Shown here one piece after another: positions 1 to 64,000 of a stretch of DNA of 64,000 nucleotides. The position numbers and the translations under genes are program-made. Origin of the DNA: an uncultured Ectothiorhodospiraceae bacterium (GTDB lineage Bacteria > Pseudomonadota > Gammaproteobacteria > UBA9214). The stretch is from assembly GCA_947259415.1 (NCBI GenBank), contig CAMYMI010000013.1, forward strand, positions 487 through 64,486. Direction: 5' to 3'. A model generated the notes under the pieces. That model had not been told where the DNA came from. It searched no databases and saw only the letters and a list, made by a program, of their open reading frames with translations. Numbering within the stretch: position 1 is the stretch's first letter; each line of letters begins with the position of its first letter.

Positions 1-678
1 AGTACAAAAACAGAACTGATTAACTGGATAGGTCGTAAGTATAAATATACAAAATATCTTGAGGTCGCCACTCTAACGACTGGTCACGAATTTTCATTTG
101 TTAACCAGAAGATCTATTCGACTAATGAACGAATCATGTATCGGCTACCACCAGAATTTGATGATGGAATGCCGATCTCCTGTAGATCGCCTGCTGATGA
201 TAGTAGCGCATGCTTCAAATCGTTAATAGATCAAGGCAAGAAATTTGATGTCGTATTTGTCGACCCATTCCACACTTATGAAGCATCTAGAAGAGACATT
301 GAACTCGCATTGATGGTGCTGAATACAGAGGGTACTCTGGTTGTTCATGACTGCAATCCTCCCGATAAAAAATATATTTCACCAGTTTTTACATCGGGTT
401 CGTGGGTGGGTGAAACGTATCTTGCCTTTATCGATATAGTAAGAGAGAACGATAAAGTAGATTACTGCGTGGTTGATATTGATTGGGGTTGTGGTGTAAT
501 CCGTTTTAATAATGCTGACAGTGCTACTGCATATAACGCCAGGATGGTTGGTAAAACTTGCGAACGTTTGAATAATTACAGGACAAGAAAGAAATATTAT
601 GATTGGGAGTATTTCGATAAACATCGCATCAGTCTTCTCAACCTGAAAAGCGTCAAGGAATTTAAGAGACAATTGTGA
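1..678 (+). CDS. Class I SAM-dependent methyltransferase-like protein, 5'-partial (reading frame open to window start)
   Basis: Frame of ORF 136-678 has no stop back to position 1; upstream in-frame residues include a degenerate motif-I-like 'YLEVATLTTGHE'; downstream 'FDVVFVDPFHTYEASRRD' resembles the O-methyltransferase 'FDxVFIDADK' motif; low-GC (about 40%) segment. Confidence 0.45.
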   Translation, partial: STKTELINWIGRKYKYTKYLEVATLTTGHEFSFVNQKIYSTNERIMYRLPPEFDDGMPISCRSPADDSSACFKSLIDQGKKFDVVFVDPFHTYEASRRDIELALMVLNTEGTLVVHDCNPPDKKYISPVFTSGSWVGETYLAFIDIVRENDKVDYCVVDIDWGCGVIRFNNADSATAYNARMVGKTCERLNNYRTRKKYYDWEYFDKHRISLLNLKSVKEFKRQL

Positions 679-1161
679 CTTAAATCAACAATCGATATCG
701 TTATCAGGAATCAATTGCAGAGTACTGACAAGGGCGGCCTTCAGGTTGCATTTATCGCTTACAGGAATGGCAATTATTGGCCGATCCCGGTACTACAACG
801 TGCTATCAAAAAGCCGATGAGGGCGCCTGCTGAACGGCGCCATTACCCCCGACTCAAGACATTCAGACAGTCATTGCTCCGCACATGACACACCTGACGC
901 CGCCCGGTTCAACATAACACCATGGTGCACATGGAAAAGCGTCGGGTCGGGGCCTATCTGTATCTCATCCACCCCGGCATTTCACTCGCACGATCCGTCG
1001 AGATATCGGTACAACACGATCAGTCCTGACAGACCGTATAGCAGCACACGCGTGCACGCATGTAGAATAGATTTCACCTACACACTCGACACGGCCGTGA
1101 TGTCCGGTCGCCGGGCCAGTTGTAACACAGCCTCGCACAATCGAGGACAGGGGATGACCAT

Positions 1162-2079
1162 TTGAATCTTGAGAACAAGGGGGACAAGGGAATGTGGGCG
1201 ATCAACTGGCAGACAAAAATCACAGCAAGTCTGGTGGCGGTGCTTCTCGTCATCCTGAGTTTCAGCGGCTATGCCGACAAGGTGAGCGAGGAGTACACGG
1301 AGACGGCCCTCAAACGGGCGCTCATAACCTTTGCGAGCGCCCGCGTCATCAACGGCCTCATATCCGTCGCGCAGGGGACGGAGTTGGCGCTTCAGCCGGC
1401 CGGCGTGGGGCCGATTTTCACACCCGGAGAGATACTCGACCCCATCAACGACCTTGTGGAGCAGTTCTCTCAGGTGATGCTCTTCAGCGCCGCCGTCCTG
1501 GGGACGCAGAAAATCCTGATCGAGATGTCCGGGTGGGTCTGGTACTCCTTCCTCACGGCGTCAGTGCTTCTGTTCTGGCTGGCGACCCTCTGGCTACCGC
1601 ACAAATTCAATCCGAGGACACGGCGTGTAGCGTTGGCCCTCTCCGGAATTCTACTTCTCTTCCGCTTCCTCGTACCCCTGGCCGCGATCGCAAACGAGGC
1701 TGTATTCGATCTCTTCCTGGCGCCCGGATATGAAGCCGCGACTCAGAGCCTAGTGGAGACCAAGAGGGGTCTCGACGACGAAGAGAAAGGCAACGAGGTT
1801 ACCGACGAACAGACACCCCCCAAGAAGTCTTTCTCCCGAAGTTTGTCTGACTTTGTCGGCTCACTGAAGGGGAAGGCAGACGTGAGCGACAAGATTGAAG
1901 AACTCAAAACCACCGCGAATCAGACCCCAGAGAGAATCATCGACTTGATCGTCTACTTCTTGATCCAGACTCTAATCCTCCCGATCCTCTTCGCCTGGGT
2001 CGGCTACAGCATCGCTAAAGGCTTGGTGCGCTACGCACTGGAAGTTCCGCCGGAGAGGGCGAATCCACGTGACGGTTGA
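1162..2079 (+). CDS. Hypothetical polytopic membrane protein
   Basis: 305-aa ORF with several hydrophobic helices and a charged Lys/Glu/Asp-rich loop; no recognisable catalytic motif. Confidence 0.5.
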   Translation: MNLENKGDKGMWAINWQTKITASLVAVLLVILSFSGYADKVSEEYTETALKRALITFASARVINGLISVAQGTELALQPAGVGPIFTPGEILDPINDLVEQFSQVMLFSAAVLGTQKILIEMSGWVWYSFLTASVLLFWLATLWLPHKFNPRTRRVALALSGILLLFRFLVPLAAIANEAVFDLFLAPGYEAATQSLVETKRGLDDEEKGNEVTDEQTPPKKSFSRSLSDFVGSLKGKADVSDKIEELKTTANQTPERIIDLIVYFLIQTLILPILFAWVGYSIAKGLVRYALEVPPERANPRDG

Positions 2080-2494
2080 GCGCGTTTGATCAACCAGGGT
2101 AACGTTCGTTCACAAGGTGAATTCACCTTCACCTTGATCACGCAATTTAGCAAGATAAAAGTATTTCACTCTTGTGAACGAGCGATAAACACGTCGTCTT
2201 AGGTCTGTAACTATAACCCCCCACATTTCCCAATCGAACATCCCGAGGTGAGGGACACCCTTGGGGCGACGGGCTTAGGGGGCGGATCGGGAATTTTTCT
2301 GTACGGCGAATTTGTACGCCACCTCCGGCGGTTGCCTTTACCCATTTTTGTGCTAATCTAAAAGTGCAGTCCGGCAGTCCCTTATTGGGATCGATCGCGG
2401 CAAGGCAAGGCATAGTTGAGTTGGCAGGCCAGGCCCGGACTGTATGGACCTGCCCACTCCTTTTGTTTGTTCAACCAAGAAAGGAGTGCATACT

Positions 2495-2752
2495 ATGCAC
2501 ATGCGTGATGATGTACGTGAGCCGGTGATTGAGGCGTTCGACTGCGGGAGTCCCATTCCCAAGGTAGTAGTAGAGAATCTCGGAGGACCAGCAGAGGCGA
2601 AACGAGTCTTTGGTCGCCTCTGGAACTGCAGCAATACTCTTCCCGGTTATATAGTCGATTTCATCCGATCGGATTGGCTTGGTGCCAACGAGGAAATGAG
2701 GCGTAACACCTTCGGCTCTCTCGCCCAATGGATGTTTCGACTCATGCAGTAA
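2495..2752 (+). CDS. Hypothetical small protein
   Basis: ATG at 2495 preceded by AAAGGAG RBS 7 nt upstream; overlaps a 128-aa antisense ORF; low-GC region. Confidence 0.3.
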   Translation: MHMRDDVREPVIEAFDCGSPIPKVVVENLGGPAEAKRVFGRLWNCSNTLPGYIVDFIRSDWLGANEEMRRNTFGSLAQWMFRLMQ

Positions 2753-2942
2753 CGACGAATGACGGCGGCCTTCGGGTCGCCGTTTTTGTTTGTGCTGTAT
2801 GTCCGTTACTGGCCGATCTTGGAAGTACAGAATCCGCATATCAGTTAGATTAGCCATTTATGCGGATGTCTGACTCCAATCAGAACCCGGACGTTCGATT
2901 AAATTTATCAATAATCCTGTTTATATGCCCTAAAACAAGCGT

Positions 2943-3124
2943 AAATGGTCAAGTTTCAATTTCCCCAAACTTTTCCAATGAAGATGCTCAATGCCCCAAA
3001 ATGGGCAAGTTGAATATCATCCAGCTTTCTCAATGAAGACGCTAAATGCTCCAAAATGGGCAAGTCTGATATTCCCTAATCTTTCCCAATCATGACGCTC
3101 AATAATGATTCTTAATGGGAATCA
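2943..3124. repeat. About 55-bp tandem direct repeat, roughly 3.3 copies, in AT-rich convergent intergenic region
   Basis: Units 'caatgaagatgctcaatgccccaaaatgggcaagttgaatat' (2976-3018), 'caatgaagacgctaaatgctccaaaatgggcaagtctgatat' (3031-3072), partial 'caatcatgacgctcaataatgattcttaatgggaatca' (3087-3124) and a partial leading copy 'aaatggtcaagtttcaat'. Confidence 0.7.
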
Positions 3125-3174
3125 CACGCCAACAGATACATCAACATTCATATTATTTTAATTATTTAAATCGA

Positions 3175-4635
3175 TTAATCAGCTGCGGACTGGACAAAGG
3201 ACTCTAGCTCGGCACCGAAGGCCGCCACGTCGTCCAGTATCTTGCTTTTAGTATCATCATCCGCCATCTCTGAGCGTAGTTGCTCGATCTCGGCGTGAAA
3301 ATCCGTGAAACTGAAGTGTCCTGATTCCCCGTCGACCAGACGGGCGTGGCAATGTTCCAGCCACTGCGACTGCTCGTCGGCACTGAGCGTTTCTGGGTAA
3401 TTACGCGCCCGATAACGAAACAGCATCTCCGGAAGGCGCTTGTCCACAAAGCCCCAGCTTTGTTTGCCCAGTTCCTGTGGATCGGTATCGTGAATCGCGT
3501 TCATAAGTTTCTTGTCACTGTCATTGAAGAACCCGCCGGCATAGATCATCAGGTCCGGATCGGTAACCGGCTCTAAATCGCGCGGCTCGAATATTTTGGC
3601 TACCCTTTGCTGTATTGCCTTGCGCGCATGCAGCAGTATCTGGCGATTGCGCTTACCCGTGATGAGATCGATTTGGAGCCGTTTAGCGGCATCGCCGGTG
3701 AGGGTAGCCGTCGGAGCGATAACCGGACACTTATTGATCAGAACCTGCTTGAGTGCTGGGCGCTCGACCCCTTCGGGAAGATCCTCGTTTGCGGTATAAA
3801 GTCGTTCCTGTAGAGTTTTCGCACCAAGATCAAGCAGCAACGCCGGATCCTGCGCGAGGTCGAAGACAATGATGCTGTTCTTGTTGGTCGGGTGGGCAGC
3901 AACGGGCACCACCAGACGGGTACTGCCGTGATCGCTACCGTACATTCCTGACGTGTGCAGGATCGGCGTCATCTCTTTCAGATCGATGTACTTGAGGGCT
4001 TCCTTCTTACGCCGCAGCCGGTAGAGAAAATCATAGAGCTTGGGCTGCTTTTCCTTGATCAGCTTCGCGATCGCAATGGTGGCATAGACGTCGGACAGGG
4101 CGTCGTGCGCCTGTTCATGGGTGATACCATTAGCAACGGTGAGTTCCTCAAGTCTGAAGCTGGGCCGATCGGCATCTGCGCGGCGGGGCCAGGTAATACC
4201 CTCCGGGCGTAGATCATGGCACGCGCGTACCATGTCGATGATATCCCAGCGCGAATTACCATTTTGCCACTCGCGACCGTAGGGATCGTAGAGGTTGCGG
4301 TAGAGGGTATTGCGCGTTACCTCATCATCGAAGCGCAGCGAGTTGTAGCCCACACCACAGGTATCGGGTTGCGATAACTCCGCCAGAATACGGGCGATAA
4401 ACTCGGCCTCAGGCAGACCCTGCTCCAGTGCTTGCTGCGGGGTAATGCCGGTAATCAGCGACGATATTGGGTGCGGTAGGGTATCCGGTGCAGGCCGCGC
4501 CATGATATTCAGCGGCTCACCGATGATGTTGAGGTCCTCATCGGTACGGATGCCGGCGAATTGCACCGGTCGGTCGCGCGCCGGATCCAACCCGAATGTC
4601 TCGTAATCGTGCCAATACAGCGTGTTCTGTATCAT
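3175..4635 (-). CDS. sbcB: Exodeoxyribonuclease I (ExoI)
   Basis: N-terminus 'TLYWHDYETFGLDPARDRPVQFAGIRTD' is the canonical ExoI DnaQ-like exonuclease start; 486 aa is the typical length. Confidence 0.9.
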   Translation of the reverse strand: MIQNTLYWHDYETFGLDPARDRPVQFAGIRTDEDLNIIGEPLNIMARPAPDTLPHPISSLITGITPQQALEQGLPEAEFIARILAELSQPDTCGVGYNSLRFDDEVTRNTLYRNLYDPYGREWQNGNSRWDIIDMVRACHDLRPEGITWPRRADADRPSFRLEELTVANGITHEQAHDALSDVYATIAIAKLIKEKQPKLYDFLYRLRRKKEALKYIDLKEMTPILHTSGMYGSDHGSTRLVVPVAAHPTNKNSIIVFDLAQDPALLLDLGAKTLQERLYTANEDLPEGVERPALKQVLINKCPVIAPTATLTGDAAKRLQIDLITGKRNRQILLHARKAIQQRVAKIFEPRDLEPVTDPDLMIYAGGFFNDSDKKLMNAIHDTDPQELGKQSWGFVDKRLPEMLFRYRARNYPETLSADEQSQWLEHCHARLVDGESGHFSFTDFHAEIEQLRSEMADDDTKSKILDDVAAFGAELESFVQSAAD

Positions 4636-4789
4636 TGACCTTCTCTGAAAACTGCTGGCTAGACCCTACCATAGGGCGCTCGAGGGGGACAGATGAGGCT
4701 ATTGAATAAAAAGACAACTCCGGTTTCCTTGTGAAATTCCCATTTACAAATATTTTCCGAATAAAACCGTGTGCGAACTAGGTGCCTGA

Positions 4790-5362
4790 ATGCTAGCCTT
4801 GCCATTCATGAGTTCCAGTTCCGACTCAGTGCCCCTTACCTTGGCATGCCATCCGGAGACCCCCTCTCAGGCAATACAGGGTATCGAGGTAGTGGTGGGT
4901 ACGGCGCCAGGTGATATCCTCACCCTGGCCTTTGTACTGGAAGGTCATATCTCCGGTTTACGCATCCCTAAACCTGGACCATCTCAACGGGCGAGTGGTT
5001 TGTGGCGGCATACCTGCTTCGAGGCTTTTGTGATGGCGGAGGATGGCCCTGCATATCGAGAGTTCAACTTCTCGCCCTCGGGGGAGTGGGCGATTTATGC
5101 TTTTCGCGGCTATCGGGCCGGTGACGAACTGGGAGTTGAACTGATCCCGGGAATCGCGGTACGCCGGACCGGGGGTCGGCTGGAGCTGGATGCGGAGATC
5201 TGTCAGGATTTCCTGCCACCAGGCCGTCCGCTGCGGCTGGGGCTGTCAGCGGTCGTGGAGGATGCTGATGGCGTGCTGTCGTACTGGGCCTTGCGACATC
5301 CTCCGGGCAAGCCCGACTTCCATCATACGGACGCCTTTGCATTACAACTGGAATTTCCCTGA
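4790..5362 (+). CDS. Hypothetical protein
   Basis: 190-aa ORF immediately upstream of and co-oriented with the DUF1343 gene; no recognised motif. Confidence 0.4.
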   Translation: MLALPFMSSSSDSVPLTLACHPETPSQAIQGIEVVVGTAPGDILTLAFVLEGHISGLRIPKPGPSQRASGLWRHTCFEAFVMAEDGPAYREFNFSPSGEWAIYAFRGYRAGDELGVELIPGIAVRRTGGRLELDAEICQDFLPPGRPLRLGLSAVVEDADGVLSYWALRHPPGKPDFHHTDAFALQLEFP

Positions 5363-5400
5363 ATGCGTGACTTGAACAATCCAGCGGACGGAGTGAGGCC

Positions 5401-6606
5401 ATGAAGTTTGGCATCGACCGCCTGTTACATCAGACCATACTGCGCCAGTCCCTCGCGGGGCGTCGTGTGGCTCTGTTAGCCCATCCGGCCTCTGTGACTG
5501 ACGATCTCATCCACTCCCTAGATGCCCTTGCGCGTCTCCCCGATATTCGCCTTACCGCCGCCTTCGGTCCTCAGCATGGTCTGCGCGGGGACAAGCAGGA
5601 CAACATGGTGGAGTCGCCGGATTTCAACGATCCTGAGCTGGGTATCCCGGTGTTCAGTATGTATGGCGAGGTACGTCGACCCACACCGGCAATGATGGAC
5701 AGCTTTGACGTGCTGCTGGTGGACCTGCAGGATTTGGGTTGCCGCATCTATACCTTCATTACCACCCTGCGCTATGTTCTAGAGGCGGCAGCACAATTTA
5801 ACAAGCGGGTGGTGGTGTTGGATCGACCTAACCCGGTCGGGCGCCCGGTCGAGGGGCTGACTTTGCGTCCGGGCTGGGAGAGTTTCGTGGGCGCGGGTCC
5901 TTTGCCCATGCGTCATGGCCTCACAATGGGCGAACTTGCCCTGAGGTTTGTGCGTACCCTGAAACTGGATGTGGAATGCGAGGTTGTGACCATGGAGGGT
6001 TGGGCACCCGGGGACGGGCCGGGCTATGGCTGGCCTCTGTATGAACGCACCTGGATTAACCCCAGTCCCAACGCGCCCAATCTCTGGATGGCTCGCTGCT
6101 ATCCCGGTACGGTCATGCTGGAGGGCACAACCCTGTCTGAGGGGCGTGGTACCACCCGGCCCCTGGAACTATTCGGGGCACCGGATCTGAAACCCCGAAA
6201 ACTTCTGTGGGACATGCAGCAACTTGCTCCCCAGTGGCTGCAGGGCTGCCGGCTGCGGGAGTGTTGGTTCGAACCCACTTTCAACAAACACGCGGGAAAG
6301 CTGTGCGCCGGAGTGCAGATTCATGTGGAGGACGGGGCCTACGATCATGCTGCATTCAGACCCTGGCGGCTGATGGCCGTGGCTTTCAAGGCCCTGCGCC
6401 GACAGCGGCCGGATTACGAGCTTTGGAGAGACTTCCCCTACGAGTATGAAGTCGACCGTCTTGCCATCGATCTGATCAATGGCGGCGAACTCCTGCGCCA
6501 GTGGGTGGATGACCCGGAGGCCACACCGTCTGACCTGGAAGTCCTTGCCGGGGCAGACGAGGCAGCATGGATAGCCGAGCGAGAATCGGTGATGTTGTAT
6601 GGGTGA
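5401..6606 (+). CDS. DUF1343 family protein (NamZ-like exo-beta-N-acetylmuramidase family)
   Basis: N-terminal 'GIDRLL...LAGRRVALLAHPASV...AAFGPQHGLRGD' matches the DUF1343 signature (GID..L, GKRVGL.TN, FSPEHG.RG). Confidence 0.75.
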   Translation: MKFGIDRLLHQTILRQSLAGRRVALLAHPASVTDDLIHSLDALARLPDIRLTAAFGPQHGLRGDKQDNMVESPDFNDPELGIPVFSMYGEVRRPTPAMMDSFDVLLVDLQDLGCRIYTFITTLRYVLEAAAQFNKRVVVLDRPNPVGRPVEGLTLRPGWESFVGAGPLPMRHGLTMGELALRFVRTLKLDVECEVVTMEGWAPGDGPGYGWPLYERTWINPSPNAPNLWMARCYPGTVMLEGTTLSEGRGTTRPLELFGAPDLKPRKLLWDMQQLAPQWLQGCRLRECWFEPTFNKHAGKLCAGVQIHVEDGAYDHAAFRPWRLMAVAFKALRRQRPDYELWRDFPYEYEVDRLAIDLINGGELLRQWVDDPEATPSDLEVLAGADEAAWIAERESVMLYG

Positions 6607-6895
6607 ATGTGTCAGTGAAGACGGTATAAAAACCCGTCAAAAGATCATCGACGATCAGGGGCGTGTCGATACCCTGATGGAGCAGGTCAAGGCATGGCAG
6701 GGAGCCCAGCAGTTGCGCGACTACGTCAAGGCTGTCCGTGGTGGTGGTTACTATGCACAAGCTGCCATTACCGGTGGTAGAGACTTGGAGGCCTGGTGCG
6801 ACTGGGCTTTGGACCAGGCCAGTCGCCTGGATCCAACGGTCTCCAGTCCACCATCGGTGCTGGACTACAAGGACCAGTTCTTTTGGCGCCGATGA
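6599..6895 (+). CDS. Hypothetical protein (start overlaps DUF1343 stop, ATGGGTGA)
   Basis: 98-aa ORF translationally coupled to the upstream gene; no motif. Confidence 0.35.
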   Translation: MGECVSEDGIKTRQKIIDDQGRVDTLMEQVKAWQGAQQLRDYVKAVRGGGYYAQAAITGGRDLEAWCDWALDQASRLDPTVSSPPSVLDYKDQFFWRR

Positions 6896-7085
6896 TATCC
6901 CTGTTAATTCCCTGTTCCTGATTTCAGGGACTGTCCACTGAGCACAGAAATTGGCAATTAAAACAGATAATTGTCGGAAGAGGAGGGCGGATACAGGTCA
7001 ATAAGGTGCGATTTTTCCCTGTATTTTCCCGTCTAACAGGGAAATCAGCGGAGACGGGTTCGCAGCAGACTGCAACCACCGCCAT

Positions 7086-7122
7086 CCATAGAAAAAGGGG
7101 CTTTGCGCCCCTTTTTCTATGG
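7086..7122. terminator. Perfect palindromic hairpin (16-bp stem, 5-nt loop) with flanking A/T runs; bidirectional intrinsic terminator candidate
   Basis: 'ccatagaaaaaggggc tttgc gcccctttttctatgg'. Confidence 0.6.
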
Positions 7123-7811
7123 ATTATTGATGGTGGAATCGAACCCTCGATATTCAATTGGCCGGTTCGACAAGCGGCGTAGCCGCGAAGAACGTCGCCG
7201 CATAGCGGCGGCGGCCCCGAAGGGGCGAGGGCGTAAGCCCGAGTAATCCCTCCCTCTCCGCCATACAGTCTGGTCTCTGTCCAGCGTCTCTGCGGGGCAG
7301 AGCCAATCCAACAAGAATTCAGCTGCTTAGTAGGTATAAGAGGTGTTATTCAGCCCCGAACACCGAACTACTTTCCGCGAAATCTTCGCAAAATCCTGGC
7401 TTGTCTCAAATGCCGATTTCGCTAGTTCGGTTATGACAGTTTGACCGAGTAGATAGTCCGGGCCTGATGGCGCTATCGTCAATATTAAGAGCAAGCCTTA
7501 CGTGTGAGACGGTACATCTGAAGCTATTAGCATTGTGTGATGCGAACTTCTGTTTCGATGGTGGGTTCATGATCTTCAATAAGCAAATCTTCAGCCATTC
7601 CTAGAGCCGGTGCAACCGTATACCCTCTTGATACATGAATGGATACGGGGGCCACCCATTCTATCGGCATTTTTGGAAAAATTCCCCCGCATCATGCATA
7701 CTTTGCACTGCCAACCTTACCGTGTGAGAAAGGCACGGTGACCACGCGCTACACACCCACATTTTGATGCTTTGACATCCTAACCAACCGGAATGGAGAT
7801 TAGCGGTCCAT

Positions 7812-8891
7812 ATGTTTACATTTGCAGCCAACGTCGAGGAACTGATAAATAACTTCCGCATCGAGGGTGCCACGTTCCGCTACAGCAGCTTCGTGCCCCG
7901 GCTCTACAACTACGTCAAGTCACTGGGATTCGAAACGGGCAAGATGCTTCCGTCACGCGCCTTCTGCGCCGACGAGAACCAGGGCTACCCGATCATCCTC
8001 CTCACCAAGCATTTCGGTAGCTACCCGTTCAACCACGGGCGCGGCGGAGCCGTTGTCGCGACGGATCGCCATGAGCCTTTCGCTGAGCACGGAGAAGGCC
8101 TGGTGATCATTCACGCCAGCCATGTCGGCTATGAACCCGACAGCGAGCAGTTCGGCGCCTACAACCGGGTACACACCCGGGACAGCCGCCACACCGCATG
8201 CTGCGGAAAGATCAACGCCATCGTATCCTGGTACCTGGAACAGTATCGAATCGCGCAGGCCGACATCCTGCTGGAATGCTCAGACGGCGCGTTATGCCTG
8301 CGGATTGACAACGGCCTGCTGCGCCACAGCACCGCCAAGAGCTTTCTTGCCAGCGATGCCCTGCAAAAGGAGCTTGCGCACCTCGAGAGTAAAATCAAGG
8401 ATGGTCAACGTATTCCCATTGGTGAACACCTCAAGCCGGACATGTTTTTCTTCCGTCGCGAGCTTGATGAAACCGTTGAGGGTCGCAATCACCAGGAACT
8501 GGAACTGATATACCCCATGCCCTGGATCGTGACATCACCCTGGCCGCTATTGACCGCCGCCCAGATCAATACCCAGGTCGAGTTCGACCGCACCTTGCGC
8601 ACAGTTGCCCATGCAAACATCTTTCGTGACAAGTGCCTTTTTTACATATCCGGACTGAATATCGACATATCCCCGCAGCCCGGCGAACTCTTCCCAACAA
8701 CCAAGTTCGTCCCCTGGGCCGCCTTCCTCAGGGATAGAAAGGGGGGGCAACGCATCATAGAACAGGCCGAGCTGGTCAGCCTGTTGCGTCAACAGAGCAA
8801 GGAAAACCCCGACCAGATCGATATGGACCAGGCCATCCGCGAGATGGCGGAGGCCGACACGGTCGAGATTGTCACACCGGCCAGCGCATAG
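7812..8891 (+). CDS. Hypothetical conserved protein; possible LCIB/beta-carbonic-anhydrase-like fold (tentative)
   Basis: 359 aa; contains 'FCADENQG' and 'HTACCGKINA' reminiscent of the beta-CA Cys...HxxCG zinc motifs; otherwise no match I can assert. Confidence 0.5.
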   Translation: MFTFAANVEELINNFRIEGATFRYSSFVPRLYNYVKSLGFETGKMLPSRAFCADENQGYPIILLTKHFGSYPFNHGRGGAVVATDRHEPFAEHGEGLVIIHASHVGYEPDSEQFGAYNRVHTRDSRHTACCGKINAIVSWYLEQYRIAQADILLECSDGALCLRIDNGLLRHSTAKSFLASDALQKELAHLESKIKDGQRIPIGEHLKPDMFFFRRELDETVEGRNHQELELIYPMPWIVTSPWPLLTAAQINTQVEFDRTLRTVAHANIFRDKCLFYISGLNIDISPQPGELFPTTKFVPWAAFLRDRKGGQRIIEQAELVSLLRQQSKENPDQIDMDQAIREMAEADTVEIVTPASA

Positions 8892-8892
8892 T

Positions 8893-9450
8893 ACCCGGCA
8901 TACCGGCCTGAAAGGTGAGGGGCTTGGCCAGATCACGAACACCGTTTCCATCCGTGAGCGACCGGCCTAGGTCGATGATCGGACGGTGCCCGGTCATTGG
9001 GAAGGTGACCTGATCTTCGGCACCCACAACAGTCAAATCGCCACGCTCGTGGAGCGGAATACGCGCTACGTAATGCTGGCCAAGGTTAATGGTAAGGATA
9101 CCGAAAACGTGATCAACGCCCTGATAAAGCATGCTCACAAGTTACCGAGAGAACTCTACAAGTCACTCACCTGGGACCGTAGCAGCGAGATGACCGACCA
9201 CCAGCGCTTCACCCTGGCAACTGACATCAAGGTGTACTTCTGTGATCCGTAGAGCCCCTGGCAGCTGGGTTCGAATGAAAACATCAATGGATTGTTACGG
9301 CAGTACTTTCCCAAGGGCACAGATTTGTCGGTAGACTCACAGACAAAGCTGAATGCAGTGGCTCGTCAGCTAAATGAGTGACCGAGAAAGACGCCAGGTT
9401 TTCAAACCCCGGCAGAATGTTTTAATGCGTGTCTTGCGTCGATCGGTTGA
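8893..9450 (+). mobile_element. IS30-family transposase gene remnant (DDE domain C-terminal part; frameshifts and two in-frame stops)
   Basis: 'VSIRERPA' / 'DRPRSMIGR' / 'GHWEGDLIFG...NTRY...KSLTWDRSSEM...[32 protein letters not shown]...LNE*PRKT..TPAECF' matches the IS30 Tpase C-terminus in three shifted frames with TAG and TGA interruptions. Confidence 0.8.
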
Positions 9451-9654
9451 ACTGGCAGTAAATAATTAAGGCGGCCCAAGTACCGCCTTGGGATGATTGT
9501 AAGTCTGTTACACAGTTTTCCTTCTGGCTACCGCGATCAGACTAACCAGACCGCTACCGAACAGGCAAACAGCAGGAGAAATTGGTGCTGAGCTAACATT
9601 GCCCGCGTGAAGAGCTCGGACCATGTGATGTTGAACACGATCATCTTGTTGCCT

Positions 9655-10641
9655 TTACTCCCAGGGATCCTTATCCCGCGTTTCACCACCTGACGATTTC
9701 TCCGGCCGTTCGACGAGGTTCGTGACGGGCGGAATCGACCGCAGGTATTCGGCCATAGCCTCGAGGTCGGACCTGCCAATACGACTGAGACCCTCATCGA
9801 TTACCTCGGCCATCTCCCCCCCAGTGTAGTCCCCATCCGGTGTCGCCCCGGTCTGCAGAAAATACGCCAAATCACCCCGCGGCCAGCCGCCGATGCCAGT
9901 TAGCACGTCAGGTGTGATGTTCGGTACCGCCTCGCCGCCGGGGCCGCTGCGTGTGCCGGCAAAGCGCATCCCGGGATCGATCGCACCCAGGTGATTGCGC
10001 GGCGAATGGCACTCGGCACAGTGTCCCAGTGCCAGCACCAGGTATGCACCACGGTTCCACGACGTCAGTTTGCCCGAGTCCTCCTCGAACTCGCCTTTGT
10101 CGAAGTACATCAGTTTCCAGAACCACAGGAGCTGGCGAAACGAGAGATACCAGGGCAGGTCGTGCGAGCGGTTCGGGCTGGCAACGGGATCCAGGCTGAA
10201 CAGGTACTCCTTGATAGCGAGCATGTCCTCACGTCGCATGCGAGTGTAGCTGGTGTAGGGAAACGAAGGATAGTAATGACTACCGTCCGGCGCGACGCCC
10301 TCTCGCAGTGCGCGCACGAAGTCATCATCACTCCAGCCACCGATGCCATGCACGGGGTCCGGCGTGATATTGGGCGAGTAGAAGGTACCAAACGACGTTT
10401 TCAGGGCACGGCCGCCGGCCAGTGGGGGTCCATCGTTGTCCACGTCCGTGTGACAGGCGGCGCAGCCTGCGGCATACAAGATATACTCACCGCGAGTCGA
10501 CGTCTGCGCCGCGGTAGGCGCACGGATCACCATGGCGGCTAAACACACGCCCAGCAGGGCACGCCGCACTGCTGTTCCGACCAGCAGTGCGCTATTCCTT
10601 CTTCTCGCGGAAGTCCTTGTGGCAGCCCTTGCAGGATTCAC
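9655..10641 (-). CDS. Diheme c-type cytochrome (dehydrogenase cytochrome-c-subunit-like)
   Basis: Two CxxCH haem sites (CAACH, CAECH), signal-peptide-like N-terminus; 5' end overlaps the cytochrome c-prime gene, so the true start is probably internal. Confidence 0.8.
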   Translation of the reverse strand: MNPARAATRTSARRRNSALLVGTAVRRALLGVCLAAMVIRAPTAAQTSTRGEYILYAAGCAACHTDVDNDGPPLAGGRALKTSFGTFYSPNITPDPVHGIGGWSDDDFVRALREGVAPDGSHYYPSFPYTSYTRMRREDMLAIKEYLFSLDPVASPNRSHDLPWYLSFRQLLWFWKLMYFDKGEFEEDSGKLTSWNRGAYLVLALGHCAECHSPRNHLGAIDPGMRFAGTRSGPGGEAVPNITPDVLTGIGGWPRGDLAYFLQTGATPDGDYTGGEMAEVIDEGLSRIGRSDLEAMAEYLRSIPPVTNLVERPEKSSGGETRDKDPWE

Positions 10642-11080
10642 CGACCCGCTTGAAGGCTAGTGGCAGCTCCTGCTTGTTGCCGGCTTGCACCACTTTAGCC
10701 AGCTCCTCGGTAGCATCTATGGTCGCCTGCGCCGCCTTATCGAACTCATCCGGCTTTTCGGCGATGGATGCGAGCGCCTCAGTGGCCACGGTCGCACCGG
10801 AAAACTCGACCTCGGGCGGTATGCTCTCGGCCGGGAACAGCGTGGTAATAGTCCGGGTAATGTCCCGCGCCGCTGTCGCATGCATCTCGAGCTGATCCAT
10901 CAGCGGGACCTGACCTCGCACCAGGCGATCAACGGCGCCCACGTGTCCGGCAAGAGACTTCATGACATTCTGCCGATACTTGATCATGCCATCAATGTTC
11001 ATCTCTGCGATCAGTGGTGGTGCAGAGATGGCCGTCAGCACAATCGCGGGAATCATTAGGCTTAAATGCAGTCTGTTCAT
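10592..11080 (-). CDS. Cytochrome c-prime (class II cytochrome c)
   Basis: About 160 aa with signal peptide (MNRLHLSLMIPAIVLTAISA) and a single C-terminal 'CKGCHKDFR' haem site typical of cytochrome c'; start trimmed to the internal Met preceding the signal peptide. Confidence 0.7.
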   Translation of the reverse strand: MNRLHLSLMIPAIVLTAISAPPLIAEMNIDGMIKYRQNVMKSLAGHVGAVDRLVRGQVPLMDQLEMHATAARDITRTITTLFPAESIPPEVEFSGATVATEALASIAEKPDEFDKAAQATIDATEELAKVVQAGNKQELPLAFKRVGESCKGCHKDFREKKE

Positions 11081-11668
11081 GTACATCTCCTCCGTTTTTC
11101 TGGGACGCCCCATGCCCCATTGCATGTCGATCGGCATTCTCCCCCATCAATGCATTGATGAGGTCCAGGGCATGGGGACAAGATAGTGAAGTTGCGCTCG
11201 GCCTCGGCCTGCTTTGCGACGGCGCGAACCAAGCTCTCGTCCAGGTCCACATGCTCGATCTAAATAGTTAAGACCTTGTAACCCCACGAACAGTATAGAA
11301 GATATTGACGCCTGAGTCTGCCACGAGGGTTATTATTCAGGAAGGTCGGAGATCCGGCCTAAATCTGCTGTTAAACGTCCATCCTCTGGATGTCTTGTTT
11401 GCAGCAGGAGCCAGAAATTTCCATCACGCAATCACCACTTCCGAGAACGGCAAAGAGTTGTCATTGCTCTGAAAAGACCTGCGCATGCGAGGTTTCTTTG
11501 CGGTGTCATAAAGACACAGACTACCCGATTCAGATCCAACGCGAGGCCGATGCCTGCTCTTCAAGCAGGGACGATTGGGATTTTACAGACATGCGTATCC
11601 GAATGATCAGATGTCTAATGGAATCTTTGGTGTGTTGGGTATGAATACGCAGTGTGTCAAGCGACTGC

Positions 11669-13306
11669 CTACCTGATGACAAGCTGGCCATAGTCCAACC
11701 AGAGGTAATGTCCGGGTTGCATGAAATCAGTGTTGCCATCATCGGAGACAATCAATAATCGTTCCGATTCCTTCCCGCGGAAGACAGCAATTCCCTCAGC
11801 TTGCCCGAAGCTCCGGAGATCTGGAGCCAGTACCTCATACAGTTCGCCACCGGCCTGCTCCCGCCATAGCCATAAGCGGAATGGACCGTTCGGTTGTTGC
11901 GCGATCAGGAGGGAGCCACCCAGATGATGAACGTAGTCCATCCCACGGATGCCGCCACCGCCCAGATCAAGTAAATGGGGCTCGTCCGAGAAGACCGGCG
12001 CTGCTTGCTGATCAAACATGGCATTGGGGTTTTCAATGGTCACAATCACTGCTTTCCCGTCGATCAAAGGTGTCCTCAAGCCAATGTGGAGTCTGGACTT
12101 GCCCTGATCGAAGGATAGCCCTTCAATGTTGAATCCCCGGATGTCCCTGGCATCAGGGAATCGTTCGGCAGGTTCGAGAAAGCCGTATGCCTTCACCATC
12201 ATCGCCAGCAAGCCATCGAGAGAAGCGGCCTCGACAACCCGGCTACCATCGAATTTAATACGCAGCAGGCGCTCCCGTTCGGGGCTGCGTGTCCCGTCGC
12301 GCTTACGGGAATGGGACGTAAGCGCGTAGACGTAACCACGCCCGTCAGCAGCGAGGGCCTCCAGATCATCTGCATAATCTAAACCCTGGGCGATGAGCTC
12401 GGATTCCGGAATCCGCATCTCGCTGAGTGTCCCATCTGATCCTGGCGAAACGATGGAGAACGTCAGTCCCTCGTCTTCGGCAATTAGCAATCGTCCATCC
12501 GGAAGCTGCTGAACAGAGGATGGTTCGTATATCGCATTGAATGCGCGAGACTGCAACGTACCGGCAGTGGATGCCAGCTTTGCGGGATCGTCAATCGGCA
12601 AGAGGCTCAATGTTGGCTGGGTGGTATTCGCTTTAGACAGGATTAAAAATACGATAACGGTCGTGACCAATCCAAACAGGAAGATACTGTACGAAATTTT
12701 CAATCTCCTGAACTTGCGATCTACGGTAATGCCCAACCCATAGAGCGTGCGCGACATCTGACTGTAGATTTGTGATTGGTCGTTGTAAATCTTCTCCAGT
12801 GTGTGGGAGTATTCTTCTTTGCTCACCTTGGAAAAATTCTTGAAATAGAGCAGGTCGGCATCCCCGGACAGCATTTCCTCACGGGTTTGTCTGATGTCTT
12901 TCGCCCTTGGCTGAGCCGCCAGGATGGCGAATATCATGGCCCCGACAGAGGAGAGCAGAAAGATACCCATAGGGATCAGCAGCCACGGGCGCCAGCTCGC
13001 AACGAAACTACCGGCAAGTATCATCACTGTGAATGTCATGCTGGTGATGCTCAGCATGATGTTGGCTTTGCCGTCGGCCAGTGTTGTGAGGTCGAGTTGC
13101 AGGCGGTAGGCATTCCGAAATAATGTTTCGACCCCCCGCCCAAATTTTATGCCCGGGGTTTCGGAGTGCTTTTTTTCAGATTTATTCTTCCGTTTCTCTG
13201 GTCGTGGTTCTTGATTGTGCTTGCGTCCGCGCTTGCCCTCAACCTGGTTCTCCCTGGGAGATTCCTTCGACTCTGACAAAGGGGTGATTGTTGTTCTATT
13301 TTCCAT
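11669..13306 (-). CDS. Membrane protein: Lys-rich N-terminal tail, Pycsar-effector-like (DUF5706-like) 2TM domain, C-terminal beta-propeller/phytase-like extracytoplasmic domain
   Basis: 'FRNAYRLQLDLTTLADGKANIMLSITSMTFTVMIL' (aDxKA motif plus TM helices) then Gly/Asp-rich repeats 'DGRLLIAEDEGL...DGRGYVYALTSH...LLIVSDDG'. Confidence 0.55.
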   Translation of the reverse strand: MENRTTITPLSESKESPRENQVEGKRGRKHNQEPRPEKRKNKSEKKHSETPGIKFGRGVETLFRNAYRLQLDLTTLADGKANIMLSITSMTFTVMILAGSFVASWRPWLLIPMGIFLLSSVGAMIFAILAAQPRAKDIRQTREEMLSGDADLLYFKNFSKVSKEEYSHTLEKIYNDQSQIYSQMSRTLYGLGITVDRKFRRLKISYSIFLFGLVTTVIVFLILSKANTTQPTLSLLPIDDPAKLASTAGTLQSRAFNAIYEPSSVQQLPDGRLLIAEDEGLTFSIVSPGSDGTLSEMRIPESELIAQGLDYADDLEALAADGRGYVYALTSHSRKRDGTRSPERERLLRIKFDGSRVVEAASLDGLLAMMVKAYGFLEPAERFPDARDIRGFNIEGLSFDQGKSRLHIGLRTPLIDGKAVIVTIENPNAMFDQQAAPVFSDEPHLLDLGGGGIRGMDYVHHLGGSLLIAQQPNGPFRLWLWREQAGGELYEVLAPDLRSFGQAEGIAVFRGKESERLLIVSDDGNTDFMQPGHYLWLDYGQLVIR

Positions 13307-13554
13307 CTTTCACCGTTTCAGCTCAGCCTCGCGAGGATCTCCGCTCCATCGTTCTTCGGTGCGCCGTTTGATCCTCGGTATTCGAACGAGATTTGCGATA
13401 AAAATGAGTATGCAAAGGATAATCGCACTTTCCGTCAGTAATCAATAGCTCATTGACACGTGCTGATGAGCTAAAAGACCCATTACCAGCCCGATTCGTC
13501 TTGATTATCAAACTCGCAGGCAGGTCAGGTTTCAGCCAAATCGTAGCCTGTCCC

Positions 13555-13622
13555 AAAAAACCGGGGTCAGATCCCAGTTTCCACTAATATTAGAAGAAAC
13601 TGAGATCTGACCCCGGTTTTTT
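13555..13622. other. Long near-perfect hairpin (21-bp stem, 1 mismatch) flanked by A6 and T6
   Basis: 'aaaaaa ccggggtcagatcccagtttc ...loop... gaaactgagatctgaccccgg tttttt'. Confidence 0.6.
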
Positions 13623-13689
13623 GTTAAGGGACAATATAGTTGATTTTCCTGTCGCACTTATTAACTAAGGAATAGTATTTATTTGGAAA

Positions 13690-13872
13690 TTGCACAAGAG
13701 GAGTGATCCAGTTTTTCAACTATTATCTTGCCAGCCTGGGACTGCTTTGCCAGGTGTAGAAGCCCGCTCCGGTGCAGTCACACTGATCCAGCGATTAGGA
13801 TCAGCGCTAAATCTGAATATCCATTTCCACATGTTGTTCCTGGACGGCGTCTATATTGGAAACAATTCTTAA
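13690..13872 (+). pseudogene. IS91-family (HUH Y2) transposase fragment
   Basis: 'GAVTLIQRLGSALNLNIHFHMLFLDGVY' matches the conserved N-terminal block of IS91/ISCR transposases; only 60 codons remain. Confidence 0.5.
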
Positions 13873-13956
13873 CAATACATATGCAGATTATGCGTTAGTG
13901 GTTGCTTACAATGTCTACAGAATTATCGTTAACAGAACGAAACGGGAGAGACCGTA

Positions 13957-15132
13957 ATGAATGACATAATTAATAAAATAAACGATTTACTTGGACCGGC
14001 AGGCTCGAGCGCGCTTGGCCATGCATTAGTCGGCCTGGCGATTCTTGTCATTGGTCTTTTTGTCGTCAAGTTCATCGTCGGCATCTTCAGGCGCATGCTC
14101 AAAAAGGTCTCGATGCTGCATCGCACGAATGCTGACGGTTCAGTCACGGACCTGGCGACGCCGATTGCCTCGCTGATCAAGGCAGTATTGACCATCTTCG
14201 TACTGATGGCTGTCCTGCAACACTTCGGTCTGACTGACGTGCTGGAACCACTGAAGAATATGGTAAGCGAGTTCATGACAGCGGTACCCAACATTATCGG
14301 TGCCGGCGTCATCGGCTACGCGGGTTGGGTCATTGCGAAAATTGTTTCGCAGCTGGCAAGTGCGGGGCTGGGCAAGGTTGACGAGCAGCTCGCCGAACGT
14401 ACCGGAAACAGGGATATCAAGATTTCCAGGTTTGGCAGTGCACTTATTTTCGCCATCATCCTGCTTCCCATCATTGTGTCAGCACTCGGCGTTCTTAACA
14501 TTCCGGCGATCTCCGACCCGGCTTCCGCCATGATCCAGAAACTGATGGCCGCCGTGCCGAACATCATCGGCGCCGGTATCATCCTGATCGTGGTCTACTT
14601 TGCCGCGAAGTTCGTTGTCTACATCCTTGGTGGGCTTCTTGAGGGCGCGAACATCAATGCATTGCCTGAGAAAATGGCCATGCAAGGCCTGTTTACAACA
14701 ACATTTACTCCGACCCGCCTTGTCGGTGGTGCGATCATGTTTTTCTCGATGGTGGCTGCGGCGACTGCTGCGGTGAATATTCTTGGTATCGATATCATCA
14801 CCAAAGTGTTCGCCAGGGTCCTGGAATTCGGTGGCGGCCTGCTGGTTGGCGGCCTGATTCTGATTATCGGTAACTTCCTGAGCACCATCGCCTACGACAA
14901 ACTATCCGGCCACGGCAACACCGGTATAGCCAACATCGCACGCATTGCCATACTCGGCCTGGTGCTGGCGATGGGTCTGAAGGCAATGGGACTTGCCGAT
15001 AATATTGTGACCATGGCCTTTGGTTTCACGATCGGCAGTGTAGCGGTTGCCGCTGCCCTGGCCTTCGGTCTCGGTGGCAGGGATGCCGCCAAGGTGGTTG
15101 CCGACAAATGGGCGTCAAAAATCAACTCCTAG
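13957..15132 (+). CDS. Conserved-TM-helix repeat membrane protein (MscS-N-terminal-like TM_helix repeats only)
   Basis: Repeated 'AVPNIIGAGVIGYAGWVIAKIV' / 'AVPNIIGAGIILIVVYFAAKFV' units. Confidence 0.6.
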   Translation: MNDIINKINDLLGPAGSSALGHALVGLAILVIGLFVVKFIVGIFRRMLKKVSMLHRTNADGSVTDLATPIASLIKAVLTIFVLMAVLQHFGLTDVLEPLKNMVSEFMTAVPNIIGAGVIGYAGWVIAKIVSQLASAGLGKVDEQLAERTGNRDIKISRFGSALIFAIILLPIIVSALGVLNIPAISDPASAMIQKLMAAVPNIIGAGIILIVVYFAAKFVVYILGGLLEGANINALPEKMAMQGLFTTTFTPTRLVGGAIMFFSMVAAATAAVNILGIDIITKVFARVLEFGGGLLVGGLILIIGNFLSTIAYDKLSGHGNTGIANIARIAILGLVLAMGLKAMGLADNIVTMAFGFTIGSVAVAAALAFGLGGRDAAKVVADKWASKINS

Positions 15133-15327
15133 GAGTAAACCAGTCATGGTGTCAGCGCACCATACTCCCTACTATTGGGAATAATTGTGCACTGACATCA
15201 TTTATACGAATAAACCGCCGTCGTTCTTTTTCACCACCCTGCCGGATGGCCTGTGTAGCCGCCGCGATTTTCTGAAGCTGTTCGGTGCCGCTCTGGGCTT
15301 TAATGCCCTGAGCCCGGCCCTGCCCGG

Positions 15328-15823
15328 TTGCGGCGGTGGCGGGGGGTGCGCAGCGACCGCCGCGATACCCGTGGCCTCCGCGGAGTTTTCGGCCCTGAAA
15401 CGTACCAATCGCCGTATCGCGATGGCACCACACATGTGATCTTCGAGCACCTCGATTTCATCGATGTGCATTACCTCCATTTCAAGGACTTCAATCAGCA
15501 TTTTGACGACGAGGCCAAGGCACGGCTTGCGGGTATGAAGGGCCGCATGTCCACCCGCATGGGGGCGGCCATGCGCCACGCGGGACAGTACCTGCTGAAG
15601 CAACCGGAGCGGCGCAAATTATTGCTGCTGGTCACCGACGGGGAGCCGGCGGATATCGACGAGCGTGATCCACAGCACCTGCGCCACGATACCAAGAAGG
15701 CGGTGGAGGAACTCTATACCAAATAAGGTGCCGACCTACTGTCTGACGCTGGATCCGAACGCCGATCAATACGTGAAGCGGATCTTTGGAGAGAAACACT
15801 ATACGATGATAGATCATGTGTAG
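15328..15823 (+). pseudogene. NorD/CbbO-like VWA protein C-terminal fragment, frameshifted (preceded by an orphan Tat-signal fragment 15185-15439)
   Basis: 'LLLLVTDGEPADIDERD...DTKKAVEELYTK*' then +1 frame 'VPTYCLTLDPNADQYVKRIFGEKHYTMIDHV*' equals the NorD/CbbO C-terminal VWA signature split by a frameshift at about 15726; upstream ORF carries 'SRRDFLKLFGAALG' twin-arginine motif without a mature domain. Confidence 0.6.
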
Positions 15824-15945
15824 CGCTTACCCGAACAATTGCCCATGCTGTTCGCAAACCTGACATCTTAAGCGGGCCTGCCACCATGTAGAAATGCCGT
15901 GACTCCCAGCGTTACGTTGGCATTCATAATGAAATCGACGGCAGC

Positions 15946-16200
15946 ATGACGGATACCGCCAAGATCTTCCGCGATGCCTGGGTGTTCGGTATCATTGAGG
16001 AAAGTGAAACCTGCGAGGATTGGCTTCCACAGGGAATCGAGGATCTCTGGAAGAAGGTAAACCTGGAGTGGGAAAAATACGGTTTCCTGGTGGGCAATCT
16101 CCCCGACGAGTTGCGAGAACGTTTTATGCGTATCCAGAACGAGGCGATGGAAAAGGCCAGGGCAGCGGACTGGAACCCGGATCTGGGTTATGATGATTAA
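15946..16200 (+). CDS. Hypothetical small acidic protein
   Basis: 84-aa ORF 30 bp upstream of pgm; no motif. Confidence 0.3.
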   Translation: MTDTAKIFRDAWVFGIIEESETCEDWLPQGIEDLWKKVNLEWEKYGFLVGNLPDELRERFMRIQNEAMEKARAADWNPDLGYDD

Positions 16201-16220
16201 GCAGGAATTCAATTGGATAG

Positions 16221-17864
<1,644 letters not shown>

Positions 17865-18340
17865 TCTGTAGCCCTTGGAGGAGATTCTTTATAGCGCGGC
17901 ACAACACTACAATTTTGCCAGAAAAAAATTATATTCATGTAATATATACAGGAAATATAATCCGCCTGTTCCCCAAGAGCCCAACTGAAAACCGCAACTC
18001 TCCATATTCCCCTGACTTCCTGCTCGGGAACCACCAGACCGGCAACTGGCCTATCGGGTTACCACAGCTATAGGGCTGAAGTTGGCACATTCCGTCGTAT
18101 AGGAACTACCCGGAGATAAACAACCCGTCGCTGTGATGAGGGATCTGAAGCAGCGTTGCGTCTCGCCTCCACCGGGTAGTGTCGATGACAGCAATGACAG
18201 CAACAAGATTGTGCCCTACGATGCACTTGCCAACCTCGTTCTGGTGAACATTATCCATTAATACATTGTCCTTACTTCCCTCTCAGACCAGTTTAGGTAT
18301 TATCCCTGAGTCAGTTAACCAATCAGAGGTTTCATAAGCA

Positions 18341-19099
18341 ATGGATCAGGTAGAAGTAATGAAAAAGCCTTCGCTGGCCCATGGATCGGACCCTGCCAGC
18401 CCTCCACAAACATACTCGACAGAATCTGATAGCTGCATCCCGCCCTACTTGAAAAATGCCTATTGGTGGGCCTATCTTCATCCAAGGGCAGTCCGATTTT
18501 TCGAACGCCAGTGGCTCATCAATCTGATTCTTTGGGGTAACTTTAACCGCCTGCGCGATACTGCGCTGGATGAACTGGGTTCTGTTATCACCGGTCGCCT
18601 CCTGCAGGTGGCATGTGTGTACGGCAATCTAACTGAGAGACTTGCTGTTCGCTTGGGGCCGGATGCACAACTGGACGTTGTGGACGTGGCCCGGGTCCAG
18701 TTGGCTAACACCCGGAAAAAAATCGGCATACAAGATAACGTAGTTCTGCATCAGCAGGATTCGGCCAGGCTTCGCTTCCCGGATGCGAGTTTCGACAATA
18801 CGCTCATGTTTTTCCTTCTGCACGAGCAGCCGGAGGGAGTACGACGCGCCACCATCGCAGAGGCCATCCGGGTAACCCGGAAGGGTGGTCGCATCGTGTT
18901 TGTGGATTACCATAGGCCGGGGCATTGGAACCCGATGCGCTATCTGATGACCGGCGTGTTCAAACTGTTTGAACCCTATGCCGAAAACTTCTGGAGCCGT
19001 GATATTCTGGAGTGGGCACCGCCTGGATTCACTCCCACAAGGGTGCATAAGCGAACATATTTCGGCCGACTGTATCAGAAGACCATACTATGTGTTTGA
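18341..19099 (+). CDS. Class I SAM-MTase-fold protein with degenerate glycine loop; RquA-like (rhodoquinone biosynthesis) candidate
   Basis: 'YWWAYLHPRAVRFFERQWLINLILWGNF' N-terminal block; motif I replaced by 'LLQVACVYGNL'; 'LDVVDVA', 'TRKGGRIVFVDY' MTase-fold motifs retained. Confidence 0.55.
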   Translation: MDQVEVMKKPSLAHGSDPASPPQTYSTESDSCIPPYLKNAYWWAYLHPRAVRFFERQWLINLILWGNFNRLRDTALDELGSVITGRLLQVACVYGNLTERLAVRLGPDAQLDVVDVARVQLANTRKKIGIQDNVVLHQQDSARLRFPDASFDNTLMFFLLHEQPEGVRRATIAEAIRVTRKGGRIVFVDYHRPGHWNPMRYLMTGVFKLFEPYAENFWSRDILEWAPPGFTPTRVHKRTYFGRLYQKTILCV

Positions 19100-19261
19100 T
19101 TATTGACGCTGAGCATTGGCAAGTGCCCGCTGTCAATATGAGTGTTTGAATTGACATCGCGTCACGATATTCCATTCGTGGCAGACAACAACCACGAGAA
19201 TGGCTTATAGGTTCGAAAAACAGGCGCGATAACAATCGGGGCTAGATTCAACAATGCACCA

Positions 19262-20431
19262 TTGATATCGATAACCGAAGACATTGGAAGTTATATTATG
19301 AGTATGCAGTGTGAATCGGCAGTGAAAAGAACCGGTAGTAAGGACATGGGGCTGTTCGAGCGTTTTCTCACGGTGTGGGTGTTCCTCTGCATTATTGCCG
19401 GTATTTCCCTGGGGCATTTTATCCCCGAATCATTTCAGCTCATCGGCAAAATGGAAGTGGCCAGGGTCAATCTGCCAGTGGCGGTACTTATCTGGATGAT
19501 GATTATCCCCATGCTGCTCAAGATCGATTTTCGTGCACTGCACCACGTCAAGGAACACTGGCGGGGTATCGGTGTTACGCTGTTCATCAACTGGGCCGTG
19601 AAACCCTTTTCCATGGCGCTGTTGGCCTGGTTATTTATACGCATTGCGTTCGCACCCTGGCTGCCGGCTGAACAGATCGATTCCTATATTGCCGGTCTTA
19701 TCATTCTGGCCGCTGCGCCCTGTACTGCAATGGTATTTGTATGGAGCCACTTGAGCGAAGGTGAGCCTCATTTTACGCTTACCCAGGTTGCACTCAACGA
19801 CGTCATCATGATCTTCGCCTTTGCTCCTGTAGTCGGCCTGTTGTTGGGGTTGTCTGCGATCGCTGTGCCCTGGGATACCTTGTTCCTTTCAGTTGTACTC
19901 TACATCGTGATCCCTGTGATTATCTCGCAATTGTGGAGGCGGCGCGTTATTGCCAGAGAACACGGTGTTGCCAGACTCGCACGTTTGATCAAGACACTGC
20001 ATCCTATTTCACTGGCAGCTTTGTTGGTAACATTGATCTTGCTGTTCGGGTTTCAGGGTGAGCAAATCATTGCTCACCCTCTGATAATACTGCTCTTGGC
20101 TGTACCGATTCTGATCCAGGTGTTTTTCAACTCGGGGCTGGCTTATCTGCTCAATCGCCGGATGCGTTCACCGCACTGTGTGGCTGGCCCTTCAGCACTC
20201 ATCGGTGCCAGTAACTTTTTTGAACTGGCAGTAGCAACCGCCATCGTACTTTTTGGTTTTGAATCCGGTGCCGCGCTGGCAACTGTTGTCGGTGTCCTGA
20301 TAGAGGTTCCGGTTATGCTGGTAGCGGTAAAAGTGGTCAACAGTACACGTGAATGGTATGAGCAGGCGCCGGGTGTTTTGCCGCACGCAGAATGTTGCCC
20401 GGCTGGTGTGCATCTTCATAAGCACCATTGA
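19262..20431 (+). CDS. acr3: ACR3-family arsenite efflux transporter
   Basis: 'MGLFERFLTVWVFLCIIAGISLG' is the canonical ACR3 start; 10 TM segments; true start is probably the internal Met before this motif. Confidence 0.85.
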   Translation: MISITEDIGSYIMSMQCESAVKRTGSKDMGLFERFLTVWVFLCIIAGISLGHFIPESFQLIGKMEVARVNLPVAVLIWMMIIPMLLKIDFRALHHVKEHWRGIGVTLFINWAVKPFSMALLAWLFIRIAFAPWLPAEQIDSYIAGLIILAAAPCTAMVFVWSHLSEGEPHFTLTQVALNDVIMIFAFAPVVGLLLGLSAIAVPWDTLFLSVVLYIVIPVIISQLWRRRVIAREHGVARLARLIKTLHPISLAALLVTLILLFGFQGEQIIAHPLIILLLAVPILIQVFFNSGLAYLLNRRMRSPHCVAGPSALIGASNFFELAVATAIVLFGFESGAALATVVGVLIEVPVMLVAVKVVNSTREWYEQAPGVLPHAECCPAGVHLHKHH

Positions 20432-20600
20432 GAGAACGGCATGTTTCACCGACCCCGGCCATTTTTATGGTAACCATCTGGATATTCTGCTAAATGGCAA
20501 CTTCTTGGCCGACGCAGTCATTCAGGCTCTAGTATTAAACGCATGCCAGCCTCTTTACAGGCTGTCGATGACCCGAGCTGGGCTGTGCTGCAGCCTCACC

Positions 20601-20945
20601 TTATAGCTCTGACTGGTTCCAGTTATTGAACGCCAACATCCAACTGGAAATATCTGGATACGCTTTGCCACGCGCCTGTAAATGGCTACCCAGTTCGATC
20701 ATGAGTTCCCGGAACTCCCGTATTTCCGCCTGCCAGGCCTGTTCGTCCATGCCCGGGTTGTCTGCCAGGGCCTGATTGGCGATGGAGCCGGCTCCGCCCC
20801 ACATGCGTTTGGAGTTCAGTTCCCGATAGAACCTGGCTTCATCCCTTCCACCGAGTTCGATCACTGACCCTATCCAGGCAGCGCTCTCTCCTGGATGTTT
20901 CCGCAGGATCTCATGAATACGCTGCAGAGTGGGCTGAACAGCCAC
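20601..20945 (-). CDS. Hypothetical protein
   Basis: 114-aa ORF, no motif. Confidence 0.35.
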   Translation of the reverse strand: MAVQPTLQRIHEILRKHPGESAAWIGSVIELGGRDEARFYRELNSKRMWGGAGSIANQALADNPGMDEQAWQAEIREFRELMIELGSHLQARGKAYPDISSWMLAFNNWNQSEL

Positions 20946-20982
20946 CTTAAATTGGGCTCAAGAACACACCGCAACAGTCACA

Positions 20983-21312
20983 CTATTGAACCGCTAGTTC
21001 TGCGGTGATCATATTTTTTAGCATGTTTCTGCAGGTGGTCACCTTGCAGGTTCCACTGTGTCGGCAGCTGAGTTGCAGGTCACGGACCTGGTCATCCGCA
21101 ATATCCAGCATGCAAACAAGCGCAATCTCTTCCTTTTCGCGTTGCGATCGTGCCTGCTCGAGCAAGGTGACGGTCTGGCAACCTTCGACAAAGCGTTTGC
21201 GCGCGAAGAACGCGATCTGGTCGAAATCGTAATTCCCCAGGCACCCGGGGTTATGGCAGGTCATGATGTCGTACTCCATCTGATTTCCTAACAGCCGAAT
21301 ATCTGCTGACAA
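20983..21312 (-). CDS. Hypothetical Cys-containing small protein
   Basis: 109-aa ORF ('CHNPGC', 'EGCQTV'); no assignable family. Confidence 0.35.
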   Translation of the reverse strand: MSADIRLLGNQMEYDIMTCHNPGCLGNYDFDQIAFFARKRFVEGCQTVTLLEQARSQREKEEIALVCMLDIADDQVRDLQLSCRHSGTCKVTTCRNMLKNMITAELAVQ

Positions 21313-21568
21313 TTGAAAAAACTAACCTGTTTAGACTACGGGCGCATTGATGTGGATCAAGCATGTGACCTGACTGTGTTTCAGATACACTACAAGACAG
21401 GTAATCAGCAGGACCCGAAGCACATGCACGACTGCAAAAACGGCGACACGGGATTCGACCACAGCTGAATATTAGGATTACATTAATTAGAAGAAGCTAA
21501 TAGGCCTGTCAGGCCGGTGTATGAATGTGCATGACAACTATCCACTATAGAATAAGTCACACACCATC

Positions 21569-22009
21569 ATGACGCATGAATATGAACTCGAGCGCTATGC
21601 CGCATACTTCCGTGGCTGGTGCCAGGCCTTTGGTGAACACGAAAGTATTCACAGCGAAGATACGGGCATCTGTTGGTTGCTTCGCGAGGACCAGTCGGGT
21701 TTCATCCTGCCACCACAGCTGATGAAGTCGCTGTACAGAGAAGTATTGAGGAAAAGTGACACACCGATGCTTCAGCTCGGCCCGAAGGGTTGCCACATTG
21801 GCGCATTTCGATACCCGCTGTCCGGAGCAGCGGATCAACAGGGTATCGCTGCAATAAAAGAAACCCTTGAAAACAGTAGCGACTCCTGCCTGTTCATGAC
21901 GTCCCATTTTACCTACGGTACCGGGACAAGAATATTCACCCTAGCAAACAAAAAACCTTTGTCGATTATCTACAAGGAAATCGGACGTATACGTATCCAG
22001 CTGGATTGA
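21569..22009 (+). CDS. Hypothetical protein
   Basis: 146-aa ORF in a lower-GC segment. Confidence 0.35.
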   Translation: MTHEYELERYAAYFRGWCQAFGEHESIHSEDTGICWLLREDQSGFILPPQLMKSLYREVLRKSDTPMLQLGPKGCHIGAFRYPLSGAADQQGIAAIKETLENSSDSCLFMTSHFTYGTGTRIFTLANKKPLSIIYKEIGRIRIQLD

Positions 22010-22134
22010 GATCTGCTGGGAAGGGCATTCGAGAATGCGGCCGTTAGCCGCTAGTTAGTGGTCCGTTAAACTGGGGTAACATCAAAGAGCAATATTCACT
22101 AATATTGGAAGTAATTACTCTCTGGCCCGGGTGA

Positions 22135-22755
22135 TTACCCTGTCATCTGTGAAGTCAGTTTTGCTGTCAGGTCAATCTGCGCGCAGACCAGTTCATACAG
22201 GGTACGATCGTCGAGTACTTCGTCTTTGGAGCACTTCTGGAGCAGGCCGGCAATCCGCGCATCGCGCGCGTCGAGCAAGTCGCCTAGATCCGTCTGATAG
22301 AGTTTCAACAGACTCGCCAGCCAGCGGCGCAGGACGTCCGGTTCTTCCGAAGGGTCAAGTGCATCAATTGCCGCCAGCAGGCTGTTGCGGTCACCCCAGT
22401 CGCTGCCCGTGACCCAGCGATTGGTGATAATCCAGCACAACGGCTGCCCTTCCAGATCCATGGCCAGTGCGGCCAGGTGTGTCCAGCCCTGTCCTTTGCG
22501 GGTAAACAGGTGAAAATGGCCATGTTCCCTGAAATCGGCATCAGCTACGGAATGACTGTGATAATAGCTCCGCCAGCCGTCTTTCCCGAATGCCAGCGCG
22601 GGTTGCGGGTACTTGCCACCCTGGACAAAAGTCGGTAGGTCCCGCAGCAGTTCCAGTACCGGGTTGCTGTGGTGTGCACCCATTTTCTGAATGCAGTCGA
22701 ACAACAGCGCCGCGGGCGGGCATTCGACGGTGCGATGCCTCGCTAGAGGCTGCAT
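22135..22755 (-). CDS. Hypothetical protein (last gene of the YeeE operon)
   Basis: 206 aa, His-rich 'HSHSVADADFREHGHFHLF'; start overlaps the upstream small gene by 13 bp. Confidence 0.45.
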   Translation of the reverse strand: MQPLARHRTVECPPAALLFDCIQKMGAHHSNPVLELLRDLPTFVQGGKYPQPALAFGKDGWRSYYHSHSVADADFREHGHFHLFTRKGQGWTHLAALAMDLEGQPLCWIITNRWVTGSDWGDRNSLLAAIDALDPSEEPDVLRRWLASLLKLYQTDLGDLLDARDARIAGLLQKCSKDEVLDDRTLYELVCAQIDLTAKLTSQMTG

Positions 22756-23012
22756 GGCGACTCGTCCTCGGTATTGTCCATATCGTCCAGCGAACAGGGA
22801 TTGTCATCCGTCGAACAATATGAGGCGTCCAGGTCACAGGGGTTTTCGTCTTCTTCGTCGATAATGACAACGGTTGTCTGGCTCCGGGACTGTTCACCGG
22901 GCTGCGCCGGCGCCGGCAGCCGGTGGCGGGTATGGTCTATGGCCACGGCGATCGCTGCGGTGCCCACAAAGGCTCCCATAATCCAGCGATTTCTGCGTCG
23001 AGCGTCTTTCAT
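22743..23012 (-). CDS. Small membrane-anchored acidic protein with three xPCxL repeats
   Basis: N-terminal hydrophobic anchor then 'DENPCDLDASYCSTDDNPCSLDDMDNTEDESPCSL'; 5 bp downstream of YeeE. Confidence 0.4.
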   Translation of the reverse strand: MKDARRRNRWIMGAFVGTAAIAVAIDHTRHRLPAPAQPGEQSRSQTTVVIIDEEDENPCDLDASYCSTDDNPCSLDDMDNTEDESPCSL

Positions 23013-23017
23013 GTGTC

Positions 23018-24211
23018 TTAGTTTACCGCTTTATCAAGACCAAAGCCCTGTCTGAGATATACCCCGATGATGCTGCCGGTGAACCCGCTGGCGAGCCACA
23101 GCCAGCCGTGCAGGCTGCCGGACACCAGGCCGGCCAGCAGACCGCCGATATTGCAGCCGAACGCCAGGCGTGCGCCGTAACCCAGTAACAGGCCTCCGGC
23201 AATGGCGGTGAGAATATCGCGCCTCCTGATCGAATCGGCGGGCGCGAAACGGCCAGCCAGGCCAGCGGCCGCGATGGCACCCAGTATAATGCCGATATCC
23301 ATGATTGACGTGGCGTCGGCAAGCACACTGCGCCCCAGTGCGGTGGCAGCATAGCCGTGGCTCCAATAGCTCCAGCTGCTGATATCACCGCCGAGTGCGG
23401 CCCACAGTTTGGTACCCCAGAGACCAAAGGCGAAGGTGATCGACCAGGGATGATGGGCAACCAGCAGCGTTGCCAGGCTGAGTAGGGCCAGTCCCACTGC
23501 ACCCCATAACACCGGCCACGGCCCGAACACCAGTCGCTGTAACGGGGAGCGCTGCCCTCGGCACCGGGTCAGGGGTTCGTGGTTGCCAAAGCGCCGCCGT
23601 TCGGCGTCGGTGGCCAATTGATAGAGGGTCGCCAATAGCAGTAATTGCAGGGCAAGCGCCAGGGGCCAGCCAAAGCCCTGGAGCAAAGAAACCTGACCCA
23701 GGGAGGGCAGCTGTGCCCACCAGGGCAAATGGACCGAGCCGATAACCGAGCCGATAACAAAAAAGACGAGTGTAACCAGCATTTTTACATGCCCGCCACC
23801 GACGGTGAACAGGGTGCCCGAACCGCAGCCGCCACCCAGCTGCATACCGATGCCGAACAGAAAAGCGCCTACCAGAACAGATATTCCCACCGGTGCGTAG
23901 GCGCCGTGCAGTGATAACCCGGGTACCGCGCCCGAGAGTAACGGAAAAAAGGCCAGCGACACCAGGGCCGCCAGCAACAGCTGGGCGCGGATCGCCGCAC
24001 TACGCCGCTCCCGTATAAAGAGCCGCCAGCCGCCGGCAAATCCAAAGGCGGCGTGAAACAGGCTAAAACCCAGACCGCTGCCGATCAGCAGCAGCAGTAC
24101 CTGGCGGTCTGAGACATCGTGATTGATAAATAACGCCAGGGCCATGATGCCAAGCAAGGCAGGGAAGACCACCCCGGGTTCGTAGCGGGTGACACTTGCT
24201 GGTGCCGACAT
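23018..24211 (-). CDS. YeeE/YedE family inner-membrane transporter (thiosulfate/sulfur-compound uptake family)
   Basis: Duplicated 'GGGCGSG' / 'AFGCNIGG' motifs characteristic of YeeE/YedE. Confidence 0.8.
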   Translation of the reverse strand: MSAPASVTRYEPGVVFPALLGIMALALFINHDVSDRQVLLLLIGSGLGFSLFHAAFGFAGGWRLFIRERRSAAIRAQLLLAALVSLAFFPLLSGAVPGLSLHGAYAPVGISVLVGAFLFGIGMQLGGGCGSGTLFTVGGGHVKMLVTLVFFVIGSVIGSVHLPWWAQLPSLGQVSLLQGFGWPLALALQLLLLATLYQLATDAERRRFGNHEPLTRCRGQRSPLQRLVFGPWPVLWGAVGLALLSLATLLVAHHPWSITFAFGLWGTKLWAALGGDISSWSYWSHGYAATALGRSVLADATSIMDIGIILGAIAAAGLAGRFAPADSIRRRDILTAIAGGLLLGYGARLAFGCNIGGLLAGLVSGSLHGWLWLASGFTGSIIGVYLRQGFGLDKAVN

Positions 24212-24956
24212 AGGCTTGCCTCCTGGTTGGGCAAGGGAACTGGTTCGATGGATAAGTTAAGGAACTAATAACAAAGTATAGACCTTTCAGTGCTAGCGCC
24301 AGAGCAAAATCCGGTGCTGAAATCTTTATGGCATCGCGTTATTTTGTCCAAAGTGTCGGAAAATCGTTAATATACTTGCTCCACTTCCGTAACTGACACT
24401 GGATTCGGCTATCCGGCCGCTGGTTCGACTGATGTTAAGTGTATGTTGGCCATGGTGTGTTCGCGTGCTATCAATCGCCGAACTGAAGAACCAAGTTGAA
24501 CGTCAGGTTGCGATGATTTGGGCGCAACATTTGCGACGGGTATTCAACCTCGACATCCTTAAAATAAAGTGGGGCCAGATTCCAGAGATCAGGGCGCCTT
24601 CCCAGTGACCCGGTACCGCACGGTCTTCAACAGCCGCCGGACGTTCTCGGATGGACACCATATCCTTGATTTAGTCGGATGACAGGCTACGACTCAACCC
24701 TGAAGTTCAGCGTCGTACCTTGAGTGACAGAAAGGCAGCGAAAACTGTCATTCCTGTAAATGTCTGCAACTCCTCTGACCCGAGAAATGACATAGAGCGA
24801 CGGGCGGTTATGAAATCGGCGTAGCGGCTCAAGCGCATGCCAATAGTGTGAAAAATTGATCCAGATCAACACAATCACCATCATAATAAAGACGTGCGAT
24901 CAAGCATCAGGATGGTAAAATAACATCTGGCTAATATTTCCGGATAGGGCGCCCCA

Positions 24957-25349
24957 ATGAGCATTCGAGCCATGCCTCTCGCTGTGTTACTGGTAATCAC
25001 TGCGGGTCTGGCAGCTTGCGATAAAGTAGAGCAGCTTCAATTTCAGAAGGTGACCTTTACGGAAGATGTCTACCCCATCATGCAAAAACATTGTGCAGAA
25101 TGTCACGTGGCCGGACAGCAAGGCGCCGTGGCAAGTGGCTTTCTGATGGAGTCTTACGAGTCGGTAATGAAAGGCTCCCGATTCGGACCGGTCATTGCCC
25201 CGGGCTCTGCCATATCCAGTTCGCTGTATATCATGGTTGCCGGTAAAGCCGACCTGACAATCAGTATGCCGCATGGCAAAGATCCCCTCAGTGCTGAAGA
25301 GATCGAAACCATCCGGGTTTGGATCGAAAATGGTGCCATCGAGAACTGA
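24957..25349 (+). CDS. Monoheme c-type cytochrome lipoprotein
   Basis: Lipobox 'LAAC', single 'CAECH' haem site, 130 aa. Confidence 0.65.
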   Translation: MSIRAMPLAVLLVITAGLAACDKVEQLQFQKVTFTEDVYPIMQKHCAECHVAGQQGAVASGFLMESYESVMKGSRFGPVIAPGSAISSSLYIMVAGKADLTISMPHGKDPLSAEEIETIRVWIENGAIEN

Positions 25350-25716
25350 TCCGGGTCTTCTACCCGATACAGGCAAGAACACAAATTGCAGGTTCTCGGC
25401 AAGGCCAGCCCCGACGCAGGTTGGGCCGCTTCTTCAGGAACACGGTATCCCGGAGAGGTTATCCCTGAATTCTCAAAGTGGAGGCAATGTGCTTTCGCGA
25501 CTGGCGAAACCGTTTATTTACAGATATCGTACTGAACACGGTGATACGAACCGTTATTCAGCAGATCCGCAACAATCTGGTTATATTATCAGCCTCGTGG
25601 TTGCGGTCTCCAGTCTCAGCTACAACACTTGCGCAATGAATTGACTGAGGAAAAATTGAAAAATAAGATTTTTCGGATTTGAAGCCCTGAAAAATCTCGG
25701 TGAGCTGCAGACAATT

Positions 25717-25968
25717 GTGGATTTTGGACATTACGAAAAGAACACTGAAATGGGGAGTCCTATCGAGTGCTGGGGTCGAGTCCTGCTAATACGTGATCTG
25801 GCCGATATTATTAAAGGATCCGTGCCTGACAAGGCACAGAAATTATTTGATACATGGCGGTCCAATTGGGAAGGAATAGGAAATGACAAGTCCAGGGTCG
25901 AGCGCATTACAGCTGAAATAATCGAAACCCGCCAGTCGTTTCAAAGCGTGATAAACAGACTTGATTAG
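25717..25968 (+). CDS. Hypothetical small protein
   Basis: 83-aa ORF in a low-GC segment. Confidence 0.25.
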   Translation: MDFGHYEKNTEMGSPIECWGRVLLIRDLADIIKGSVPDKAQKLFDTWRSNWEGIGNDKSRVERITAEIIETRQSFQSVINRLD

Positions 25969-26113
25969 TATTTTCTTATCCTTTGAATTTCTCCCAAAAT
26001 CAAATCCGTTCACACCAATGCATTGCCTGAAGGACCTTTATCCTGCCACATTCATGCCGGTGGTGACCATCATCCAGGCAAGTGCACCCGAGTGGTGTTT
26101 ATGAGTATCCGTC

Positions 26114-26842
26114 ATGAACGATGATCTGCAGCTCGCGGCGCGTGTGCATTACAGCTTTCTGCCAGAACATTACGAAGATGACTGGCTGAATGTGGCGACC
26201 CATTTAATCCCGAAGTCGGTACTGGGGGGTGATTATTGCAGTGTCGTCCCGCTTGGTGAGCAGCGGTTTGCAGCGTGTATCTGTGATGCCGTTGGCCATG
26301 GAGTTGCCTCAGCCCTGTATGCCGCGCGTATTAACACCTTTGTATTGACAAATATCTTGCAGGGCCACGACCCTTGTGAACTGATCAGCGCGCTGAACGA
26401 GTTTCTGTGTCGCCGGCTCGTCGAATCAGGCATGTATGCCTCGTTCTTTGTTGTCTTTCTGGATACCGAATCTATGGAAATCCAGTTTGCCGGTGCCGGG
26501 CATCCCGCTGCGCTGCATCTGTCTACAGAAGAAAACCGGATTAACTGGCTGGATTCAGAAACCACTCTGCTTGGGTTCGAGCACCCGTTACCTGTGGAAT
26601 GTCCCCTGAAAACCAGCCCAATCAGTTCTGGTGACAGGATACTCTTGTATACAGACGGTCTTATAGAGACAAGAAACAGCCGCGGAGTAGAATTCGGCCA
26701 TGCAGGTGTGGAGCGCTATGTGAGTGCAAGTTCACAGGAAGACAACAGGGATTTTGTTAATGGTTTATGTTCTGAGATCCATGACTATAGCAATGGCGCA
26801 ATAAAAGACGACATACTGTGTCTGAGTCTCAAGGTGAAGTAG
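26114..26842 (+). CDS. Stand-alone PP2C/SpoIIE-type serine phosphatase
   Basis: 'GGDYCSV...ICDAVGHGVASAL...GAGHPAAL...LYTDGLIE' PP2C motifs. Confidence 0.7.
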   Translation: MNDDLQLAARVHYSFLPEHYEDDWLNVATHLIPKSVLGGDYCSVVPLGEQRFAACICDAVGHGVASALYAARINTFVLTNILQGHDPCELISALNEFLCRRLVESGMYASFFVVFLDTESMEIQFAGAGHPAALHLSTEENRINWLDSETTLLGFEHPLPVECPLKTSPISSGDRILLYTDGLIETRNSRGVEFGHAGVERYVSASSQEDNRDFVNGLCSEIHDYSNGAIKDDILCLSLKVK

Positions 26843-27173
26843 ACAACGGTATCATCCTTTTTCAATAGTCTGCAGTGATTTTGCACTGTCTCGCTTGTTG
26901 ATGTTTCTGATGGTTGACAGGAGTCCAGATCAAGCCGGTCAAAAGGCGATACCCTGCCCACCGTTAGGGATTTCAGTTAGATAGGGCCTCACCCGGGCAT
27001 TGAAGCGGTCCCGGCAGTTCGTGTAAGAGTATCACTCGCTTGCCTGCGAGGCCTTAAATCAGGCGCTTTATGACGATATCGCCGGGTTTGCAGGGCAGTG
27101 CTTCACAGATGGCATTCTGTTAATGACACCGAACATAAAATAGAATCATGCTGCAGGTAATGTCAGGCAGACA

Positions 27174-28493
27174 GTGATGGGCGATATCCCTCCAAAAGGT
27201 GAAAGACGCGACCCGGCGCGGCAGGATCGCCGCTCGAGTCCCGCTTTGTCCGGGCATTTGGAGTTGCTGGCCAGGATGAGCGGCCACTTTGCCGTCACAA
27301 CTGACATCGAGGAGACCATTCAGAAGGCCCTGGACCTGATCATCCGCTACGTGGGTGCTGAAGCCGGTTCGCTGTTTCTGCTGGAAGCGGATACCGGGAA
27401 ACTGGTTTGCAAGGCCAGTGTCGGTCAGGTTGATATCTGCGGTCTCATGCTCGACGCAGGTCAGGGGATCGTGGGACAGTGTGTATCCGGGAATTGCAGT
27501 CGCATCGTGCGCGAAGTCAGCGAGGATCCGGATTTTGAACCATCGGTGGATGATCTGACCGGTTTTCACACCCGTTCAATACTGTGTACGCCCATGACCG
27601 TTCATGATGCGATGCTGGGTGCCATCGAGCTGGTCAACAAGAAGGATGAAAGCGGGCTGTTCTCCGAACCGGATCTCATGATGCTGCAAACGCTGGCATC
27701 TGCGGCGGCCCTGGCCATCCGCAATGCGCGCATGACAGAGGAACTGGTCAGTCAGGAGCGTCTCAACCGGGAGATCGAGCTCGCCATCGAAATGCAGCGC
27801 AGCCTGTTACCGGTGGCGCAGCCGGCGCCATTCCCGGTGTCGGGGATCAATCTGCCGGTCTACGAGGTGTCCGGTGATTTTTACGATTTCTTCGAAATCG
27901 ACGATGGACGCATCTATTTCAGTCTGGGTGACGTCTCCGGAAAGGGCATGGATGCCGCGTTGCTTATGTCCAAGACCTCCAGCCTGTTTCGCTGCCTGGG
28001 TAAAACCATACACATGCCCGCTGTCCTGCTGGCAACCATCAACAGGGAGCTTTGTGAGACCGCGATCCATGGCATGTTTGTCACCATGGCCTGTGGCATC
28101 CTTGACCCCGCAAGCGGCAAGGTGCAGCTGGCCAATGCCGGCCACGAGCCAGCCCTGCTGCATGATTGCGATGGAAAATTCAGGGCAATGCCTGCCAGTG
28201 CCCCGCCGCTTGGCATACTATATCCTGAAACAGGAGAAACCGGCATTCGGGATGAGACATTCAGGCTCAATGGTGGCACACTCTATATCTTTTCAGATGG
28301 CGTAACCGAGGGTTTTCTCGAAAACGGTGACCCGCTTGGAGTTGATGGCCTTAAAAAGATCATCCGTGAACAGTCTGGAGAAACGGTTACAAGACGTATT
28401 GAGTCCGTGATTTCACGCCTGAGCAGTGCCGGGCAAAAGCGTCGCGACGACATTACTATCCTGGCCGTGGAAGATAGCAGTCAGAATCGATGA
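27174..28493 (+). CDS. GAF-domain PP2C phosphatase (RsbU/RsbP-like partner-switching phosphatase)
   Basis: N-terminal GAF ('GAEAGSLFLLEADTGKLVCKASVG...GIVGQC') plus C-terminal SpoIIE/PP2C ('SGDFYDFF...GDVSGKGMDAALLMS...ANAGHEPALL...FSDGVTE'). Confidence 0.8.
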   Translation: MMGDIPPKGERRDPARQDRRSSPALSGHLELLARMSGHFAVTTDIEETIQKALDLIIRYVGAEAGSLFLLEADTGKLVCKASVGQVDICGLMLDAGQGIVGQCVSGNCSRIVREVSEDPDFEPSVDDLTGFHTRSILCTPMTVHDAMLGAIELVNKKDESGLFSEPDLMMLQTLASAAALAIRNARMTEELVSQERLNREIELAIEMQRSLLPVAQPAPFPVSGINLPVYEVSGDFYDFFEIDDGRIYFSLGDVSGKGMDAALLMSKTSSLFRCLGKTIHMPAVLLATINRELCETAIHGMFVTMACGILDPASGKVQLANAGHEPALLHDCDGKFRAMPASAPPLGILYPETGETGIRDETFRLNGGTLYIFSDGVTEGFLENGDPLGVDGLKKIIREQSGETVTRRIESVISRLSSAGQKRRDDITILAVEDSSQNR

Positions 28494-28936
28494 GCGATTA
28501 CCAGAGCAAGGAGTCCGAACCGTCGGTCCGGGTCACATTTCCTGCGCAGGCAGGGGAGCTGCAGCGGGTTCGCGAGGTGGTACGCAGGACCTGCGTCGAA
28601 TGCGGGTGTAGTGCCGCCCTGGCCAACGACCTGGTGATCGCTGTCGGCGAGGCCTGCCAGAATGTCGTAAGGCATGCCTATAGGGATGTGGACGATGGCG
28701 AGGCAACCCTTGAAATCTTCTGTCGGGACGGTGCAGTGGAGTTTCGTCTGCATGATAACGCCCCCCCGATGGACAACGAGAAACTCAAGCCGGTATGGCC
28801 GAAGAAAGTCCAGGCCGGGGGACTGGGTGTCTGCCTCATTCACGACATCATGGATGAGGTGGAACATCTTCCTCTTCCGTCAGGTCACGGAAATCTGCTA
28901 CGAATGGTAAAATCCTTCAAGAGAGATCCAGAATGA
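28490..28936 (+). CDS. RsbW/SpoIIAB-type anti-sigma-factor serine kinase (HATPase_c)
   Basis: N-box 'GEACQNVVRHAY', G-box 'GGLGVCLI'; ATGA overlap with the upstream phosphatase. Confidence 0.8.
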   Translation: MSDYQSKESEPSVRVTFPAQAGELQRVREVVRRTCVECGCSAALANDLVIAVGEACQNVVRHAYRDVDDGEATLEIFCRDGAVEFRLHDNAPPMDNEKLKPVWPKKVQAGGLGVCLIHDIMDEVEHLPLPSGHGNLLRMVKSFKRDPE

Positions 28937-29265
28937 CTCATGAGATTATTGAAAAGCAGGGATCGTCGGTGGTCGTGCTGAGGGGAGATGTCGATCTCTC
29001 AAGCTCGCCTGAAGCGCGCAAACTGTTGCTCAGCTGCATCGATGGTAGTGACAGGGTGCTGGTCGACCTCTCGGGTGTGACCTATATCGACAGCTCCGGG
29101 ATCGCGTCGCTGGTAGAGGCCCTGCAGGTATCAAAAAAGAATGGTAAGCAGTTTGCGCTCGCCGCGGCCAGTGAGCCGACTCGACGGGTTTTGGAACTGG
29201 CGCGCCTCGATAAGGTGTTCAAGATGCATGCAACAGTTGAGGAGGGGATCAATGCAGAGGGATAG
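28933..29265 (+). CDS. STAS-domain anti-sigma-factor antagonist (SpoIIAA/RsbV-like, phosphorylatable)
   Basis: 'DLSGVTYIDSSGIASLVEAL' with the DSSG phospho-acceptor motif; ATGA overlap with the kinase. Confidence 0.8.
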   Translation: MTHEIIEKQGSSVVVLRGDVDLSSSPEARKLLLSCIDGSDRVLVDLSGVTYIDSSGIASLVEALQVSKKNGKQFALAAASEPTRRVLELARLDKVFKMHATVEEGINAEG

Positions 29266-29343
29266 AGGCTGCCTACCTTGTTACACATTGCGGTTGTATA
29301 CCTCAAGCTATAAACGCACATCGACTGTAACACCATCCTGATT

Positions 29344-30135
29344 TTGCGTAGATTCATAGAAAAAATCGGCCGGGAGTTTCTCTACCTGCTGGAAAACATC
29401 GGCAGGATGGGATTCTTTTTCTCGACGACCCTGGTCACCATCCTGAAACCGCCTTATACACCGTACCCGGTTGTCCGGCAGATCTATTTCATCGGGGCCC
29501 GCTCGGTGATTGTCATCCTCGTCACCGGCCTGTTCACCGGCATGGTGCTGGGCCTGCAGGGATACCACAACCTCAAAAAGTTTGGTTCCGAGGAGTTGCT
29601 GGGCTCGGCCGTGGCACTCAGCCTCATACAGGAGCTTGGCCCCGTGTTGACGGCACTCATGGTCATTGGCCGTGCCGGCTCTGCCATCTGTGCGGAAATC
29701 GGGATTATGCGTAATTCCGAGCAGATCGATGCACTGGAGTGCATGGCGATCGACCCCTACAAGTTCCTTATTGCCCCCAAGTTTATTGCCGCACTGATCT
29801 CTCTGCCAGCGCTGACCTTCATCTTCAATGTGTTGGGCATTCTGGGTGGTTATCTCGCCGGCGTGGTGTTTCTCGATATCGCCAGTGGCGCCTATTTTCA
29901 GGGCATGTACGATAGCGTTGAGTGGGCGGACATCCGCCTGTGTTTTATCAAGTCCATGATTTTCGGTGTGCTTATCGTCTGGATTGCGTCCTTCAAGGGC
30001 TATTTCCTGCACCTCAACCGGACCGGGGTATTCGGTGCCGAAGGGGTAAGCCGTGTCACCACCGATGCCGTTGTGCTTGCATCGGTGACCATTCTGGTAT
30101 GGGATTACCTGATCGGGTCATTGATACTCTCATGA
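29344..30135 (+). CDS. mlaE: Phospholipid ABC transporter permease MlaE
   Basis: MlaE-family permease signature ('IYFIGARSVIVILVTGLFTGMVLGLQGY', 'LGPVLTALMVIGRAGSAI'); 78 bp after the STAS gene. Confidence 0.85.
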   Translation: MRRFIEKIGREFLYLLENIGRMGFFFSTTLVTILKPPYTPYPVVRQIYFIGARSVIVILVTGLFTGMVLGLQGYHNLKKFGSEELLGSAVALSLIQELGPVLTALMVIGRAGSAICAEIGIMRNSEQIDALECMAIDPYKFLIAPKFIAALISLPALTFIFNVLGILGGYLAGVVFLDIASGAYFQGMYDSVEWADIRLCFIKSMIFGVLIVWIASFKGYFLHLNRTGVFGAEGVSRVTTDAVVLASVTILVWDYLIGSLILS

Positions 30136-30181
30136 AGAGTTTAGTCAGCAGGACATAATATTTGAAAATACGGGGTTTCTT

Positions 30182-30628
30182 ATGAACAAGATGAATCTCG
30201 AAATGATTGTTGGGCTCTTTATGCTGGCAGGATTTGCCAGTTTCTCCTACATTGCCATCAAGATGGGCGATCTCAGCTTATTCAATGAAGAATCCTATCC
30301 AGTCAGCGCCCGGTTTATCTCCATCAGTGGGCTCAAGGAAGGTGCGGCAGTCGAACTGGCCGGCGTCAAGGTCGGAACGGTATCCGGTATCGAGCTTGAC
30401 GGGGGAGAGTACGAGGCCGTTGTCCAGCTTGACATCAACAAGCAGGTCAGGCTCCAGGAAGACAGCATTGCCTCGATACGTACATCCGGCATTATCGGTG
30501 ATCGCTTTATCAAGCTCACCCCCGGCGGATCGGAAGATTACCTGGGGGCAGGTGATGAAATTGCGGAAACCGAGTCGTCGATCAGTCTGGAGGAATTGGT
30601 CAGCAAGTATATATTCAAAAGCGAATAA
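30182..30628 (+). CDS. mlaD: MCE-domain periplasmic lipid-binding protein MlaD
   Basis: N-terminal TM anchor then MCE domain 'GLKEGAAVELAGVKVGTVSGIEL'. Confidence 0.8.
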   Translation: MNKMNLEMIVGLFMLAGFASFSYIAIKMGDLSLFNEESYPVSARFISISGLKEGAAVELAGVKVGTVSGIELDGGEYEAVVQLDINKQVRLQEDSIASIRTSGIIGDRFIKLTPGGSEDYLGAGDEIAETESSISLEELVSKYIFKSE

Positions 30629-30650
30629 CACCCGAAAAAGGGGGAAGCCC

Positions 30651-31415
30651 GTGAAAAAGCTACTACTCCTGTTTTTTCTTCTAGCCTGCCCGCCACTGCT
30701 CATGGCCCAGGACATTGATCCCGTCTCCTCGGGCAGCACAGCGGCCCCCGGGAAAGCGGATACACAGAAAGAGGAAGAAGAGCTGTTTGTCTTTGACGAG
30801 GAAGAAACGCTCGTCGTCTCCGACCCGCTGCAGCCGATCAACCGCGGGATCTTCTGGTTCAATGACAAGCTGTATTTCTATCTGCTCAAACCCGTGGCCA
30901 GGGGATATCGATGGCTTGCACCGGAGCCGATAAGGATCGGGGTGCAGAATTTCTTCTCCAACCTGGCAACACCCATCCGACTGGTAAATTCAGGCCTGCA
31001 GCTCAAGTTCGGGGACGCCGGCAATGAGCTGACCCGGTTTGTCGTTAACTCCACCCTCGGTATCGGTGGACTGTTCGATCCGGCAAAAGAGCATTTCAAT
31101 ATCAGGAAGAAAGACGAGGATACCGGCCAGACACTGGGTCATTACGGCCTGGGACCCGGTATCTACATCGTGTTGCCAGCACTCGGACCTTCCAATATCC
31201 GGGACGGCATCGGCCTGCTGGCGGATTCCTATATGGATCTGACCCGCTATGCGTGGGAGAATCAGGACTATTATGGGGCCAAGATCTTCGATGTCATTAA
31301 CGATCTGTCGATCGACAAGGACACCTATGAAGGGATCAAAAAGGATGCTCTCGATCCTTACCTTTTCATTCGTGATGCCTATATGCAGTATCGCCAGCAC
31401 AAGGTCGAGAACTAG
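30651..31415 (+). CDS. mlaA: Outer-membrane lipoprotein MlaA (VacJ family)
   Basis: GTG start after RBS; lipobox 'LLACP'; 'INRGIFWFNDKLYFYLLKPVARGYRWLAPEPIRIGVQNFFSNLATPIRLVNSGLQ' is the VacJ core. Confidence 0.75.
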   Translation: MKKLLLLFFLLACPPLLMAQDIDPVSSGSTAAPGKADTQKEEEELFVFDEEETLVVSDPLQPINRGIFWFNDKLYFYLLKPVARGYRWLAPEPIRIGVQNFFSNLATPIRLVNSGLQLKFGDAGNELTRFVVNSTLGIGGLFDPAKEHFNIRKKDEDTGQTLGHYGLGPGIYIVLPALGPSNIRDGIGLLADSYMDLTRYAWENQDYYGAKIFDVINDLSIDKDTYEGIKKDALDPYLFIRDAYMQYRQHKVEN

Positions 31416-32033
31416 GTGAAAGAGGTAATGAAAATGTTGAAACGTCTATCCTTGATAATCATGTTGAGTGCCGTCATGGCAATGCCGGGACTGGCGTCCG
31501 CAGATCCCGCACCCATCGAATCCGTGCGTATAGCCGTGAATGCCATTCTTGACATACTCAAGAACCAGGAGCTCGATAAAGCGGTAAAGCGCGACAGGAT
31601 GCGTGAAGTCATCGACGCGCGTTTCGATTTTCGTGCCATGTCCCAGAGCACGCTGGCGACCAACTGGAAAAAGGCATCAAAGGATGAGCAACAGCAATTC
31701 GTAAAACTCTTCGGCAAGCTCATTCAGAATACCTATATCGGACAGGTAGAGGCCTATACCAACGAAGAAGTGACCTATCCATCCGAAAAGATAAAGGGTA
31801 AACGTGCCGTTGTGGATACCCTGATCATCACCAGCACCGCGGAAATCCCTGTAAATTACAAGTTATACCTGAAGAAAAACCAATGGCGGGTCTATGACGT
31901 GATCATCGAGGGGGTCAGTCTGATCAGCAACTACCGCAGCACCTATCAGGAGATTGTGAAAAAGGAGGGTTTCTCCGGCTTGCTCGCCAGGATGGAGGCG
32001 AAGATCGACGAGATAAGCAATCCTCCTTCCTGA
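31416..32033 (+). CDS. mlaC: Periplasmic phospholipid-binding protein MlaC (Ttg2D family)
   Basis: Signal peptide plus the MlaC fold signature ('NWKKASKDEQQQFVKLFGKLIQNTY', 'WRVYDVIIEGVSLISNYRSTY'). Confidence 0.8.
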   Translation: MKEVMKMLKRLSLIIMLSAVMAMPGLASADPAPIESVRIAVNAILDILKNQELDKAVKRDRMREVIDARFDFRAMSQSTLATNWKKASKDEQQQFVKLFGKLIQNTYIGQVEAYTNEEVTYPSEKIKGKRAVVDTLIITSTAEIPVNYKLYLKKNQWRVYDVIIEGVSLISNYRSTYQEIVKKEGFSGLLARMEAKIDEISNPPS

Positions 32034-32048
32034 CGCGACTCGTCGCTC

Positions 32049-32867
32049 CTAGAAATACCGGTTGTCGCGTGCGGCAGTCAGGCGTTTCAGATATTCCTCT
32101 GCATTGACGGCTTCATCTCTGGGCCGGCGATTGAGCATGTCCTGAATCGCCTCGTTGTCGCTGTTACGGACCTCGTCGACCGTGCCGGTCATCAGTACTT
32201 GCCCGTCACCCAGCACCGTGATCCTGTCGGCGATCTTGAATGCGCTTTCCAGTTCATGTGTAACCACCACGATGGTGACCTTCATCGCAGCCTTGAGTCG
32301 CAGTATCAGCTCATCCAGCTCGGCTGAGACAACGGGATCCAGGCCCGCAGAGGGTTCGTCGAAGAATAACAGGCTCGGGTCCATGATGATGGAACGTGCC
32401 AGGGAGGCCCTCTTGAGCATGCCGCCGGAGAGTTCGGAGGGCATCAGGTCCTCGAATCCCGCCAGGTTGACGACCTCGAGCTTCATGCGGGTCATAATGC
32501 GTATGGTGTTCTCATCCAGCCTGGTATGTATCCGCAGTGGCAACTCGATATTCTCCGCAACGCTCATCGAACCCAGCAGTGCGCCACCCTGAAAGGCGAC
32601 GCCCATCTTGCGCCGCAGTTTGTAGAGCTCTCTAGTCCCGAGCTGGGTAATATCCTGCCCCAGGATGTGGATGCTTCCGGAAGTCGGTTTGTTCAGCCCC
32701 AGCAGATTGCGCATGAGTGTGGTTTTGCCTGAACCGCTCCCGCCCATGATGACCATGATCTCTCCGGCGTGGATATCGAGATCCACGCCCTTGAGAATCT
32801 CCCGGTCTCCGTAGTGGGTGACGAGCTTCCCGATTTCGATGACATTTTCAGGTGCTGTGTCTGGCAT
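32049..32867 (-). CDS. mlaF: ABC transporter ATP-binding protein MlaF
   Basis: Walker A 'GGSGSGKTT', signature 'LSGGMLKRASLAR', Walker B 'LLFFDEPSAGLDP'; convergent with mlaC and downstream of the CPA2 gene. Confidence 0.85.
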   Translation of the reverse strand: MPDTAPENVIEIGKLVTHYGDREILKGVDLDIHAGEIMVIMGGSGSGKTTLMRNLLGLNKPTSGSIHILGQDITQLGTRELYKLRRKMGVAFQGGALLGSMSVAENIELPLRIHTRLDENTIRIMTRMKLEVVNLAGFEDLMPSELSGGMLKRASLARSIIMDPSLLFFDEPSAGLDPVVSAELDELILRLKAAMKVTIVVVTHELESAFKIADRITVLGDGQVLMTGTVDEVRNSDNEAIQDMLNRRPRDEAVNAEEYLKRLTAARDNRYF

Positions 32868-32980
32868 GCGTATCTGCTCCGGGGTATTTTATACAGAACC
32901 GGGAATTCTTTATTACTGGCCTATTGTGGACCGAATGCCGGTTGGTCTACAAGGGCGTCTCGCCCGCCCGAGCGGCCTGC

Positions 32981-34840
32981 TTACATGATTTCCCTGCGCG
33001 TATCCCATTCACCATACAGGGTCTCGATCTCCGCACGGTGGTCACTGATTTCCCCGCTTAGCGCCTTTTCAATTACCGTTTCAATGGCGCTGGCGGCTTC
33101 GATACGCTGCAGGAATACATAGTCACAGCCTGCTTCATAGAGTTTTTTGCTTTCCGCAAGCTCGATGGCATGGGCGATGATGATCGCATCAGGATTAATG
33201 TGCCGCACAGCCTCGACGATTTTCTCGTTCGTTGTACCCTTCAGGACATCATCCGGAATCGTTGACACGATAATTTTACCCTTGTCGACACCTGTATGAA
33301 GCAGGGTTTCGGGATTGCTAAGATCCCCGTATTTCACGACGGGGCCATGGGCCGCAATCTTTTGATGGATGTTTACATTGAAATCCACTATCAGTGTTTT
33401 TTCGAGTAACTCGGGATGATGTCTCTCAAGCTCATATAACAATGAAGATGTGATTCGATGAAAACCTAGCAGAACCAGGCTATAAGACTCCTGGTCAGCA
33501 GTTTCTCTTGTTGTCGGCGCCTTGAACCCGATTTTCTCGAGAAGTCCCGAAAGCCTGTCGTGCAGGTTATCGGCCTGCTGAAAAAGTATCGGTGTCAGCA
33601 GGGCAGTGATGACAAACGCGAAAATGATCGCACTGTTCAGTTCGGCCGAGATGTGGCCAAGCTGCACGCCGATGAAACCAATCACCAGGCTGAATTCGGA
33701 TATCTGGGCAAGCCGGACGGATGTAACCATGGAATTGCGGCGGTCGAGCCCGGTGAAATAGAACAATGGAAAGAAAATGAGGAATCGGGCCAGCAATGAG
33801 CCCACCGCAAACAAGACAGCCAGCAGCAGCACATCGAGGCCATTCGGCATCGGAATGCTCATGCCGAGACCGACGAAGAACAGTGTGATAAAAAAGTCTT
33901 TTACAACCCCCACCTTGCCGACGATTTCGGTACTGTAAGGGAGATTGGCGATCGTGGCGCCCGCGATGAGTGCTCCCATCGCCGGGCCCACGCTCAAGTG
34001 CAGGTTGAACTTAAACAACCACTCCGTGAATAGATCAAGGTAAATACCAGTCAGCACAACGATGAAACACCAGGCAATCGAGGCCACAAAAATAACTTCC
34101 GGCTTTTTGGCTACCCATTTAAAGCCGATCGGTATCACGTACTTGGCAAACTGTCCTGCAATGAATGCAAGCAGTCCGATGCCTGCAAAAGACAGCAGGA
34201 TCGGGCTGAGTTCCGGTGCACTAAAATTAGGCTGTATGGCGATCACGCCAATAGCCCATATATCCTGGAAGATCAGCAGACCCAGCACGATGCGCCCGAC
34301 TTCGGTATCCAGCTGAAAGGTTTCCTGAAAGAGCTTTACAACCAGCAACGTCGAGGACGCTGCCATGATAAAGCCGATATACAGTGGCACGTAGGTGCCG
34401 GACAAGACTTCTCCGCCAAGCCCGAGCCAGAGCAGTAGCTTGACGAACAGGAACCCGAACAGTGTACACAGCGGGTATTGAAGCAGTCCGGAAACAATCA
34501 GAATCCGCCCGCTTGCGCGCAACTTGCGAATATCGATTTCAAGTCCGATCAGATACAACAGTAATATCAAACCCAGCTCAGATATTGTTTCGATATTACC
34601 GGGGTCGGTTACCAGTCCCGCGCCAATGGGGCCAACCACTATACCGGCGATTAAAAAGGCGGCGATTACGGGGATCCTGAGCTTGACACAGGCAATTGCC
34701 AGCGTGCCTGCCAGCAACACACATACACCGATATCCTGCACCAGGGAAGGCAGTGCACCACTTGCGGCCAGCACCGAGGCAGGGGAAATTGCCAGCACCC
34801 CGCCAACACCGAGTAGACGACCGAGCGATCTTCCAGTCAT
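32981..34840 (-). CDS. CPA2-family monovalent cation:proton antiporter with C-terminal RCK (TrkA-N) domain, Kef-type
   Basis: 12-13 TM Na_H_Exchanger core plus C-terminal Rossmann 'LVLLGFHRITSSLLYEL...IVDFNVNIHQKIAAHGPVVKYGDLSNPETLLHTGV'. Confidence 0.8.
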   Translation of the reverse strand: MTGRSLGRLLGVGGVLAISPASVLAASGALPSLVQDIGVCVLLAGTLAIACVKLRIPVIAAFLIAGIVVGPIGAGLVTDPGNIETISELGLILLLYLIGLEIDIRKLRASGRILIVSGLLQYPLCTLFGFLFVKLLLWLGLGGEVLSGTYVPLYIGFIMAASSTLLVVKLFQETFQLDTEVGRIVLGLLIFQDIWAIGVIAIQPNFSAPELSPILLSFAGIGLLAFIAGQFAKYVIPIGFKWVAKKPEVIFVASIAWCFIVVLTGIYLDLFTEWLFKFNLHLSVGPAMGALIAGATIANLPYSTEIVGKVGVVKDFFITLFFVGLGMSIPMPNGLDVLLLAVLFAVGSLLARFLIFFPLFYFTGLDRRNSMVTSVRLAQISEFSLVIGFIGVQLGHISAELNSAIIFAFVITALLTPILFQQADNLHDRLSGLLEKIGFKAPTTRETADQESYSLVLLGFHRITSSLLYELERHHPELLEKTLIVDFNVNIHQKIAAHGPVVKYGDLSNPETLLHTGVDKGKIIVSTIPDDVLKGTTNEKIVEAVRHINPDAIIIAHAIELAESKKLYEAGCDYVFLQRIEAASAIETVIEKALSGEISDHRAEIETLYGEWDTRREIM

Positions 34841-34904
34841 ATCTCTGCAGTCCTGGTTATATCCGGGTCAGAGAGCAATTCTCTCTGATATTAAACACTG
34901 CTGT

Positions 34905-35105
34905 TTAAACTCCCTCTCCTTTATGCCCGTTTTTTGGGTGCACCGGGAGAGGGTTGGGGAGAGGGGATCAAATAGTGATAACTTTCTTGTTTCACACCCC
35001 CTCATCCTAGTCGCTTCCGGCATCCCGCCTCCCGCGACACTGTGCATCCATGCACATCGTCATTCTCCCTGTACATCCAACAAACGGGCATAAAGGAGAG
35101 GGGGG
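34905..35105. repeat. REP/BIME-like element with 21-bp terminal inverted repeats (MITE-like)
   Basis: TIRs 'tccctctcctttatgcccgtt' (34910-34930) and 'aacgggcataaaggagagggg' (35082-35102) flank a core containing 'gggagagggttggggagagggg'. Confidence 0.6.
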
Positions 35106-35145
35106 ATTTGGCAAAGCAATGGCACTGACCCCATTTTCTCCAGAA

Positions 35146-36603
35146 TCATTTCCCCAGTGTAATCACCCGTATCAGATCGGTTCCACCGGCTTGCTGATGC
35201 TGCCCAGCGGTTGATATCACAATATCACCTGCCTTTACGTATCCCAATGCTTCCGCCTGTTCGATTCCGAAGGCGAGGCGTGCGCGGTCTGTGGGCTCGC
35301 CACTGTAGAGGATTGGGATGACACCCCAGTTCATTGACAGTTTACGTGCAACCTTCACGGAAGATGTAATCGCGAGAATCGGAATCTCAGGGCGGTATTT
35401 CGAGATCAGCCGCGAGGTAAAACCTGTCTCGGTCAGGCTGATAATCGCCGCCGCCTTGAGGTTCGCCGACATGCTGACGGCAGCCTGGCCGACGGTTTCG
35501 GTCACAATATCCGTGGGATGCGGGTTGAATCGCTGTAAATAGCCGTATTCTCCCAATGAGGATTCGGCGCGCCGTGCGATGTTGGCCATGGTACTCACCG
35601 CCTCTACGGGGTATTTGCCGACGGCGGTTTCGCCGGAGAGCATAACGGCCGATGTTCCGTCCAGAATGGCATTGGCAACATCGCTGGCCTCGGCGCGGGT
35701 CGGCTTCGGATTGTGTTCCATGGAAGCCAGCATCTGGGTGGCGGTAATGACAGGCTTGCCGTTGGTCACCGTCGAACGGATGATGTGTTTCTGGGTGGCA
35801 GGCACGTCAGCCAATGGCAACTCCACACCCATGTCGCCGCGTGCCACCATGATGCCATTGGCCGCCCTCACAATGTCTTCCAGATTCTCAACGCCGGCCT
35901 TGTTCTCGATCTTGGCGATGATTGGGATGTTGACGCCCTTTTCGACAAGTATTTCCCGCATCTTGTAGATATCGTTCGCAGTCTGAATGAAGGAAGCTGC
36001 GATGTAATCGACATCGTTCTCGGCGGCAAAGCCCAGTTCCCTTATGACATCCTCACGGTTTTCAGGGCTGACAGCGCTAAGCGCAAGCCGGGTATTAGGC
36101 AGGTTCACGCTCTTGCTGTTGCCCAGCCAGCCACCATGGATGACACGGCAAGAGATGGCGTTGCCGCTGACTCCCGTGACTTCCAGTTCGATGGCGCCGT
36201 CGTCTAGCAGGATCGGTGTGCCGGCATGGACCTCCTCCTGCAGTTTTCTGTAGGTTATTGCGACACCATCGGCATTACCGGTGCGCTCTTCGGTGTACAG
36301 AGTAAAGCTGGCACCCGGTAGCAGTTCAACCGTACCGCCCTCCAGCAGGCCGGTGCGGATCTCGATACCCCGGGTATCGATCATGATGGCTATGTTTGTG
36401 CCAACTTGTTCGGATGTATCGCGCAGGAGTTTGATCTGCTTTTTGTGGTCGGCAAGGTTGCCGTGGGAGAGGTTGAGGCGCGCCACGTTCATCCCGGCCC
36501 TGATCATTGCGGCGAGCTTGTCCGCCGTATTGCAGGCCGGACCAATCGTGGCAACGATCTTGGTTTTACGTTGTATCGGTAATCCGTTTGTTGTGTTTTT
36601 CAT
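35146..36603 (-). CDS. pyk: Pyruvate kinase
   Basis: 'KTKIVATIGPA', 'NVARLNLSHG', 'IMIDTRGIEIRTG' and the 'ARGDMGVE' active-site block; start trimmed to Met 'MKNTTNG'. Confidence 0.9.
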   Translation of the reverse strand: MKNTTNGLPIQRKTKIVATIGPACNTADKLAAMIRAGMNVARLNLSHGNLADHKKQIKLLRDTSEQVGTNIAIMIDTRGIEIRTGLLEGGTVELLPGASFTLYTEERTGNADGVAITYRKLQEEVHAGTPILLDDGAIELEVTGVSGNAISCRVIHGGWLGNSKSVNLPNTRLALSAVSPENREDVIRELGFAAENDVDYIAASFIQTANDIYKMREILVEKGVNIPIIAKIENKAGVENLEDIVRAANGIMVARGDMGVELPLADVPATQKHIIRSTVTNGKPVITATQMLASMEHNPKPTRAEASDVANAILDGTSAVMLSGETAVGKYPVEAVSTMANIARRAESSLGEYGYLQRFNPHPTDIVTETVGQAAVSMSANLKAAAIISLTETGFTSRLISKYRPEIPILAITSSVKVARKLSMNWGVIPILYSGEPTDRARLAFGIEQAEALGYVKAGDIVISTAGQHQQAGGTDLIRVITLGK

Positions 36604-36871
36604 TCGGGTCGTGTCGCTTGCTGGATGAAGAAGAAGGCTGTAAGCCATTCCCCCATATTCTACAGTGTTTTTTTGTTCATGCTGTAGTTTTATAGCGGGA
36701 TAAAGGGCGCCAGGTACCGTGCTTGCCACGAAAACCGAGTCAGCGGCCGCTAACTCACGTTAGTCGCCATCATTCAGGATCACAATGCTCTAAGCCAGCA
36801 TCCCGATAACTTGTCAGATCGACACCTTGCGGCATGATCGGCATTTGTCGGATATACGGGTTCCCGTATAA

Positions 36872-39223
36872 CTATTTCGACGTCATCACGAAGACGCCGT
36901 TCCAGTCGTCGCCGGGCGGGTGGTTCTTCATGTAGTCGCAGCGCTCGATGTAGGTACGCGACAGTTTATCGTTCGGGTGCAGCTTGAGGGCGTCGTTGAA
37001 GGCGGCCGTGGCCTTGTCCCAGTTGCCGTTACGGTACTGCGTCAGGCCGTCCTTGAAATGAAGGACCGTTTCCATCAGGTTGGGAAAGCTCTCCTCGCTG
37101 TGGTGGTCGAGGATCTCGTAGATGGACACCGGTTCGGTCTTGCCCTTGACAATCACCCGGTCGATTTCGCGGATGCGGTAGGTGCCGTGCAGCTTGCGGT
37201 AGGTGTTCTCGCTGGTCAGGATGCGCGCCGAGTACTGTTTGCAGGCACTCTCCAGGCGTGCCGCGAGGTTCACGCCGTCACCGATAATGGTGTAGTCCAT
37301 GCGCTTGGGCGAGCCGATGTTGCCCGAGACCACCACGTCGGTGTTGAGCCCGATGCCCATGTCCACCGGGTGTTTGCCCAGAGCCAGCCGTTCCCGGTTC
37401 CAGTCATCGAGTTTCCTGATCATAGCGATGGCGGCACGCACGGCGCGGTCCTCGTCGTCATCGTGGGCGATCGGCATACCGAAGGCCGCCATGATGGCAT
37501 CGCCGATGAACTTGTCGAGCATGCCTTCCTCGCGCTGGATGCAGTCGACCATGAGGGTGAAATACTCGTTCAGCAGGGCGACGGTGCCCTGGGCGCCGAG
37601 TTCCTCGGTCAGCGTGGTGAAGCCGCGGATATCGGAGAACAGAATGGTCGCCGGGGTGCTCTTGCCGCCGAGGATATCGCCACCACCCTCCAGGACCTGG
37701 TCGGCCAGGCCGGGATCCATGTAGCGCGCCATGGTCGACTTGACCCGCTTTTCGGTGCTGATGTCCTCGATCATGATCAGGGTGCCGAGCGAGTGCTCGT
37801 CGGAGGCGATCAGCGGCAGCACGGTCAGGTTGACCGAGACCTTGTTGTTGTTGAATTCGAGTTCGGCGTCCACCGAGATGTCCGGTACGCGGGTCTCGGC
37901 CACGCGCAGGATCTTGTCCCGGACCCAGGCATTGGCGCCGGTGAGGAACTCGTCGGCAGAGCGGCCGATGATGTCCTGGCTGTCGAGCTGCATAATGCGC
38001 GAGCCGGCGTCATTGCAGGTCACGATGTTGGCATCCTCGTCCAGGGTGAACACCCCGTTCGACATGCTCTGCAGCATGCTCTCGTTGTAGTTCTTCATGT
38101 TCTCGACGTCGTTGAACAGCTTGGCGTTCTCGAGGCCGATGGAGACCTGTGCCGTGAACGCGCGCAGGCGGGATTCGTCCTCCCCGGTAAAGGCGCCGCC
38201 GCGCTTGTTGAGCACCTGGGTGACGCCGATGGTCTTGCCGTCCTTGTTGACCACAGGAACGCACAGGATGGAGCGTGTGAAAAAGCCGGTCTTGCGGTCG
38301 AATTCCGGGTTGAAGCGCAGGTCGGCATAGGCATAGGGGATGTTCACCGACTGGCCACTGGTGAACACGGTGCCGGCAATACCCTGGTCATTGGGCAGGC
38401 GGATCTGGGTGGCGTCCAGGCCCACGCCGGTCTGCGACCATAACTCGCCGGACTTCTCGTCGTTGATGAACAGGGTCGAGCGTTCGGCATTGAGCATGCG
38501 CGTGGCCTCGGTCATCACCTTCTGCAGCACCACGGCGAGGTCGATCTCGGAGGTGACGTCCGAGACGATGTCGAGGAACTCCAGTTCCTGGGTGTGGGAC
38601 CTGTGCATGCGCTCGGCGAACTGGACGCTGTGCAGGGTGATCGAGGCCTGCAGGGTCAGCGCCTGCAATACCTCCAGGTTTTCCTCGGTGAACTCGCCGT
38701 GCTGCTTGTTCAGTGATTGTGCCACGCCGATGATGTCACCCTTGACGGTCCGGATCGGTGTGCACAGCACGTTGCGGGTATGGTAGCCGGTTTTTTCATC
38801 CACGGACGGGCTGAAGCGTTCATCGGAGTAGGCGTCATGGATGACCATGCTCTCGCCATTGGTGAACACATGGCCGGCGATCCCCACGGTGTTCAGTATC
38901 CGGATATCACGTCGGATGTCGCCCAGAGCCACCCGAGAGTACAGCTCGCCGGTCTCGACATCATTCAGGAACAAGGTGGAGCGATCGGCCCCGGTCTCCC
39001 GGCTGATGATCGTCACCAGGGTCTCGAGCGCCTCATCCAGCGTGTCCATGGCGCCCATTTGATGATTGACATCGACCAGCAGCTCGGCCATGCGCAGACG
39101 CTTGCCGATGACGTCATGCGCGCGGTCCGGGCCACGCCGTTCGACAAAGTCGATGACCGAACTATCCGGCATGGTGCGGCTCCAACGCTGCGCCCGGGGT
39201 GTCGTCGGAAGGTTGTCCCGCAC
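36872..39223 (-). CDS. GAF-GAF-PAS class III adenylate/guanylate cyclase
   Basis: Two GAF domains, a PAS, and cyclase motifs 'FSDIRGFTTL', 'FIGDAIMAAFG', 'GDGVNLAARLE'; alternative start 'MPDSS' at 39172. Confidence 0.85.
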   Translation of the reverse strand: MRDNLPTTPRAQRWSRTMPDSSVIDFVERRGPDRAHDVIGKRLRMAELLVDVNHQMGAMDTLDEALETLVTIISRETGADRSTLFLNDVETGELYSRVALGDIRRDIRILNTVGIAGHVFTNGESMVIHDAYSDERFSPSVDEKTGYHTRNVLCTPIRTVKGDIIGVAQSLNKQHGEFTEENLEVLQALTLQASITLHSVQFAERMHRSHTQELEFLDIVSDVTSEIDLAVVLQKVMTEATRMLNAERSTLFINDEKSGELWSQTGVGLDATQIRLPNDQGIAGTVFTSGQSVNIPYAYADLRFNPEFDRKTGFFTRSILCVPVVNKDGKTIGVTQVLNKRGGAFTGEDESRLRAFTAQVSIGLENAKLFNDVENMKNYNESMLQSMSNGVFTLDEDANIVTCNDAGSRIMQLDSQDIIGRSADEFLTGANAWVRDKILRVAETRVPDISVDAELEFNNNKVSVNLTVLPLIASDEHSLGTLIMIEDISTEKRVKSTMARYMDPGLADQVLEGGGDILGGKSTPATILFSDIRGFTTLTEELGAQGTVALLNEYFTLMVDCIQREEGMLDKFIGDAIMAAFGMPIAHDDDEDRAVRAAIAMIRKLDDWNRERLALGKHPVDMGIGLNTDVVVSGNIGSPKRMDYTIIGDGVNLAARLESACKQYSARILTSENTYRKLHGTYRIREIDRVIVKGKTEPVSIYEILDHHSEESFPNLMETVLHFKDGLTQYRNGNWDKATAAFNDALKLHPNDKLSRTYIERCDYMKNHPPGDDWNGVFVMTSK

Positions 39224-39551
39224 GGTCAGTGCGCTGATGCAGGCCTTCCAGCTCCTGGCGCAGTGCGGTGATGGTGGCCTTCAGCTGCTTGATCTCATCA
39301 CTGGTAGCAACCGTCGCCTGGTTGACCTGTTCCCTGGCATCGAAGCGCTGCTTTTCCAGCTCCTCGCGCAGGGCGCTGATGGTGTCCCGGAACTGCTGAT
39401 TCTCGATATGGTTCTCGGCGACCACCTGCTGTACGGCGTGGTCCTTTTCCAGGCGCATGGCCTCCAGCTCCGTACGCAGGGTCGCGATCATCTCCTGCAG
39501 ATGGCGGATTTCCCGGTTGGCGGCACTAAGTTGTTCGGGTGTGACTTCCAT
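39162..39551 (-). CDS. Coiled-coil hypothetical protein
   Basis: 129 aa with heptad-like repeats ('LRTELEAMRLEKDHAVQQ', 'ALREELEKQRFDAREQ'); overlaps the annotated cyclase start. Confidence 0.4.
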   Translation of the reverse strand: MEVTPEQLSAANREIRHLQEMIATLRTELEAMRLEKDHAVQQVVAENHIENQQFRDTISALREELEKQRFDAREQVNQATVATSDEIKQLKATITALRQELEGLHQRTDRAGQPSDDTPGAALEPHHAG

Positions 39552-39599
39552 GAGCGGCTCGCTGGTAACTGGTTATTATTATAGATTAATTCACTGCAG

Positions 39600-39840
39600 T
39601 CACATAAACTCCCTCTCCCCACGGGAGAGGGCTGGGGAGAGGGGGTCAGAAAATGATAACTGCATGAATCCAAATCCCATCATCCCAGTTTTCTCGGCAA
39701 CTGCTCCATGCCTTGCTCTACCGCCTGCATGGCCCAGGCCAGCTCTTGACCGCTACGCGGCCTCACCTCCTCCCTGCAGGCGTCCCGGAGGTAGAAAGTG
39801 TTTCGTGTTTTACAACGCCCTCCACAGGGAGAGGATTTCT
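39600..39840. repeat. REP/BIME-like repeat cluster (B-type palindrome plus 'cggcaactgctccatgc' element)
   Basis: 'ctccctctccccacgggagagggctggggagagggggtc' plus 'cggcaactgctccatgccttgctctaccgcctgcatgg...ctgcaggcgtcccggagg' also present at 56215-56400. Confidence 0.7.
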
Positions 39841-40030
39841 ATAAATCTAACGGCCTGATTTTTTCCTCATCAGTCTGCCGACAATCATTCCAGGCTACTT
39901 CAATTTAAGCACAAAATTACCAGATTGGCGCAACCGCGGCCCCCGCTCACGTCCGGCAACCCGGACTTGCGGCCGTTCTGGATACGAATCATACTCAACA
40001 GACTCCCATGCCTTGGCGAAGGAAATATAA

Positions 40031-40906
40031 TTGCTAATCACCTTCTACGGGGTCCGGGGCTCGGTGCCATCACCGGGACCCACGACCGTAAAATACGGCG
40101 GCAACACCTCTTGCGTCTACGTCGAACTGGCTAACGGCGAGAGCCTGATAGTGGACTCGGGCACGGGCATCCGCGGTTTGGGCAAGCGGCTCAAACAGAC
40201 CGACGGCGATATAAACATCCTCCTGTCCCACACACACTGGGACCACATCCACGGCTATCCCTATTTCGCGCCGATCTACCAGCGTGATCGGCATATCCGG
40301 GTGTTTACCGCGGCGAATGAGGCACACGGCCAGATCTGTTCCCTGTTCGACCAGATCGACGGGGCAAATTTCCCGCTGCACGCCAACGAGCTGCCGTCAC
40401 GGGCCGAGTGCATCACAGAGAATTTGGAATCCATGCTGGCCGGCGACAATATCCAGATCCGACGGGCGCACATCAACCACCCCGGCGGCGGCTATGCCTA
40501 TCGGATAGAGGAAGACGGCACCTCCTGCCTGTACATCACCGACAACGAGCTGGAACCGCCCAACAAGCCCGCCACCACCTATGACCAATGGGTTGAGTTC
40601 TGCCGCGGGGCTGATGTGCTGATCCACGATGCCCAGTACCTCCAATCCGACATGCCGCACAAGCACGGCTGGGGCCATTCACTGGTCTCGCAGGTGCGCC
40701 AGCTGGCGGTCGACGCCGAGGTCAACTGCCTGGTGATGTTCCACCATGACCCCGACCGCACCGATACCGAGATCGACTTTATCCAGCAGGAAAACGAACA
40801 GTTCTTCCGCGGTCGGCGCGCCCCGGCGCTGAGTGTGTGTGCCGCGGAGGGCATGCAGATCCGCCTGACCCCGCAAGCCGAGGGCACTCGCATCACGGTT
40901 GAATAA
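40031..40906 (+). CDS. MBL-fold metallo-hydrolase
   Basis: 'LLSHTHWDHIHG' HxHxDH zinc motif, downstream His/Asp ligands; 291 aa. Confidence 0.75.
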   Translation: MLITFYGVRGSVPSPGPTTVKYGGNTSCVYVELANGESLIVDSGTGIRGLGKRLKQTDGDINILLSHTHWDHIHGYPYFAPIYQRDRHIRVFTAANEAHGQICSLFDQIDGANFPLHANELPSRAECITENLESMLAGDNIQIRRAHINHPGGGYAYRIEEDGTSCLYITDNELEPPNKPATTYDQWVEFCRGADVLIHDAQYLQSDMPHKHGWGHSLVSQVRQLAVDAEVNCLVMFHHDPDRTDTEIDFIQQENEQFFRGRRAPALSVCAAEGMQIRLTPQAEGTRITVE

Positions 40907-41164
40907 ATGCGGTAATCAGATGGCGGGCACCGCCGCGACAAGAGTATGCGGCAGATCTTGCCGCCGTGGCAGGTCAACTTGATAGAATAGCGCGGTCTCT
41001 ATAGCTTGCCTCGGGGCGGTCCACCCGCCATTCATCGACTGATCCCAGATCAGATCACTTACTTTTGAAGGTTGACAGGACGGCAGTGAACGTCGATGTG
41101 TATTTCAGGCCGGCGTTGTTCTCAGGCACACAAGCCGGCCTGCTTGCGGACTTAAATCGGGTCC

Positions 41165-41878
41165 CTATCGCTTGTCGTAATCAGCTGCTGCTGTTAATCC
41201 AACCTGCTCGAGTAAGGCAGCGCGTTGGGCACGTAGGGTCGCATCCCCCGGATTCTGCTGGATTGCCCGAGATATCGAATCGATGGCGTCATACCACACC
41301 CCGTTTTCCGCATAAATACTCGCCATTGTTTGATGGTCTGCCTTAGCGATTCTGCTCTCGAGATCAGCATCTGGCGGGTCATATTGAATCGTGCCGCTGG
41401 CAATGACATCGTTGGAACGCTGTTCCTCATCAGGTGTCACGGATACGAACCAGCGGTACTCGATACCCGGCTCGAGTTTGGTGCCAGCGGTTGCCAGATC
41501 CAGCTGCTGGATCCCTGCGCTTTTCGGGGTGCCGACGACGTTCTCGAGAATCGGATCGATTGCCTCGTCATTGATCACGGTCACATCCAGTCGCGCATTT
41601 GCCGGTTTGGAGATGTACCAGTAGAGCGTGGGCTGGCTCTTGGTTGTCAGTCCGGTGTGATCCGGCGCAAGCACGGACAGTTCGAGCGTGGTTTCCCCCA
41701 CCCCGCGTGATCCGCCGCCGACACGACTGGCAGGTGCTCCCCGCAGTGGGGGGCTGTAGGTAAAGCCGCCGCCGCTCTTCTGCACTGAACTGCCGGTGGT
41801 TTCCTGGGCGGACACCAGGGTGGAAAATGGTGCAAGAATCAGAGTGAGTAACAGAGCAAGTGTCGTAACAGGATTCAT
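41165..41878 (-). CDS. Secreted DUF928-family protein
   Basis: Signal peptide 'MNPVTTLALLLTLILAPFSTLVSAQE'; Gly-rich linker; 'TLYWYISKP...LEPGIEYRWFVSV' resembles DUF928; 327 bp downstream of, and co-oriented with, the CHASE2 cyclase. Confidence 0.55.
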   Translation of the reverse strand: MNPVTTLALLLTLILAPFSTLVSAQETTGSSVQKSGGGFTYSPPLRGAPASRVGGGSRGVGETTLELSVLAPDHTGLTTKSQPTLYWYISKPANARLDVTVINDEAIDPILENVVGTPKSAGIQQLDLATAGTKLEPGIEYRWFVSVTPDEEQRSNDVIASGTIQYDPPDADLESRIAKADHQTMASIYAENGVWYDAIDSISRAIQQNPGDATLRAQRAALLEQVGLTAAADYDKR

Positions 41879-42204
41879 GGAGGCTTTCCCCGCTGGTTTC
41901 CAGTCATTATTGAATCACCCCTGTGTAACGCTGCCTTGCGAATCTTGAACCGGGTGGCCCCGATCGGTTGTTTCTTCCGGGACGTGAAACAGGAGTGAAC
42001 GCACCTCCCGCTACTTATAGCGGATCAATTACAGAAATACAAATCGGTCATGCAGGTGAATCGGTCTCGTCAGGCCGGCGTGCAGCGACATGCGCCGGTG
42101 TGTGCATCTGCCGTCTTGCGGGCACATTGTCCATCCCCCCATACCGGATACACGCCACCCCGGGATGGCATACACGCTTGTCAGATCGTGGGTTCTTGTT
42201 GATC

Positions 42205-44178
42205 TCAGTTGCTGGCTGTGGCCACTGCTGAAAGGACATCGCTGGCCTCCGCAGGGGTTTTTTCTCCAAGCAGCCGATAGACCATGACCCCCTCGGACTT
42301 GCCTTTCAGGCTGCAGATCCCGACGGGCTCGAGTTCGAACCGGTCCCCCAGACACTCGGCCGTATGGTCAGCCAGCAGGATCTGGCACAGGCTGTCCGGA
42401 GAGTTCCCGGGCGCCTCCTTGCTGAAGCTCTCGAGCCGGGCCGCGGTGTTGACCACGTCGCCGATGGTCGTGTACTTGATGCGCTGCGTGCTGCCCAGAC
42501 AGCCGGCCACCACCGGGCCGGTGGCAATCCCCACGCGGATCCTGACCAGCGGCGAGCCCTGTGCGGACCAGAACGCATTCAGCCGCTCCATCTCCTGCCG
42601 CATGGCCAGCGCACAACTCACGGCGTTGATGGCGTCCTGGCGGATCTGCGCATCGGTCGTGCGCGGGACGGGCACACCGAAATCCGCCTTGATGGCATCG
42701 CCGATGTAATTGTCCACCACACCCTCATATTGCGTGACCAGGCTCGCCATCGCCTCCATGTACTCGTTGAGCCAGTTCAGCAATTCCGTGGGGGTGAGCC
42801 GTTCGGCAACCGGCGTGAAATTGGCCAGGTCGGAAAACAGCACCGTGATCTTCATGGTCTGCGCATCCAGACGCCCGCCGTGCATGAAGCTGTCGCGGTG
42901 TTTCCACAATTCATCGGCAACCGTCGGCGAGACATTCTTGGAAAACAGGTCCATGAGCAGCCGCTTCTCGGCCTTTTCGTGGGTCGAGAGGTAGGCCATG
43001 ACCACGCCGGAGGCGGCCAGCCAGGCGAGTCCCGTGGGGGCGACCGGGATCCACCAACCGAGCATGAAGGCGGCAAACGCAATCGCAACCAGTGTCGCCA
43101 GGCCGCCGGCCGCGAGCAGGGTGAAGCGCAGGCCGGAACGGGTGAAGCGGCCGAGGATGGCCGCCAGTATCCCCCACAGCAGGATCCACAGATGTTCTGT
43201 CCGGTCGCTTGACACCTGGATGGGCACATCGCCCGCCAGGGCGGCCCGCAGCAGCTGACTGGTTTCATAGCCATGGACGGCAATCCCGGAGGTGGTCTGT
43301 CCCGGGCCGGCAAAGCGGTCGTAGGGGGTGAGAAATTCATCCTTCACACTGTCGGCATTGACACCGGCAATGACGATAGCGTCGCGGATGAGCGCCGGGT
43401 CCACCTGGTCGTCCAGGACATCGCTCATGGAATAGGTCGTGAAGGGATTGACACCGCCCCGGTAGTCGAGCAGGTACTGATAGCCGGCCGCATCAGCGCC
43501 CACGTAGGCACCGTCATCGGCCTCGAACGGGACGAAGGTCGTCGGTCCCAGGCGCAGGTGCTCGGGATTCGGGTCACCGGCCTGTGGCGTGATGTCTGCC
43601 TCGGCCAGATAGGCCATGGCGAGCCGCAGCGGCAGCGAGACGGAGAAGTTCTGGCCATCGTCGAGAAACAGCAGGCCCCGCCGTACCACGCCGTCGCTGT
43701 CCACGGTGACGTCGGAGAACCCGATCCGCTCCGTGCCCCGCAGGGCCTCGGGACCGAGCACCCGGGTGCCGCTGGCATCGCCGAATTTTTCGATGAAGAG
43801 GATGGAGTCGTTATTGCGGAGCAGGGCATTGAAGCGTTGCGTCCCGGGCGGCACGGCGAAATCCCGGTAGAGATCGACGCCGATCACCCGCGGTTCATGG
43901 TCGAGCAGCGCCTCGAGCAGGTCGGCCAGCCGGTCATCGGAGGGCGGCCATTGCTGGATGCGCTGGATGTCCTCCTCCACGATCTGGATCAGGACCAGGC
44001 GCGGCTCGGGCACGGTGTGGCGCTCCTTGACCCGGAGGAAGGCGTCGTAGGAGGCCAGTTCGAGGAACTGCAGATAGCCGGCGCCGCGCAGCCCGACCAC
44101 CAGCAGACAGGCCAGGATACCCAGCACCAGGCTCACCAGGGTCGGCGAGCGCAGCCGTTCCAGCCACTCAGCCTTCAT
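42205..44178 (-). CDS. CHASE2 extracytoplasmic sensor domain fused to a class III nucleotide cyclase
   Basis: N-terminal TM, about 300-aa periplasmic CHASE2 region, three TM helices, cyclase motifs 'VLFSDLANFT', 'YIGDAIKADFG', 'GDVVNTAARLE'. Confidence 0.85.
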   Translation of the reverse strand: MKAEWLERLRSPTLVSLVLGILACLLVVGLRGAGYLQFLELASYDAFLRVKERHTVPEPRLVLIQIVEEDIQRIQQWPPSDDRLADLLEALLDHEPRVIGVDLYRDFAVPPGTQRFNALLRNNDSILFIEKFGDASGTRVLGPEALRGTERIGFSDVTVDSDGVVRRGLLFLDDGQNFSVSLPLRLAMAYLAEADITPQAGDPNPEHLRLGPTTFVPFEADDGAYVGADAAGYQYLLDYRGGVNPFTTYSMSDVLDDQVDPALIRDAIVIAGVNADSVKDEFLTPYDRFAGPGQTTSGIAVHGYETSQLLRAALAGDVPIQVSSDRTEHLWILLWGILAAILGRFTRSGLRFTLLAAGGLATLVAIAFAAFMLGWWIPVAPTGLAWLAASGVVMAYLSTHEKAEKRLLMDLFSKNVSPTVADELWKHRDSFMHGGRLDAQTMKITVLFSDLANFTPVAERLTPTELLNWLNEYMEAMASLVTQYEGVVDNYIGDAIKADFGVPVPRTTDAQIRQDAINAVSCALAMRQEMERLNAFWSAQGSPLVRIRVGIATGPVVAGCLGSTQRIKYTTIGDVVNTAARLESFSKEAPGNSPDSLCQILLADHTAECLGDRFELEPVGICSLKGKSEGVMVYRLLGEKTPAEASDVLSAVATASN

Positions 44179-44623
44179 TCATGGACCTGCCTTGCCGGCG
44201 GCTCGGCAGCTGTGGATTTCAGCGTGCGGTTCAGGAAATTATCTGTCATTTGATTACGAGTTTACCGGACACGGAGCCCCGCTTCTTGTTTCAAACGGGT
44301 AAAAATACAAAATTAATAAAGCCCTATGTAGGGGCTTGACGCATCTCTAACAGGCCAACAGGCCGGCATAGAAACGGTTGACACCTTGTATTTTGCCACG
44401 GCGACAGGCGCCCGCTTTCGGTATCCGGCGGCGTTCTCTGCAAAAGACCCGTGATGAAAAAACAACCTGTAATCTATCGGATTTTGTTAACCGGTCGCAC
44501 GGATAAGGGTAACCGGGCGCGACTTCCCTGCATGCCATTTCTCGGGCCTGCGGGGCGCACCTCGACAGCCATGAACGGCCTCATGGTGATGATTTTTTTT
44601 AAGCACGGCGTGGTTTTGAATGG

Positions 44624-44683
44624 GGCGGCACGCACCATAAAGTGGCGGCACGCACCATAAAGTGGCGGTACGCACCACAAATT
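44624..44683. promoter_or_regulatory. Three tandem 20-bp direct repeats in the divergent promoter region between the CHASE2 cyclase and the RTX/TPS operon
   Basis: 'ggcggcacgcaccataaagt' x2 then 'ggcggtacgcaccacaaatt'. Confidence 0.6.
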
Positions 44684-45018
44684 ATGAAATGAAGGTTAAC
44701 CCAAAGGTGCTAGTTTACCTGTGGAAAATGCAGTTCAACACAACTACAATACGCCCGTACAATACCAACAGGATAGAAGAATTTTAATATATGGACATAT
44801 ATCGATACACAGCCCGGCGGGCCGAATCAATCCACTCCAGGTTGCGACTCCCATAAGCTATTCATGGACTATAATTAAAAAAATAAATTACGTCCGATGC
44901 GAATTCAGGTGATTAATCCGAGCTATTGATGCCGCTATCACCACTGCGGTTACCAGTATCAACAAATAAGTAACACAAAATAACTTAATAACACATAAAC
45001 GCGTCAGAGGATCCAGAC

Positions 45019-46893
45019 ATGAACAAATTAACCATCTCGCAATCGGTACGCGCTTCAACGTCCCGGTGTTGCAAGTCCATTTGCCTGTTCACCACCGCGC
45101 TGTCGCTGCTGGCAGCGTCGACCGCCCATGCCTGGCCGACCGGATCACGGGGCGGCTCCTTCTTCTTCGGCGGCAGTTCACTGACCCTGCTGTGGCAAAC
45201 CGTGGACAGCACCGACAACCTCGCGACCATCCAGCTGAACTATTTCGAGGCAGACGAACGGCTGTGCTTCACGGGTGAAGTCAAGGGCCTGTATTCGGAC
45301 GGGACCATGACCGGGGAAGCCATCTATGAATTGCTCGGTGTGGATGGGGCCTCACTCAACACCACTGGTATCTGTTACTCCTATGTGGCACAGGCATGTG
45401 ATCAATTATTAGACCAAGCTGGTAATCCAGTTAATCTCTCCCCGGGATTCATCGAAGAGTGTACCTACACGGTACCCAAACTTGAAGACATTACCGATTT
45501 GGACGGCCTGCTCAGCGGGCGTCTCCGGACGGTGCCGGGCAGCGGGACCGGTTACCTGGCGGCCTGCGACTCAGCGACACCGCCCCGAATCTGTGACTTC
45601 CAGGTCGGCATCGGCTTCAATAATTCCATTCCACCCGCTTTCTTCCCGGCGACGGTGACCACGGATGGCGACGCCGTGGCGGCGAATGTGGTCCTCTATT
45701 CGAATGAAATCTGCACACAATTTAACGCTTTCGACGATCTAAACCTGGCGCCAACCGCGGCCCTCAGCGCCAAATCAGCAACATTAAGGTCCTGCGAAGC
45801 CCTGGCCATCAAGGGGGACTGGTGCAGTGACCTGCAGAGCAACATGGGTGATCCCAAATGCGACGCCACCAACGCGAACGGACAATTCACCGTCGGCGGC
45901 TTCAACAACTCCGCGGGGGATTTCCTCGTTCAGACACCGTTCAGTATAAACTGTATTAGTAGCATCGAGGACCTGCGTAATCTCGAATCATGCGCGGAGG
46001 TCAACCTCGCCGCTTGCGGTGACGGTAGCGGCCTGCTTGAAATGCCAACGACGTACGATTCAGGTGGCACTACTTGTGGTGCTAACGTTAATTCAATCGA
46101 GTTCACATACAGTTCCTCCGATGGCGGGGGGGTTGATTACCTCAACGTGGCCTCGATCCTGAACTTCGGATCACCCGGCAACCCCGGTGACAACAGTACC
46201 CCGCCGTGCACCTCGGCCTGCATCGTGTCCACGCCCAGCAATAACGAGGTGAATACCTGGAACTTTTCCTCTACCACCTTGCAGGGCATCGGCTTCATCG
46301 ACGGCCGCAATAATGATGACATCATCACCGGGTCGCAGGGACCGGACACCATCCGCGGCGGCAGCGGTGCCGATACCCTCAACGGTGCGGGTGGCAACGA
46401 TATCCTCCAGGGCGGTGACAATGCGGACACGCTTAACGGTGATGACGGCGATGACCTGCTGTTGGGCTACGACTGCTATGGACCCAACGCCGACTGCTCG
46501 GTTGTATCGAACAACGGCAGTGACGATGACATCCTCAACGGCGGGCCCGGCAACGACTGCCTCGACGGCGGGCGCGGTAACGACACGGCCACCGGGGGCG
46601 AAGGCAGCGACGCTTTTGTTCTCTACGGCAACGTCGACAAAGACATTATCACTGACTTCAATATAGAAGAAGATGTGTTTGTGGACCTGACCGGGAATGC
46701 AACGGCGATATGGGTGCAAGGCAAGCGAGGTGCACCAAGTGTCTGTACAATCTCAACGGGTGGTAATGATGTCACCACTGTCGAAGGAATCGGAAAAGGA
46801 GATTGTAAGAAGCCCCCTCTCACCATCCTGGATCCAAGCGCTGGTGATGATTTCCCGACACAGTGTGCCGGTCATCCCTATTCCTTTCAGTAG
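45019..46893 (+). CDS. Secreted Cys-rich protein with C-terminal RTX (hemolysin-type Ca-binding) repeats
   Basis: Sec signal ('LLAASTAHA'), more than 25 Cys in the N-terminal 400 aa, nonapeptide repeats 'GGSGADTLNGAGGNDILQGGDNADTLNGDDGDD', 'GGPGNDCLDGGRGNDTATGGEGSD'. Confidence 0.7.
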   Translation: MNKLTISQSVRASTSRCCKSICLFTTALSLLAASTAHAWPTGSRGGSFFFGGSSLTLLWQTVDSTDNLATIQLNYFEADERLCFTGEVKGLYSDGTMTGEAIYELLGVDGASLNTTGICYSYVAQACDQLLDQAGNPVNLSPGFIEECTYTVPKLEDITDLDGLLSGRLRTVPGSGTGYLAACDSATPPRICDFQVGIGFNNSIPPAFFPATVTTDGDAVAANVVLYSNEICTQFNAFDDLNLAPTAALSAKSATLRSCEALAIKGDWCSDLQSNMGDPKCDATNANGQFTVGGFNNSAGDFLVQTPFSINCISSIEDLRNLESCAEVNLAACGDGSGLLEMPTTYDSGGTTCGANVNSIEFTYSSSDGGGVDYLNVASILNFGSPGNPGDNSTPPCTSACIVSTPSNNEVNTWNFSSTTLQGIGFIDGRNNDDIITGSQGPDTIRGGSGADTLNGAGGNDILQGGDNADTLNGDDGDDLLLGYDCYGPNADCSVVSNNGSDDDILNGGPGNDCLDGGRGNDTATGGEGSDAFVLYGNVDKDIITDFNIEEDVFVDLTGNATAIWVQGKRGAPSVCTISTGGNDVTTVEGIGKGDCKKPPLTILDPSAGDDFPTQCAGHPYSFQ

Positions 46894-47000
46894 GAACGGG
46901 GATTAACAACAAAGTAACCGCGCGGTGCAGGCCTGCACCGCGCGGCGCGATAACCACAGCGCGGTACCGGAGACGGATGACCGCAGAGGGGGAGTTGTTC

Positions 47001-49916
47001 ATGCAAGCAGATCGTTACCGTCGCCGACGCGCTGCCGCCTGCATCGGCCTGGTACTCGGCATGACCCTGCCCGCACTCGCGTGGTCCGGTGCCACCCTCG
47101 ACGGCTCCATGGGCACCAGCGGTGCGTTTTCGGGGAACTTCACCGTCCCGGACACTGTCGGCCAGACCGTCGGGGCCAACCTGCTTCACAGCTTCAGCGA
47201 TTTCAGCATCAACGCCGGCGAGAGCGCCACCTTCACCGGGCCCGTGGAAATCGACAACGTGGTCTCACGCGTTTCCGGCAACAGTCCGTCAACCTTCAAC
47301 GGCCCGCTCTTCTCGGCAATCCCGAGCGCCAATTTCTATTTCCTCAACCCCAACGGCGTCCTGTTCAAGGAAGGCGCCCAGATCAATGTCGACGGCTCGT
47401 TCTATGCCACGACCAGCGATTTTGTCCGGCTGGGTCAGGACGGTATCTTTTATGCCGACCTCGCCGCGCAAAGCGTGCTGACCAGTTCTCCACCGAGCGC
47501 CTTCGGATTTCTCGATAGCAACCCGGGGCAGATCGCGCTGGAGGGCACGCACCTGGTGAGGTTCTTCTCGCTCAATCAGCCGGACGGCGCGACGCTGAGC
47601 CTGGTGGGTGGCGACATCACGCTCGAGCAGGCGGCACCCGGGACCCAGACCCTGCTGGGGACAGCGAACAGTGCCGGCAGTTACATCGGGTCGGCCGGGA
47701 ACCGCGTCGAGATCGTGAGTGTGGCCTCTGCCGGGGAGGCGCTGCCGGGCAGTGGAGACTATGATCTGTCCTCCTTCGATACGCTCGGTGACATCGAAAT
47801 CAGCGGCGGCAGTGTCGTCGATGCCACCGATGTCTACATCCGGGGCGGCCAGCTGCTCATGCAGGATTCCGTGATCGCCGCCGGCTTCTTTACCGTGGCC
47901 GCCCTGGCCCCGCCGCCGAGTGGCGGTCGCATCGATGTGGGGATGTCCGGGGCCATCGACGTGACGGGCAACACACCGCTGGAGCTGGAGATCAATCATC
48001 CTGATTTCGGGCCCTTCGTGGTGTTCAAGCCCGATGGTGGACTCTACTATTCGGGCATCACGGCGTTCGCGGGCAGCCCCGTCCCCGGACCGCCGCCCGC
48101 CAATGTCGCCGCCATCGATGTTACGGCAGGTGACATTGACTTCACCGGCTTTGCCGGCGTGATCACCGAACGCTTTGGCCCCGGCGGGGCGAGCGACATC
48201 AGCATCAGCGCGGACACGGTAGCATTCCGCAACGGTGCTCCCATCGCCAATATCAACTATTACGACGGTGCCGGTGGCAGCATCACCGTGAACGCGGATC
48301 AGGTGGTGCTCGATGGCGAGGGCGACCCCAGCGGATTCAGCGGTATCACCTCGGCCAGCTTCGTCAGCCCGGTCTTCGGCAACCCGGATATCCCGCCACC
48401 CTTCGATCCGGCCAACCCGGAACTCACCTTCGCGGATGCCGGCAGCGTTACCGTCAATGCCACGGGTCCCGGGGGACTGACCGTGCGCGGTGGCGCCTCG
48501 ATCAACGGCGAGAGCCGCACCTTTGGCCGGGGGGCCGATATCACGATCAATGCCAGCGACATCTTCCTTGCGCGGGACGGGATGCCCTTCGGATCAATTG
48601 CCTCGCAAAGCGCTTATGCCGGCGATGCCGGGAATATCCAGATACAGGCGACCGGGGATATCCGGATGCAGGAAGGTTTTGAAATCTCGGGCAGCACGGC
48701 CGGTACCGGGGCCGGCGGAACGGTGTCGGTTTCAGCGAGTAACGTGATTGATATCAGCGGGGAGAACAGCGGTATCGCCAGCGCCACCGTGGAGCCGCCA
48801 CCTGCTGTCGAGGATTCCCTTGCCCAACTGTTCGGGGTCCCCGACTTTGCCACGCTGGTCGGGTTGCTCACGGATTTCGGCCTGGTGGGTCCTGATGCAG
48901 ATATGTTTGATGTGCTGGGTGCCCTGCAGATCATCGGTTTTATCAATCTGGGGGATCCTGAGCCGAGCGCCGGGGATGCGGGTGCCGTGTCCGTGGCCGC
49001 TGCCACCCTGTCCATGAGTGGATTGGGGCGTATCACCTCATCAACGACCGCCGATGGTACGGGTGGCCCCATCAATATCAACGTGGGTTCACTAGCGCTC
49101 GCGGATGGCGCCGAGATCCGCAGTCGCAGCGGGCTCGTCAGCGTCATCACGGGAGAACTGGATGTCGGCTCCGGTAATGGCGGCGACATCGCGGTCACGG
49201 CTTCGAATGATGTCACCATGGAGTCCGGCTCAAGCATCTCCGCGAGAAGTCTGGGAACCGGGCTGGCGGGTGACATCGCCATCAATGCCGGCAACCGGCT
49301 CGACATGTCGGGCGACAGCAGCATCAGCACCCAGGCCACCGTCTCCGACGGCGGCAACATCGGGGTCAACGCAACCGAGCGGGTGTACCTGAACCAGGCG
49401 CAGATCACGACCTCCGTGGAGAGTGGCCTGGGCGGCGGCGGCAACATCGATGTCGATCCCGATTTCGTCGTTCTCAACCAGAGCAACATCCTCGCCAATG
49501 CCTTTGGCGGCCCCGGCGGCAACATCACCATCGTGGCCGGCAACTTCATCACGACGCCGGACAGCACGATCGACGCCTCTTCCGCCCTCGGGCTCGACGG
49601 CACGGTCAACATCAGTTCGCCGGATCAGGAGGTCGCCGAGGACCTGGCCGTCTTGCCTGCGAATTATCTCGATGTGACCGGACTCATCAGCGAACGCTGC
49701 GGCACGACCGTCGGCGCCAGCAGCCTGGTCGATGCCGGCGCGGGCGGACTGGCGATCGACCCGGACGGCTATCTGCCAAGTTTTGCACTGGAAACCAATC
49801 AAGAAGACGAAACGAAAGGGGGAAGCAGAACTGTCAGCAGCGGCGAGCGCTGGTGGGCGCTGGAGATGAACCAGACAGCGTTGTTACCACTCGCCCTGGT
49901 GACCTGCGCACGCTAA
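47001..49916 (+). CDS. TpsA-type exoprotein: N-terminal TPS (haemagglutination-activity) secretion domain plus Gly/Ser/Ala-rich beta-helical repeats
   Basis: 'GANLLHSFSDFSINAGESATFTGP...VSRVSGNSPSTFNGPL...FYFLNPNGVLFKEGAQINV' matches the TPS domain (NPNG motif); start set at ATG 47001 after a GGGGGAG RBS. Confidence 0.8.
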   Translation: MQADRYRRRRAAACIGLVLGMTLPALAWSGATLDGSMGTSGAFSGNFTVPDTVGQTVGANLLHSFSDFSINAGESATFTGPVEIDNVVSRVSGNSPSTFNGPLFSAIPSANFYFLNPNGVLFKEGAQINVDGSFYATTSDFVRLGQDGIFYADLAAQSVLTSSPPSAFGFLDSNPGQIALEGTHLVRFFSLNQPDGATLSLVGGDITLEQAAPGTQTLLGTANSAGSYIGSAGNRVEIVSVASAGEALPGSGDYDLSSFDTLGDIEISGGSVVDATDVYIRGGQLLMQDSVIAAGFFTVAALAPPPSGGRIDVGMSGAIDVTGNTPLELEINHPDFGPFVVFKPDGGLYYSGITAFAGSPVPGPPPANVAAIDVTAGDIDFTGFAGVITERFGPGGASDISISADTVAFRNGAPIANINYYDGAGGSITVNADQVVLDGEGDPSGFSGITSASFVSPVFGNPDIPPPFDPANPELTFADAGSVTVNATGPGGLTVRGGASINGESRTFGRGADITINASDIFLARDGMPFGSIASQSAYAGDAGNIQIQATGDIRMQEGFEISGSTAGTGAGGTVSVSASNVIDISGENSGIASATVEPPPAVEDSLAQLFGVPDFATLVGLLTDFGLVGPDADMFDVLGALQIIGFINLGDPEPSAGDAGAVSVAAATLSMSGLGRITSSTTADGTGGPININVGSLALADGAEIRSRSGLVSVITGELDVGSGNGGDIAVTASNDVTMESGSSISARSLGTGLAGDIAINAGNRLDMSGDSSISTQATVSDGGNIGVNATERVYLNQAQITTSVESGLGGGGNIDVDPDFVVLNQSNILANAFGGPGGNITIVAGNFITTPDSTIDASSALGLDGTVNISSPDQEVAEDLAVLPANYLDVTGLISERCGTTVGASSLVDAGAGGLAIDPDGYLPSFALETNQEDETKGGSRTVSSGERWWALEMNQTALLPLALVTCAR

Positions 49917-49918
49917 CT

Positions 49919-51730
49919 ATGCCATTACCAATTGATCAGAATGCCGGTTCTGCAGGCAGAACCGGCAAGGGGCCGCTTGGTGCCCTTAACACCTTCTTGG
50001 CCAGGACGGCGCTTTCCCGGTTCATCGTGCTTGCCCTGGGGCTCTGGCTGGGACTGGGTACGGCCCATGCGCAACCGGTCGGCCCCGGTTCCCCGGGCGA
50101 TACGCCCGCCGGCGGGGTCAGCCGGCCGGGTGACTTTCGTCCGGTGTTGCCGGCGCCCGGCCTGCCGCCAGAGGCACCGGTCGCACTCCCACCGGTTGCG
50201 CCGGCCCCCGAGAAAGCGCCGGTTCCCTATGGCGTCCGGGTGTTCGTCAAGGAGATCCGGCTCACGGGCAATACCGTGTTCACCACCGCGGAACTGAAGG
50301 AAATCACGGCACCCTACGAGGGTCGCGAGGTCTCCAGCAGCGAACTCGAGGACCTGCGCGTTGCCCTGACCCGGCACTACATTCAGCACGGCTATTTGAA
50401 TTCCGGCGCGGTGATCCCCGACCAGAAGGTCGTCGACGGCGTCATCCAGATGGCCATTGTCGAGGGCCGCCTGACCGACATCGAGGTTGCCGGCAACACC
50501 TATCTGAATGCCGATTACATCAAGGACCGGCTCAGGCTCGGCGCGGGACCGCCACTGAATGTGCAGGATCTGCAGGAGCGCATCCAGATCATGCTCGAGT
50601 CACCCCTGTTCGACACCCTCAATTCAGAGTTGCAGCCGGGTGACCGGCCGGGCGAGGCCACGCTCATGACCATGGTCGACGAGGGTCCCCGCTTCCAGTT
50701 CATCCCGGTCATCGACAACCGGCTTTCACCGAGTCTGGGCGATGTCCGGGCGCTGCCGCAGATCTATGCCTACAGCCTGACCGGGCGGGGTGACATCCTC
50801 AATGCCGCCGTCGGCGTGGGTGACGGGCTGACGAATGCCTACGCTAACTGGGCCATTCCCCTGAATGCCCATGACACGACACTCACCCTGCTTGCGGACT
50901 ACACCGACTCGGAAATCGTGGAGGGTCCGTTCGAGGCCCTGGATATCGAGAACGAAACCCGGACCTTCGGTTTCCGGGTCAGCCATCCCTTCTACCGGAC
51001 CCCGAGCCAGAATTTCAGCATGGCGCTGGGACTGGACCTGCGCAAGAGTGAATCCCGGCTGCTCGGCGAAGACTTCGCCTTCACTCCCGGCGTGCCCGCG
51101 GATGGTGAGGTGCAGGCCACGATCATCCGTTTCTCCCAGGACTGGTCAAGGCGCGAACCGAACCAGGTCCTGGCCGCGCGTTCCCTGTTCAGCATCGGCA
51201 TCGATGCCTTCGACGCCACCGTTAATTCAGGTGACCTTCCCAGCGGGGAGTTCTTCGCCTGGCTGGGCCAGTTCCAGTGGGCCAGGCTGCTGGGAGACAA
51301 GGGGGGACAACTGATCTTCCGCGCCAATGTCCAGCTCACCAACGATCCGCTGTTCAGCATGGAGCAATACGCGGTTGGCGGGGCGCTCAGCGTGCGCGGT
51401 TACCGCGAGAATCAGCTGGTGCGCGATTATGGCTACGATGCCTCGCTCGAGTACCGTCATCCGCTGATCAAGGACGCCAGCGGCAGAACCATCCTGGCGT
51501 TGGCGCCCTTCATCGATGCCGGTGGGGCGAACAACAACGAACTGCCCGAGGGATCGAATCCGAAGGACATCTACAGTGCCGGCCTTGGCCTGCGCTGGGA
51601 CCCGACCCCCAAGATTCACGCCGAGCTCTACTGGGGACACGCCTTCCGCGACGTGGACAATGACGACGATTCCCTGCAGGACGATGGCGTGCACTTCCTC
51701 ATCAGCGCCAACCTGCTGGAATGGCCCTGA
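49919..51730 (+). CDS. TpsB outer-membrane transporter (ShlB/FhaC/HecB family; POTRA plus beta-barrel)
   Basis: Signal peptide, POTRA 'VKEIRLTGNTVFTTAELKEITAPYEGREV...LTRHYIQHGYLNSGAVIP', C-terminal beta-barrel ending in an aromatic-rich strand; starts 2 nt after the TpsA stop. Confidence 0.8.
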   Translation: MPLPIDQNAGSAGRTGKGPLGALNTFLARTALSRFIVLALGLWLGLGTAHAQPVGPGSPGDTPAGGVSRPGDFRPVLPAPGLPPEAPVALPPVAPAPEKAPVPYGVRVFVKEIRLTGNTVFTTAELKEITAPYEGREVSSSELEDLRVALTRHYIQHGYLNSGAVIPDQKVVDGVIQMAIVEGRLTDIEVAGNTYLNADYIKDRLRLGAGPPLNVQDLQERIQIMLESPLFDTLNSELQPGDRPGEATLMTMVDEGPRFQFIPVIDNRLSPSLGDVRALPQIYAYSLTGRGDILNAAVGVGDGLTNAYANWAIPLNAHDTTLTLLADYTDSEIVEGPFEALDIENETRTFGFRVSHPFYRTPSQNFSMALGLDLRKSESRLLGEDFAFTPGVPADGEVQATIIRFSQDWSRREPNQVLAARSLFSIGIDAFDATVNSGDLPSGEFFAWLGQFQWARLLGDKGGQLIFRANVQLTNDPLFSMEQYAVGGALSVRGYRENQLVRDYGYDASLEYRHPLIKDASGRTILALAPFIDAGGANNNELPEGSNPKDIYSAGLGLRWDPTPKIHAELYWGHAFRDVDNDDDSLQDDGVHFLISANLLEWP

Positions 51731-51967
51731 CCGGGGGCAGGCAAGTCCTGCTTATACGGATTTGGACGTAACTGCGTTCCAGAAGGCCGTACAACCCTGA
51801 CACCAATGAGAGACTGCTTTTGCGGATGTAGTCATGCCGCATGAAGCAGGCCGCGGCCTGCAGCGGGAGCGGGGCAAGCATCAGTAATGACAAGCCAGGG
51901 ACGGTGATTAATTCATCTTTCATCATTCCGGCGCAAACCGGAATGACGTTCTGACTTTCTCTACACT

Positions 51968-54277
51968 CTAGAGCCAGTTGCCGATCAGCAGGAACGGTCC
52001 CCAGTAGCTCGGGTGATGGAAGCGGGGATCGTCGAGCAGTGTCAGCTGGGCCTGCTGCAGTGCCTGCGCCTTGGATACGCTGGGCTCCTTGAGATTCCTG
52101 TAGAACTCGGAGACCAGCAGTGACGAGGCCTGGTCGTTGATGTACCACAGTGTCGCCACGGCACTCCGCGCACCGGCCTTCACCGCAACCCCACCGAGAC
52201 CCAGGGCCGCCTTGTCATCGCCCACAGCTGTCTGGCAGGCGCTGAGGGTGAGCAATTCAACCGGCTGATCACGATAGGTCGTGCTGGCCATGTAGCCTTC
52301 GAGCCGGTCCATGCTGAGCCGGCCGTCGAAGGTCAGCAGGAAGGTATCGCGCACATCGCTCTGGAACTTGCCGTGCGAGGCGACGTGCACGATCGAGTAG
52401 GGGGTGTCGCTGAGCTGTTGTTCCACGTTCGAAATTGTGAAACTGCTGTTCTGCAGCACGGCACCCTCGTAGAGTTCGTCGAGGCTCGTCATCTCGCTCG
52501 ACACATCCGGCAGGGGCGGGAAACCCTGCACGCTTTCCGTCAAACCCGCCATCAGCAACTGGACATTTTCCCGCGGCAGTGGCTGGGGATCGGTGAGCGT
52601 AAGACCCGGCGTGGTCGCCACGGCATACCGGTTGACGATAAACTCTTTGCCATCATAGAGAGCCGCCAGGGGGATGGTCCGCAGGGCCCCGTCGGGAATG
52701 AAGACCAGGGTGTCGATCTTCAGCGCCTCGAGATCCTTTTCCAGCGGTTGCACCAGCCAGGTGTAGACCTTCTGCGCATGCCGCTTGTACTGGTGGGTGG
52801 TGCGTTTCTCCAGCCGGGCGCGGAAACGGTTTACCTCCTCATTCAGTTCATCGGCACTGACCGGAACAGTGTAGCGTTGCATGCCGCTTGGCAGACTGAC
52901 GAGGATTTCGAGGCGGTCCGGCAGAACAATCGGGTAGATCGCCGCGGTGCGTTCACCCAGCTGATCGATTCCCGTCGTTTTTTTCCTGAGCGCCGCAACG
53001 CAATCATCCTGGAAATAGTCCTCCAGCTCTGCGCCCTTGAGCATCTCGACGGTGGTGCGCACCTCACGCAAGTCAGCTTCCACGGCACTTGCGTCAGCAG
53101 TGGCATCCGCCCTTTGCAGAAGCAGATCCGCAAGATCCAGATATAACCGTCCGGCTTCATTCCGGAACTCCCCGTGCCTGCCCATGTAACCGGCCGCGAG
53201 TACCGGGCGAATTGTCTGGAGGTCATCGACGGCACGCTGGTGCGCGCGTATCGCGGCATCGACATCGCCAGCTGCGCGTAACAGGCGGCCCTCCTGCCAT
53301 TGCCACCGATAGCGGATCTCCGGTGCCGGCGTTTCCTGCAACTGGTGCAAGGCCCTGTGGGTATAGCGCATGGCATCTTCGCTGCGTCCTGCGCCTTCGT
53401 AGAGTGCACCCAGATAGCCATAGGCGTAGGACATGGCCCGGTCGTCATCGATCGACTCGGCAATCACCGCAGCCTCGTTGAGCGCATCATACGCACGCTT
53501 CTGCAGCGCTTCGGTGGCAGTCCCGGAACTCCCCGACAGGCGCGAATAAAGCCGGCCGATGCTGATCAGTGCATAGGCCTTCTCATGCGAAGGTGGAAGT
53601 GACTTGACGTGTCCCGCTGCACGACCAAGTTGCTCCCGGGCCTCGTCCCAGCGGTTGTCTTCCACCAGTACCCGTGAAATGTTGACAGCCCCCTTGGCCA
53701 CCAGGGTGTCACTACCTGCCGCTTTCGCATCGGCCATGGCCTGCTTGAAAACGGCGACTGCGGTGTTCGCTTCACCCTGTGAGGCGAGGAGGTTACCCAG
53801 GTTGTTTCCGGCCACGGCGGCCGCACCCGGCCGACCACCTGCACGCTCCGCTGACACCGCATTCTCGAGCAGTACCTTCGCGTCGTCGAGGCGGTTGGAG
53901 AGCAGATAGGCCGTCCCCAGGCTGGCCGCCACCTTTGCTGCGAGCCGTTCGTCCCCCGCTGCCTCCGCCAGCCCCAGTGCGGTTTTCAGACTGCTGATCG
54001 CCTTGTTATTCTGACCGATGGAAAGATAGGCCTCGGCCTTGTGCTGCAGTATGCGCGCCTGACCGGTCTTGTCATTCGTCTTGCGGTATTCCTTAAGTGC
54101 CGCGTTCCATGCCCCCAGGGCCTCTTCGAACCGACCATCTTTAAAATAGCTGCTCCCGCGCTCGACGGAGTCGGCAACGGTGACACTGGTGGGTGGTTCG
54201 ACAGCAGCCAACACTGACGTGGCAAACAAGAAACTGACAGTAATACTCAAGGCTTTTGAGAAGAAGCTGCGTTCCAT
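51968..54277 (-). CDS. Exported TPR-repeat CHAT-domain (caspase-like) protease
   Basis: Signal peptide 'MERSFFSKALSITVSFLFATSVLA', multiple TPRs, C-terminal CHAT with the His/Cys dyad 'HVASHGKF' ... 'LSACQTAVG'. Confidence 0.85.
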   Translation of the reverse strand: MERSFFSKALSITVSFLFATSVLAAVEPPTSVTVADSVERGSSYFKDGRFEEALGAWNAALKEYRKTNDKTGQARILQHKAEAYLSIGQNNKAISSLKTALGLAEAAGDERLAAKVAASLGTAYLLSNRLDDAKVLLENAVSAERAGGRPGAAAVAGNNLGNLLASQGEANTAVAVFKQAMADAKAAGSDTLVAKGAVNISRVLVEDNRWDEAREQLGRAAGHVKSLPPSHEKAYALISIGRLYSRLSGSSGTATEALQKRAYDALNEAAVIAESIDDDRAMSYAYGYLGALYEGAGRSEDAMRYTHRALHQLQETPAPEIRYRWQWQEGRLLRAAGDVDAAIRAHQRAVDDLQTIRPVLAAGYMGRHGEFRNEAGRLYLDLADLLLQRADATADASAVEADLREVRTTVEMLKGAELEDYFQDDCVAALRKKTTGIDQLGERTAAIYPIVLPDRLEILVSLPSGMQRYTVPVSADELNEEVNRFRARLEKRTTHQYKRHAQKVYTWLVQPLEKDLEALKIDTLVFIPDGALRTIPLAALYDGKEFIVNRYAVATTPGLTLTDPQPLPRENVQLLMAGLTESVQGFPPLPDVSSEMTSLDELYEGAVLQNSSFTISNVEQQLSDTPYSIVHVASHGKFQSDVRDTFLLTFDGRLSMDRLEGYMASTTYRDQPVELLTLSACQTAVGDDKAALGLGGVAVKAGARSAVATLWYINDQASSLLVSEFYRNLKEPSVSKAQALQQAQLTLLDDPRFHHPSYWGPFLLIGNWL

Positions 54278-54884
54278 TTTTTTACCTCCTGGTGGCGGTC
54301 CGGCGCAATACGCAAAGTATCGCATAAATCTGGCCAGATCACCTCCTGCGCAAGTCTATTTGGTACCGGGATTGGCTGTATTTTACGGGTCTGTGGGATG
54401 GTGTCTGGCATAAAATAGCCAACTCCGATTCTTGTAGAAGGCAATTCGGTAATTTTTGAACTACTTATATTAGAAAGTGCTTGCTGCGCTATCATGCCAT
54501 GGCGCAGTGGCACGGATTTCCTTCACAAAAATGGACACTATGTGCAGATTGCCTCTCCGATTGATCCGTTCTTGAGCATCTAATACAGACGGATCCCTGT
54601 AATACCAAGGGAGCCATCAGGCTGCACGTGGTCCCGGATGATAAGGTTTGTCTGACCGGGTGTGTCCTGCCTGCCGTAGGTAATAACGCCGACAGTGAAG
54701 CAGGTCGCGTTCCGGGATTTCCCGCCGCGGTATCGTGATCGGAAAATTGTCAGGCAAGGGATATGTTCACCAACTGCCGAATAGCCCCCGACTGGGATGG
54801 GGTGTTTGTGCACACCCAGAAGTGATTCGGGATTGCTTTTCTGTGTTATCCGCTATTTTACCCTGCGCTTGATCGGGTAGTCCC

Positions 54885-55390
54885 AGCACTTTTCCTAACC
54901 CTCTCCCTAACCCTCTCCCAAAGGGAGAGGGGAAGAAACCAATTCGCTTCCTGTTTTCGCCCATCTTTACTAGAGATTTCCTTCTTCCTGCGGGACTCTT
55001 TTCAGTACCCCCTTGAGGGGCAGAAGGTTAGGATGAGGGGATATGAAATAAATGCTTTCCCATTTATCCTCTTTTATGCCCGGCGCTTAATAGGATACTT
55101 TCCAGCCCTTTTCCTAACCCTCTCCCTAACCCTCTCCCAGAGGGAGAGGGGGGTAAAGAAATTCGCTCCCGCAGTATCCAGAGAGTGGCATAAAGGAGAT
55201 GATATGTACTTGTACAAGAGAGACGCACACCGAAAGTGAATTGGTTTATCCCCCTCCACCCTAGGAATTAGTGATTGTTTTGTTGTTAACCCCCTCTCCC
55301 TTCGGGAGAGGGTTGGGGAGAGGGGTTAATGCGCTCGCTCACAGAATTCAAAATAAACAGGTTTGAAGGGGAGAGGGTTAACGCCTGATC
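54885..55390. repeat. REP/BIME-like repeat cluster (two about 63-bp direct repeats 218 bp apart, a MITE-like TIR element, a B-type palindrome)
   Basis: 'cttttcctaaccctctccctaaccctctccca(a/g)agggagagggg' at about 54889 and about 55107; TIRs 'cctcttttatgcccgg' / 'gtggcataaaggag'; 'aaccccctctcccttcgggagagggttggggagaggggttaa'. Confidence 0.7.
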
Positions 55391-55438
55391 ACACTCTGAA
55401 GTACAATGAACCACGGCTAATATTCGAGACATCGATTT

Positions 55439-56080
55439 ATGCTGGAAAATATTCCCTTGTTCTCCGGGTTGCCCGAAGAGGCGCTGACCAAGATCGAGCA
55501 ACACGGCTCGACCAAGAGCTACAAGAAGAACACCATCGTCATCAACGAGGGTGACGAGACCGATTCCCTCTACGTGATCCTGTCCGGCCGGGTGAAGGTG
55601 TTTCTCAGCGGCGAGGACGGGCGCGAGGCCGTATTGAACCACCAGGGACCGGGCGAGTACTTCGGCGAAATGGCGCTGATCGATCGCCAGCCGCGGGCCG
55701 CCTCGGTGATGACCCTGGAGCCCTCGAAATTGATGATTATCTCGCGTAGCGATTTCATGGACTGTCTCTCGGCCAACCCGGAAATCGCCATGAATCTGAT
55801 TCGGCCACTGAACAGCCGGATACGCATGCTGGCGCAGAATGTCAGCAGCCTGGCTTTGCTCGACGTTTATGGTCGCGTGGCTCGGACCTTGTTGCAGCAT
55901 GCCGAGAAGGAGGATGGGAAGCTGATTACCGGTAAGCTGACCCAGCAGGAGATCGCCGATATGGCGGGAGCGTCACGCGCCATGGTCAGTCGAATCCTGA
56001 CCGACCTCAGGACCGGTGGTTATATCAGCATCGAGAACAAGCGTATCAGCATCCATCAGAAACTGCCCTCGCACTGGTAG
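55439..56080 (+). CDS. Crp/Fnr-family transcriptional regulator (cNMP-binding domain plus C-terminal HTH)
   Basis: 'GEYFGEMALIDRQPRAASV' cNMP-binding beta-roll; HTH 'QQEIADMAGASRAMVSRIL'. Confidence 0.85.
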   Translation: MLENIPLFSGLPEEALTKIEQHGSTKSYKKNTIVINEGDETDSLYVILSGRVKVFLSGEDGREAVLNHQGPGEYFGEMALIDRQPRAASVMTLEPSKLMIISRSDFMDCLSANPEIAMNLIRPLNSRIRMLAQNVSSLALLDVYGRVARTLLQHAEKEDGKLITGKLTQQEIADMAGASRAMVSRILTDLRTGGYISIENKRISIHQKLPSHW

Positions 56081-56189
56081 GCAGGCAGACGGTCTGACAC
56101 AAATATCTCCACATGGTCTTCTCCAATAAAAGGGGAGGGCGAATAAAATCGATCGCGGCTGCGACACACTCTGCAGGATTGTGTATAGG

Positions 56190-56770
56190 TCGTATTTTTC
56201 TCCCCTCTCCCTAGCCCTCTCGGCAACTGCTCCATGCATTGCTCTACCGCCTACATCCGTGTAGGCGTCCCGGAGGGAGAGGGGATCATCCATATTACAA
56301 GCTTCTTCTTTGCATTCGGTCTTTGGGTCCGCACGGACGCCTGCAGGGAGGAGGTGAGGCCGCGTAGCGGTCGAGAGGCTGGCCTGGGCCATGTAGGCGT
56401 TAGAGCACCAAAAGTAGGCGCTCTAGGCGACGCAGGGCGCAGTTGAAGAGAGGAACCGGTCTGTTTATACACGCTCCCTCTGCCTCCGGGAGAGAGGAAA
56501 GTCTGTTTATAAACGCTCCCTCTACCTCCGGGAGAGGGTTGGGGAGAGGGGAGATAAAGGAAGTTTCTTGATTGGCTGATTTTTTAACCCTCTCCCTTGT
56601 CCTCTCCCACTCATGGGAGAGGGGATCATCTAGTCCTCTCCCTTGTCCTCTCCCACTCATGGGAGAGGTGATCCTGTCACTTAAGTCATATAGATGATCG
56701 GTCACTGCTGTCCTATAAGCTCCCTCTCCCTCCGGGAGAGGGTTGGGGAGAGGGGATACAAATCAATTGG
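56190..56770. repeat. REP/BIME-like repeat cluster (D-type tandem units, B-type palindromes, rearranged copy of the 39.7-kb element)
   Basis: 'aaccctctcccttgtcctctcccactcatgggagaggggatcatctagtcct' x2; 'ctccgggagagggttggggagaggg' x2; 'cggcaactgctccatgcattgctctaccgcctacat'. Confidence 0.7.
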
Positions 56771-57040
56771 TACCGGTGTGCGTCCAGGTGCCATTGTGAG
56801 GCTTGCCGTTGTGCCCGAACTCTGTACGCCGGTCAGGCGACGCGTGCTGTCTTAAACGAATTAATCATTCAACTGACTGAATTACCAATGGAATTAACCA
56901 ATTCAAAATGTGAATAATTGACATTTTTTCTGTCCACTTTGCCGGCGCGTCCAGAAAGCCATCTGGTTAATCTATAGCCAAGTGAAAAGATCAATGTGTG
57001 TAACCAATGGAGCTGCCTGTCGCAGCCGGAGGAGAGAAAA

Positions 57041-57373
57041 ATGAAAAGGACCTTATTCACAACACTGGTTTTATCAGCGGCCATTGCGGGATTCAGTCCC
57101 GCCACGTTCGCTGCCGAAGACGATGATTCCATGCGCGCCTGGCAAACGAGTCTGTTGTATGCACCCAGCGAGGCGCAGCGAAGGGTTGAAGACCGCGGTC
57201 GGGTCGTGATCTATGATGGCCTGCACAGCACCGATATCGACCGGGCGTTCGATGAGCAGTTCGACCGTGTCGAGAACATGATGTTCGTCAATACCGTGCT
57301 CACCGATTCAGAAGGTGCACCGCTTACGGACCCGGATACCGGCGAATACATGACCGAGGACGACGGTTGCTGA
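57041..57373 (+). CDS. Small secreted acidic hypothetical protein
   Basis: Signal peptide 'MKRTLFTTLVLSAAIAGFSPATFA'; about 85-aa Asp/Glu-rich mature part. Confidence 0.4.
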   Translation: MKRTLFTTLVLSAAIAGFSPATFAAEDDDSMRAWQTSLLYAPSEAQRRVEDRGRVVIYDGLHSTDIDRAFDEQFDRVENMMFVNTVLTDSEGAPLTDPDTGEYMTEDDGC

Positions 57374-57416
57374 CAGGGCATCCACCCGGATGCCCTGGAG
57401 TGGATTTGTGTCGGAC

Positions 57417-58166
57417 TCAGTCGCTGATCGCGAAAGTGACCGGCCGGCTGAGGGAGCCGTGATTGAAGTCCCCCAGCAGGACATGCTCGTTGGTATCGCG
57501 GGCATGGATAACCCAGGAGTAGTAGCCGCCTTTTTCCAGCAGTCCCTTCGGTAACACCAGGCGAGGCTCGGACAACAACTTCGAGTTATGGATCAGCTTG
57601 CCGTCGTTCCACAGGTCACGGATAAAGACCTGGTAGAAGGCCGCGCCGGGGATGGCATCCCAGCTCAGTTCCTTCGGTACCTCATCGATCTCCGCATCCG
57701 CTGCGGGCACATGGCCGGCGGCCTGGGGGAGCTTGTCGATGATGACGTAATCGCGCGCCTGGAACTGGCTGCCGTCATTCAGGGTGACGCGCGCGGAATA
57801 CCAGCCATCGGGTGCACTCGACGGGACATCGGTCTCGACCATGAAGGCCCGCTTCGGTGGCTTGTTTTTGGGGGTGATCTTGCGGTAATTACCCAGGTCA
57901 AGTTCGGACAACAGACGGCCGTCGGGGTAGTAGACCTCGATCTTTTCGGTCTCGGCAAACCGCGGCGTGGAAAACAGCGGCATGAAAAACAGTGACCGGT
58001 CCGGCCAGTTGCACACGTGGATATCGAAAAAGCCGGCCGCGTTGTAGTGCGGGTCCTCGCCGGCCTGTGCGGCTGCAGCGAAGAATGCCAGACTGAGGAT
58101 AATCAGCGAATGGCTTAGCCGCCGATTGATGCGGGGTTCATGCCGGGTTGGATTAATAATGCGCAT
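57417..58166 (-). CDS. Secreted hypothetical protein
   Basis: Signal peptide 'LIILSLAFFAAAAQA'; 220-aa mature domain with no assignable family. Confidence 0.5.
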   Translation of the reverse strand: MRIINPTRHEPRINRRLSHSLIILSLAFFAAAAQAGEDPHYNAAGFFDIHVCNWPDRSLFFMPLFSTPRFAETEKIEVYYPDGRLLSELDLGNYRKITPKNKPPKRAFMVETDVPSSAPDGWYSARVTLNDGSQFQARDYVIIDKLPQAAGHVPAADAEIDEVPKELSWDAIPGAAFYQVFIRDLWNDGKLIHNSKLLSEPRLVLPKGLLEKGGYYSWVIHARDTNEHVLLGDFNHGSLSRPVTFAISD

Positions 58167-58204
58167 GGTTTCTCCTTTTCCGTTGCTGTTCATCCGCGGG
58201 CTTA

Positions 58205-58545
58205 CTGCTACGTTCCTTCTCCCCTTGAAGGGGAGAAGGTTAGGATGAGGGATGAGAAAGGAAGTTTTTTAACTGCATGATTTCTCAACCCTCTCCCTCG
58301 CCCTCTCCCACTCATGGGAGAGGGGATCATCTAGTCCTATCCCCTTACCTTATATTAACCATGGTGTGAGGGGTGAGAAAGGAATTGTCTTGACTGCCTG
58401 ATTTCTCAACCCTCTCCCTGGCCCTCTCCCACTCATGGGAGAGGGGATCATCTAATCCTCTCCCTGGCCCTCTCCCACTCAGGGGAGAGGGAATCATCTA
58501 GTCCTCTCCCACTCAGGGGAGAGGGGATTCTTTCGTTGATGTTGT
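58205..58545. repeat. REP/BIME-like repeat cluster (about 120-bp direct repeats containing D-type palindromes)
   Basis: 'gagaaaggaa...tgatttctcaaccctctccct(c/g)gccctctcccactcatgggagaggggatcatcta' at 58252 and 58372; 'ccttctccccttgaaggggagaaggttaggatgaggg'. Confidence 0.7.
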
Positions 58546-58594
58546 TGACATGCACCAATGTCATGTGCACGACAATGCAACCTGCTTTATCTAC

Positions 58595-59104
58595 TTATTT
58601 ATCCGTTCCCGGTGCCCGCCGGTTGGCCTCGCGCAGCCGCAGCGACAGGCTGCGCAGCATGCCGATGCTGAGTTCCGGGTAGCTCAGGATCAGGCCCTTC
58701 AGGCGCGATTTGTCCAGCGCCAGGACCGTGCTGTCTTTGATGACGTGGGCCGTGGCGGAACGCGGCAGGTCATCAAGTATGTTCATTTCTCCGAAGCAGT
58801 CGCCAGGACCCAGGCGGGCGATGAAATTGGTACTGCTCGTGTCCGGGTCGAGACTGATGCCGACCTCGCCGCTCACCATCAGGTAGAGGTGGTCACCGTG
58901 TGCGTTGATCTCGAATACGCGGTCACCGGCAAAGTAACGTTGCTCCTCAAGCGCCTGGGCCACGCGCCGCAGGTCATCGATGGCAACCTCGGAAAATACC
59001 GCAGATTTCTTCAACAACAGCAAGCGGTCAAACAGATCAGGCACGGCTGTTTCCTGGGCTGAGGGTTGACAGGACCGTGTCGGCACAGTGCCGCAACCAG
59101 TCAT
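58595..59104 (-). CDS. Stand-alone cyclic-nucleotide-binding domain protein
   Basis: 'GDCFGEMNILDDLPRSATAHV' phosphate-binding cassette; 5' end overlaps the upstream TLC/HEAT gene by 68 bp, so the start is probably an internal GTG near 'VPDLFDR'. Confidence 0.7.
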   Translation of the reverse strand: MTGCGTVPTRSCQPSAQETAVPDLFDRLLLLKKSAVFSEVAIDDLRRVAQALEEQRYFAGDRVFEINAHGDHLYLMVSGEVGISLDPDTSSTNFIARLGPGDCFGEMNILDDLPRSATAHVIKDSTVLALDKSRLKGLILSYPELSIGMLRSLSLRLREANRRAPGTDK

Positions 59105-61721
59105 CTTTTTGTTGTCGGCACCAGTCCAGAACCTCCTGCAGCGCCCTCAAATCGGCCTTGGCAGGCTTACCGGTCTGCTTGCTGATGCTCAATTGCAGTA
59201 TATCATGCAGCTGGCCGGCAACGTTGTGATCGTCCAGGTTGGCAAGCACCTCGATGGCGTTGGCCACATGTCGGCTGTCACCGCTCGAGAAGCCGGCACG
59301 GATAATACTGATCAACCCCGGTTCATGCAGGGGTTCCAGGGCCTGCAGTGCGAGGTGCAGCATCTGGTTCATGCGCTCACTGAGAGTGTATCTCACGAGT
59401 TCCAGGGCCGGTAAATCACCGACATTCACAGAGGCCTCCTCCAGGACGGCGACCGCAGCCTGGAGACTTCCGGCTTCGTCAATCTTACGCATGGCAATGG
59501 TTTCATAGCGGGCTGATGGCAGGCCCATCTCCTGCAAGGCCCCGAGCAGTGTACCCTGGGCACGGGGATTACACTGGTTATCGGTAATCCACAGGATTGC
59601 GGTCTGTACGAAGTCATCGGTCACCTGCTGCAGCGACCGCAGGGCCGCTTCGCGCACCCGGGGGTGACCATCGCCCAGTGCCCGGGCAATCCGGTTATCC
59701 CGGTCGGCGATGACCAGGTGCAGGCAGCCCGCTGCGGCCGTGCGCAGCGCAGGGTCCTCACTGTCGAGCGGATCATCCAGCAGCTCATCGATGTTGATGC
59801 GGCAGCCGGCGGGCCAGAGGCTGATACCCGTCAGCGCGCGTGTTCTGGCATCCGTCACCGGTTCCTGCAGGAGGGTCTCGAGTGCCTGGCGGTAGGCGAA
59901 GGTAACGGTCTCACGCTCCGGGTCGTCCAGGTTGGTGATATCCGGAACCAGGTCCATGGCCGCCAGGCAGGCAGGGGTGTCGGCGCCCAGCAGTTGCAGC
60001 CAGTGCTGGACGATATTGGGACGGTGTTCGTAGTTCACCGCCACGTGAATAGCGAGGCTGCGCAGGCGTGGGTTGTCGCTATCCAGGAGCCTGATCGCCG
60101 TATTTCTTGCCCGTTCATCACCGTCTGTTACCAGCATCTTCAGGACAGTGGCCTGCAGGTGTTTATCACCCTTGTCCGCCAGTGCATGAAGCTGCGAGCG
60201 GTAGGGTCCGATGTCTTTCGCACCGAGCATGCGCAACATGCGGTCGATCGTGGGTGTGTCCTTTTTACCGATTTCATCGAGGATGAGTTTCACGGCCTCG
60301 TCGGGGAAGGAATCCACCAGCAACCGCGCAAACGCGACGGAGACCTCGTTGTCTTCGTGACGCACACCGCGCAGGACCTCGTCGAGCACACCAGAACTGC
60401 TGCCCTGCAGCTCGAGATACATTTGCTCATTGGGCAGGAACAGGCGTTCCTTGAGGGTATTGAGCAGGGTGCTGACATAGGCCCGGTTCATCCGGTGATT
60501 GAAGAAAAAATACAGCATGGCGGCGCCGGCACCGGGTATCAGGAAATAACGCGGATCGTCCATGCGCTGCATGACCCACAACAGGGTGCCGCATATCAAC
60601 AGGGCCAGGGGGAGCACGATCGCGACCGACATGGCACGTGCACGTCCCTGCATGTAACCGGGCAGTACGTTGAAGAACATCGCCCTGACCGGATTCCTGA
60701 AGGCCGGCATCACGGTGTCCTTGTTGAAGCTGCCGAGCAGTGCGGAGGGCAGGGCGAAGCTGACCATCAGGGCCAACAGGCTGAATACCGTGGTGACCGG
60801 GTAAATCAGGTTTACCTTGCGCACCCCAAAGCGTTCAATGGTGCGGTTGGTGACGAACAGCTGGATCAGCAGCGCGATGATGCTGGTGGCCGCCGTCAGA
60901 GCACCGAAGAAGCTGGTCAGCGCCTCCTCGGTGGTAAAGGTCTGGGTATAGACCCGGTTGACGCTGTAATTGAGGATGTAAAAGGCGATCACCATGAAGA
61001 ACATCGCAAACGAGGCCGCGCGCAGTAAGGCTGAACTGTAGGTGAAACGCACGCCCTGGTTGATGTCGAGGATGCAGTCACGCACCAGGTGGGCGCCTTT
61101 CTTCGGTGGCCGGAAGTGTGCCGAGACTCCGTAGCGTCTGTGATGCAGGTAGATAACCGCAATACCCAGGCCGAGCAGCAGGCACCAGGCCAGCAGCAGA
61201 TTCTGGGTGCCGATCAGCGGGGCGAACACGGCCAGGGTCAGACCGCCGCTGATGGTGCCGACCTGGGCGCCGGCGTATATCAGGGGTGACAGGCGTTTGG
61301 CCTGCAGGGTGTTCAGGTTCTGGTTCATGTAGAGGGCGCCATGGACCAGCAACAGGTCGGAGGAAACCTCGTAGACCAGGTAGTAGAAGGGGTAGACCCA
61401 TGTGGATCCGGTATTGCTGATCACCATCCAGCTGGCCCCGACCAGGATCACCAGGATGCCCAGCAGGGCCTTGAAAAAGGACTCGGCCGGTATGCGATCG
61501 GCAAACGCGGCATACAGGGTACTGGCAGCGGCCAGCAGCACGCTCTGGATGATGTACATCAAGGGCAGATACTCGATGCCGAAGCGCTTGAAGAACAGGG
61601 CGTCGGCGGTGCTGCGACCGATGGCCATGCCGGCGCTGACCAGCAGGAAGAACAGCAGGAAGTACAGGACCTCGCCGCTCTCGTCCTCGTGGACGAGGAA
61701 GAGTTTTCTGATGCGTTCCAT
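59037..61721 (-). CDS. TLC/Npt-type (ATP:ADP-antiporter-like) polytopic transporter fused to C-terminal HEAT repeats
   Basis: N-terminal 12-TM domain beginning 'LYFLLFFLLVSAGMAIGRSTADALFFKRFGIEYLPLMYIIQ'; about 450-aa C-terminal alpha-solenoid with 'DPALRTAAAGCL', 'HPRVREAALRSL', 'SRHVANAIEVLANL' HEAT-like units. Confidence 0.7.
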   Translation of the reverse strand: MERIRKLFLVHEDESGEVLYFLLFFLLVSAGMAIGRSTADALFFKRFGIEYLPLMYIIQSVLLAAASTLYAAFADRIPAESFFKALLGILVILVGASWMVISNTGSTWVYPFYYLVYEVSSDLLLVHGALYMNQNLNTLQAKRLSPLIYAGAQVGTISGGLTLAVFAPLIGTQNLLLAWCLLLGLGIAVIYLHHRRYGVSAHFRPPKKGAHLVRDCILDINQGVRFTYSSALLRAASFAMFFMVIAFYILNYSVNRVYTQTFTTEEALTSFFGALTAATSIIALLIQLFVTNRTIERFGVRKVNLIYPVTTVFSLLALMVSFALPSALLGSFNKDTVMPAFRNPVRAMFFNVLPGYMQGRARAMSVAIVLPLALLICGTLLWVMQRMDDPRYFLIPGAGAAMLYFFFNHRMNRAYVSTLLNTLKERLFLPNEQMYLELQGSSSGVLDEVLRGVRHEDNEVSVAFARLLVDSFPDEAVKLILDEIGKKDTPTIDRMLRMLGAKDIGPYRSQLHALADKGDKHLQATVLKMLVTDGDERARNTAIRLLDSDNPRLRSLAIHVAVNYEHRPNIVQHWLQLLGADTPACLAAMDLVPDITNLDDPERETVTFAYRQALETLLQEPVTDARTRALTGISLWPAGCRINIDELLDDPLDSEDPALRTAAAGCLHLVIADRDNRIARALGDGHPRVREAALRSLQQVTDDFVQTAILWITDNQCNPRAQGTLLGALQEMGLPSARYETIAMRKIDEAGSLQAAVAVLEEASVNVGDLPALELVRYTLSERMNQMLHLALQALEPLHEPGLISIIRAGFSSGDSRHVANAIEVLANLDDHNVAGQLHDILQLSISKQTGKPAKADLRALQEVLDWCRQQKDDWLRHCADTVLSTLSPGNSRA

Positions 61722-61744
61722 ACTCAGAAGAATCTCATCACTGG

Positions 61745-62314
61745 TTATTGAAACGGAAACAGTTTCATTGGCTTGGCCATCTGATTCACATTGCCCCCCA
61801 TATAGCCCATGGTGACATTCATATCGGTGACCTGCCGGTTCAGAAGCTGTATGTTTGCTGCCATGTTGGCGACGTTGCCATTCATGGTATAAATTTGCTC
61901 GACCAGCGAGTGAACGTCACCACTCAGGTTCAGCAGGCTACCGTCCATGCTGACAACGGCAGCATTCATTGCCGGTATGACAGTGATGTTATCGTTGAGT
62001 GTGAGCATGGTCTTCTGCATGGTCCCCATGTCGTCAGCCATTGATTCCATGTCCGCCTGCATTGTCTGCATATAGCCTGACATATCCTCCATGTGAATAG
62101 TGACCAGAGAGAAATCCTTGGTCAGGATAAATATAAGATAGAACAGCGCCACACCCAGAATGGCCATACCCGTCATGCCGAAGCGTATGATCTGCGTGGT
62201 GCGTCGGCCGATGCGGATGCTCATCTGTTCCCGGTGTTGCATGCCCTCGCGGAATTCCTGCATGGAATTCTCCACGATCTCGGCCAGTGTCCTGGCGCTG
62301 TTAGTGTCCTCCAT
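61745..62314 (-). CDS. Single-pass membrane protein with a Met-rich (MxxM/MxM) extracytoplasmic domain
   Basis: One TM 'MAILGVALFYLIFIL'; then 'MEDMSGYMQTMQADMESMADDMGTMQKTM...MNGNVANMAANIQ...MNVTMGYMGGNVNQM'. Confidence 0.5.
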   Translation of the reverse strand: MEDTNSARTLAEIVENSMQEFREGMQHREQMSIRIGRRTTQIIRFGMTGMAILGVALFYLIFILTKDFSLVTIHMEDMSGYMQTMQADMESMADDMGTMQKTMLTLNDNITVIPAMNAAVVSMDGSLLNLSGDVHSLVEQIYTMNGNVANMAANIQLLNRQVTDMNVTMGYMGGNVNQMAKPMKLFPFQ

Positions 62315-62513
62315 GTACTACTCCTCTACAGCACGCTTTTTATTGCGGTAATGCCGGGCTGCTTGTTGTTGTTTTATATTCAATGAGCAGGCTGGTTAAT
62401 CAATCGCCCGCGTACGCCATATCGTTTTGTTCGGGTCCTGATTTTTTATATCTTTACTCATACGAAATATTTTACGGGTTGTATCAGTCTTTGCTCCTGG
62501 TTTTATGATTGAT

Positions 62514-62765
62514 CCCTCTCCCTGTCCCTCTCCCGGAAGGAGAGGGGACGTTTAGATTAGGCTCAATATATCCCCTTATACTCCCTCTCCCTGTCCCTCT
62601 CCCAGAAGGAGAGGGGACGGTCAGATTAAGCTCAATATATCTCCTTGTACTCCCTCTCCCTGTCCCTCTCCCGGAAGGAGAGGGGACGTTTAGATTAGGC
62701 TTAATATATCCCCTTATACTCCCTCTCCCTGTCCCTCTCCCAGAAGGAGAGGGGACGTTCTATTT
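62514..62765. repeat. Four tandem copies of an about 68-bp E-type REP unit
   Basis: 'tccctctccctgtccctctccc(g/a)gaaggagaggggacg..agatta.gct.aatatat.cccttatac' repeated head-to-tail. Confidence 0.8.
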
Positions 62766-62789
62766 ATGCTCGCTGCTATCTCGTTTACC

Positions 62790-62930
62790 CCCTCTCCCTT
62801 TGGGAGAGGGTTGGGGAGAGGGGGCCTCAATCAAATAACTGTGTATCTGCCCAAGTACCGCATCGATATCACCCAGTATTTCATGACTCCATAACCGCAT
62901 GTCTGTTGCATGGCCATCATCAGAGTCAGA
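62790..62930 (-). pseudogene. Truncated remnant of a second DUF559 endonuclease 3' end (tandem duplicate of the region 62957-63070)
   Basis: Encodes '...MRLWSHEILGDIDAVLGQIHSYLIEAPSPQPSPKGRGG', nearly identical to the C-terminus of the adjacent intact gene; about 100 bp of DNA duplicated including the REP palindrome. Confidence 0.6.
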
Positions 62931-62943
62931 GAGTTCCAAGTTG

Positions 62944-63318
62944 TTAAGCAATTTTACCCCCTCTCCCTTCGGGAGAGGGTTGGGGAGAGGGGGCTTCAAT
63001 CAAATAACTGTGTATCTGCCCAAGTACCGCATCGATATCACCCAGTATTTCGTTATTCCAGAATCGCATGACCTTATAATCCATAGATTCGAGAAACAGG
63101 CTTCTCTCTAAGTCTTCTTCTATCTGCTCCAGATGTTGTCCACCATCCACCTCGACTATCAATCTTACTTTCAGGCACAGAAAATCGACAATATAGGGTT
63201 CAATGACCACCTGACGCCGAAACTTGTAGCCTGCCATTCGATGAGCGCGTAAGTATTTCCATAGCGCATGCTCCGCATCAGTGGGCTGTTGGCGTAGCTT
63301 CCTTGCTAGCGATTTCAT
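62944..63318 (-). CDS. DUF559-family (Vsr-like PD-(D/E)xK) endonuclease-domain protein
   Basis: 'ARKLRQQPTDAEHALWKYLR...YKFRRQVVIEPYIVDFLCLKVRLIVEVDGGQH' is the DUF559 signature; the C-terminal 'EAPSPQPSPEGRGGKIA' is encoded by the REP palindrome. Confidence 0.75.
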   Translation of the reverse strand: MKSLARKLRQQPTDAEHALWKYLRAHRMAGYKFRRQVVIEPYIVDFLCLKVRLIVEVDGGQHLEQIEEDLERSLFLESMDYKVMRFWNNEILGDIDAVLGQIHSYLIEAPSPQPSPEGRGGKIA

Positions 63319-63319
63319 T

Positions 63320-63500
63320 TCTTATTACTCCCTCTCCCTGTCCCTCTCCCGTAGGGAGAGGGGACGGTCAGATTAAGCTCAATATATCCCCTTATACTCC
63401 CTTTCCCTGTCCCTCTCCCGGGGGAGAGGGGACGGTCAGATTAAGCTCAAAATACCCCCTTATACACCCTCTCCCTCAGGGAGAGGGTTGGGGAGAGGGG
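63320..63500. repeat. REP cluster (two E-type units plus a B-type palindrome)
   Basis: 'ctccctctccctgtccctctcccgtagggagaggggacggtcagattaagctcaatatat' x2, then 'ccctctccctcagggagagggttggggagagggg'. Confidence 0.75.
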
Positions 63501-63681
63501 ATTGAAAAAAGGCAATTGCCTGATTTGGATCCCCTCATCCTGGTCATTAACGGCCTCCTGCTTTCCGCGGCAATGTATAGGAAGTTCGTATGTCGCGAAT
63601 CCACATGAGTGTACAAATACAACCACATGTGCCTCCCTGTGCCTCGTCTTTCTCCCTGGAACTGATAGTTTCAGGGAGCCT

Positions 63682-63797
63682 CTGATTAATTGATTTGTGA
63701 CGTCATTGCGAGCACAGCGAAGCAATCTCTTGACAATACGATCAACGAGTTACAGATTGCTTCGTCGCTGCGCTCCTCGCAATGACAAATTAATCAG
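63682..63797. other. Long imperfect inverted repeat (arms about 30-45 bp, loop about 25 bp)
   Basis: 'ctgattaattgatttgtgacgtcattgcgagcacagcgaagcaatct' ... 'agattgcttcgtcgctgcgctcctcgcaatgacaaattaatcag'. Confidence 0.6.
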
Positions 63798-63816
63798 ACC
63801 TTCCTTAGCTATATGC

Positions 63817-64000
63817 TCACCCTAGCCTGTGGGTGGTCTTGAACAGCCGCGTGGCAAGGATCTCGTTCAGGTTTCTGAATACCTTGGTGGCGATGTAGGG
63901 GTAGCGTTTGCTGAGCCGCTCGAGGTTGCTCTGGGTCAGCGACAGCAGGCGGCTGTCCTCGGTGGCATCGACATCGGCGGTGCGTTTTTCATAGAACAGC
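63817..64000 (-). CDS. 3' end of a gene encoding a cNMP-binding-domain-like C-terminus (partial, continues beyond the window)
   Basis: 'LFYEKRTADVDATEDSRLLSLTQSNLERLSKRYPYIATKVFRNLNEILATRLFKTT' resembles the C-terminal helix region of cyclic-nucleotide-binding domains. Confidence 0.4.
   Translation of the reverse strand, partial: LFYEKRTADVDATEDSRLLSLTQSNLERLSKRYPYIATKVFRNLNEILATRLFKTTHRLG

Follow-up and report, generated by a model that had tools for sequence, protein, structure and literature searches.

To our knowledge, the only recognised role of PycTM-type effectors so far is in phage defence, where they act as suicide pores that depend on a cyclase, and we know of no biochemical function for the DUF3616 family. 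PycTM and PucTM effectors work by abortive infection; the pJV1-SpdB3 family of three-transmembrane (3TM) proteins has three transmembrane (TM) helices and a cytosolic helical region, and in the EcPucTM hexamer the channel is lined by TM2 (preprint 10.64898/2026.08.12.744502).

We analyzed a gene that joins both families, located in a 64,000-nucleotide stretch of DNA from an uncultured Ectothiorhodospiraceae bacterium (hereafter the window). The best explanation of the results as a whole, to which we give a probability of about 0.5, is a two-module inner-membrane protein whose parts have long been evolving together. Its features are the following:

11669..13306, minus strand: complete ORF, 3TM PycTM-like module fused to a DUF3616 propeller (ORF call, Pfam)
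13136..13306, minus strand: disordered polybasic N-tail, predicted cytoplasmic, aa 1-57 (AF2, charge count)
12617..13135, minus strand: PycTM / pJV1-SpdB3-type 3TM module, aa 58-230 (HMM matches, AF2, conservation)
13004..13060, minus strand: TM1, aa 83-101 (hydropathy 1.76; within AF2 helix 57-105)
12914..12988, minus strand: TM2, aa 107-131 (hydropathy 2.28; AF2 helix 107-131)
12698..12913, minus strand: helical insert between TM2 and TM3, predicted cytosolic, aa 132-203 (Pfam, conservation, hydropathy, AF2)
12629..12697, minus strand: TM3, aa 204-226 (hydropathy 2.41)
12545..12616, minus strand: flexible linker, predicted periplasmic, aa 231-254 (pLDDT <50 at 231-248)
11672..12544, minus strand: DUF3616 five-bladed beta-propeller, aa 255-545 (Pfam, conservation, AF2, Foldseek)

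The ORF runs from ATG to stop and encodes 545 aa plus the stop codon, with KRGRKHNQEPRPEKRKNKSEKKH beginning at aa 25 and LADGKANIMLSITSMTFTVMIL at aa 76. Pfam searches matched PycTM (PF18967) to aa 107-212 (E 2.6e-23, 82.9 bits) and also detected DUF3616 (PF12275; E 3.8e-12, 46.7 bits), above the curated cut-offs of 27.2 and 20.6 bits, respectively. The PADLOC PycTM models matched aa 71-222 (best E 3.4e-15), spanning model positions 17-154 of 160. These matches bear out the Pycsar-effector-like membrane domain proposed by an earlier sequence-only reading, but the domain, described there as 2TM, contains three hydrophobic helices according to both hydropathy and AF2. The same reading had called the C-terminal half DUF3616/phytase-like. 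Its first part holds, while the phytase-like family PF13449 gave no match in the window protein even with an E limit of 10; PF13449 matches 41 of 46 homologues at E up to 0.1 (best 1.8e-9). A phmmer search with the full protein for related solved structures returned only spurious TM matches or non-significant ones, and the window contains no second copy of either the 3TM module or the propeller. AF2, which modelled monomers, gave a mean pLDDT of 85.9 for the whole protein, with both domains confident. Compared with one 94%-identical homologue, whole-gene dN/dS is 0.17; the gene is under purifying selection and its function is retained.

Selective constraint is strongest in the 3TM module (dN/dS 0.09), which AF2 modelled with a pLDDT of 85-97. 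It consists, in order, of an N-terminal amphipathic helix, TM1, TM2, the cytosolic helical insert and TM3. Invariant residues are found in the amphipathic helix (R64 and L76-A77-x-x-K80-A81) and in the insert (M184, G192, R197, K198 and F199), which carries 14 K+R within aa 132-203 and forms the core of the Pfam PycTM match. When the isolated 3TM model was searched against a copy of the PDB lacking EcPucTM, the best match had an E of 0.027 and the matches were generic BAR-like helical bundles. By analogy only, TM2 may be the counterpart of the pore-lining helix in the EcPucTM hexamer. The module is preceded by the N-tail, with 16 K+R and 9 D+E in aa 1-57, pLDDT <50 at aa 1-48 and a dN/dS of about 1, calculated on few sites against the same 94%-identical homologue. 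Its last 30 aa have a net charge of +7, and the family median is +5. This basic tail had been considered unusual; it is a compositional trait found throughout the DUF3616-coupled subfamily.

Hydropathy and charge analyses of the three hydrophobic helices showed a positive-inside pattern, and the predicted topology is N-in/C-out, which would place the propeller in the periplasm. Consistent with this prediction, 78 of 108 unfused DUF3616 homologues have signal-peptide-like cores at their N-termini, and the 3TM module has relatives with a cytoplasmic cyclase or HD domain fused N-terminally. An extracytoplasmic C-terminal domain, as suggested from the sequence, thus agrees with three lines of evidence. 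TM3 is the predicted export signal-anchor of the propeller, in place of the signal peptide used by unfused homologues. The linker that follows ends in TLQSRAF. Unfused 3TM partners have a matching motif, SLQSR(A/V), in their C-terminal tail, so that this stretch marks the fusion junction.

The C-terminal domain, proposed earlier to be a Gly/Asp-rich repeat domain, is modestly so (G 11%, D 7.9% over about 290 aa) and was modelled by AF2 as a confident propeller of 20 strands in five blades (pLDDT 90-98). PF12275 matches 44 of 46 members of this propeller family in a Pfam census. Foldseek matches of the domain were propellers, the best solved one being YjiK (3qqz; E 3e-7, TM-score 0.66), and a viral fold library returned generic propellers only. 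Searching solved structures with the propeller-family profile gave nothing significant (3qqz, E 0.98). Every blade has invariant polar residues at or next to its first strand (E261, D314/E316, N393/E395, R454 and E504), and further invariant residues are H332, R344, R349, R411 and D522. From their place in the predicted strand pattern, these Glu, Asp, Asn, His and Arg residues would line the central pocket, whose most likely ligands are a metal together with a small anionic molecule; the propeller would then be a hydrolase or a binder.

We then considered the distribution of the two modules. Twelve full-length homologues share 33 to 94% identity with the window protein. A search with a full-length profile of 525 positions, which counts fusions and not all PycTM architectures, found about 35 clusters (50% identity) with the fused form, which is also present in NCBI-annotated genomes, among them those of Thiocystis violacea and Neisseria wadsworthii. 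The profile matches number roughly 5,500 and the DUF3616 loci 491. The halves are encoded in a related clade by separate adjacent genes, a 3TM gene followed by a DUF3616 gene with a signal peptide. The architecture, first described as novel, is therefore not unique. Among 80 species loci, 14 have the 3TM gene immediately before the DUF3616 gene and four have the two fused; pairing holds for all nine loci whose propellers are closest to that of the window. In 7 of 18 partner loci (about 40%), the pair is followed by a gene for an outer-membrane protein of the Porin_O_P family. Trees of the 3TM half and the propeller half (neighbour-joining, midpoint-rooted, without support values) were congruent, and the neighbour-joining tree placed the assemblage containing the window module apart from the clade of cyclase-adjacent, cyclase-fused and HD-fused 3TM forms. 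The two modules are thus a recurrent pair across many bacteria, as a single protein or as neighbouring genes. A large betaproteobacterial clade carries a propeller with the same invariant residues and no 3TM partner.

The surroundings of the gene include four further features:

11448..13466, no strand assigned: block conserved with contig L094, 92.7% nt identity (sequence comparison)
13556..13625, no strand assigned: perfect palindrome with a stem of about 30 bp (sequence, shuffles, folding energy)
8986-9252: rve fragment
13690-13872: IS91-type Y2_Tnp fragment

The two transposase fragments confirm the mobile-element remnants already noticed in the sequence. The block shared with L094 comprises the gene, about 160 bp upstream and about 220 bp downstream, and its flanks are unrelated. 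The palindrome, with an A-run on one side and a T-run on the other, lies 250 bp upstream of the gene's start, at the edge of this block, and is also found at the L094 synteny break. It has two arms, none of 100 shuffles reached two matches, and its dG is -60 kcal/mol; it looks like a bidirectional terminator or a MITE. In two relatives of about 93% identity, the gene is in differing contexts with repeats at the boundaries. Because mobility between contexts is typical of accessory and defence genes, we counted it against our preferred explanation, and likewise the lack of a porin gene in the window. A tblastn search with three porins found no porin remnant beside the gene. A scan for promoter and terminator consensus sequences gave no signal above shuffle expectation. 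Membership of the Pho regulon was considered and gained no support, which also counts against the preferred explanation: when the regions in front of 17 genes were scanned for Pho boxes of the E. coli type, the window was at chance, and only three or four loci beat shuffles, inconsistently.

The gene might encode a single-gene or trans-activated antiphage effector acting by abortive infection, in which pore opening would collapse the membrane potential; the trigger would be a cyclic nucleotide from an unlinked cyclase, or phage attack on the envelope sensed by the propeller. We consider this possible, although not likely. In its favour, the module is significantly homologous to bona fide Pycsar TM effectors, with almost complete coverage of the PADLOC models, and such effectors act by abortive infection. 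The gene is also a small cassette whose contexts differ in close relatives and which is flanked by IS remnants and the palindromic element. As for a source of cyclic nucleotide, no cyclase is present within about 12 kb on either side of the gene, in line with the lack of an adjacent cyclase stated from the sequence. The sole cyclases in the window, which could act in trans, are class III, multi-domain sensory proteins encoded 24-31 kb away. An adjacent cyclase is absent in all but one of about 26 related contexts, and none was found in the other related loci scanned among L001-L094. The exception, counted against our preferred explanation, is a fused lineage (P0008) with a Guanylate_cyc-TPR gene 147 bp downstream; the downstream gene of another homologue (P0012), a candidate cyclase, proved on testing to be something else. 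Generic cyclases are within reach of the PADLOC PycC models, and a relative of the 3TM module in Fulvitalea, used as a positive control, adjoins a cyclase. The window gene is not a Pycsar operon. Since the pair is almost never beside a cyclase, it represents an uncharacterised membrane module and not a standard Pycsar defence system.

The wider neighbourhood divides in the same way. One fused homologue adjoins BrxR and a type I R-M methylase (HsdM), which we likewise counted against our preferred explanation, and an Apyc1-like MBL protein is encoded nearby on a relative's contig. Against a defence role, PADLOC gave no meaningful matches, hence no enrichment of defence families, among 95 neighbours in 17 loci, where the recurrent neighbours were Porin_O_P (six), two-component proteins and MCPs. 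No plasmid or phage copies were found. Moreover, the propeller is kept without the pore in the large betaproteobacterial clade, which is hard to explain for a mere phage sensor, and the two modules co-diverge over deep distances as a stable cellular module would. We think that envelope physiology is a likelier role than abortive infection.

In the preferred explanation of two co-evolving modules, the 3TM module would serve as an oligomeric scaffold or channel, a hexamer with TM2 facing inward, as suggested by EcPucTM, a distant homologue for which a preprint is the only source. Such an oligomer would crown its periplasmic side with propellers arranged in a ring, and the 3TM module would localise the propeller or couple it to the cytoplasm. 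The cytosolic face of the module may, by analogy, respond to a nucleotide ligand made in trans. The predicted activity of the propeller is probably autonomous, because the betaproteobacterial clade keeps its invariant residues without a 3TM partner.

Another reading is that the protein is a periplasmic DUF3616 enzyme whose three helices merely replace a signal peptide and have no channel or signalling role. A plain signal peptide suffices in unfused homologues, the betaproteobacterial clade does without the 3TM partner, and TM3 is joined to the propeller by a flexible linker. An anchor alone nevertheless seems improbable, as it fits poorly with the strong constraint on the 3TM module, its invariant cytosolic residues and the congruence of the 3TM and propeller trees. 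In addition, the split propellers have their own signal peptide, and yet the 3TM gene is retained upstream in 14 loci, where an anchor would be pointless. The protein could also be a PycTM-type oligomeric pore gated from the periplasm by its tethered propeller, an outside-in membrane effector. Its trigger would come from the envelope or from outside the cell, as phage attack or as a small anionic ligand admitted by the associated porin, and would replace or supplement the cytosolic cyclic nucleotide. We regard this gating as doubtful. Finally, a decaying chimera or annotation artefact of rearrangement in a mobile-element-rich region, as the transposase fragments on both sides and the nearby synteny break might suggest, is refuted by the intact frame, the full-length homologues at 33 to 94% identity, the dN/dS of 0.17, the roughly 35 divergent clusters with the fused architecture and the confident AF2 models of both domains.

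The long and stable partnership with a periplasmic propeller, in the form of a fusion or an operon, at times joined by an outer-membrane porin and nearly always lacking a cyclase, shows that the 3TM module has a second life outside Pycsar. Neither DUF3616 nor the 3TM family is well understood, and the pair offers a way into what both of them do. It also calls for caution, since not every PF18967 match is a Pycsar system effector. The fused and split forms provide a natural Rosetta-stone pair for interaction and structural work. Were outside-in gating true, the protein would define a new class, a cyclase-independent trans-envelope switch derived from, or ancestral to, an immune effector.

Compared with known systems, the propeller shares its fold and the conserved polar residues at or near the innermost strands with the five/six-bladed metal-dependent enzymes Drp35 lactonase and plant glutaminyl cyclase, but this likeness is generic and one of fold (TM-score 0.46-0.59, 7-11% identity). 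E. coli YjiK (SdiA-regulated family PF06977; 3qqz) is an inner-membrane protein whose periplasmic propeller is, as here, membrane-anchored. It uses a different membrane anchor, however, and its sequence similarity to the propeller family is not significant (profile E 0.98); PF06977 matches 8 of the 46 members weakly, with E values of 0.1 or below. Secreted DUF3616/Phytase-like proteins such as XAC2848/Bdp7 of Xanthomonas citri belong to the same propeller family, share its invariant residues and are extracytoplasmic. These proteins have a signal peptide and are secreted or free in the periplasm, whereas the window propeller is tethered to, and co-evolving with, a 3TM module. The recovery of a DUF3616-gene transposon mutant in a biofilm screen (PMC3130047) fits an envelope role. 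The Pycsar and Pucsar TM effectors have a homologous 3TM module with the same three helices and cytosolic helical region, and an oligomeric membrane assembly is probably common to the window protein too. In contrast to these effectors, the window protein has no partner cyclase gene and lies outside defence islands, and it carries a polybasic N-tail and a C-terminal propeller predicted to be periplasmic.

The ORF at 11669-13306 of the window (minus strand) starts with ATG and encodes a 545-aa protein, in which both peptides quoted in the sequence-only reading are present (starting at aa 76 and aa 25). Pfam analysis identified a PycTM domain at aa 107-212 (PF18967, E 2.6e-23, 82.9 bits against a cut-off of 27.2) and a DUF3616 domain (PF12275, E 3.8e-12, 46.7 bits against a cut-off of 20.6). 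PADLOC PycTM models, which are derived from genuine Pycsar effectors, matched aa 71-222 (up to E 3.4e-15), and CBASS-type "2TM effector" models matched the protein more weakly than these; a search of NCBIfam gave no match. The significant Pfam and PADLOC matches show that both domains had been called correctly. That observation is confirmed, and the interpretation attached to it is supported in part.

Two TM helices had been proposed, but hydropathy revealed three segments (aa 83-101, 107-131 and 204-226). The N-terminal 82 aa contain 19 K+R and the loop at 131-207 contains 14, while the C-terminal 317 aa are acidic (46 D+E vs 30 K+R). Hydropathy and charge distribution together indicate an N-in, C-out topology with an extracytoplasmic propeller, as anticipated. 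The AlphaFold2 model (mean pLDDT 85.9, 83-sequence alignment) predicts the following elements:

aa 1-48: disordered tail
aa 57-105: long helix, comprising an amphipathic part and TM1
aa 107-131: TM2 helix
aa 142-175: small cytosolic helices
aa 177-229: helix that includes TM3
aa 231-248: linker, low confidence
aa 255-545: propeller of 20 beta-strands in five four-stranded blades (pLDDT 90-98)

A signal-peptide-like hydrophobic core was found at the start of 78 of 108 unfused DUF3616 homologues, 15-20 residues ahead of a conserved YEPS motif. At their N-termini, close relatives of the 3TM module bear either a class III cyclase domain (P0285) or HD/PDEase-like domains (P0314 and P0336). Three independent lines, namely the signal peptides of unfused forms, the cytoplasmic N-terminal fusions of relatives and the positive-inside charge, thus place the propeller in the periplasm. 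PycTM/PucTM proteins have been described as "pJV1-SpdB3 family 3TM" proteins, in agreement with the three helices found here, and the cryo-EM structure reported for EcPucTM is a hexamer with a channel of about 15 Å lined by TM2 (2026 preprint, 10.64898/2026.08.12.744502).

The architecture was initially considered novel. Contrary to this claim, about 35 clusters (50% identity, lengths 491-715 aa) spanning both halves came out of a profile search that covered 1.84 billion representative proteins, and split pairs also exist. In both a Desulforhopalus MAG and a Thiotrichales genome, a separate PF18967 gene precedes the stand-alone DUF3616 gene by 6-21 bp. We scanned one genome per species, obtained 491 loci encoding propeller relatives and ran an HMM of the window's N-module on the best 80. 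A 3TM partner or fused 3TM module was present in 18 of these 80:

14 loci: separate 3TM gene directly upstream, same strand
2 loci: fused gene only (Methylomarinum, a Pseudomonadota MAG)
2 loci: fused gene, then an extra DUF3616 paralogue (Neisseria)

All nine loci closest to the window's propeller are paired (9/9); in the remaining 62 of the best 80, mostly from Betaproteobacteria, neither a partner nor another conserved neighbour was found. Unfused partners resemble the N-half of the window protein, with a polybasic tail, three TM helices and the GxETMFRxAYR...LAATKANIM motif. They end in a ~24-aa periplasmic tail ("...SLQSR(A/V)xP..Q*"), to which "...AGTLQSRAFNAIYEPS" corresponds in the window protein. 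At this junction the secreted propeller, lacking its signal peptide, begins with its mature N-terminus immediately after the partner-tail motif. In Neisseria sp. 83E34 and N. wadsworthii (L083, L086), the fused gene (about 3912-5756) is directly followed by the stand-alone paralogue (about 5935-6864), and the two propellers belong to different parts of the propeller tree. No description of a 3TM-DUF3616 partnership was found in the literature searched.

The same subgroups emerged from NJ trees built for the propeller (118 sequences) and for the 3TM module (104 sequences). Fused proteins branch deeply and are diverse; the operon-type pairs make up one clade nested within them, and the unpaired propellers make up another. 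A separate 3TM clade comprises the ~205-aa stand-alone, HD-fused, cyclase-fused and cyclase-adjacent proteins. Because these are midpoint-rooted NJ trees without support values, they do no more than suggest a direction, in which fission and loss came after an ancestral fusion, and long-term co-divergence of the two halves looks consistent across both trees without being firm.

Fragments found near the gene confirmed that mobile-element and gene remnants surround it:

8986-9252, plus strand: rve integrase core fragment (E 3e-11)
13690-13872, plus strand: IS91-type Y2_Tnp N-terminus fragment (E 2.8e-5)
15328-15726, plus strand: partial VWA domain

Divergent from the gene, 13957-15132 (plus strand) encodes a multi-pass membrane protein of 391 aa in which MS_channel_1st_1 (PF05552) helices are repeated; it is not conserved beside homologues elsewhere. 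A 359-aa ORF at 7812-8891 (plus strand) has a weak, sub-threshold match to LCIB/C-type beta-carbonic anhydrase (E 7e-4, 19.3 bits vs a cut-off of 25). A near-perfect palindrome lies 250 bp upstream of the gene, at 13556-13625 (~30-bp stem, dG -60 kcal/mol), with flanking A- and T-runs, and may be either a MITE-like element or a bidirectional terminator. It recurs where synteny breaks on L094 (3417-3481), the contig that carries the 94% identical homologue P0001. Short dispersed repeats (40-170 bp, 72-92% identical) also match L094 84-271 and appear to belong to one family of small REP/MITE-like elements in the window genome:

34912-35103: dispersed repeats
39592-39730: dispersed repeats
55118-55325: dispersed repeats
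56201-56767: dispersed repeats
62773-63541: dispersed repeats

The only block common to the window and L094 is the gene with about 160-220 bp of flank, bounded by the strong palindrome. This would fit an abortive-infection effector, cyclase-independent or activated in trans, a reading that we consider unlikely. It is also favoured by one homologue adjoining BrxR/HsdM, by the fused protein P0008, whose gene is followed after 147 bp, in two sister assemblies, by a Guanylate_cyc-TPR gene of the same strand, by the presence in the window of two sensory class III cyclases at a distance of 24-31 kb from the gene, and by an Apyc1-like protein encoded ahead of the L094 homologue:

L097 5581-7455 and L098 5120-6994: Guanylate_cyc-TPR protein, 624 aa
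Window 36875-39280, minus strand: GAF-GAF-PAS-Guanylate_cyc(-TPR) cyclase
Window 42208-44178, minus strand: CHASE2-Guanylate_cyc cyclase
L094 453-2282, minus strand, and 2470-3288, plus strand: phytochelatin-synthase-like gene and REC-GAF-MBL gene, both ahead of the homologue

The REC-GAF-MBL protein matches the Anti-Pycsar Apyc1 family (PF23023) and is a putative cyclic-nucleotide phosphodiesterase; at the DNA level, neither L094 gene matches the window. P0008 provides the only cyclase adjacency seen in the family, and its nearest relative (P0012, on L100) lacks the adjacent gene.

Apart from the fragments listed above, the ORF has housekeeping genes around it for about 12 kb (exonuclease I, NamZ, two c-type cytochromes, an MscS-like TM protein, phosphoglucomutase, methyltransferases, an SBF transporter and a sulfur-transport protein), which argues against a defence function; the absence of an adjacent cyclase had been rightly noted. 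Among 95 neighbours of 17 paired/fused loci, recurrent Pfam families were limited to Porin_O_P (6 occurrences, directly downstream), histidine kinase/response regulator domains and MCPs, and PADLOC gave only generic matches and no PycC. The latter result is meaningful, since the PycC models detect ordinary sensory cyclases (about 1e-24 to 1e-26); both window cyclases match them strongly (5e-26 and 4e-24), so these models are not Pycsar-specific. Around the first fused homologues to be examined, the neighbouring genes are unrelated and include no cyclase. A jackhmmer cyclase search of a first set of 97 loci (1.05 Mb) returned only the two distant window genes and the positive control, a Fulvitalea plasmid whose 3TM relative (35% identical) is encoded directly upstream of an adenylate/guanylate cyclase gene. 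Full-length relatives were found on none of 72,556 plasmids and in none of 50,697 phage records, which also speaks against defence. The gene is not part of a Pycsar operon; on balance, it may plausibly be tied to nucleotide signalling, and a function in defence is possible, not favoured.

The closest stand-alone PycTM relatives (~205 aa, 40% identical to the window 3TM module; e.g. L005 6001-6615) are labelled "Pycsar system effector family protein" by NCBI. Their position in L005-L010 is conserved and non-defence, between PLD and MAPEG or TonB-barrel genes on one side and an HMG-CoA reductase gene on the other, with no cyclase or DUF3616 gene at these loci.

We favour, with a probability of about 0.5, a 3TM scaffold or channel coupled to a periplasmic propeller and serving in the envelope. 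The 3TM module would most likely be an oligomeric inner-membrane scaffold or channel, its cytosolic face possibly responding to a nucleotide, and the coupled five-bladed propeller would act on, or bind, an anionic periplasmic ligand. That the propeller is an enzyme for which the 3TM module is a passive anchor appears improbable. A decaying chimera, pseudogene or annotation artefact is refuted by an overall dN/dS of 0.17 against P0001 (dS 0.185) and by invariant residues in both halves of 12 full-length homologues (33-38% identity).

By region, dN/dS against P0001 is 0.09 for the 3TM module, 0.20 for the propeller and about 1 for the N-tail, the last from just 9 substitutions; the tail is disordered in the model and its sequence can vary freely. 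Across 33 fused proteins, the stretch ahead of the conserved motif measures 57 aa (median), with a median net charge of +5 over its last 30 residues. The same holds for partner-type 3TM proteins; the tails of the unpaired ~205-aa relatives are 28 aa long with a charge of +2. The basic tail that the sequence-only reading called unusual is thus characteristic, in its composition, of the DUF3616-coupled subfamily. Speculatively, it may bind membrane lipid or act as a channel plug.

Residues E261, D314/E316, N393/E395, R454 and E504, invariant in fused and unfused forms, lie at or beside the start of each blade's first strand; H332, R344, R349, R411 and D522 are also invariant. In propeller enzymes the central tunnel usually opens at this strand position, which leads us to infer a probable metal- and anion-binding pocket. 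Downstream of the DUF3616 gene, at 14-222 bp, 7 of the 18 partner loci have a gene for an outer-membrane porin of the Porin_O_P family (L015, L016, L018, L019, L020, L022 and L060; e.g. L022 6935-8299), which suggests a three-gene envelope module; the window contains no such gene. This association led us to consider phosphate chemistry, an idea not supported by a Pho-box scan, which was negative for the window and inconsistent at other loci.

Among 46 family members, Pfam assigned DUF3616 to 44, Phytase-like to 41 and SdiA-regulated to 8. No solved structure related by sequence was found. By fold, Foldseek against the PDB ranked generic five-/six-bladed enzymes (Drp35 lactonase, ava_4197, papaya glutaminyl cyclase) behind the C-terminal domain of E. 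coli YjiK (3qqz, E 3e-7, target TM 0.66), itself a membrane-anchored periplasmic propeller.

Follow-up and report, generated by a model that had tools for sequence, protein, structure and literature searches.

In E. coli, the STAS protein MlaB of the Mla transporter (MlaFEDB; 6XBD, 6XGY) is the partner of the ABC ATPase MlaF, and Thr52 of MlaB sits in the middle of the interface between the two (PMC7367683). The phosphomimetic substitution Thr52Glu weakens MlaF binding, while Thr52Ala is non-functional, which the authors found hard to square with simple phosphoregulation (PMC7367683). Phospho-switching of a transporter STAS subunit has so far been a matter of speculation only, for E. coli MlaB. 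To our knowledge, no kinase is known for MlaB. A related arrangement is seen in the chimeric Mla-Pqi system MpcEFDA of Brucella abortus, in which MpcE is an MlaE with a STAS domain at its N-terminus and for which no kinase or phosphatase has been reported (PMC12436622).

STAS proteins are also found in partner-switching modules. The Bacillus subtilis modules RsbU/RsbP-RsbV-RsbW-sigB and SpoIIE-SpoIIAA-SpoIIAB-sigF combine a PP2C phosphatase bearing an N-terminal sensor, a GHKL serine kinase, a DSSG-type STAS antagonist and a sigma factor. Other STAS proteins, HsbA and All4160 among them, have non-sigma targets. In Shewanella CrsR-CrsA and Pseudomonas HsbR-HsbA, a single sensor-PP2C-kinase/anti-sigma protein with a receiver domain as sensor is paired with a separate STAS antagonist; the known targets are RpoS, FlgM and HsbD, with no transporter among them, and the phosphorylation state of HsbA sets its non-kinase partners (PMC6482189). 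Likewise, the target of the Anabaena module HenR-All4160 is an exopolysaccharide biosynthesis enzyme, and its STAS protein All4160 is inactivated by phosphorylation (bioRxiv 10.64898/2026.04.08.717354). No publication describing a STAS phospho-switch on an Mla transporter was found. We also know of no Mla or MCE genes adjoining those of CrsR-CrsA or HsbR-HsbA.

Here, kinase, phosphatase and STAS genes are described in front of an Mla/MCE operon, both in the window (the whole 64 kb stretch of DNA that was analysed) and in no fewer than 80 further genomes of uncultured bacteria. An earlier note on this DNA had read the gene order as PP2C, GAF-PP2C, kinase, STAS, mlaE, mlaD, mlaA and mlaC, and Pfam confirms each gene at the following positions:

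26114-26842, + strand: stand-alone PP2C (SpoIIE-family) serine phosphatase, 242 aa, without a sensor domain (Pfam SpoIIE/PP2C, 1.2e-35)
27174-28493, + strand: GAF-PP2C sensor phosphatase, 439 aa (Pfam GAF, 9e-15, and SpoIIE, 2e-38)
28490-28936, + strand: RsbW/SpoIIAB-type serine kinase, 148 aa (Pfam HATPase_c_2, 7.6e-26)
28933-29265, + strand: single-domain STAS protein, 110 aa (Pfam STAS, 1.2e-19)
29089-29100, + strand: DSSG motif, STAS residues 53-56, with Ser54 as the predicted phospho-acceptor
29344-30135, + strand: MlaE permease of the canonical Mla type, 263 aa (Pfam MlaE, 2.8e-75)
30182-30628, + strand: MlaD, a short single-MCE protein, 148 aa (Pfam MlaD; TIGR04430 OM_asym_MlaD, 161 bits, cutoff 135)
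30651-31415, + strand: MlaA (VacJ) outer-membrane lipoprotein (Pfam MlaA, 4.9e-70)
31416-32033, + strand: MlaC periplasmic lipid-binding protein (Pfam MlaC, 1.1e-46)
32049-32867, - strand: MlaF-like ABC ATPase of the cassette lineage (Pfam ABC_tran; best NCBIfam match MlaF)
32052-32147, - strand: MlaF C-terminal extension, residues 241-272, with the motif LNRR...(D/E)YLxRLT
32981-34840, - strand: Kef-type CPA2 antiporter (Pfam)

The GAF-PP2C, RsbW-type kinase and DSSG STAS genes stand directly 5' of mlaE and are translationally coupled, with ATGA overlaps at 28490-28493 (GAF-PP2C/kinase) and 28933-28936 (kinase/STAS). These overlaps, the 78 nt between the STAS stop and the mlaE start, and the position of mlaA between mlaD and mlaC had all been pointed out before and can be read in the sequence. 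The TTG start of mlaE pairs with ATG in all seven aligned relatives (7/7). The mlaA start was placed at a GTG that is preceded by the ribosome-binding site AAGGGGGAAG and followed by a signal peptide with the lipobox LLAC. As had been claimed, mlaF is convergent with mlaC, their stop codons lying 15 nt apart; the proposed linkage of mlaF with the Kef antiporter is not conserved, as relatives have mazG upstream of mlaF, or a divergent gene. Among the ORFs of at least 100 aa that were scanned (most of the large, non-overlapping ones in the 64 kb), neither a sigma factor nor a second STAS gene was found, in agreement with the earlier note. Of the Mla components, only a canonical MlaB is lacking at the locus, where the STAS gene is the sole candidate for that role.

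The locus resembles E. coli MlaFEDB in its MCE-type ABC transporter (MlaE, MlaF and MlaD), in MlaC and MlaA, and in encoding a small single-domain STAS protein. However, its STAS gene precedes mlaE instead of following mlaC, mlaF is on the opposite strand, and the STAS protein has a kinase of its own together with one or two phosphatases. With the B. subtilis modules it shares the sensor phosphatase, kinase, DSSG-type antagonist and overlapping genes, and these modules supply the best sequence and structure matches for the STAS protein and kinase; unlike them, the window showed no sigma factor among its scanned ORFs, and mlaE and mlaF occupy that downstream position.

Aligned against the MlaB and SpoIIAA/RsbV families, a check that had been suggested earlier, the STAS protein scores above the cutoff of the anti-sigma factor antagonist model (TIGR00377; 75.6 bits against 53.45) and fails both mlaB_1 (27.6 bits, cutoff 90) and the SpoIIAA equivalog model. 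Its AF2 model (pLDDT 80) reaches a TM score of 0.86 to TM1442 and SpoIIAA, but only 0.60 to MlaB; the nearest folds are TM1442, RsbV and SpoIIAA, and a fourth helix is present. The STAS protein is an RsbV/SpoIIAA-type antagonist, distinguished from E. coli MlaB by this type, its DSSG motif and its fourth helix, and is an MlaB analogue at most, not a member of the MlaB family. Both proteins have a Ser or Thr starting STAS helix 2, and profile comparison (probability 86%) places DSSG on the DTGG of E. coli MlaB, with Ser54 opposite Thr52. DSSG is invariant in the STAS family (86/86 members), and identity to the window protein ranges from 52 to 92% across 85 loci.

The GAF-PP2C is predicted to dephosphorylate STAS~P and to receive the input signal for the module. 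The nearest PDB relatives of its GAF part are the GAF domains of the cGMP phosphodiesterases PDE5 and PDE2 and of the CyaB2 cyclase. The best PDB match of the kinase is B. subtilis RsbW (2.4e-8), although it fails the RsbW and SpoIIAB equivalog models. Its N-box (EACQNxxRHAY) and G2 box (PGGLG) are conserved (83 sequences); its G1 box reads D-x-A-x-P where DxGxG is expected, so that catalytic activity is an assumption.

The earlier note knew of no Mla system for which this arrangement had been described. It is not unique to this genome but belongs to a widespread conserved cassette. A scan of 185,579 species genomes returned at least 554 STAS relatives, and gene neighbourhoods were compared for 85 loci, namely the best 80 of these and 5 metagenome loci. 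STAS was recorded in 84 of them, GAF-PP2C(-kinase) upstream in 82 and MlaE downstream in 81, followed by MlaF (77), a long MCE protein (61) and a PqiC-like ABC_trans_aux lipoprotein (54); the next commonest neighbour occurred in just 21, and no sigma factor was a conserved neighbour across the 85. The usual order is GAF-PP2C-kinase, STAS, MlaE, MlaF, long MCE protein and PqiC-like lipoprotein, and it is unchanged around divergent STAS family representatives. In contrast to B. subtilis, phosphatase and kinase are one polypeptide in most cassette loci (58/82), an architecture recalling CrsR and HsbR but with GAF as the sensor. For 64 of 83 loci, the STAS-to-mlaE spacing lies in the range from -38 to +44 nt. 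The MAGs that contain the loci are labelled as Gammaproteobacteria, Rhodospirillales, Delta/Myxococcota and Marinimicrobia, and the flanks of the loci vary. The adjacency of STAS and transporter genes is far beyond chance.

Non-mosaic cassettes share MlaE, MlaF, a long MCE protein of ~330 aa and the PqiC-like lipoprotein with Brucella MpcEFDA, and in both the STAS domain is immediately N-terminal to, or upstream of, MlaE. In Brucella it is fused to MlaE, whereas the cassette has a separate STAS protein, predicted to be phosphorylatable, with its own enzymes; no STAS-MlaE fusion occurs in the top 150 representatives of the window's STAS family. The window clade has swapped the Mpc-like membrane part for canonical mlaE, mlaD, mlaA and mlaC. 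Supporting this, the window MlaE passes TIGR00056 (237 bits against 212) and shares 42% identity with E. coli MlaE, against 31% with the cassette-type MlaE of one other locus (L067). The window MlaC is nearer HpnM (109 bits) than E. coli MlaC (47 bits). An mlaF is present, as the earlier note stated, but it is not a canonical one: it scores 205.6 bits on the NCBIfam MlaF equivalog (cutoff 441) and shares only 36-38% identity with E. coli MlaF, against 60-72% with the cassette MlaFs found 3' of STAS and mlaE in other classes. Its C-terminal extension motif is conserved at ≥80% in 75 MlaFs, and the Tyr and Leu within it align with Tyr261 and Leu265 of E. coli MlaF, which dock at the MlaF-MlaB groove. 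As the window MlaF is cassette-like while MlaE and MlaD are canonical, the clade is by sequence comparison a mosaic, in which the switch, STAS and MlaF of the widespread Mpc-like cassette were inherited together and the membrane part was exchanged.

These comparisons lend support to the earlier note, which suggested a role for the STAS protein as an MlaB under phosphorylation control. Functional coupling of the STAS module with the transporter is supported by the recurrence of the phosphatase/kinase/STAS/mlaE order in essentially every STAS-family locus while the flanks differ, by the lack of a conserved sigma neighbour across the 85 loci, and by the STAS-linked lineage of the window MlaF. The alignment of Ser54 with MlaB Thr52 and the precedent of Brucella MpcE further favour a phospho-gated MlaB analogue; the low MlaB model score and TM value, the non-functional E. 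coli Thr52Ala and the lack of STAS-MlaE fusions among the top 150 STAS family representatives weaken it. On balance, we put at roughly 60% the probability that the locus encodes an Mla-type lipid ABC transporter with a cytoplasmic STAS subunit that serves as the substrate of its own kinase and phosphatase. Phosphorylation of that subunit probably turns transporters of this family on and off. Unphosphorylated STAS would bind the MlaF helical subdomain, as E. coli MlaB does, and would stabilise or activate the MlaF dimer on MlaE, turning the transporter on. Phosphorylation by the kinase of Ser54, within the STAS-MlaF interface, would release STAS, after which MlaF would be released or inactivated and the transporter turned off. 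Removal of the phosphate by the GAF-PP2C would follow ligand binding to the GAF domain, a cyclic nucleotide being one possible ligand. One STAS face would thus serve either the kinase or MlaF, a partner switch with an ABC ATPase in place of the sigma factor. Phosphorylation would inactivate the STAS protein as in Anabaena All4160, whose module also has a non-sigma output, although its target is no ABC transporter and its gene families and context differ.

An alternative that we regard as rather unlikely makes the kinase domain the output: it would bind and inhibit (or phosphorylate) MlaF or MlaE, as an anti-sigma factor acts on its sigma factor, and dephosphorylated STAS, only an antagonist here, would pull it off the transporter. 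This follows canonical RsbW/SpoIIAB logic with an RsbW-like kinase, and in CrsR and HsbR, which are fused REC-PP2C-kinase proteins, the kinase domain itself binds the target (PMC6482189). The gene-neighbourhood data fit equally well, and the conserved STAS surfaces are the ones required for kinase contact in any ordinary anti-sigma antagonist, which means that conservation cannot separate the models. However, conservation within the module is lowest for the kinase, at 34-54% identity, whereas STAS reaches 52-64% and MlaF 60-72%. Two precedents would also be left unused: MlaB, whose phospho-site residue sits where this STAS protein meets its partner MlaF (PMC7367683), and the Brucella STAS-MlaE fusion (PMC12436622).

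It is quite improbable that the genes form an ordinary partner-switching module that acts on a sigma factor from another part of the genome (such as RpoS, as for CrsR/HsbR) or on another distant target, and that they are simply transcribed together with the transporter genes. The antagonist-type profile match and fold of the STAS protein and the fused architecture shared with the RpoS-sequestering CrsR and HsbR would suit such a module, and the sigma-factor search covered the 64 kb window. Against it stand the ORF scan of that window, which gave no sigma factor, and the presence of mlaE and mlaF beside the module in essentially all 85 loci, across MAG classes and changing flanks, with no sigma factor conserved alongside. 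As far as is known, RpoS is largely restricted to Beta- and Gammaproteobacteria, yet the labels of many cassette loci are Rhodospirillales, Myxococcota or Marinimicrobia. Nor would a distant target explain why the mosaic clade kept a cassette-type MlaF.

The opposite sign of regulation, with STAS~P binding and activating MlaF, the kinase as the on-switch and the GAF-PP2C as the off-switch, is likewise distinctly unlikely given the reduced MlaF binding of MlaB Thr52Glu, at a residue within the interface (PMC7367683), although P. aeruginosa HsbA binds some partners only when phosphorylated (PMC6482189) and the comparative data are silent on sign.

The stand-alone PP2C shares only 22% identity with the PP2C domain of the neighbouring GAF-PP2C. 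Outside the window it occurs only in L001 and L006, the two nearest relatives, and is missing from the other cassette loci; it is a lineage-specific accessory gene.

The switch genes of the window belong to a widespread conserved cassette, in which a GAF-PP2C phosphatase, a serine kinase and a STAS protein are encoded together with a lipid transporter of the Mla/MCE type. All genes that the earlier note had named at this locus are present in the ORF list and in Pfam and NCBIfam scans.

Genes of the window locus (ORF list with Pfam/NCBIfam matches)
26114-26842, + strand: stand-alone PP2C/SpoIIE phosphatase
27174-28493, + strand: GAF-PP2C phosphatase
28490-28936, + strand: HATPase_c_2 serine kinase, closest to RsbW
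28933-29265, + strand: STAS protein, 110 aa
29344-30135, + strand: MlaE
30182-30628, + strand: MlaD
30651-31415, + strand: MlaA, start placed at a GTG
31416-32033, + strand: MlaC
32049-32867, - strand: MlaF-like ABC ATPase, convergent
32981-34840, - strand: Kef-type antiporter

The GTG start of MlaA is preceded by a ribosome-binding site and followed by a lipobox. As described earlier, ATGA overlaps occur at both the phosphatase/kinase and the kinase/STAS junctions, and 78 nt separate the STAS gene from mlaE. This spacer shows no sequence conservation past close relatives, and the TTG start of the window mlaE aligns with an ATG in relatives. A promoter and terminator scan of 25400-35200 yielded no more sites than shuffled sequence, while Rfam and tRNA scans of the window gave no matches. 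A 331-nt non-coding gap (26843-27173) separates the small PP2C gene from the GAF-PP2C gene; it matches no Rfam family and shows no promoter or terminator signal above background. The earlier note had also linked mlaF to the Kef-type antiporter gene; as Kef is not kept beside mlaF in relatives, it was rejected as a member of the unit.

Close relatives of the STAS protein number in the thousands in metagenomes, and three long contigs carry GAF-PP2C(-kinase), STAS, mlaE, mlaD, mlaA, mlaC and a convergent mlaF within differing flanks. When one genome from each of 185,579 species was scanned with two STAS peptide patterns, at least 554 relatives were recovered. The best 80 of these loci are all from metagenome-assembled genomes (MAGs), labelled as Gammaproteobacteria, Rhodospirillales and other Alphaproteobacteria, Deltaproteobacteria/Myxococcota, and Marinimicrobia, although MAG labels may be imprecise. 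In tblastn searches with the window proteins, the order GAF-PP2C, kinase, STAS, MlaE was found in practically every locus long enough to hold it. The same gene order accompanies divergent representatives of the STAS family drawn from a library of 1.84 billion representative proteins.

Unbiased clustering of all flanking ORFs in 85 loci (the best 80 and five from metagenomes) was used as a neighbour test. Just six conserved families emerged, namely STAS (84 of 85 loci), GAF-PP2C(-kinase) (82), MlaE (81), MlaF (77), an MCE protein of about 330 aa with a Pfam MlaD domain (61) and a PqiC-like lipoprotein of about 205 aa matching Pfam ABC_trans_aux (54); the next best neighbour reached 21 of 85. 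Phosphatase and kinase form a single polypeptide in 58 of 82 loci, and STAS and mlaE are spaced by -38 to +44 nt in 64 of 83. Searches with the fused phosphatase-kinase returned 3,922 relatives at E <= 1e-30. No cultured representative was seen among them or elsewhere, all named matches being MAGs. Among complete MAG chromosomes, the cassette occurs in CP070821.1 (mosaic type), OZ245869.1, OZ271842.1 and CP070734.1. Current annotations of these proteins go no further than 'RsbU', 'SpoIIE family phosphatase' or 'anti-sigma B factor antagonist'.

The STAS protein belongs to the anti-sigma factor antagonist superfamily. It passes TIGR00377 (75.6 bits, cutoff 53.45) and Pfam STAS PF01740 (70.5 bits, cutoff 22.6) but fails the SpoIIAA equivalog TIGR02886 (40.9 bits, cutoff 114.75). 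The comparison with MlaB and SpoIIAA/RsbV proposed in the earlier note thus places it in this superfamily and outside the MlaB family. The MlaB model NF033618 (mlaB_1) aligns only residues 42-94 and scores 27.6 bits (cutoff 90), and MlaB chains in the PDB match with E-values of 0.02-0.035, while the closest relative of solved structure is TM1442, an antagonist from Thermotoga (1e-18). An AlphaFold (AF2) model (pLDDT 80) has four helices in the SpoIIAA/RsbV layout, b-b-a1-b-a2-b-a3-b-a4, and not the compact three-helix fold of MlaB (6XBD, 6XGY). It superposes on TM1442 and SpoIIAA with a TM score of 0.86 and on MlaB with 0.60 (rank 32). The DSSG motif (residues 53-56), located where helix 2 begins, is present without change in all 86 STAS relatives compared. 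Within the 1.84-billion-representative library, the only fusions found for this family were kinase-STAS (P0129, P0241), tandem STAS and TLC/MFS-STAS proteins. The last of these (P0154, 830 aa; P0182, 844 aa) are TLC/MFS-type transporters with a C-terminal domain closely related to this STAS family, and constitute a further link between RsbV-type STAS domains and transporters.

Both phosphatases of the window combine a PP2C match far above the Pfam cutoff (PF07228, 132.6 and 123.6 bits against 25) with the metal-binding Asp motifs D-x-x-G-(K/H)-G, DG and DD by which PP2C proteins were recognised. In translation these read GDVSGKG, SDGVTE and DDIT in GAF-PP2C, and DAVGHG, TDGLIE and DDIL in the small PP2C. 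The two proteins share 22% identity; the small PP2C is confined to the closest relatives, and its gene is a recent addition. The kinase scores 91 bits against HATPase_c_2 (cutoff 27.4) and falls short of both the RsbW (NF003144, 57.7 against 145 bits) and SpoIIAB (TIGR01925, 31.5 against 135 bits) equivalogs. Its N-box EACQN and G2 box PGGLG are kept in 83 sequences, but the G1 box is D-x-A-x-P family-wide where DxGxG would be expected, so that kinase activity is likely rather than assured.

The transporter to which these genes are joined differs between clades. Outside the window clade it is Mpc-like, consisting of MlaE, MlaF, a long MCE protein and a PqiC-like lipoprotein, as in the non-mosaic loci L067, L062 and L089, a set comparable to the Brucella system (PMC12436622). 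In the window clade (loci L001, L003 and L005-L014) the transporter part is canonical Mla, and the window itself has a short MlaD, MlaA and MlaC in place of the long MCE protein and lipoprotein. MlaD passes TIGR04430 (161 bits, cutoff 135), MlaE passes TIGR00056 (237 bits, cutoff 212), and MlaC and MlaA exceed their Pfam cutoffs by a wide margin. The window MlaE shares 42% identity with E. coli MlaE and 31% with one cassette MlaE, whereas cassette MlaEs are about 56% identical among themselves. MlaF has the opposite affinity, with 60-72% identity to cassette MlaFs of other classes against 36-38% to E. coli MlaF, and it fails the MlaF equivalog NF008809 (205.6 bits, cutoff 441). Since MlaF is cassette-like while MlaE, MlaD, MlaA and MlaC are canonical, the membrane and periplasmic parts appear to have been exchanged while phosphatase, kinase, STAS and MlaF stayed together. 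The retention of mlaF despite its landing on the opposite strand is part of this pattern. Such joint retention is as expected if STAS and MlaF are adapted to each other as one cytoplasmic unit, comparable to MlaF2B2, and the mosaic is the strongest argument for coupling between switch and transporter. As a separate observation, the MlaC homologue (31416-32033, + strand) scores higher with the hopanoid-associated HpnM model than with E. coli MlaC (109 against 47 bits), both below cutoff.

Comparison with E. coli indicates where such coupling might occur. There, a helical face of MlaB contacts the helical subdomain of MlaF, with MlaB Thr52 at the centre of the interface; the Thr52Glu substitution reduces binding, and MlaF fails to stay on MlaE without MlaB (PMC7367683). 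[quoted passage not shown] In a profile comparison (probability 86%), the invariant DSSG of the cassette STAS falls on the DTGG of E. coli MlaB, with Ser54, the predicted phospho-acceptor, on Thr52. In cassette MlaFs, the helical-subdomain segment is the most conserved part, and a C-terminal motif, LNRR...(D/E)YLxRLT, is conserved with its Tyr and Leu aligned to E. coli Tyr261 and Leu265. Brucella MpcE is an MlaE with a STAS domain joined to its N-terminal end (PMC12436622), which gives the same order as STAS and then mlaE in the window. However, the library search found no STAS-MlaE fusion among the top 150 representatives of the present STAS family, so the fusion argument comes solely from the Brucella paper.

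By analogy, the STAS protein may serve as a phospho-gated, MlaB-like partner of MlaF, a reading to which a probability of about 0.6 is given. Unphosphorylated STAS would bind MlaF in the manner of MlaB and keep the transporter assembled and active; phosphorylation of Ser54 by the kinase would break this contact, and GAF-PP2C would undo the phosphorylation upon binding its ligand. Because a single STAS face would serve both kinase and MlaF, this would constitute a partner switch with an ABC ATPase in the place of the sigma factor. That the module exerts some kind of control over the transporter, a broader claim, is highly probable.

Three other readings were weighed. The kinase domain could itself be the component that binds the transporter; this is unlikely, the residue aligned with the centre of the MlaF-MlaB interface lying in STAS. 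Less likely still, the module might govern a distant sigma factor, such as RpoS, and merely be co-transcribed with the transporter. CrsR and HsbR offer precedents for control of this kind (PMC6482189). In the window, Pfam scans of selected ORFs of at least 100 aa across the 64 kb found neither a sigma factor, in agreement with the earlier note, nor a second STAS protein, and no sigma factor is a conserved neighbour in the 85 loci. An inversion of sign, with phosphorylated STAS as the active form, seems equally improbable.

The GAF domain of the phosphatase is most similar to those of the cGMP phosphodiesterases PDE5 and PDE2 and of the Anabaena cyclase CyaB2. In 11 of the 85 loci the cassette has a class III nucleotide cyclase as its immediate neighbour, encoded on the same strand: the match is just downstream in nine (L034, L065, L055, L059, L063, L075, L085, L037 and L079) and upstream of GAF-PP2C in two (L019 and L032). 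In the two that were scanned, a CHASE2-cyclase starts right after the lipoprotein gene (L034:13684-15930 and L065:13693-16014). The adjoining cyclases are a lead to the input signal and not a result; taken together with the likeness of the GAF domain, they suggest a cyclic-nucleotide input. The window also encodes a GAF-GAF-PAS class III cyclase (36872-39223, - strand), a CHASE2 class III cyclase (42205-44178, - strand) and a CRP-family cNMP-binding regulator (55439-56080, + strand), at 4-23 kb from the Mla locus. The window CHASE2 cyclase was rejected as an orthologue of the operon-linked one, with 28% identity and a place in another gene cluster.

The regulation of lipid traffic between the two bacterial membranes is poorly understood. 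The earlier note had called the arrangement undescribed for Mla systems, and literature searches indeed found no paper joining a kinase, PP2C or partner switch to Mla/MCE transporters; a 2021 review of STAS-only proteins mentions neither Mla, ABC transporters nor lipid. Partner-switch outputs other than sigma factors are known in HsbA (PMC6482189) and All4160 (2026 preprint, bioRxiv 10.64898/2026.04.08.717354). On this basis the cassette was rated as adding a new layer of regulation to a transporter family that is already known. The authors of the E. coli structure regarded phosphoregulation of MlaB as possible but unsettled, and no kinase was known to them (PMC7367683). The cassette makes this question testable, as a natural system in which STAS subunit, kinase and phosphatase are encoded with the transporter. 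Partner switching would also gain a new kind of output, an ABC transporter in place of a sigma factor or enzyme. The GAF sensor and, in one clade, the operon-linked CHASE2 cyclase point to a possible route by which a signal from the envelope could adjust lipid transport. Present annotations conceal the link to lipid transport, and the family has been overlooked.

A more far-reaching proposal, standing at even odds, is that a large family of MCE/Mla transporters, so far uncultured-only, is gated post-translationally by a dedicated GAF-PP2C and serine kinase that act on the STAS subunit of the transporter itself. Among partner switches it would be the first in which an ABC ATPase is the partner being switched, and canonical MlaB, whose Thr52 is so far unaccounted for, would count as one of its degenerate relatives. 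Some members of the family may take as input a cyclic nucleotide made by the CHASE2 cyclase of the same operon.

Other parts of the window hold further genes of interest. The gene cluster at 41165-54325 has the appearance of a separate system for surface or signalling functions. It comprises DUF928, the CHASE2-cyclase, an RTX-repeat protein (45019-46893), a TPS-domain exoprotein (46863-49916) with its ShlB/POTRA transporter (49853-51730) and a CHAT-TPR protein (51968-54325). In a 545-aa protein (11669-13306, - strand), a PycTM (Pycsar effector transmembrane) domain occurs together with DUF3616. At 22135-24211 (- strand), a YeeE/YedE-type sulphur transporter gene (23018-24211) adjoins a DUF6969 gene, and cytochrome c and c' genes lie at 9655-11137; the transporter and cytochromes fit a sulphur-oxidising lifestyle of the gammaproteobacterial host.

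Follow-up and report, generated by a model that had tools for sequence, protein, structure and literature searches.

The 36.9-64 kb part of the analysed 64,000-nucleotide stretch of DNA (the window) comes from an uncultured sediment gammaproteobacterium and is a genuine, conserved island of genes. It is likely to be a conserved cyclic-nucleotide signalling supra-operon in which the output block is fixed and the input cassette can be exchanged. Probably, an envelope-sensing cyclase produces the cyclic nucleotide, to which one regulator and two membrane transporters respond. Comparison with relatives indicates that a different cassette, on which little work has been done, has here taken the place of the usual sensor cassette at the same position in the chromosome. 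Besides its CHASE2 cyclase gene, this cassette includes those for TpsAB, CHAT and DUF928, and nothing else in the locus is as unusual as these.

Table 1. Predicted features of the island, with positions in the window
Feature	Position	Strand	Evidence
GAF-GAF-PAS class IIIb adenylate cyclase, TPR-like tail (weak in Pfam)	36872..39223	-	Pfam, motifs
129-aa coiled-coil protein; gene overlaps start of GAF-GAF-PAS cyclase gene	39162..39551	-	Pfam: coiled-coil-type matches only
MBL-fold hydrolase (Lactamase_B_2)	40031..40906	+	Pfam, NCBIfam, PDB, homologues, contexts
DUF928 periplasmic protein, partner gene of CHASE2 cyclase	41165..41878	-	Pfam, alignment
CHASE2 receptor cyclase (type 2)	42205..44178	-	Pfam, PDB alignments
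RTX-repeat protein, N-terminal signal peptide	45019..46893	+	Pfam, NCBIfam
TpsA exoprotein, TPS secretion domain, filamentous-haemagglutinin N-terminal type	46863..49916	+	Pfam, TIGR01901
TpsB outer-membrane transporter, POTRA_2 + ShlB/Omp85 barrel	49853..51730	+	Pfam
Exported TPR-CHAT (caspase-fold) protease	51968..54325	-	Pfam, motifs, N-terminus
Crp-family regulator, cNMP_binding + HTH	55439..56080	+	Pfam, PDB
125-aa secreted protein, signal peptide	56996..57373	+	Orthologues
258-aa exported protein, C-terminal Ig/Fn3-like module; block marker gene	57417..58193	-	Alignment
Single-domain cNMP-binding protein, 17 kDa	58595..59104	-	Pfam
MFS-HEAT protein, 894 aa	59037..61721	-	Pfam, homologues, PDB profile, model, fold search
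189-aa membrane-anchored, Met-rich coiled-coil protein	61745..62314	-	Orthologues
REP-hairpin arrays and inserted DUF559 gene (62944-63318, -), splitting the block	62513..63545		Hairpin search, Pfam
3' end of MMPL/RND exporter gene, C-terminal cNMP-binding domain; runs off window	63817..64000	-	Translation, relatives

Conservation of the output block

The block at 55.4-64 kb consists of the genes for the Crp regulator, the 125-aa and 258-aa proteins, the cNMP-binding protein, MFS-HEAT, the 189-aa protein and the MMPL-cNMP fusion. It is found in many gammaproteobacterial contigs at 41-89% identity. The order LolA-like, MMPL-cNMP, 189 aa, MFS-HEAT, cNMP, ~250 aa recurs in loci L021-L025 and in dozens of metagenome loci.

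Crp orthologues (55-89%) flank the block in L020-L024, L026, L037, L044, L059-L062, L078 and others. The regulator, which had been correctly predicted (Pfam cNMP_binding and HTH_Crp_2), has a PKA-like phosphate-binding cassette (PRAAS) and the recognition helix SRAMVSRIL, which differs from that of E. coli CRP in PDB comparison. The 125-aa protein has orthologues in L020/L026 (111 aa, 63%) and L078 (44%), and the region upstream of its gene is conserved with L020. The 258-aa protein, represented by 38 clusters at E<=1e-30, carries the motif DPHY..GFFDxHVCNWP without variation, and in 53 of 57 loci the gene immediately upstream of its own encodes a cNMP-binding protein. The predicted stand-alone cNMP-binding protein was likewise recovered by Pfam (cNMP_binding); its gene overlaps the 3' end of the MFS-HEAT gene, and its orthologues (56-82%) always follow the HEAT gene. 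In most loci, the genes for MMPL and HEAT flank one for an orthologue of the 189-aa protein (52-83%). The 60-aa fragment at the window edge has no Pfam match; it is 78-92% identical to the C-termini of 913-914-aa MMPL+cNMP_binding proteins (L001, L020-L025), in agreement with the predicted partial cNMP-binding gene.

The original prediction described a TLC/HEAT transporter. The HEAT part stands: an MFS-type membrane domain (~1-430) is fused to a cytoplasmic HEAT-repeat solenoid (~450-890). The TLC part does not, as PF03219 matched neither the window protein nor, among the matches listed, any of 40 homologues; of these homologues, 31 matched MFS_1. In a low-confidence fold model the best transporter match was plant NTT1, approximately level with MdfA and VMAT. 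We class the protein as a putative MFS-type transporter, TLC membership being unproven.

It is highly improbable that these genes cluster by chance, with no functional meaning, in a genome rich in cyclase and cNMP-binding genes. Some proteobacteria do have dozens of class III cyclases, 26 of them in S. meliloti (PMC4222275). However, gene order is kept down to approximately 41-50% protein identity over many contigs that are not near-identical strains, and gene junctions within the relatives' blocks are short or overlapping. Moreover, cyclase or cNMP-binding domains occur in 5 of 18 genes at 36.9-64 kb and in none of the 26 scanned genes upstream (Fisher p = 0.008). Chance is largely refuted because the synteny is conserved, and it is synteny, more than gene density, that supports the core of the predicted dedicated cNMP island.

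Other elements of that prediction did not hold. REP clusters had been claimed between all of the listed cNMP-related genes. The 21 CCCTCTCCC-N3-6-GGGAGAGGG hairpins lie at 39.6, 54.9-55.3, 56.5-56.7, 58.3-58.5 and 62.5-63.5 kb, with none between 40 and 54.9 kb of the window. The gap between the MMPL and 189-aa genes is 1502 nt, compared to 35-135 nt in relatives, and that between the cNMP and 258-aa genes is 401 nt, compared to -8 to 24 nt. The REP arrays and the DUF559 gene interrupt the block in the window and may have uncoupled its expression. A search for Crp-type TGTGA-N6-TCACA operators in the window yielded no site at <=1 mismatch, with 1.7 expected by chance.

The MBL-fold hydrolase had been proposed as a phosphodiesterase. 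The fold was confirmed (Lactamase_B_2), whereas no phosphodiesterase family membership was found, and the proposed role is unsupported. The gene is a highly conserved backbone gene at the island edge: the best 120 homologue clusters are all at least 71% identical, and elsewhere it adjoins GlnD or a Na+/H+ exchanger.

Exchange of the sensor cassette

The closest long relative, contig CAMYJI010000023.1 (L020 and L026), is collinear with the window from the GAF cyclase to the MMPL gene. Before its cassette, the GAF cyclase is 88%, the coiled-coil protein (143 aa) 57% and the MBL hydrolase 85% identical. After it, the values are 89% for Crp, 63% for the 111-aa protein, 71-81% for the 256-aa protein, 82% for cNMP, 75% for HEAT, 83% for the 189-aa protein and 92% for MMPL-cNMP (over the edge fragment). 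Between MBL and Crp, the relative has FecR-TPR, a 293-aa protein and a canonical CHASE2 adenylate cyclase, whereas the window has DUF928, the CHASE2 cyclase, RTX, TpsAB and TPR-CHAT. As only this interval differs, the sensor cassette has been swapped. Most relatives have an input cassette of the former type (type 1): a FecR-TPR-outer-membrane barrel protein, a Cys-rich protein and a canonical CHASE2 adenylate cyclase.

Among 28 informative loci (metagenome loci whose sequence extends 2.5 kb or more past the 258-aa gene), a CHASE2 receptor cyclase adjoins the block in 18, twelve of the FecR type and six of the DUF928/CHASE2 type. The remaining ten have no adjacent cyclase (Crp only in three; other or housekeeping genes in seven). 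The window-type (type 2) cassette joins the block in four or more different ways: at the cNMP gene (L003), at MMPL-cNMP (L001, L002), after Crp (L044) and after the 258-aa gene (L067, L071, L078, L096).

An alternative, which we consider unlikely, is that two unrelated systems abut, a self-contained surface-protein cassette with its own messenger having landed at a recombination-prone, REP-rich integration spot. Consistent with this, Deltaproteobacteria and Verrucomicrobiota (L004, L007), which are other phyla, have the cassette without the block, the cassette is not always oriented and placed in the same way with respect to the block, no REP hairpins lie in the window outside its 36.9-64 kb part, and the closest relative has a different cassette in the same slot. 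On the other hand, two different CHASE2-cyclase cassettes recurrently adjoin the same block, and one has been exchanged for the other at one site, which resembles functional substitution rather than random insertion. Besides, one deltaproteobacterial copy of the cassette has its own added stand-alone cNMP-binding gene.

CHAT, the CHASE2 cyclase and DUF928, with or without TpsB/TpsA, occur together in Gammaproteobacteria, Deltaproteobacteria and Verrucomicrobiota. The DUF928 gene adjoins CHASE2-cyclase homologues in ~15 of 19 genome loci; in the alignment, its product has a signal peptide followed by a conserved PPxRGAPxxRxGGGxRG motif. CHAT adjoins CHASE2 cyclases in L002, L004, L005, L007, L008 and L015. 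Its signal peptide begins at an internal Met (about 54277), and the catalytic dyad H647, C697 is conserved. The RTX, 258-aa and 125-aa proteins also have signal peptides. TpsB is conserved in L002, L007, L044 and L067. TpsA is short (1017 aa) and fast-diverging: in L002 it is 38% identical, its neighbours there being 70-77% identical. The RTX slot upstream of TpsA varies, L002 having an unrelated 421-aa gene there.

This half of the region (DUF928, RTX, TpsA/TpsB and TPR-CHAT, 41.2-54.3 kb) was overlooked in the original prediction, as were the conserved 129-, 125-, 258- and 189-aa genes.

The two cyclases

A Pfam scan of the open reading frames showed the predicted domain assignments to be mostly correct, among them the two class III cyclases (GAF-GAF-PAS-Guanylate_cyc and CHASE2-Guanylate_cyc). 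As a test, the catalytic residues were inspected: both proteins have the two metal Asp, the transition-state Asn and the Arg, those of the CHASE2 cyclase being seen in PDB alignments. The substrate-specifying residues point to adenylate only for the GAF cyclase, which has a Lys/Thr pair.

The GAF-GAF-PAS protein (783 aa; key residues D531, K571, D575, T645, N652, R656) is a canonical CyaB1-like adenylate cyclase. Anabaena CyaB1 and CyaB2 are reportedly GAF-GAF-PAS adenylate cyclases, and the NKFDE GAF-B domain of CyaB1 is said to bind cAMP in a positive feedback. The window cyclase shares the GAF-GAF-PAS-class IIIb order, the TPR-like tail, the Lys/Thr pair and an NKFDE-type motif (NKRGGAFTGEDE) in GAF-B. 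Unlike them, it is gammaproteobacterial, its GAF-A motif is imperfect and its GAF ligand binding is putative. It is found beside the island at four loci: the window, L026, and L039 and L052, where 76% orthologues adjoin the type-1 cassette.

The CHASE2 cyclase (D450, N490, D494, K497, T570, N577, R581) has N490 in the position of the purine-selecting Lys and a Lys at +7. At the former position its 120 closest homologues all carry D or N, and at the latter K. Because of this, it is left without an adenylate or guanylate assignment. M. tuberculosis Rv1900c is reportedly a class III cyclase with Asn/Asp in place of Lys/Asp, and the likeness is an Asn at the Lys position with an otherwise intact catalytic set. 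Unlike Rv1900c, the whole clade of the window cyclase has the further Lys at +7 (GDAIK), probably pairing across the beta2-beta3 hairpin; the window protein also belongs to type IIIb, its second specificity position being a Thr, and has CHASE2 receptor architecture. In Rv1625c the specificity pair is Lys296/Asp365 (PMC4174876). The relative with the 89% identical Crp, as noted, has a canonical cyclase in its cassette.

Some defence systems use CHAT proteases as effectors, and one might consider a Pycsar/CBASS-like role for the locus in conflict or against phages, in which the cyclase signal activates effector proteins and the CHAT protease is the effector. Both cyclases and the cNMP-binding protein match the PADLOC PycC and Pyc-effector models, and a PycTM-domain protein is encoded at 11669-13306. 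However, these matches are accounted for by general homology among class III cyclases and cNMP domains, and the GAF adenylate cyclase, which is canonical, scores 89.7 bits, more than the 83.6 bits of the CHASE2 cyclase. CHAT matches no defence-system model except a weak generic TPR-repeat one (29 bits), and the DUF928, 258-aa, 189-aa and MBL proteins match none. Moreover, CHAT is exported, the CHASE2 sensor is extracytoplasmic, the block is stably syntenic beside housekeeping genes, and the PycTM gene is 30 kb away with no cyclase beside it. Such a defence role is very doubtful.

Proposed pathway and related systems

What the sequences establish is the domain content, the catalytic residues, the synteny and the exchange of the cassette; the signalling partners, the nucleotide made and the substrates transported we infer. 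The input (41.2-54.3 kb) would be an envelope-spanning sensor. TpsB may export or display TpsA, while the TPR-CHAT protease and DUF928 would act on, or with, the periplasmic CHASE2 domain, and the cytoplasmic class III domain would then make a 3',5'-cyclic nucleotide. The GAF-GAF-PAS cyclase (36.9-39.2 kb), with the cNMP-binding signature of its GAF-B, could serve as an amplifier. The output (55.4-64 kb and beyond) would comprise three cNMP receptors, which gene adjacency would tie to the CHASE2 cyclase product. The first is the predicted Crp-family transcription factor. The second is the 17-kDa protein, probably co-translated with MFS-HEAT and presumably docking on the HEAT solenoid, gating transport. 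The third would be the MMPL/RND exporter with its fused C-terminal cNMP-binding domain. In relatives, this exporter is paired with a LolA-like periplasmic protein and often adjoins MlaC, which suggests cNMP control of lipid or envelope export.

By analogy, the region appears to be an altered form of the pathway that links CHASE2 cyclases, NsrA and Clr in rhizobia. The signal in S. meliloti passes from NsrA, a protein of the outer membrane, through CHASE2 cyclases to Clr, a Crp-like regulator, and the cyaD1 locus includes a FecR-domain gene (PMC13001267, PMC7529298, PMC5498481); a putative phosphodiesterase nearby was found not to hydrolyse 3',5'-cAMP (the same papers and PMC4222275). The CyaD1/CyaD2/CyaK-NsrA-Clr cascade is similar in that an outer-membrane beta-barrel protein feeds an inner-membrane CHASE2 receptor cyclase, the output passes through a Crp-family regulator whose gene belongs to the same locus, and the neighbours include FecR-domain and other exported proteins, with a putative phosphodiesterase nearby. 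In architecture, the type-1 cassette of the relatives looks like a direct NsrA/CyaK counterpart. The window differs in its outer-membrane and periplasmic partners (TpsB/TpsA, TPR-CHAT and DUF928, not FecR/NsrA-type), in a CHASE2 cyclase without the purine-selecting Lys, and in two additional non-transcriptional receptors, the cNMP-binding protein with MFS-HEAT and the MMPL-cNMP fusion.

As in the FhaB/FhaC and ShlA/ShlB two-partner secretion systems, the gene after that of the TPS-domain exoprotein encodes a TpsB of POTRA and Omp85 type (PMC5422565). Unlike these, the window TpsAB, with its short and fast-diverging TpsA, shares a cassette with DUF928, the CHASE2 cyclase and an exported protease of the CHAT kind; the TPS review (PMC5422565) makes no mention of cyclase, CHASE or CHAT. 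Cyanobacterial metacaspase-CHASE2 fusions tie caspase-fold proteases to CHASE2 (PMC2853523). In the Burkholderia BiofilmReg operon (a FecR-CHASE2 pair), a periplasmic accessory protein is likewise encoded beside a CHASE2 sensor, although the output is a histidine kinase and the partner is LysM-FecR, not DUF928/CHAT (PMC5192318). This arrangement implies that CHASE2 domains read partner proteins.

Gene content of the region

Open reading frames were listed and scanned against Pfam and NCBIfam. The resulting gene map is given in the table. It largely agrees with the domain assignments of the original prediction, which had proposed a dedicated cyclic nucleotide (cNMP) regulatory island here; the interval 41.2-54.3 kb had been missed save for the CHASE2 cyclase. 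Both the Crp/Fnr regulator and the stand-alone cNMP-binding protein claimed there were found in the Pfam scan. Cyclase or cNMP-binding domains occur in 5 of the 18 genes of the region and in none of the 26 genes scanned at 1-36.8 kb (Fisher p = 0.008). The nearest records are metagenome-assembled genomes of uncultured Gammaproteobacteria from sediment or soil, and a few homologues carry Thiogranum or Thiohalobacterales labels. An Rfam scan of the window gave zero matches, and a scan of 39.2-58.7 kb for promoters and terminators yielded counts at the level of chance (9 vs 7.0; 17 vs 14.5).

Genes of the region, in window positions
Feature	Position	Strand	Match
GAF-GAF-PAS class III cyclase, weak TPR tail	36872-39223	-	Pfam
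129-aa coiled-coil protein	39162-39551	-	
MBL-fold hydrolase (Lactamase_B_2)	40031-40906	+	Pfam
DUF928 protein	41165-41878	-	Pfam
CHASE2 class III cyclase	42205-44178	-	Pfam
RTX-repeat protein	45019-46893	+	Pfam
TpsA, TPS-domain exoprotein	46863-49916	+	PF05860, 100 bits; TIGR01901
TpsB, POTRA/ShlB transporter	49853-51730	+	POTRA_2, ShlB, Omp85
TPR-CHAT protease	51968-54325	-	PF12770
Crp-family regulator	55439-56080	+	Pfam
125-aa protein	56996-57373	+	no Pfam match
258-aa protein	57417-58193	-	no Pfam match
Single-domain cNMP-binding protein	58595-59104	-	Pfam
894-aa membrane and HEAT protein	59037-61721	-	
189-aa membrane-anchored coiled-coil protein	61745-62314	-	
DUF559 protein	62944-63318	-	Pfam
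cNMP-binding domain, last 60 codons	63817-64000	-	

The MBL-fold hydrolase had been suggested to be a phosphodiesterase. This assignment is unsupported and was rejected: the score with the family model NF041851 is far under its cut-off (43.7 vs 400 bits), the protein is strongly conserved, and its genomic contexts vary. RNase Z models do as well or better (62.8 bits), and the best PDB matches (E about 1e-3) are not informative. Identity is at least 71% across the top 120 clusters, far above that of the neighbouring proteins. Elsewhere GlnD or a Na+/H+ exchanger is its neighbour, or it sits at the island border, adjoining Peptidase_M48 and Crp. It has the appearance of a backbone gene on the island edge. 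The rhizobial protein SpdA, a putative phosphodiesterase chosen by position, does not hydrolyse 3',5'-cAMP (PMC4222275) and is a cautionary precedent.

Conserved output block and exchangeable cyclase cassettes

Homologues of the HEAT protein were followed to their contigs. The order is the same in all traced contigs: a LolA-like gene, a gene for an MMPL protein with a C-terminal cNMP-binding domain (913-914 aa), the 189-aa gene, the MFS-HEAT gene (~895 aa), the cNMP-binding gene (~150 aa) and a gene for a protein of ~250 aa. The junctions are short or overlapping, and a divergent MlaC gene is frequently found upstream. The block lies entirely inside the window except for the part past its end. 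The partial cNMP-binding gene at the window edge, already noticed in the original prediction, is the tail of an RND-type exporter, since it is 78-92% identical to the C-termini of the MMPL fusions.

In relatives (homologous loci L021-L024, L030, L037-L039), MlaC is divergent and directly beside the LolA-like/MMPL-cNMP genes, which hints that the block handles envelope lipids. The window has Mla lipid-transport genes (MlaE, a 402-aa MlaA fusion, MlaC, ABC ATPase) at 29344-32867, about 25 kb off the island.

The 894-aa protein had been labelled a TLC/HEAT transporter. The HEAT part stands, and the AlphaFold model has a confident HEAT solenoid. The TLC label was not confirmed: PF03219 has no match in the N-terminal 440 aa at E<=0.1 and is absent from the 25 commonest families listed for 40 homologues; 31 of these homologues match MFS_1. 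The few homologues named 'ATP:ADP antiporter' at JGI are 'MFS transporter' at NCBI. Residues 226-436 of the model have pLDDT <50, and a fold search with this low-confidence model gave AtNTT1 (9j3m) as the best transporter match (TM 0.47), level with MdfA (0.49) and VMAT. The safe designation is MFS-type with a HEAT domain.

Near its N-terminus the 258-aa protein carries the motif DPHY..GFFDxHVCNWP, which is invariant. It shares a C-terminal module of ~70 aa with giant proteins (1000-6500 aa) that contain as many as 13 copies. Full-length members are few, with 38 representative clusters out of 1.84 billion at E<=1e-30. When an alignment of the 258-aa protein was used to scan metagenomes, 80 loci were recovered. 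The cNMP-binding gene is directly upstream in 53 of the 57 loci with enough upstream sequence. The other side, available over at least 2.5 kb in 28 loci, is variable: 12 loci have a type-1 cassette (FecR-TPR protein with an outer-membrane barrel, Cys-rich protein and CHASE2 adenylate cyclase), six a type-2 cassette (DUF928 and CHASE2 cyclase), three only Crp, and seven other or housekeeping genes. The type-2 cassette meets the block in at least four arrangements, namely beside the cNMP gene (L003), beside the MMPL-cNMP gene (L001, L002), after Crp (L044) and after the 258-aa gene (L067, L071, L078, L096).

Among long relatives, contig CAMYJI010000023.1 (L020 and L026) is the closest. It matches the gene order of the window over the GAF cyclase (88% identity), the coiled-coil gene and the MBL gene (85%). 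Collinearity restarts at Crp (89%) and runs to the MMPL gene. The interval between MBL and Crp holds a 7-kb type-1 cassette in this contig and a 13-kb type-2 cassette in the window. One CHASE2 cyclase sensor module has thus been exchanged for another at this position.

The type-2 cassette is a unit: genes for CHAT, CHASE2 cyclase and DUF928 are linked, in some cases together with TpsB/TpsA, in Gammaproteobacteria, Deltaproteobacteria and Verrucomicrobiota. The deltaproteobacterial CHAT domain is the end of a 3268-aa protein, and one deltaproteobacterial type-2 locus has an extra stand-alone cNMP-binding gene and another MBL-type gene. In the window, TpsA with its TPS domain adjoins the POTRA/Omp85 protein TpsB, as in two-partner secretion systems. 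The CHAT domain (PF12770, 201 bits) has H647 (VASHG) and C697 (LSACQT), both kept in L002, L004 and L008, and L007 likewise has the Cys motif. Signal peptides are present in the CHAT, DUF928 and RTX proteins. In the DUF928 alignment, the motif PPxRGAPxxRxGGGxRG directly past the signal peptide is invariant. This region, including PPLRGAPASRVGGGSRG, could, speculatively, be a candidate site for an Arg-directed caspase-fold protease. Metacaspase-CHASE2 fusions are known in cyanobacteria (PMC2853523). The sole link between DUF928 and CHASE2 in the searched literature is a passing mention for a Nostoc gene neighbourhood (PMC5587647), and CHAT or TPS together with CHASE2 is not described there.

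In type-1 cassettes, a Cys-rich exported protein is encoded between FecR-TPR-barrel and the CHASE2 cyclase (L026 9017-9898; L022 16513-17415; L023 16321-17319; L025 16396-17394). It diverges fast, with 20-46% identity vs 57-79% for its neighbours, and is a candidate ligand or co-receptor. Judged by eye, the 293-aa Cys-rich protein looks unrelated to DUF928.

The original prediction described the genes as separated by REP clusters. These are real, and are confined to 39.6, 54.9-55.3, 56.5-56.7, 58.3-58.5 and 62.5-63.5 kb. The 64-kb window contains 21 REP-type hairpins (CCCTCTCCC-N3-6-GGGAGAGGG), every one in its second half (39611-63487), and there is a 69-nt tandem REP array at 62513-62840. 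REP arrays together with the DUF559 gene widened two junctions of the otherwise compact block, one from 35-135 nt to 1502 nt and the other from between -8 and 24 nt to 401 nt. No RAYT-type transposase gene was found in the window. The endonuclease-like DUF559 gene interrupts the junction between the 189-aa and MMPL genes; its reading frame enters a REP hairpin, which codes for the C-terminal residues APSPQPSPEGRGG.

Residues of the two cyclases

Both predicted class III cyclases score above the PF00211 cut-off (91.1 and 89.5 vs 21.9 bits), and each has both metal-binding Asp residues, the transition-state Asn and the Arg. The substrate residues split the pair: the GAF cyclase has an adenylate pair, and the CHASE2 cyclase has neither an adenylate nor a Glu/Cys guanylate pair. 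An adenylate pair was defined as Lys at the end of beta2 (the position of Rv1625c K296) plus a second-position Asp or, in class IIIb, Thr.

The GAF cyclase has the metal residues D531 and D575, the substrate residues K571 and T645, and the transition-state residues N652 and R656; in the alignment, K571/T645 match P. aeruginosa CyaB and Spirulina CyaC. By these residues it is a canonical class IIIb adenylate cyclase. The NKFDE motif in CyaB1 and PDE2 marks GAF domains binding cNMP. As read from the sequence, GAF-B has a motif of this type, NKRGGAFTGEDE (N-K-x4-F-x3-D-E), and the copy in GAF-A is imperfect.

The CHASE2 cyclase has the layout of a CHASE2 receptor, with the CHASE2 domain (PF05226, 191 bits) at residues 23-340 and hydrophobic segments at ~340-400 preceding the cyclase domain. 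It keeps D450, D494, N577, R581 and also T570. However, the position of the purine-selecting Lys is occupied by Asn490, and K497 stands where GDAxM usually has Met. Among the closest 120 homologues, from Gamma- and Betaproteobacteria (53-100% identity), the Lys position is Asn in 31 and Asp in 89, and all 120 have K at +7. Since the replacement is common to all of them, it is not a single-sequence accident. The Lys of this clade may have been relocated: given a tight Gly-Asp turn, positions i and i+7 would be paired between strands beta2 and beta3 of the hairpin. The window protein does not fit the guanylate pattern of Cya2 (Glu/Cys or Glu/Gly) either.

More distant CHASE2 cyclases of similar cassettes have the canonical K...M, and those of type-1 cassettes the canonical Lys/Thr pair. 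The CHASE2 cyclase of a verrucomicrobial CHAT/DUF928/TpsAB cassette (L007 9959-11893) has Glu at the Lys position and GDG, like the guanylate cyclase Cya2 of Synechocystis. Thus one cassette type may use different nucleotides across phyla.

Proposed pathway and the Crp regulator

The evidence best supports a cNMP pathway leading from the envelope to the cytoplasm. It would combine an exchangeable sensor cassette with a CyaB1-like amplifier cyclase and three receptors, of which Crp would act on transcription and the two others would be attached to membrane transporters. The domains, the catalytic residues, the synteny and the cassette swap are observed in the sequences; we infer the signal flow in this pathway, its nucleotide and the transported substrates.

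A more specific and rather unlikely version is that TpsAB, TPR-CHAT, DUF928 and the CHASE2 cyclase form a proteolytic trans-envelope signalling device. The exported caspase-fold protease would cut DUF928 at its Arg/Gly-rich N-terminal motif, or the surface TpsA, and the CHASE2 domain would read the cleavage product. The clade with Asn or Asp for Lys, and Lys across the hairpin, would make a nucleotide other than cAMP that would directly gate two envelope transporters, MFS-HEAT and MMPL, via their dedicated cNMP-binding modules.

Defence of the Pycsar/CBASS type was considered and rejected, as only generic class III cyclase and cNMP-domain matches were obtained with the defence models. CHAT has a weak generic TPR-repeat match (29 bits), and the DUF928, 258-aa and 189-aa proteins have none. 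At a distance from the island, a 545-aa protein (11669-13306, minus strand) contains the Pycsar-effector TM domain PF18967 (82.9 bits; PADLOC PycTM 54.8 bits) and DUF3616. No cyclase adjoins its gene, which is flanked by cytochrome c' and MscS-like channel genes; the protein could be a Pycsar-type effector that has been orphaned or domesticated. Another set, at 26114-28936 (plus strand), is of the partner-switching type, with two phosphatases, SpoIIE/PP2C (242 aa) and GAF-SpoIIE (439 aa), and an anti-sigma-type kinase HATPase_c_2 (148 aa).

The closest characterised system is the NsrA/CHASE2 cyclase/Clr cascade of S. meliloti, which the type-1 cassette of the relatives resembles (PMC13001267, PMC7529298, PMC5498481). 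New compared with that cascade are the type-2 cassette of the window, the receptors linked to transporters and the cyclase clade with the relocated Lys. The rhizobial NsrA-CyaK/CyaD-Clr pathway is the sole worked example of CHASE2 sensing. Here, the FecR-TPR-barrel and TpsAB, CHAT and DUF928 partner sets are interchangeable before the same cNMP receptors, which argues that CHASE2 cyclases serve generally to read protein signals borne by the envelope. The locus offers testable candidates for the ligand-generating machinery and for a sizeable clade of cyclases whose substrate pocket is rearranged. The MMPL exporter with a fused cNMP-binding domain and MFS-HEAT with a co-translated cNMP-binding subunit are candidate non-transcriptional cNMP effectors of bacteria. 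Such machinery, transporter-linked effectors and the rearranged-pocket clade are not described in the searched literature.

The Crp regulator belongs to the Crp subgroup (PF00027, 95.6 bits; HTH_Crp_2 and Crp matches). Among solved structures it is closest to those of M. tuberculosis Crp (E 1.6e-32), E. coli CAP and S. meliloti Clr. Sites of the type TGTGA-N6-TCACA, which the original prediction had proposed to look for, do not occur in the 64 kb at <=1 mismatch (1.7 expected), and a single intergenic CRP-type site appears at two mismatches. Consensus scans of the window for Clr and NtcA boxes found none, and overall the CRP, Clr, FNR and NtcA scans gave nothing over chance. The recognition helix SRAMVSRIL has Ala at the position of CRP Glu181, and thus the operator is probably different. 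Upstream regions compared among three loci have conserved promoter-like stretches, with no clear palindrome.

About 60 nt are conserved upstream of the 125-aa gene, GTGA(A/T)T(A/T)ATTGACATTTTTTCTGTCCA...TAATCTATAGCCAA (window 56900-56995; L020 14348-14480). In this stretch, where a palindrome is not evident, a TGTGA half-site abuts a TTGACA box. By its sequence, it is a candidate regulated promoter.
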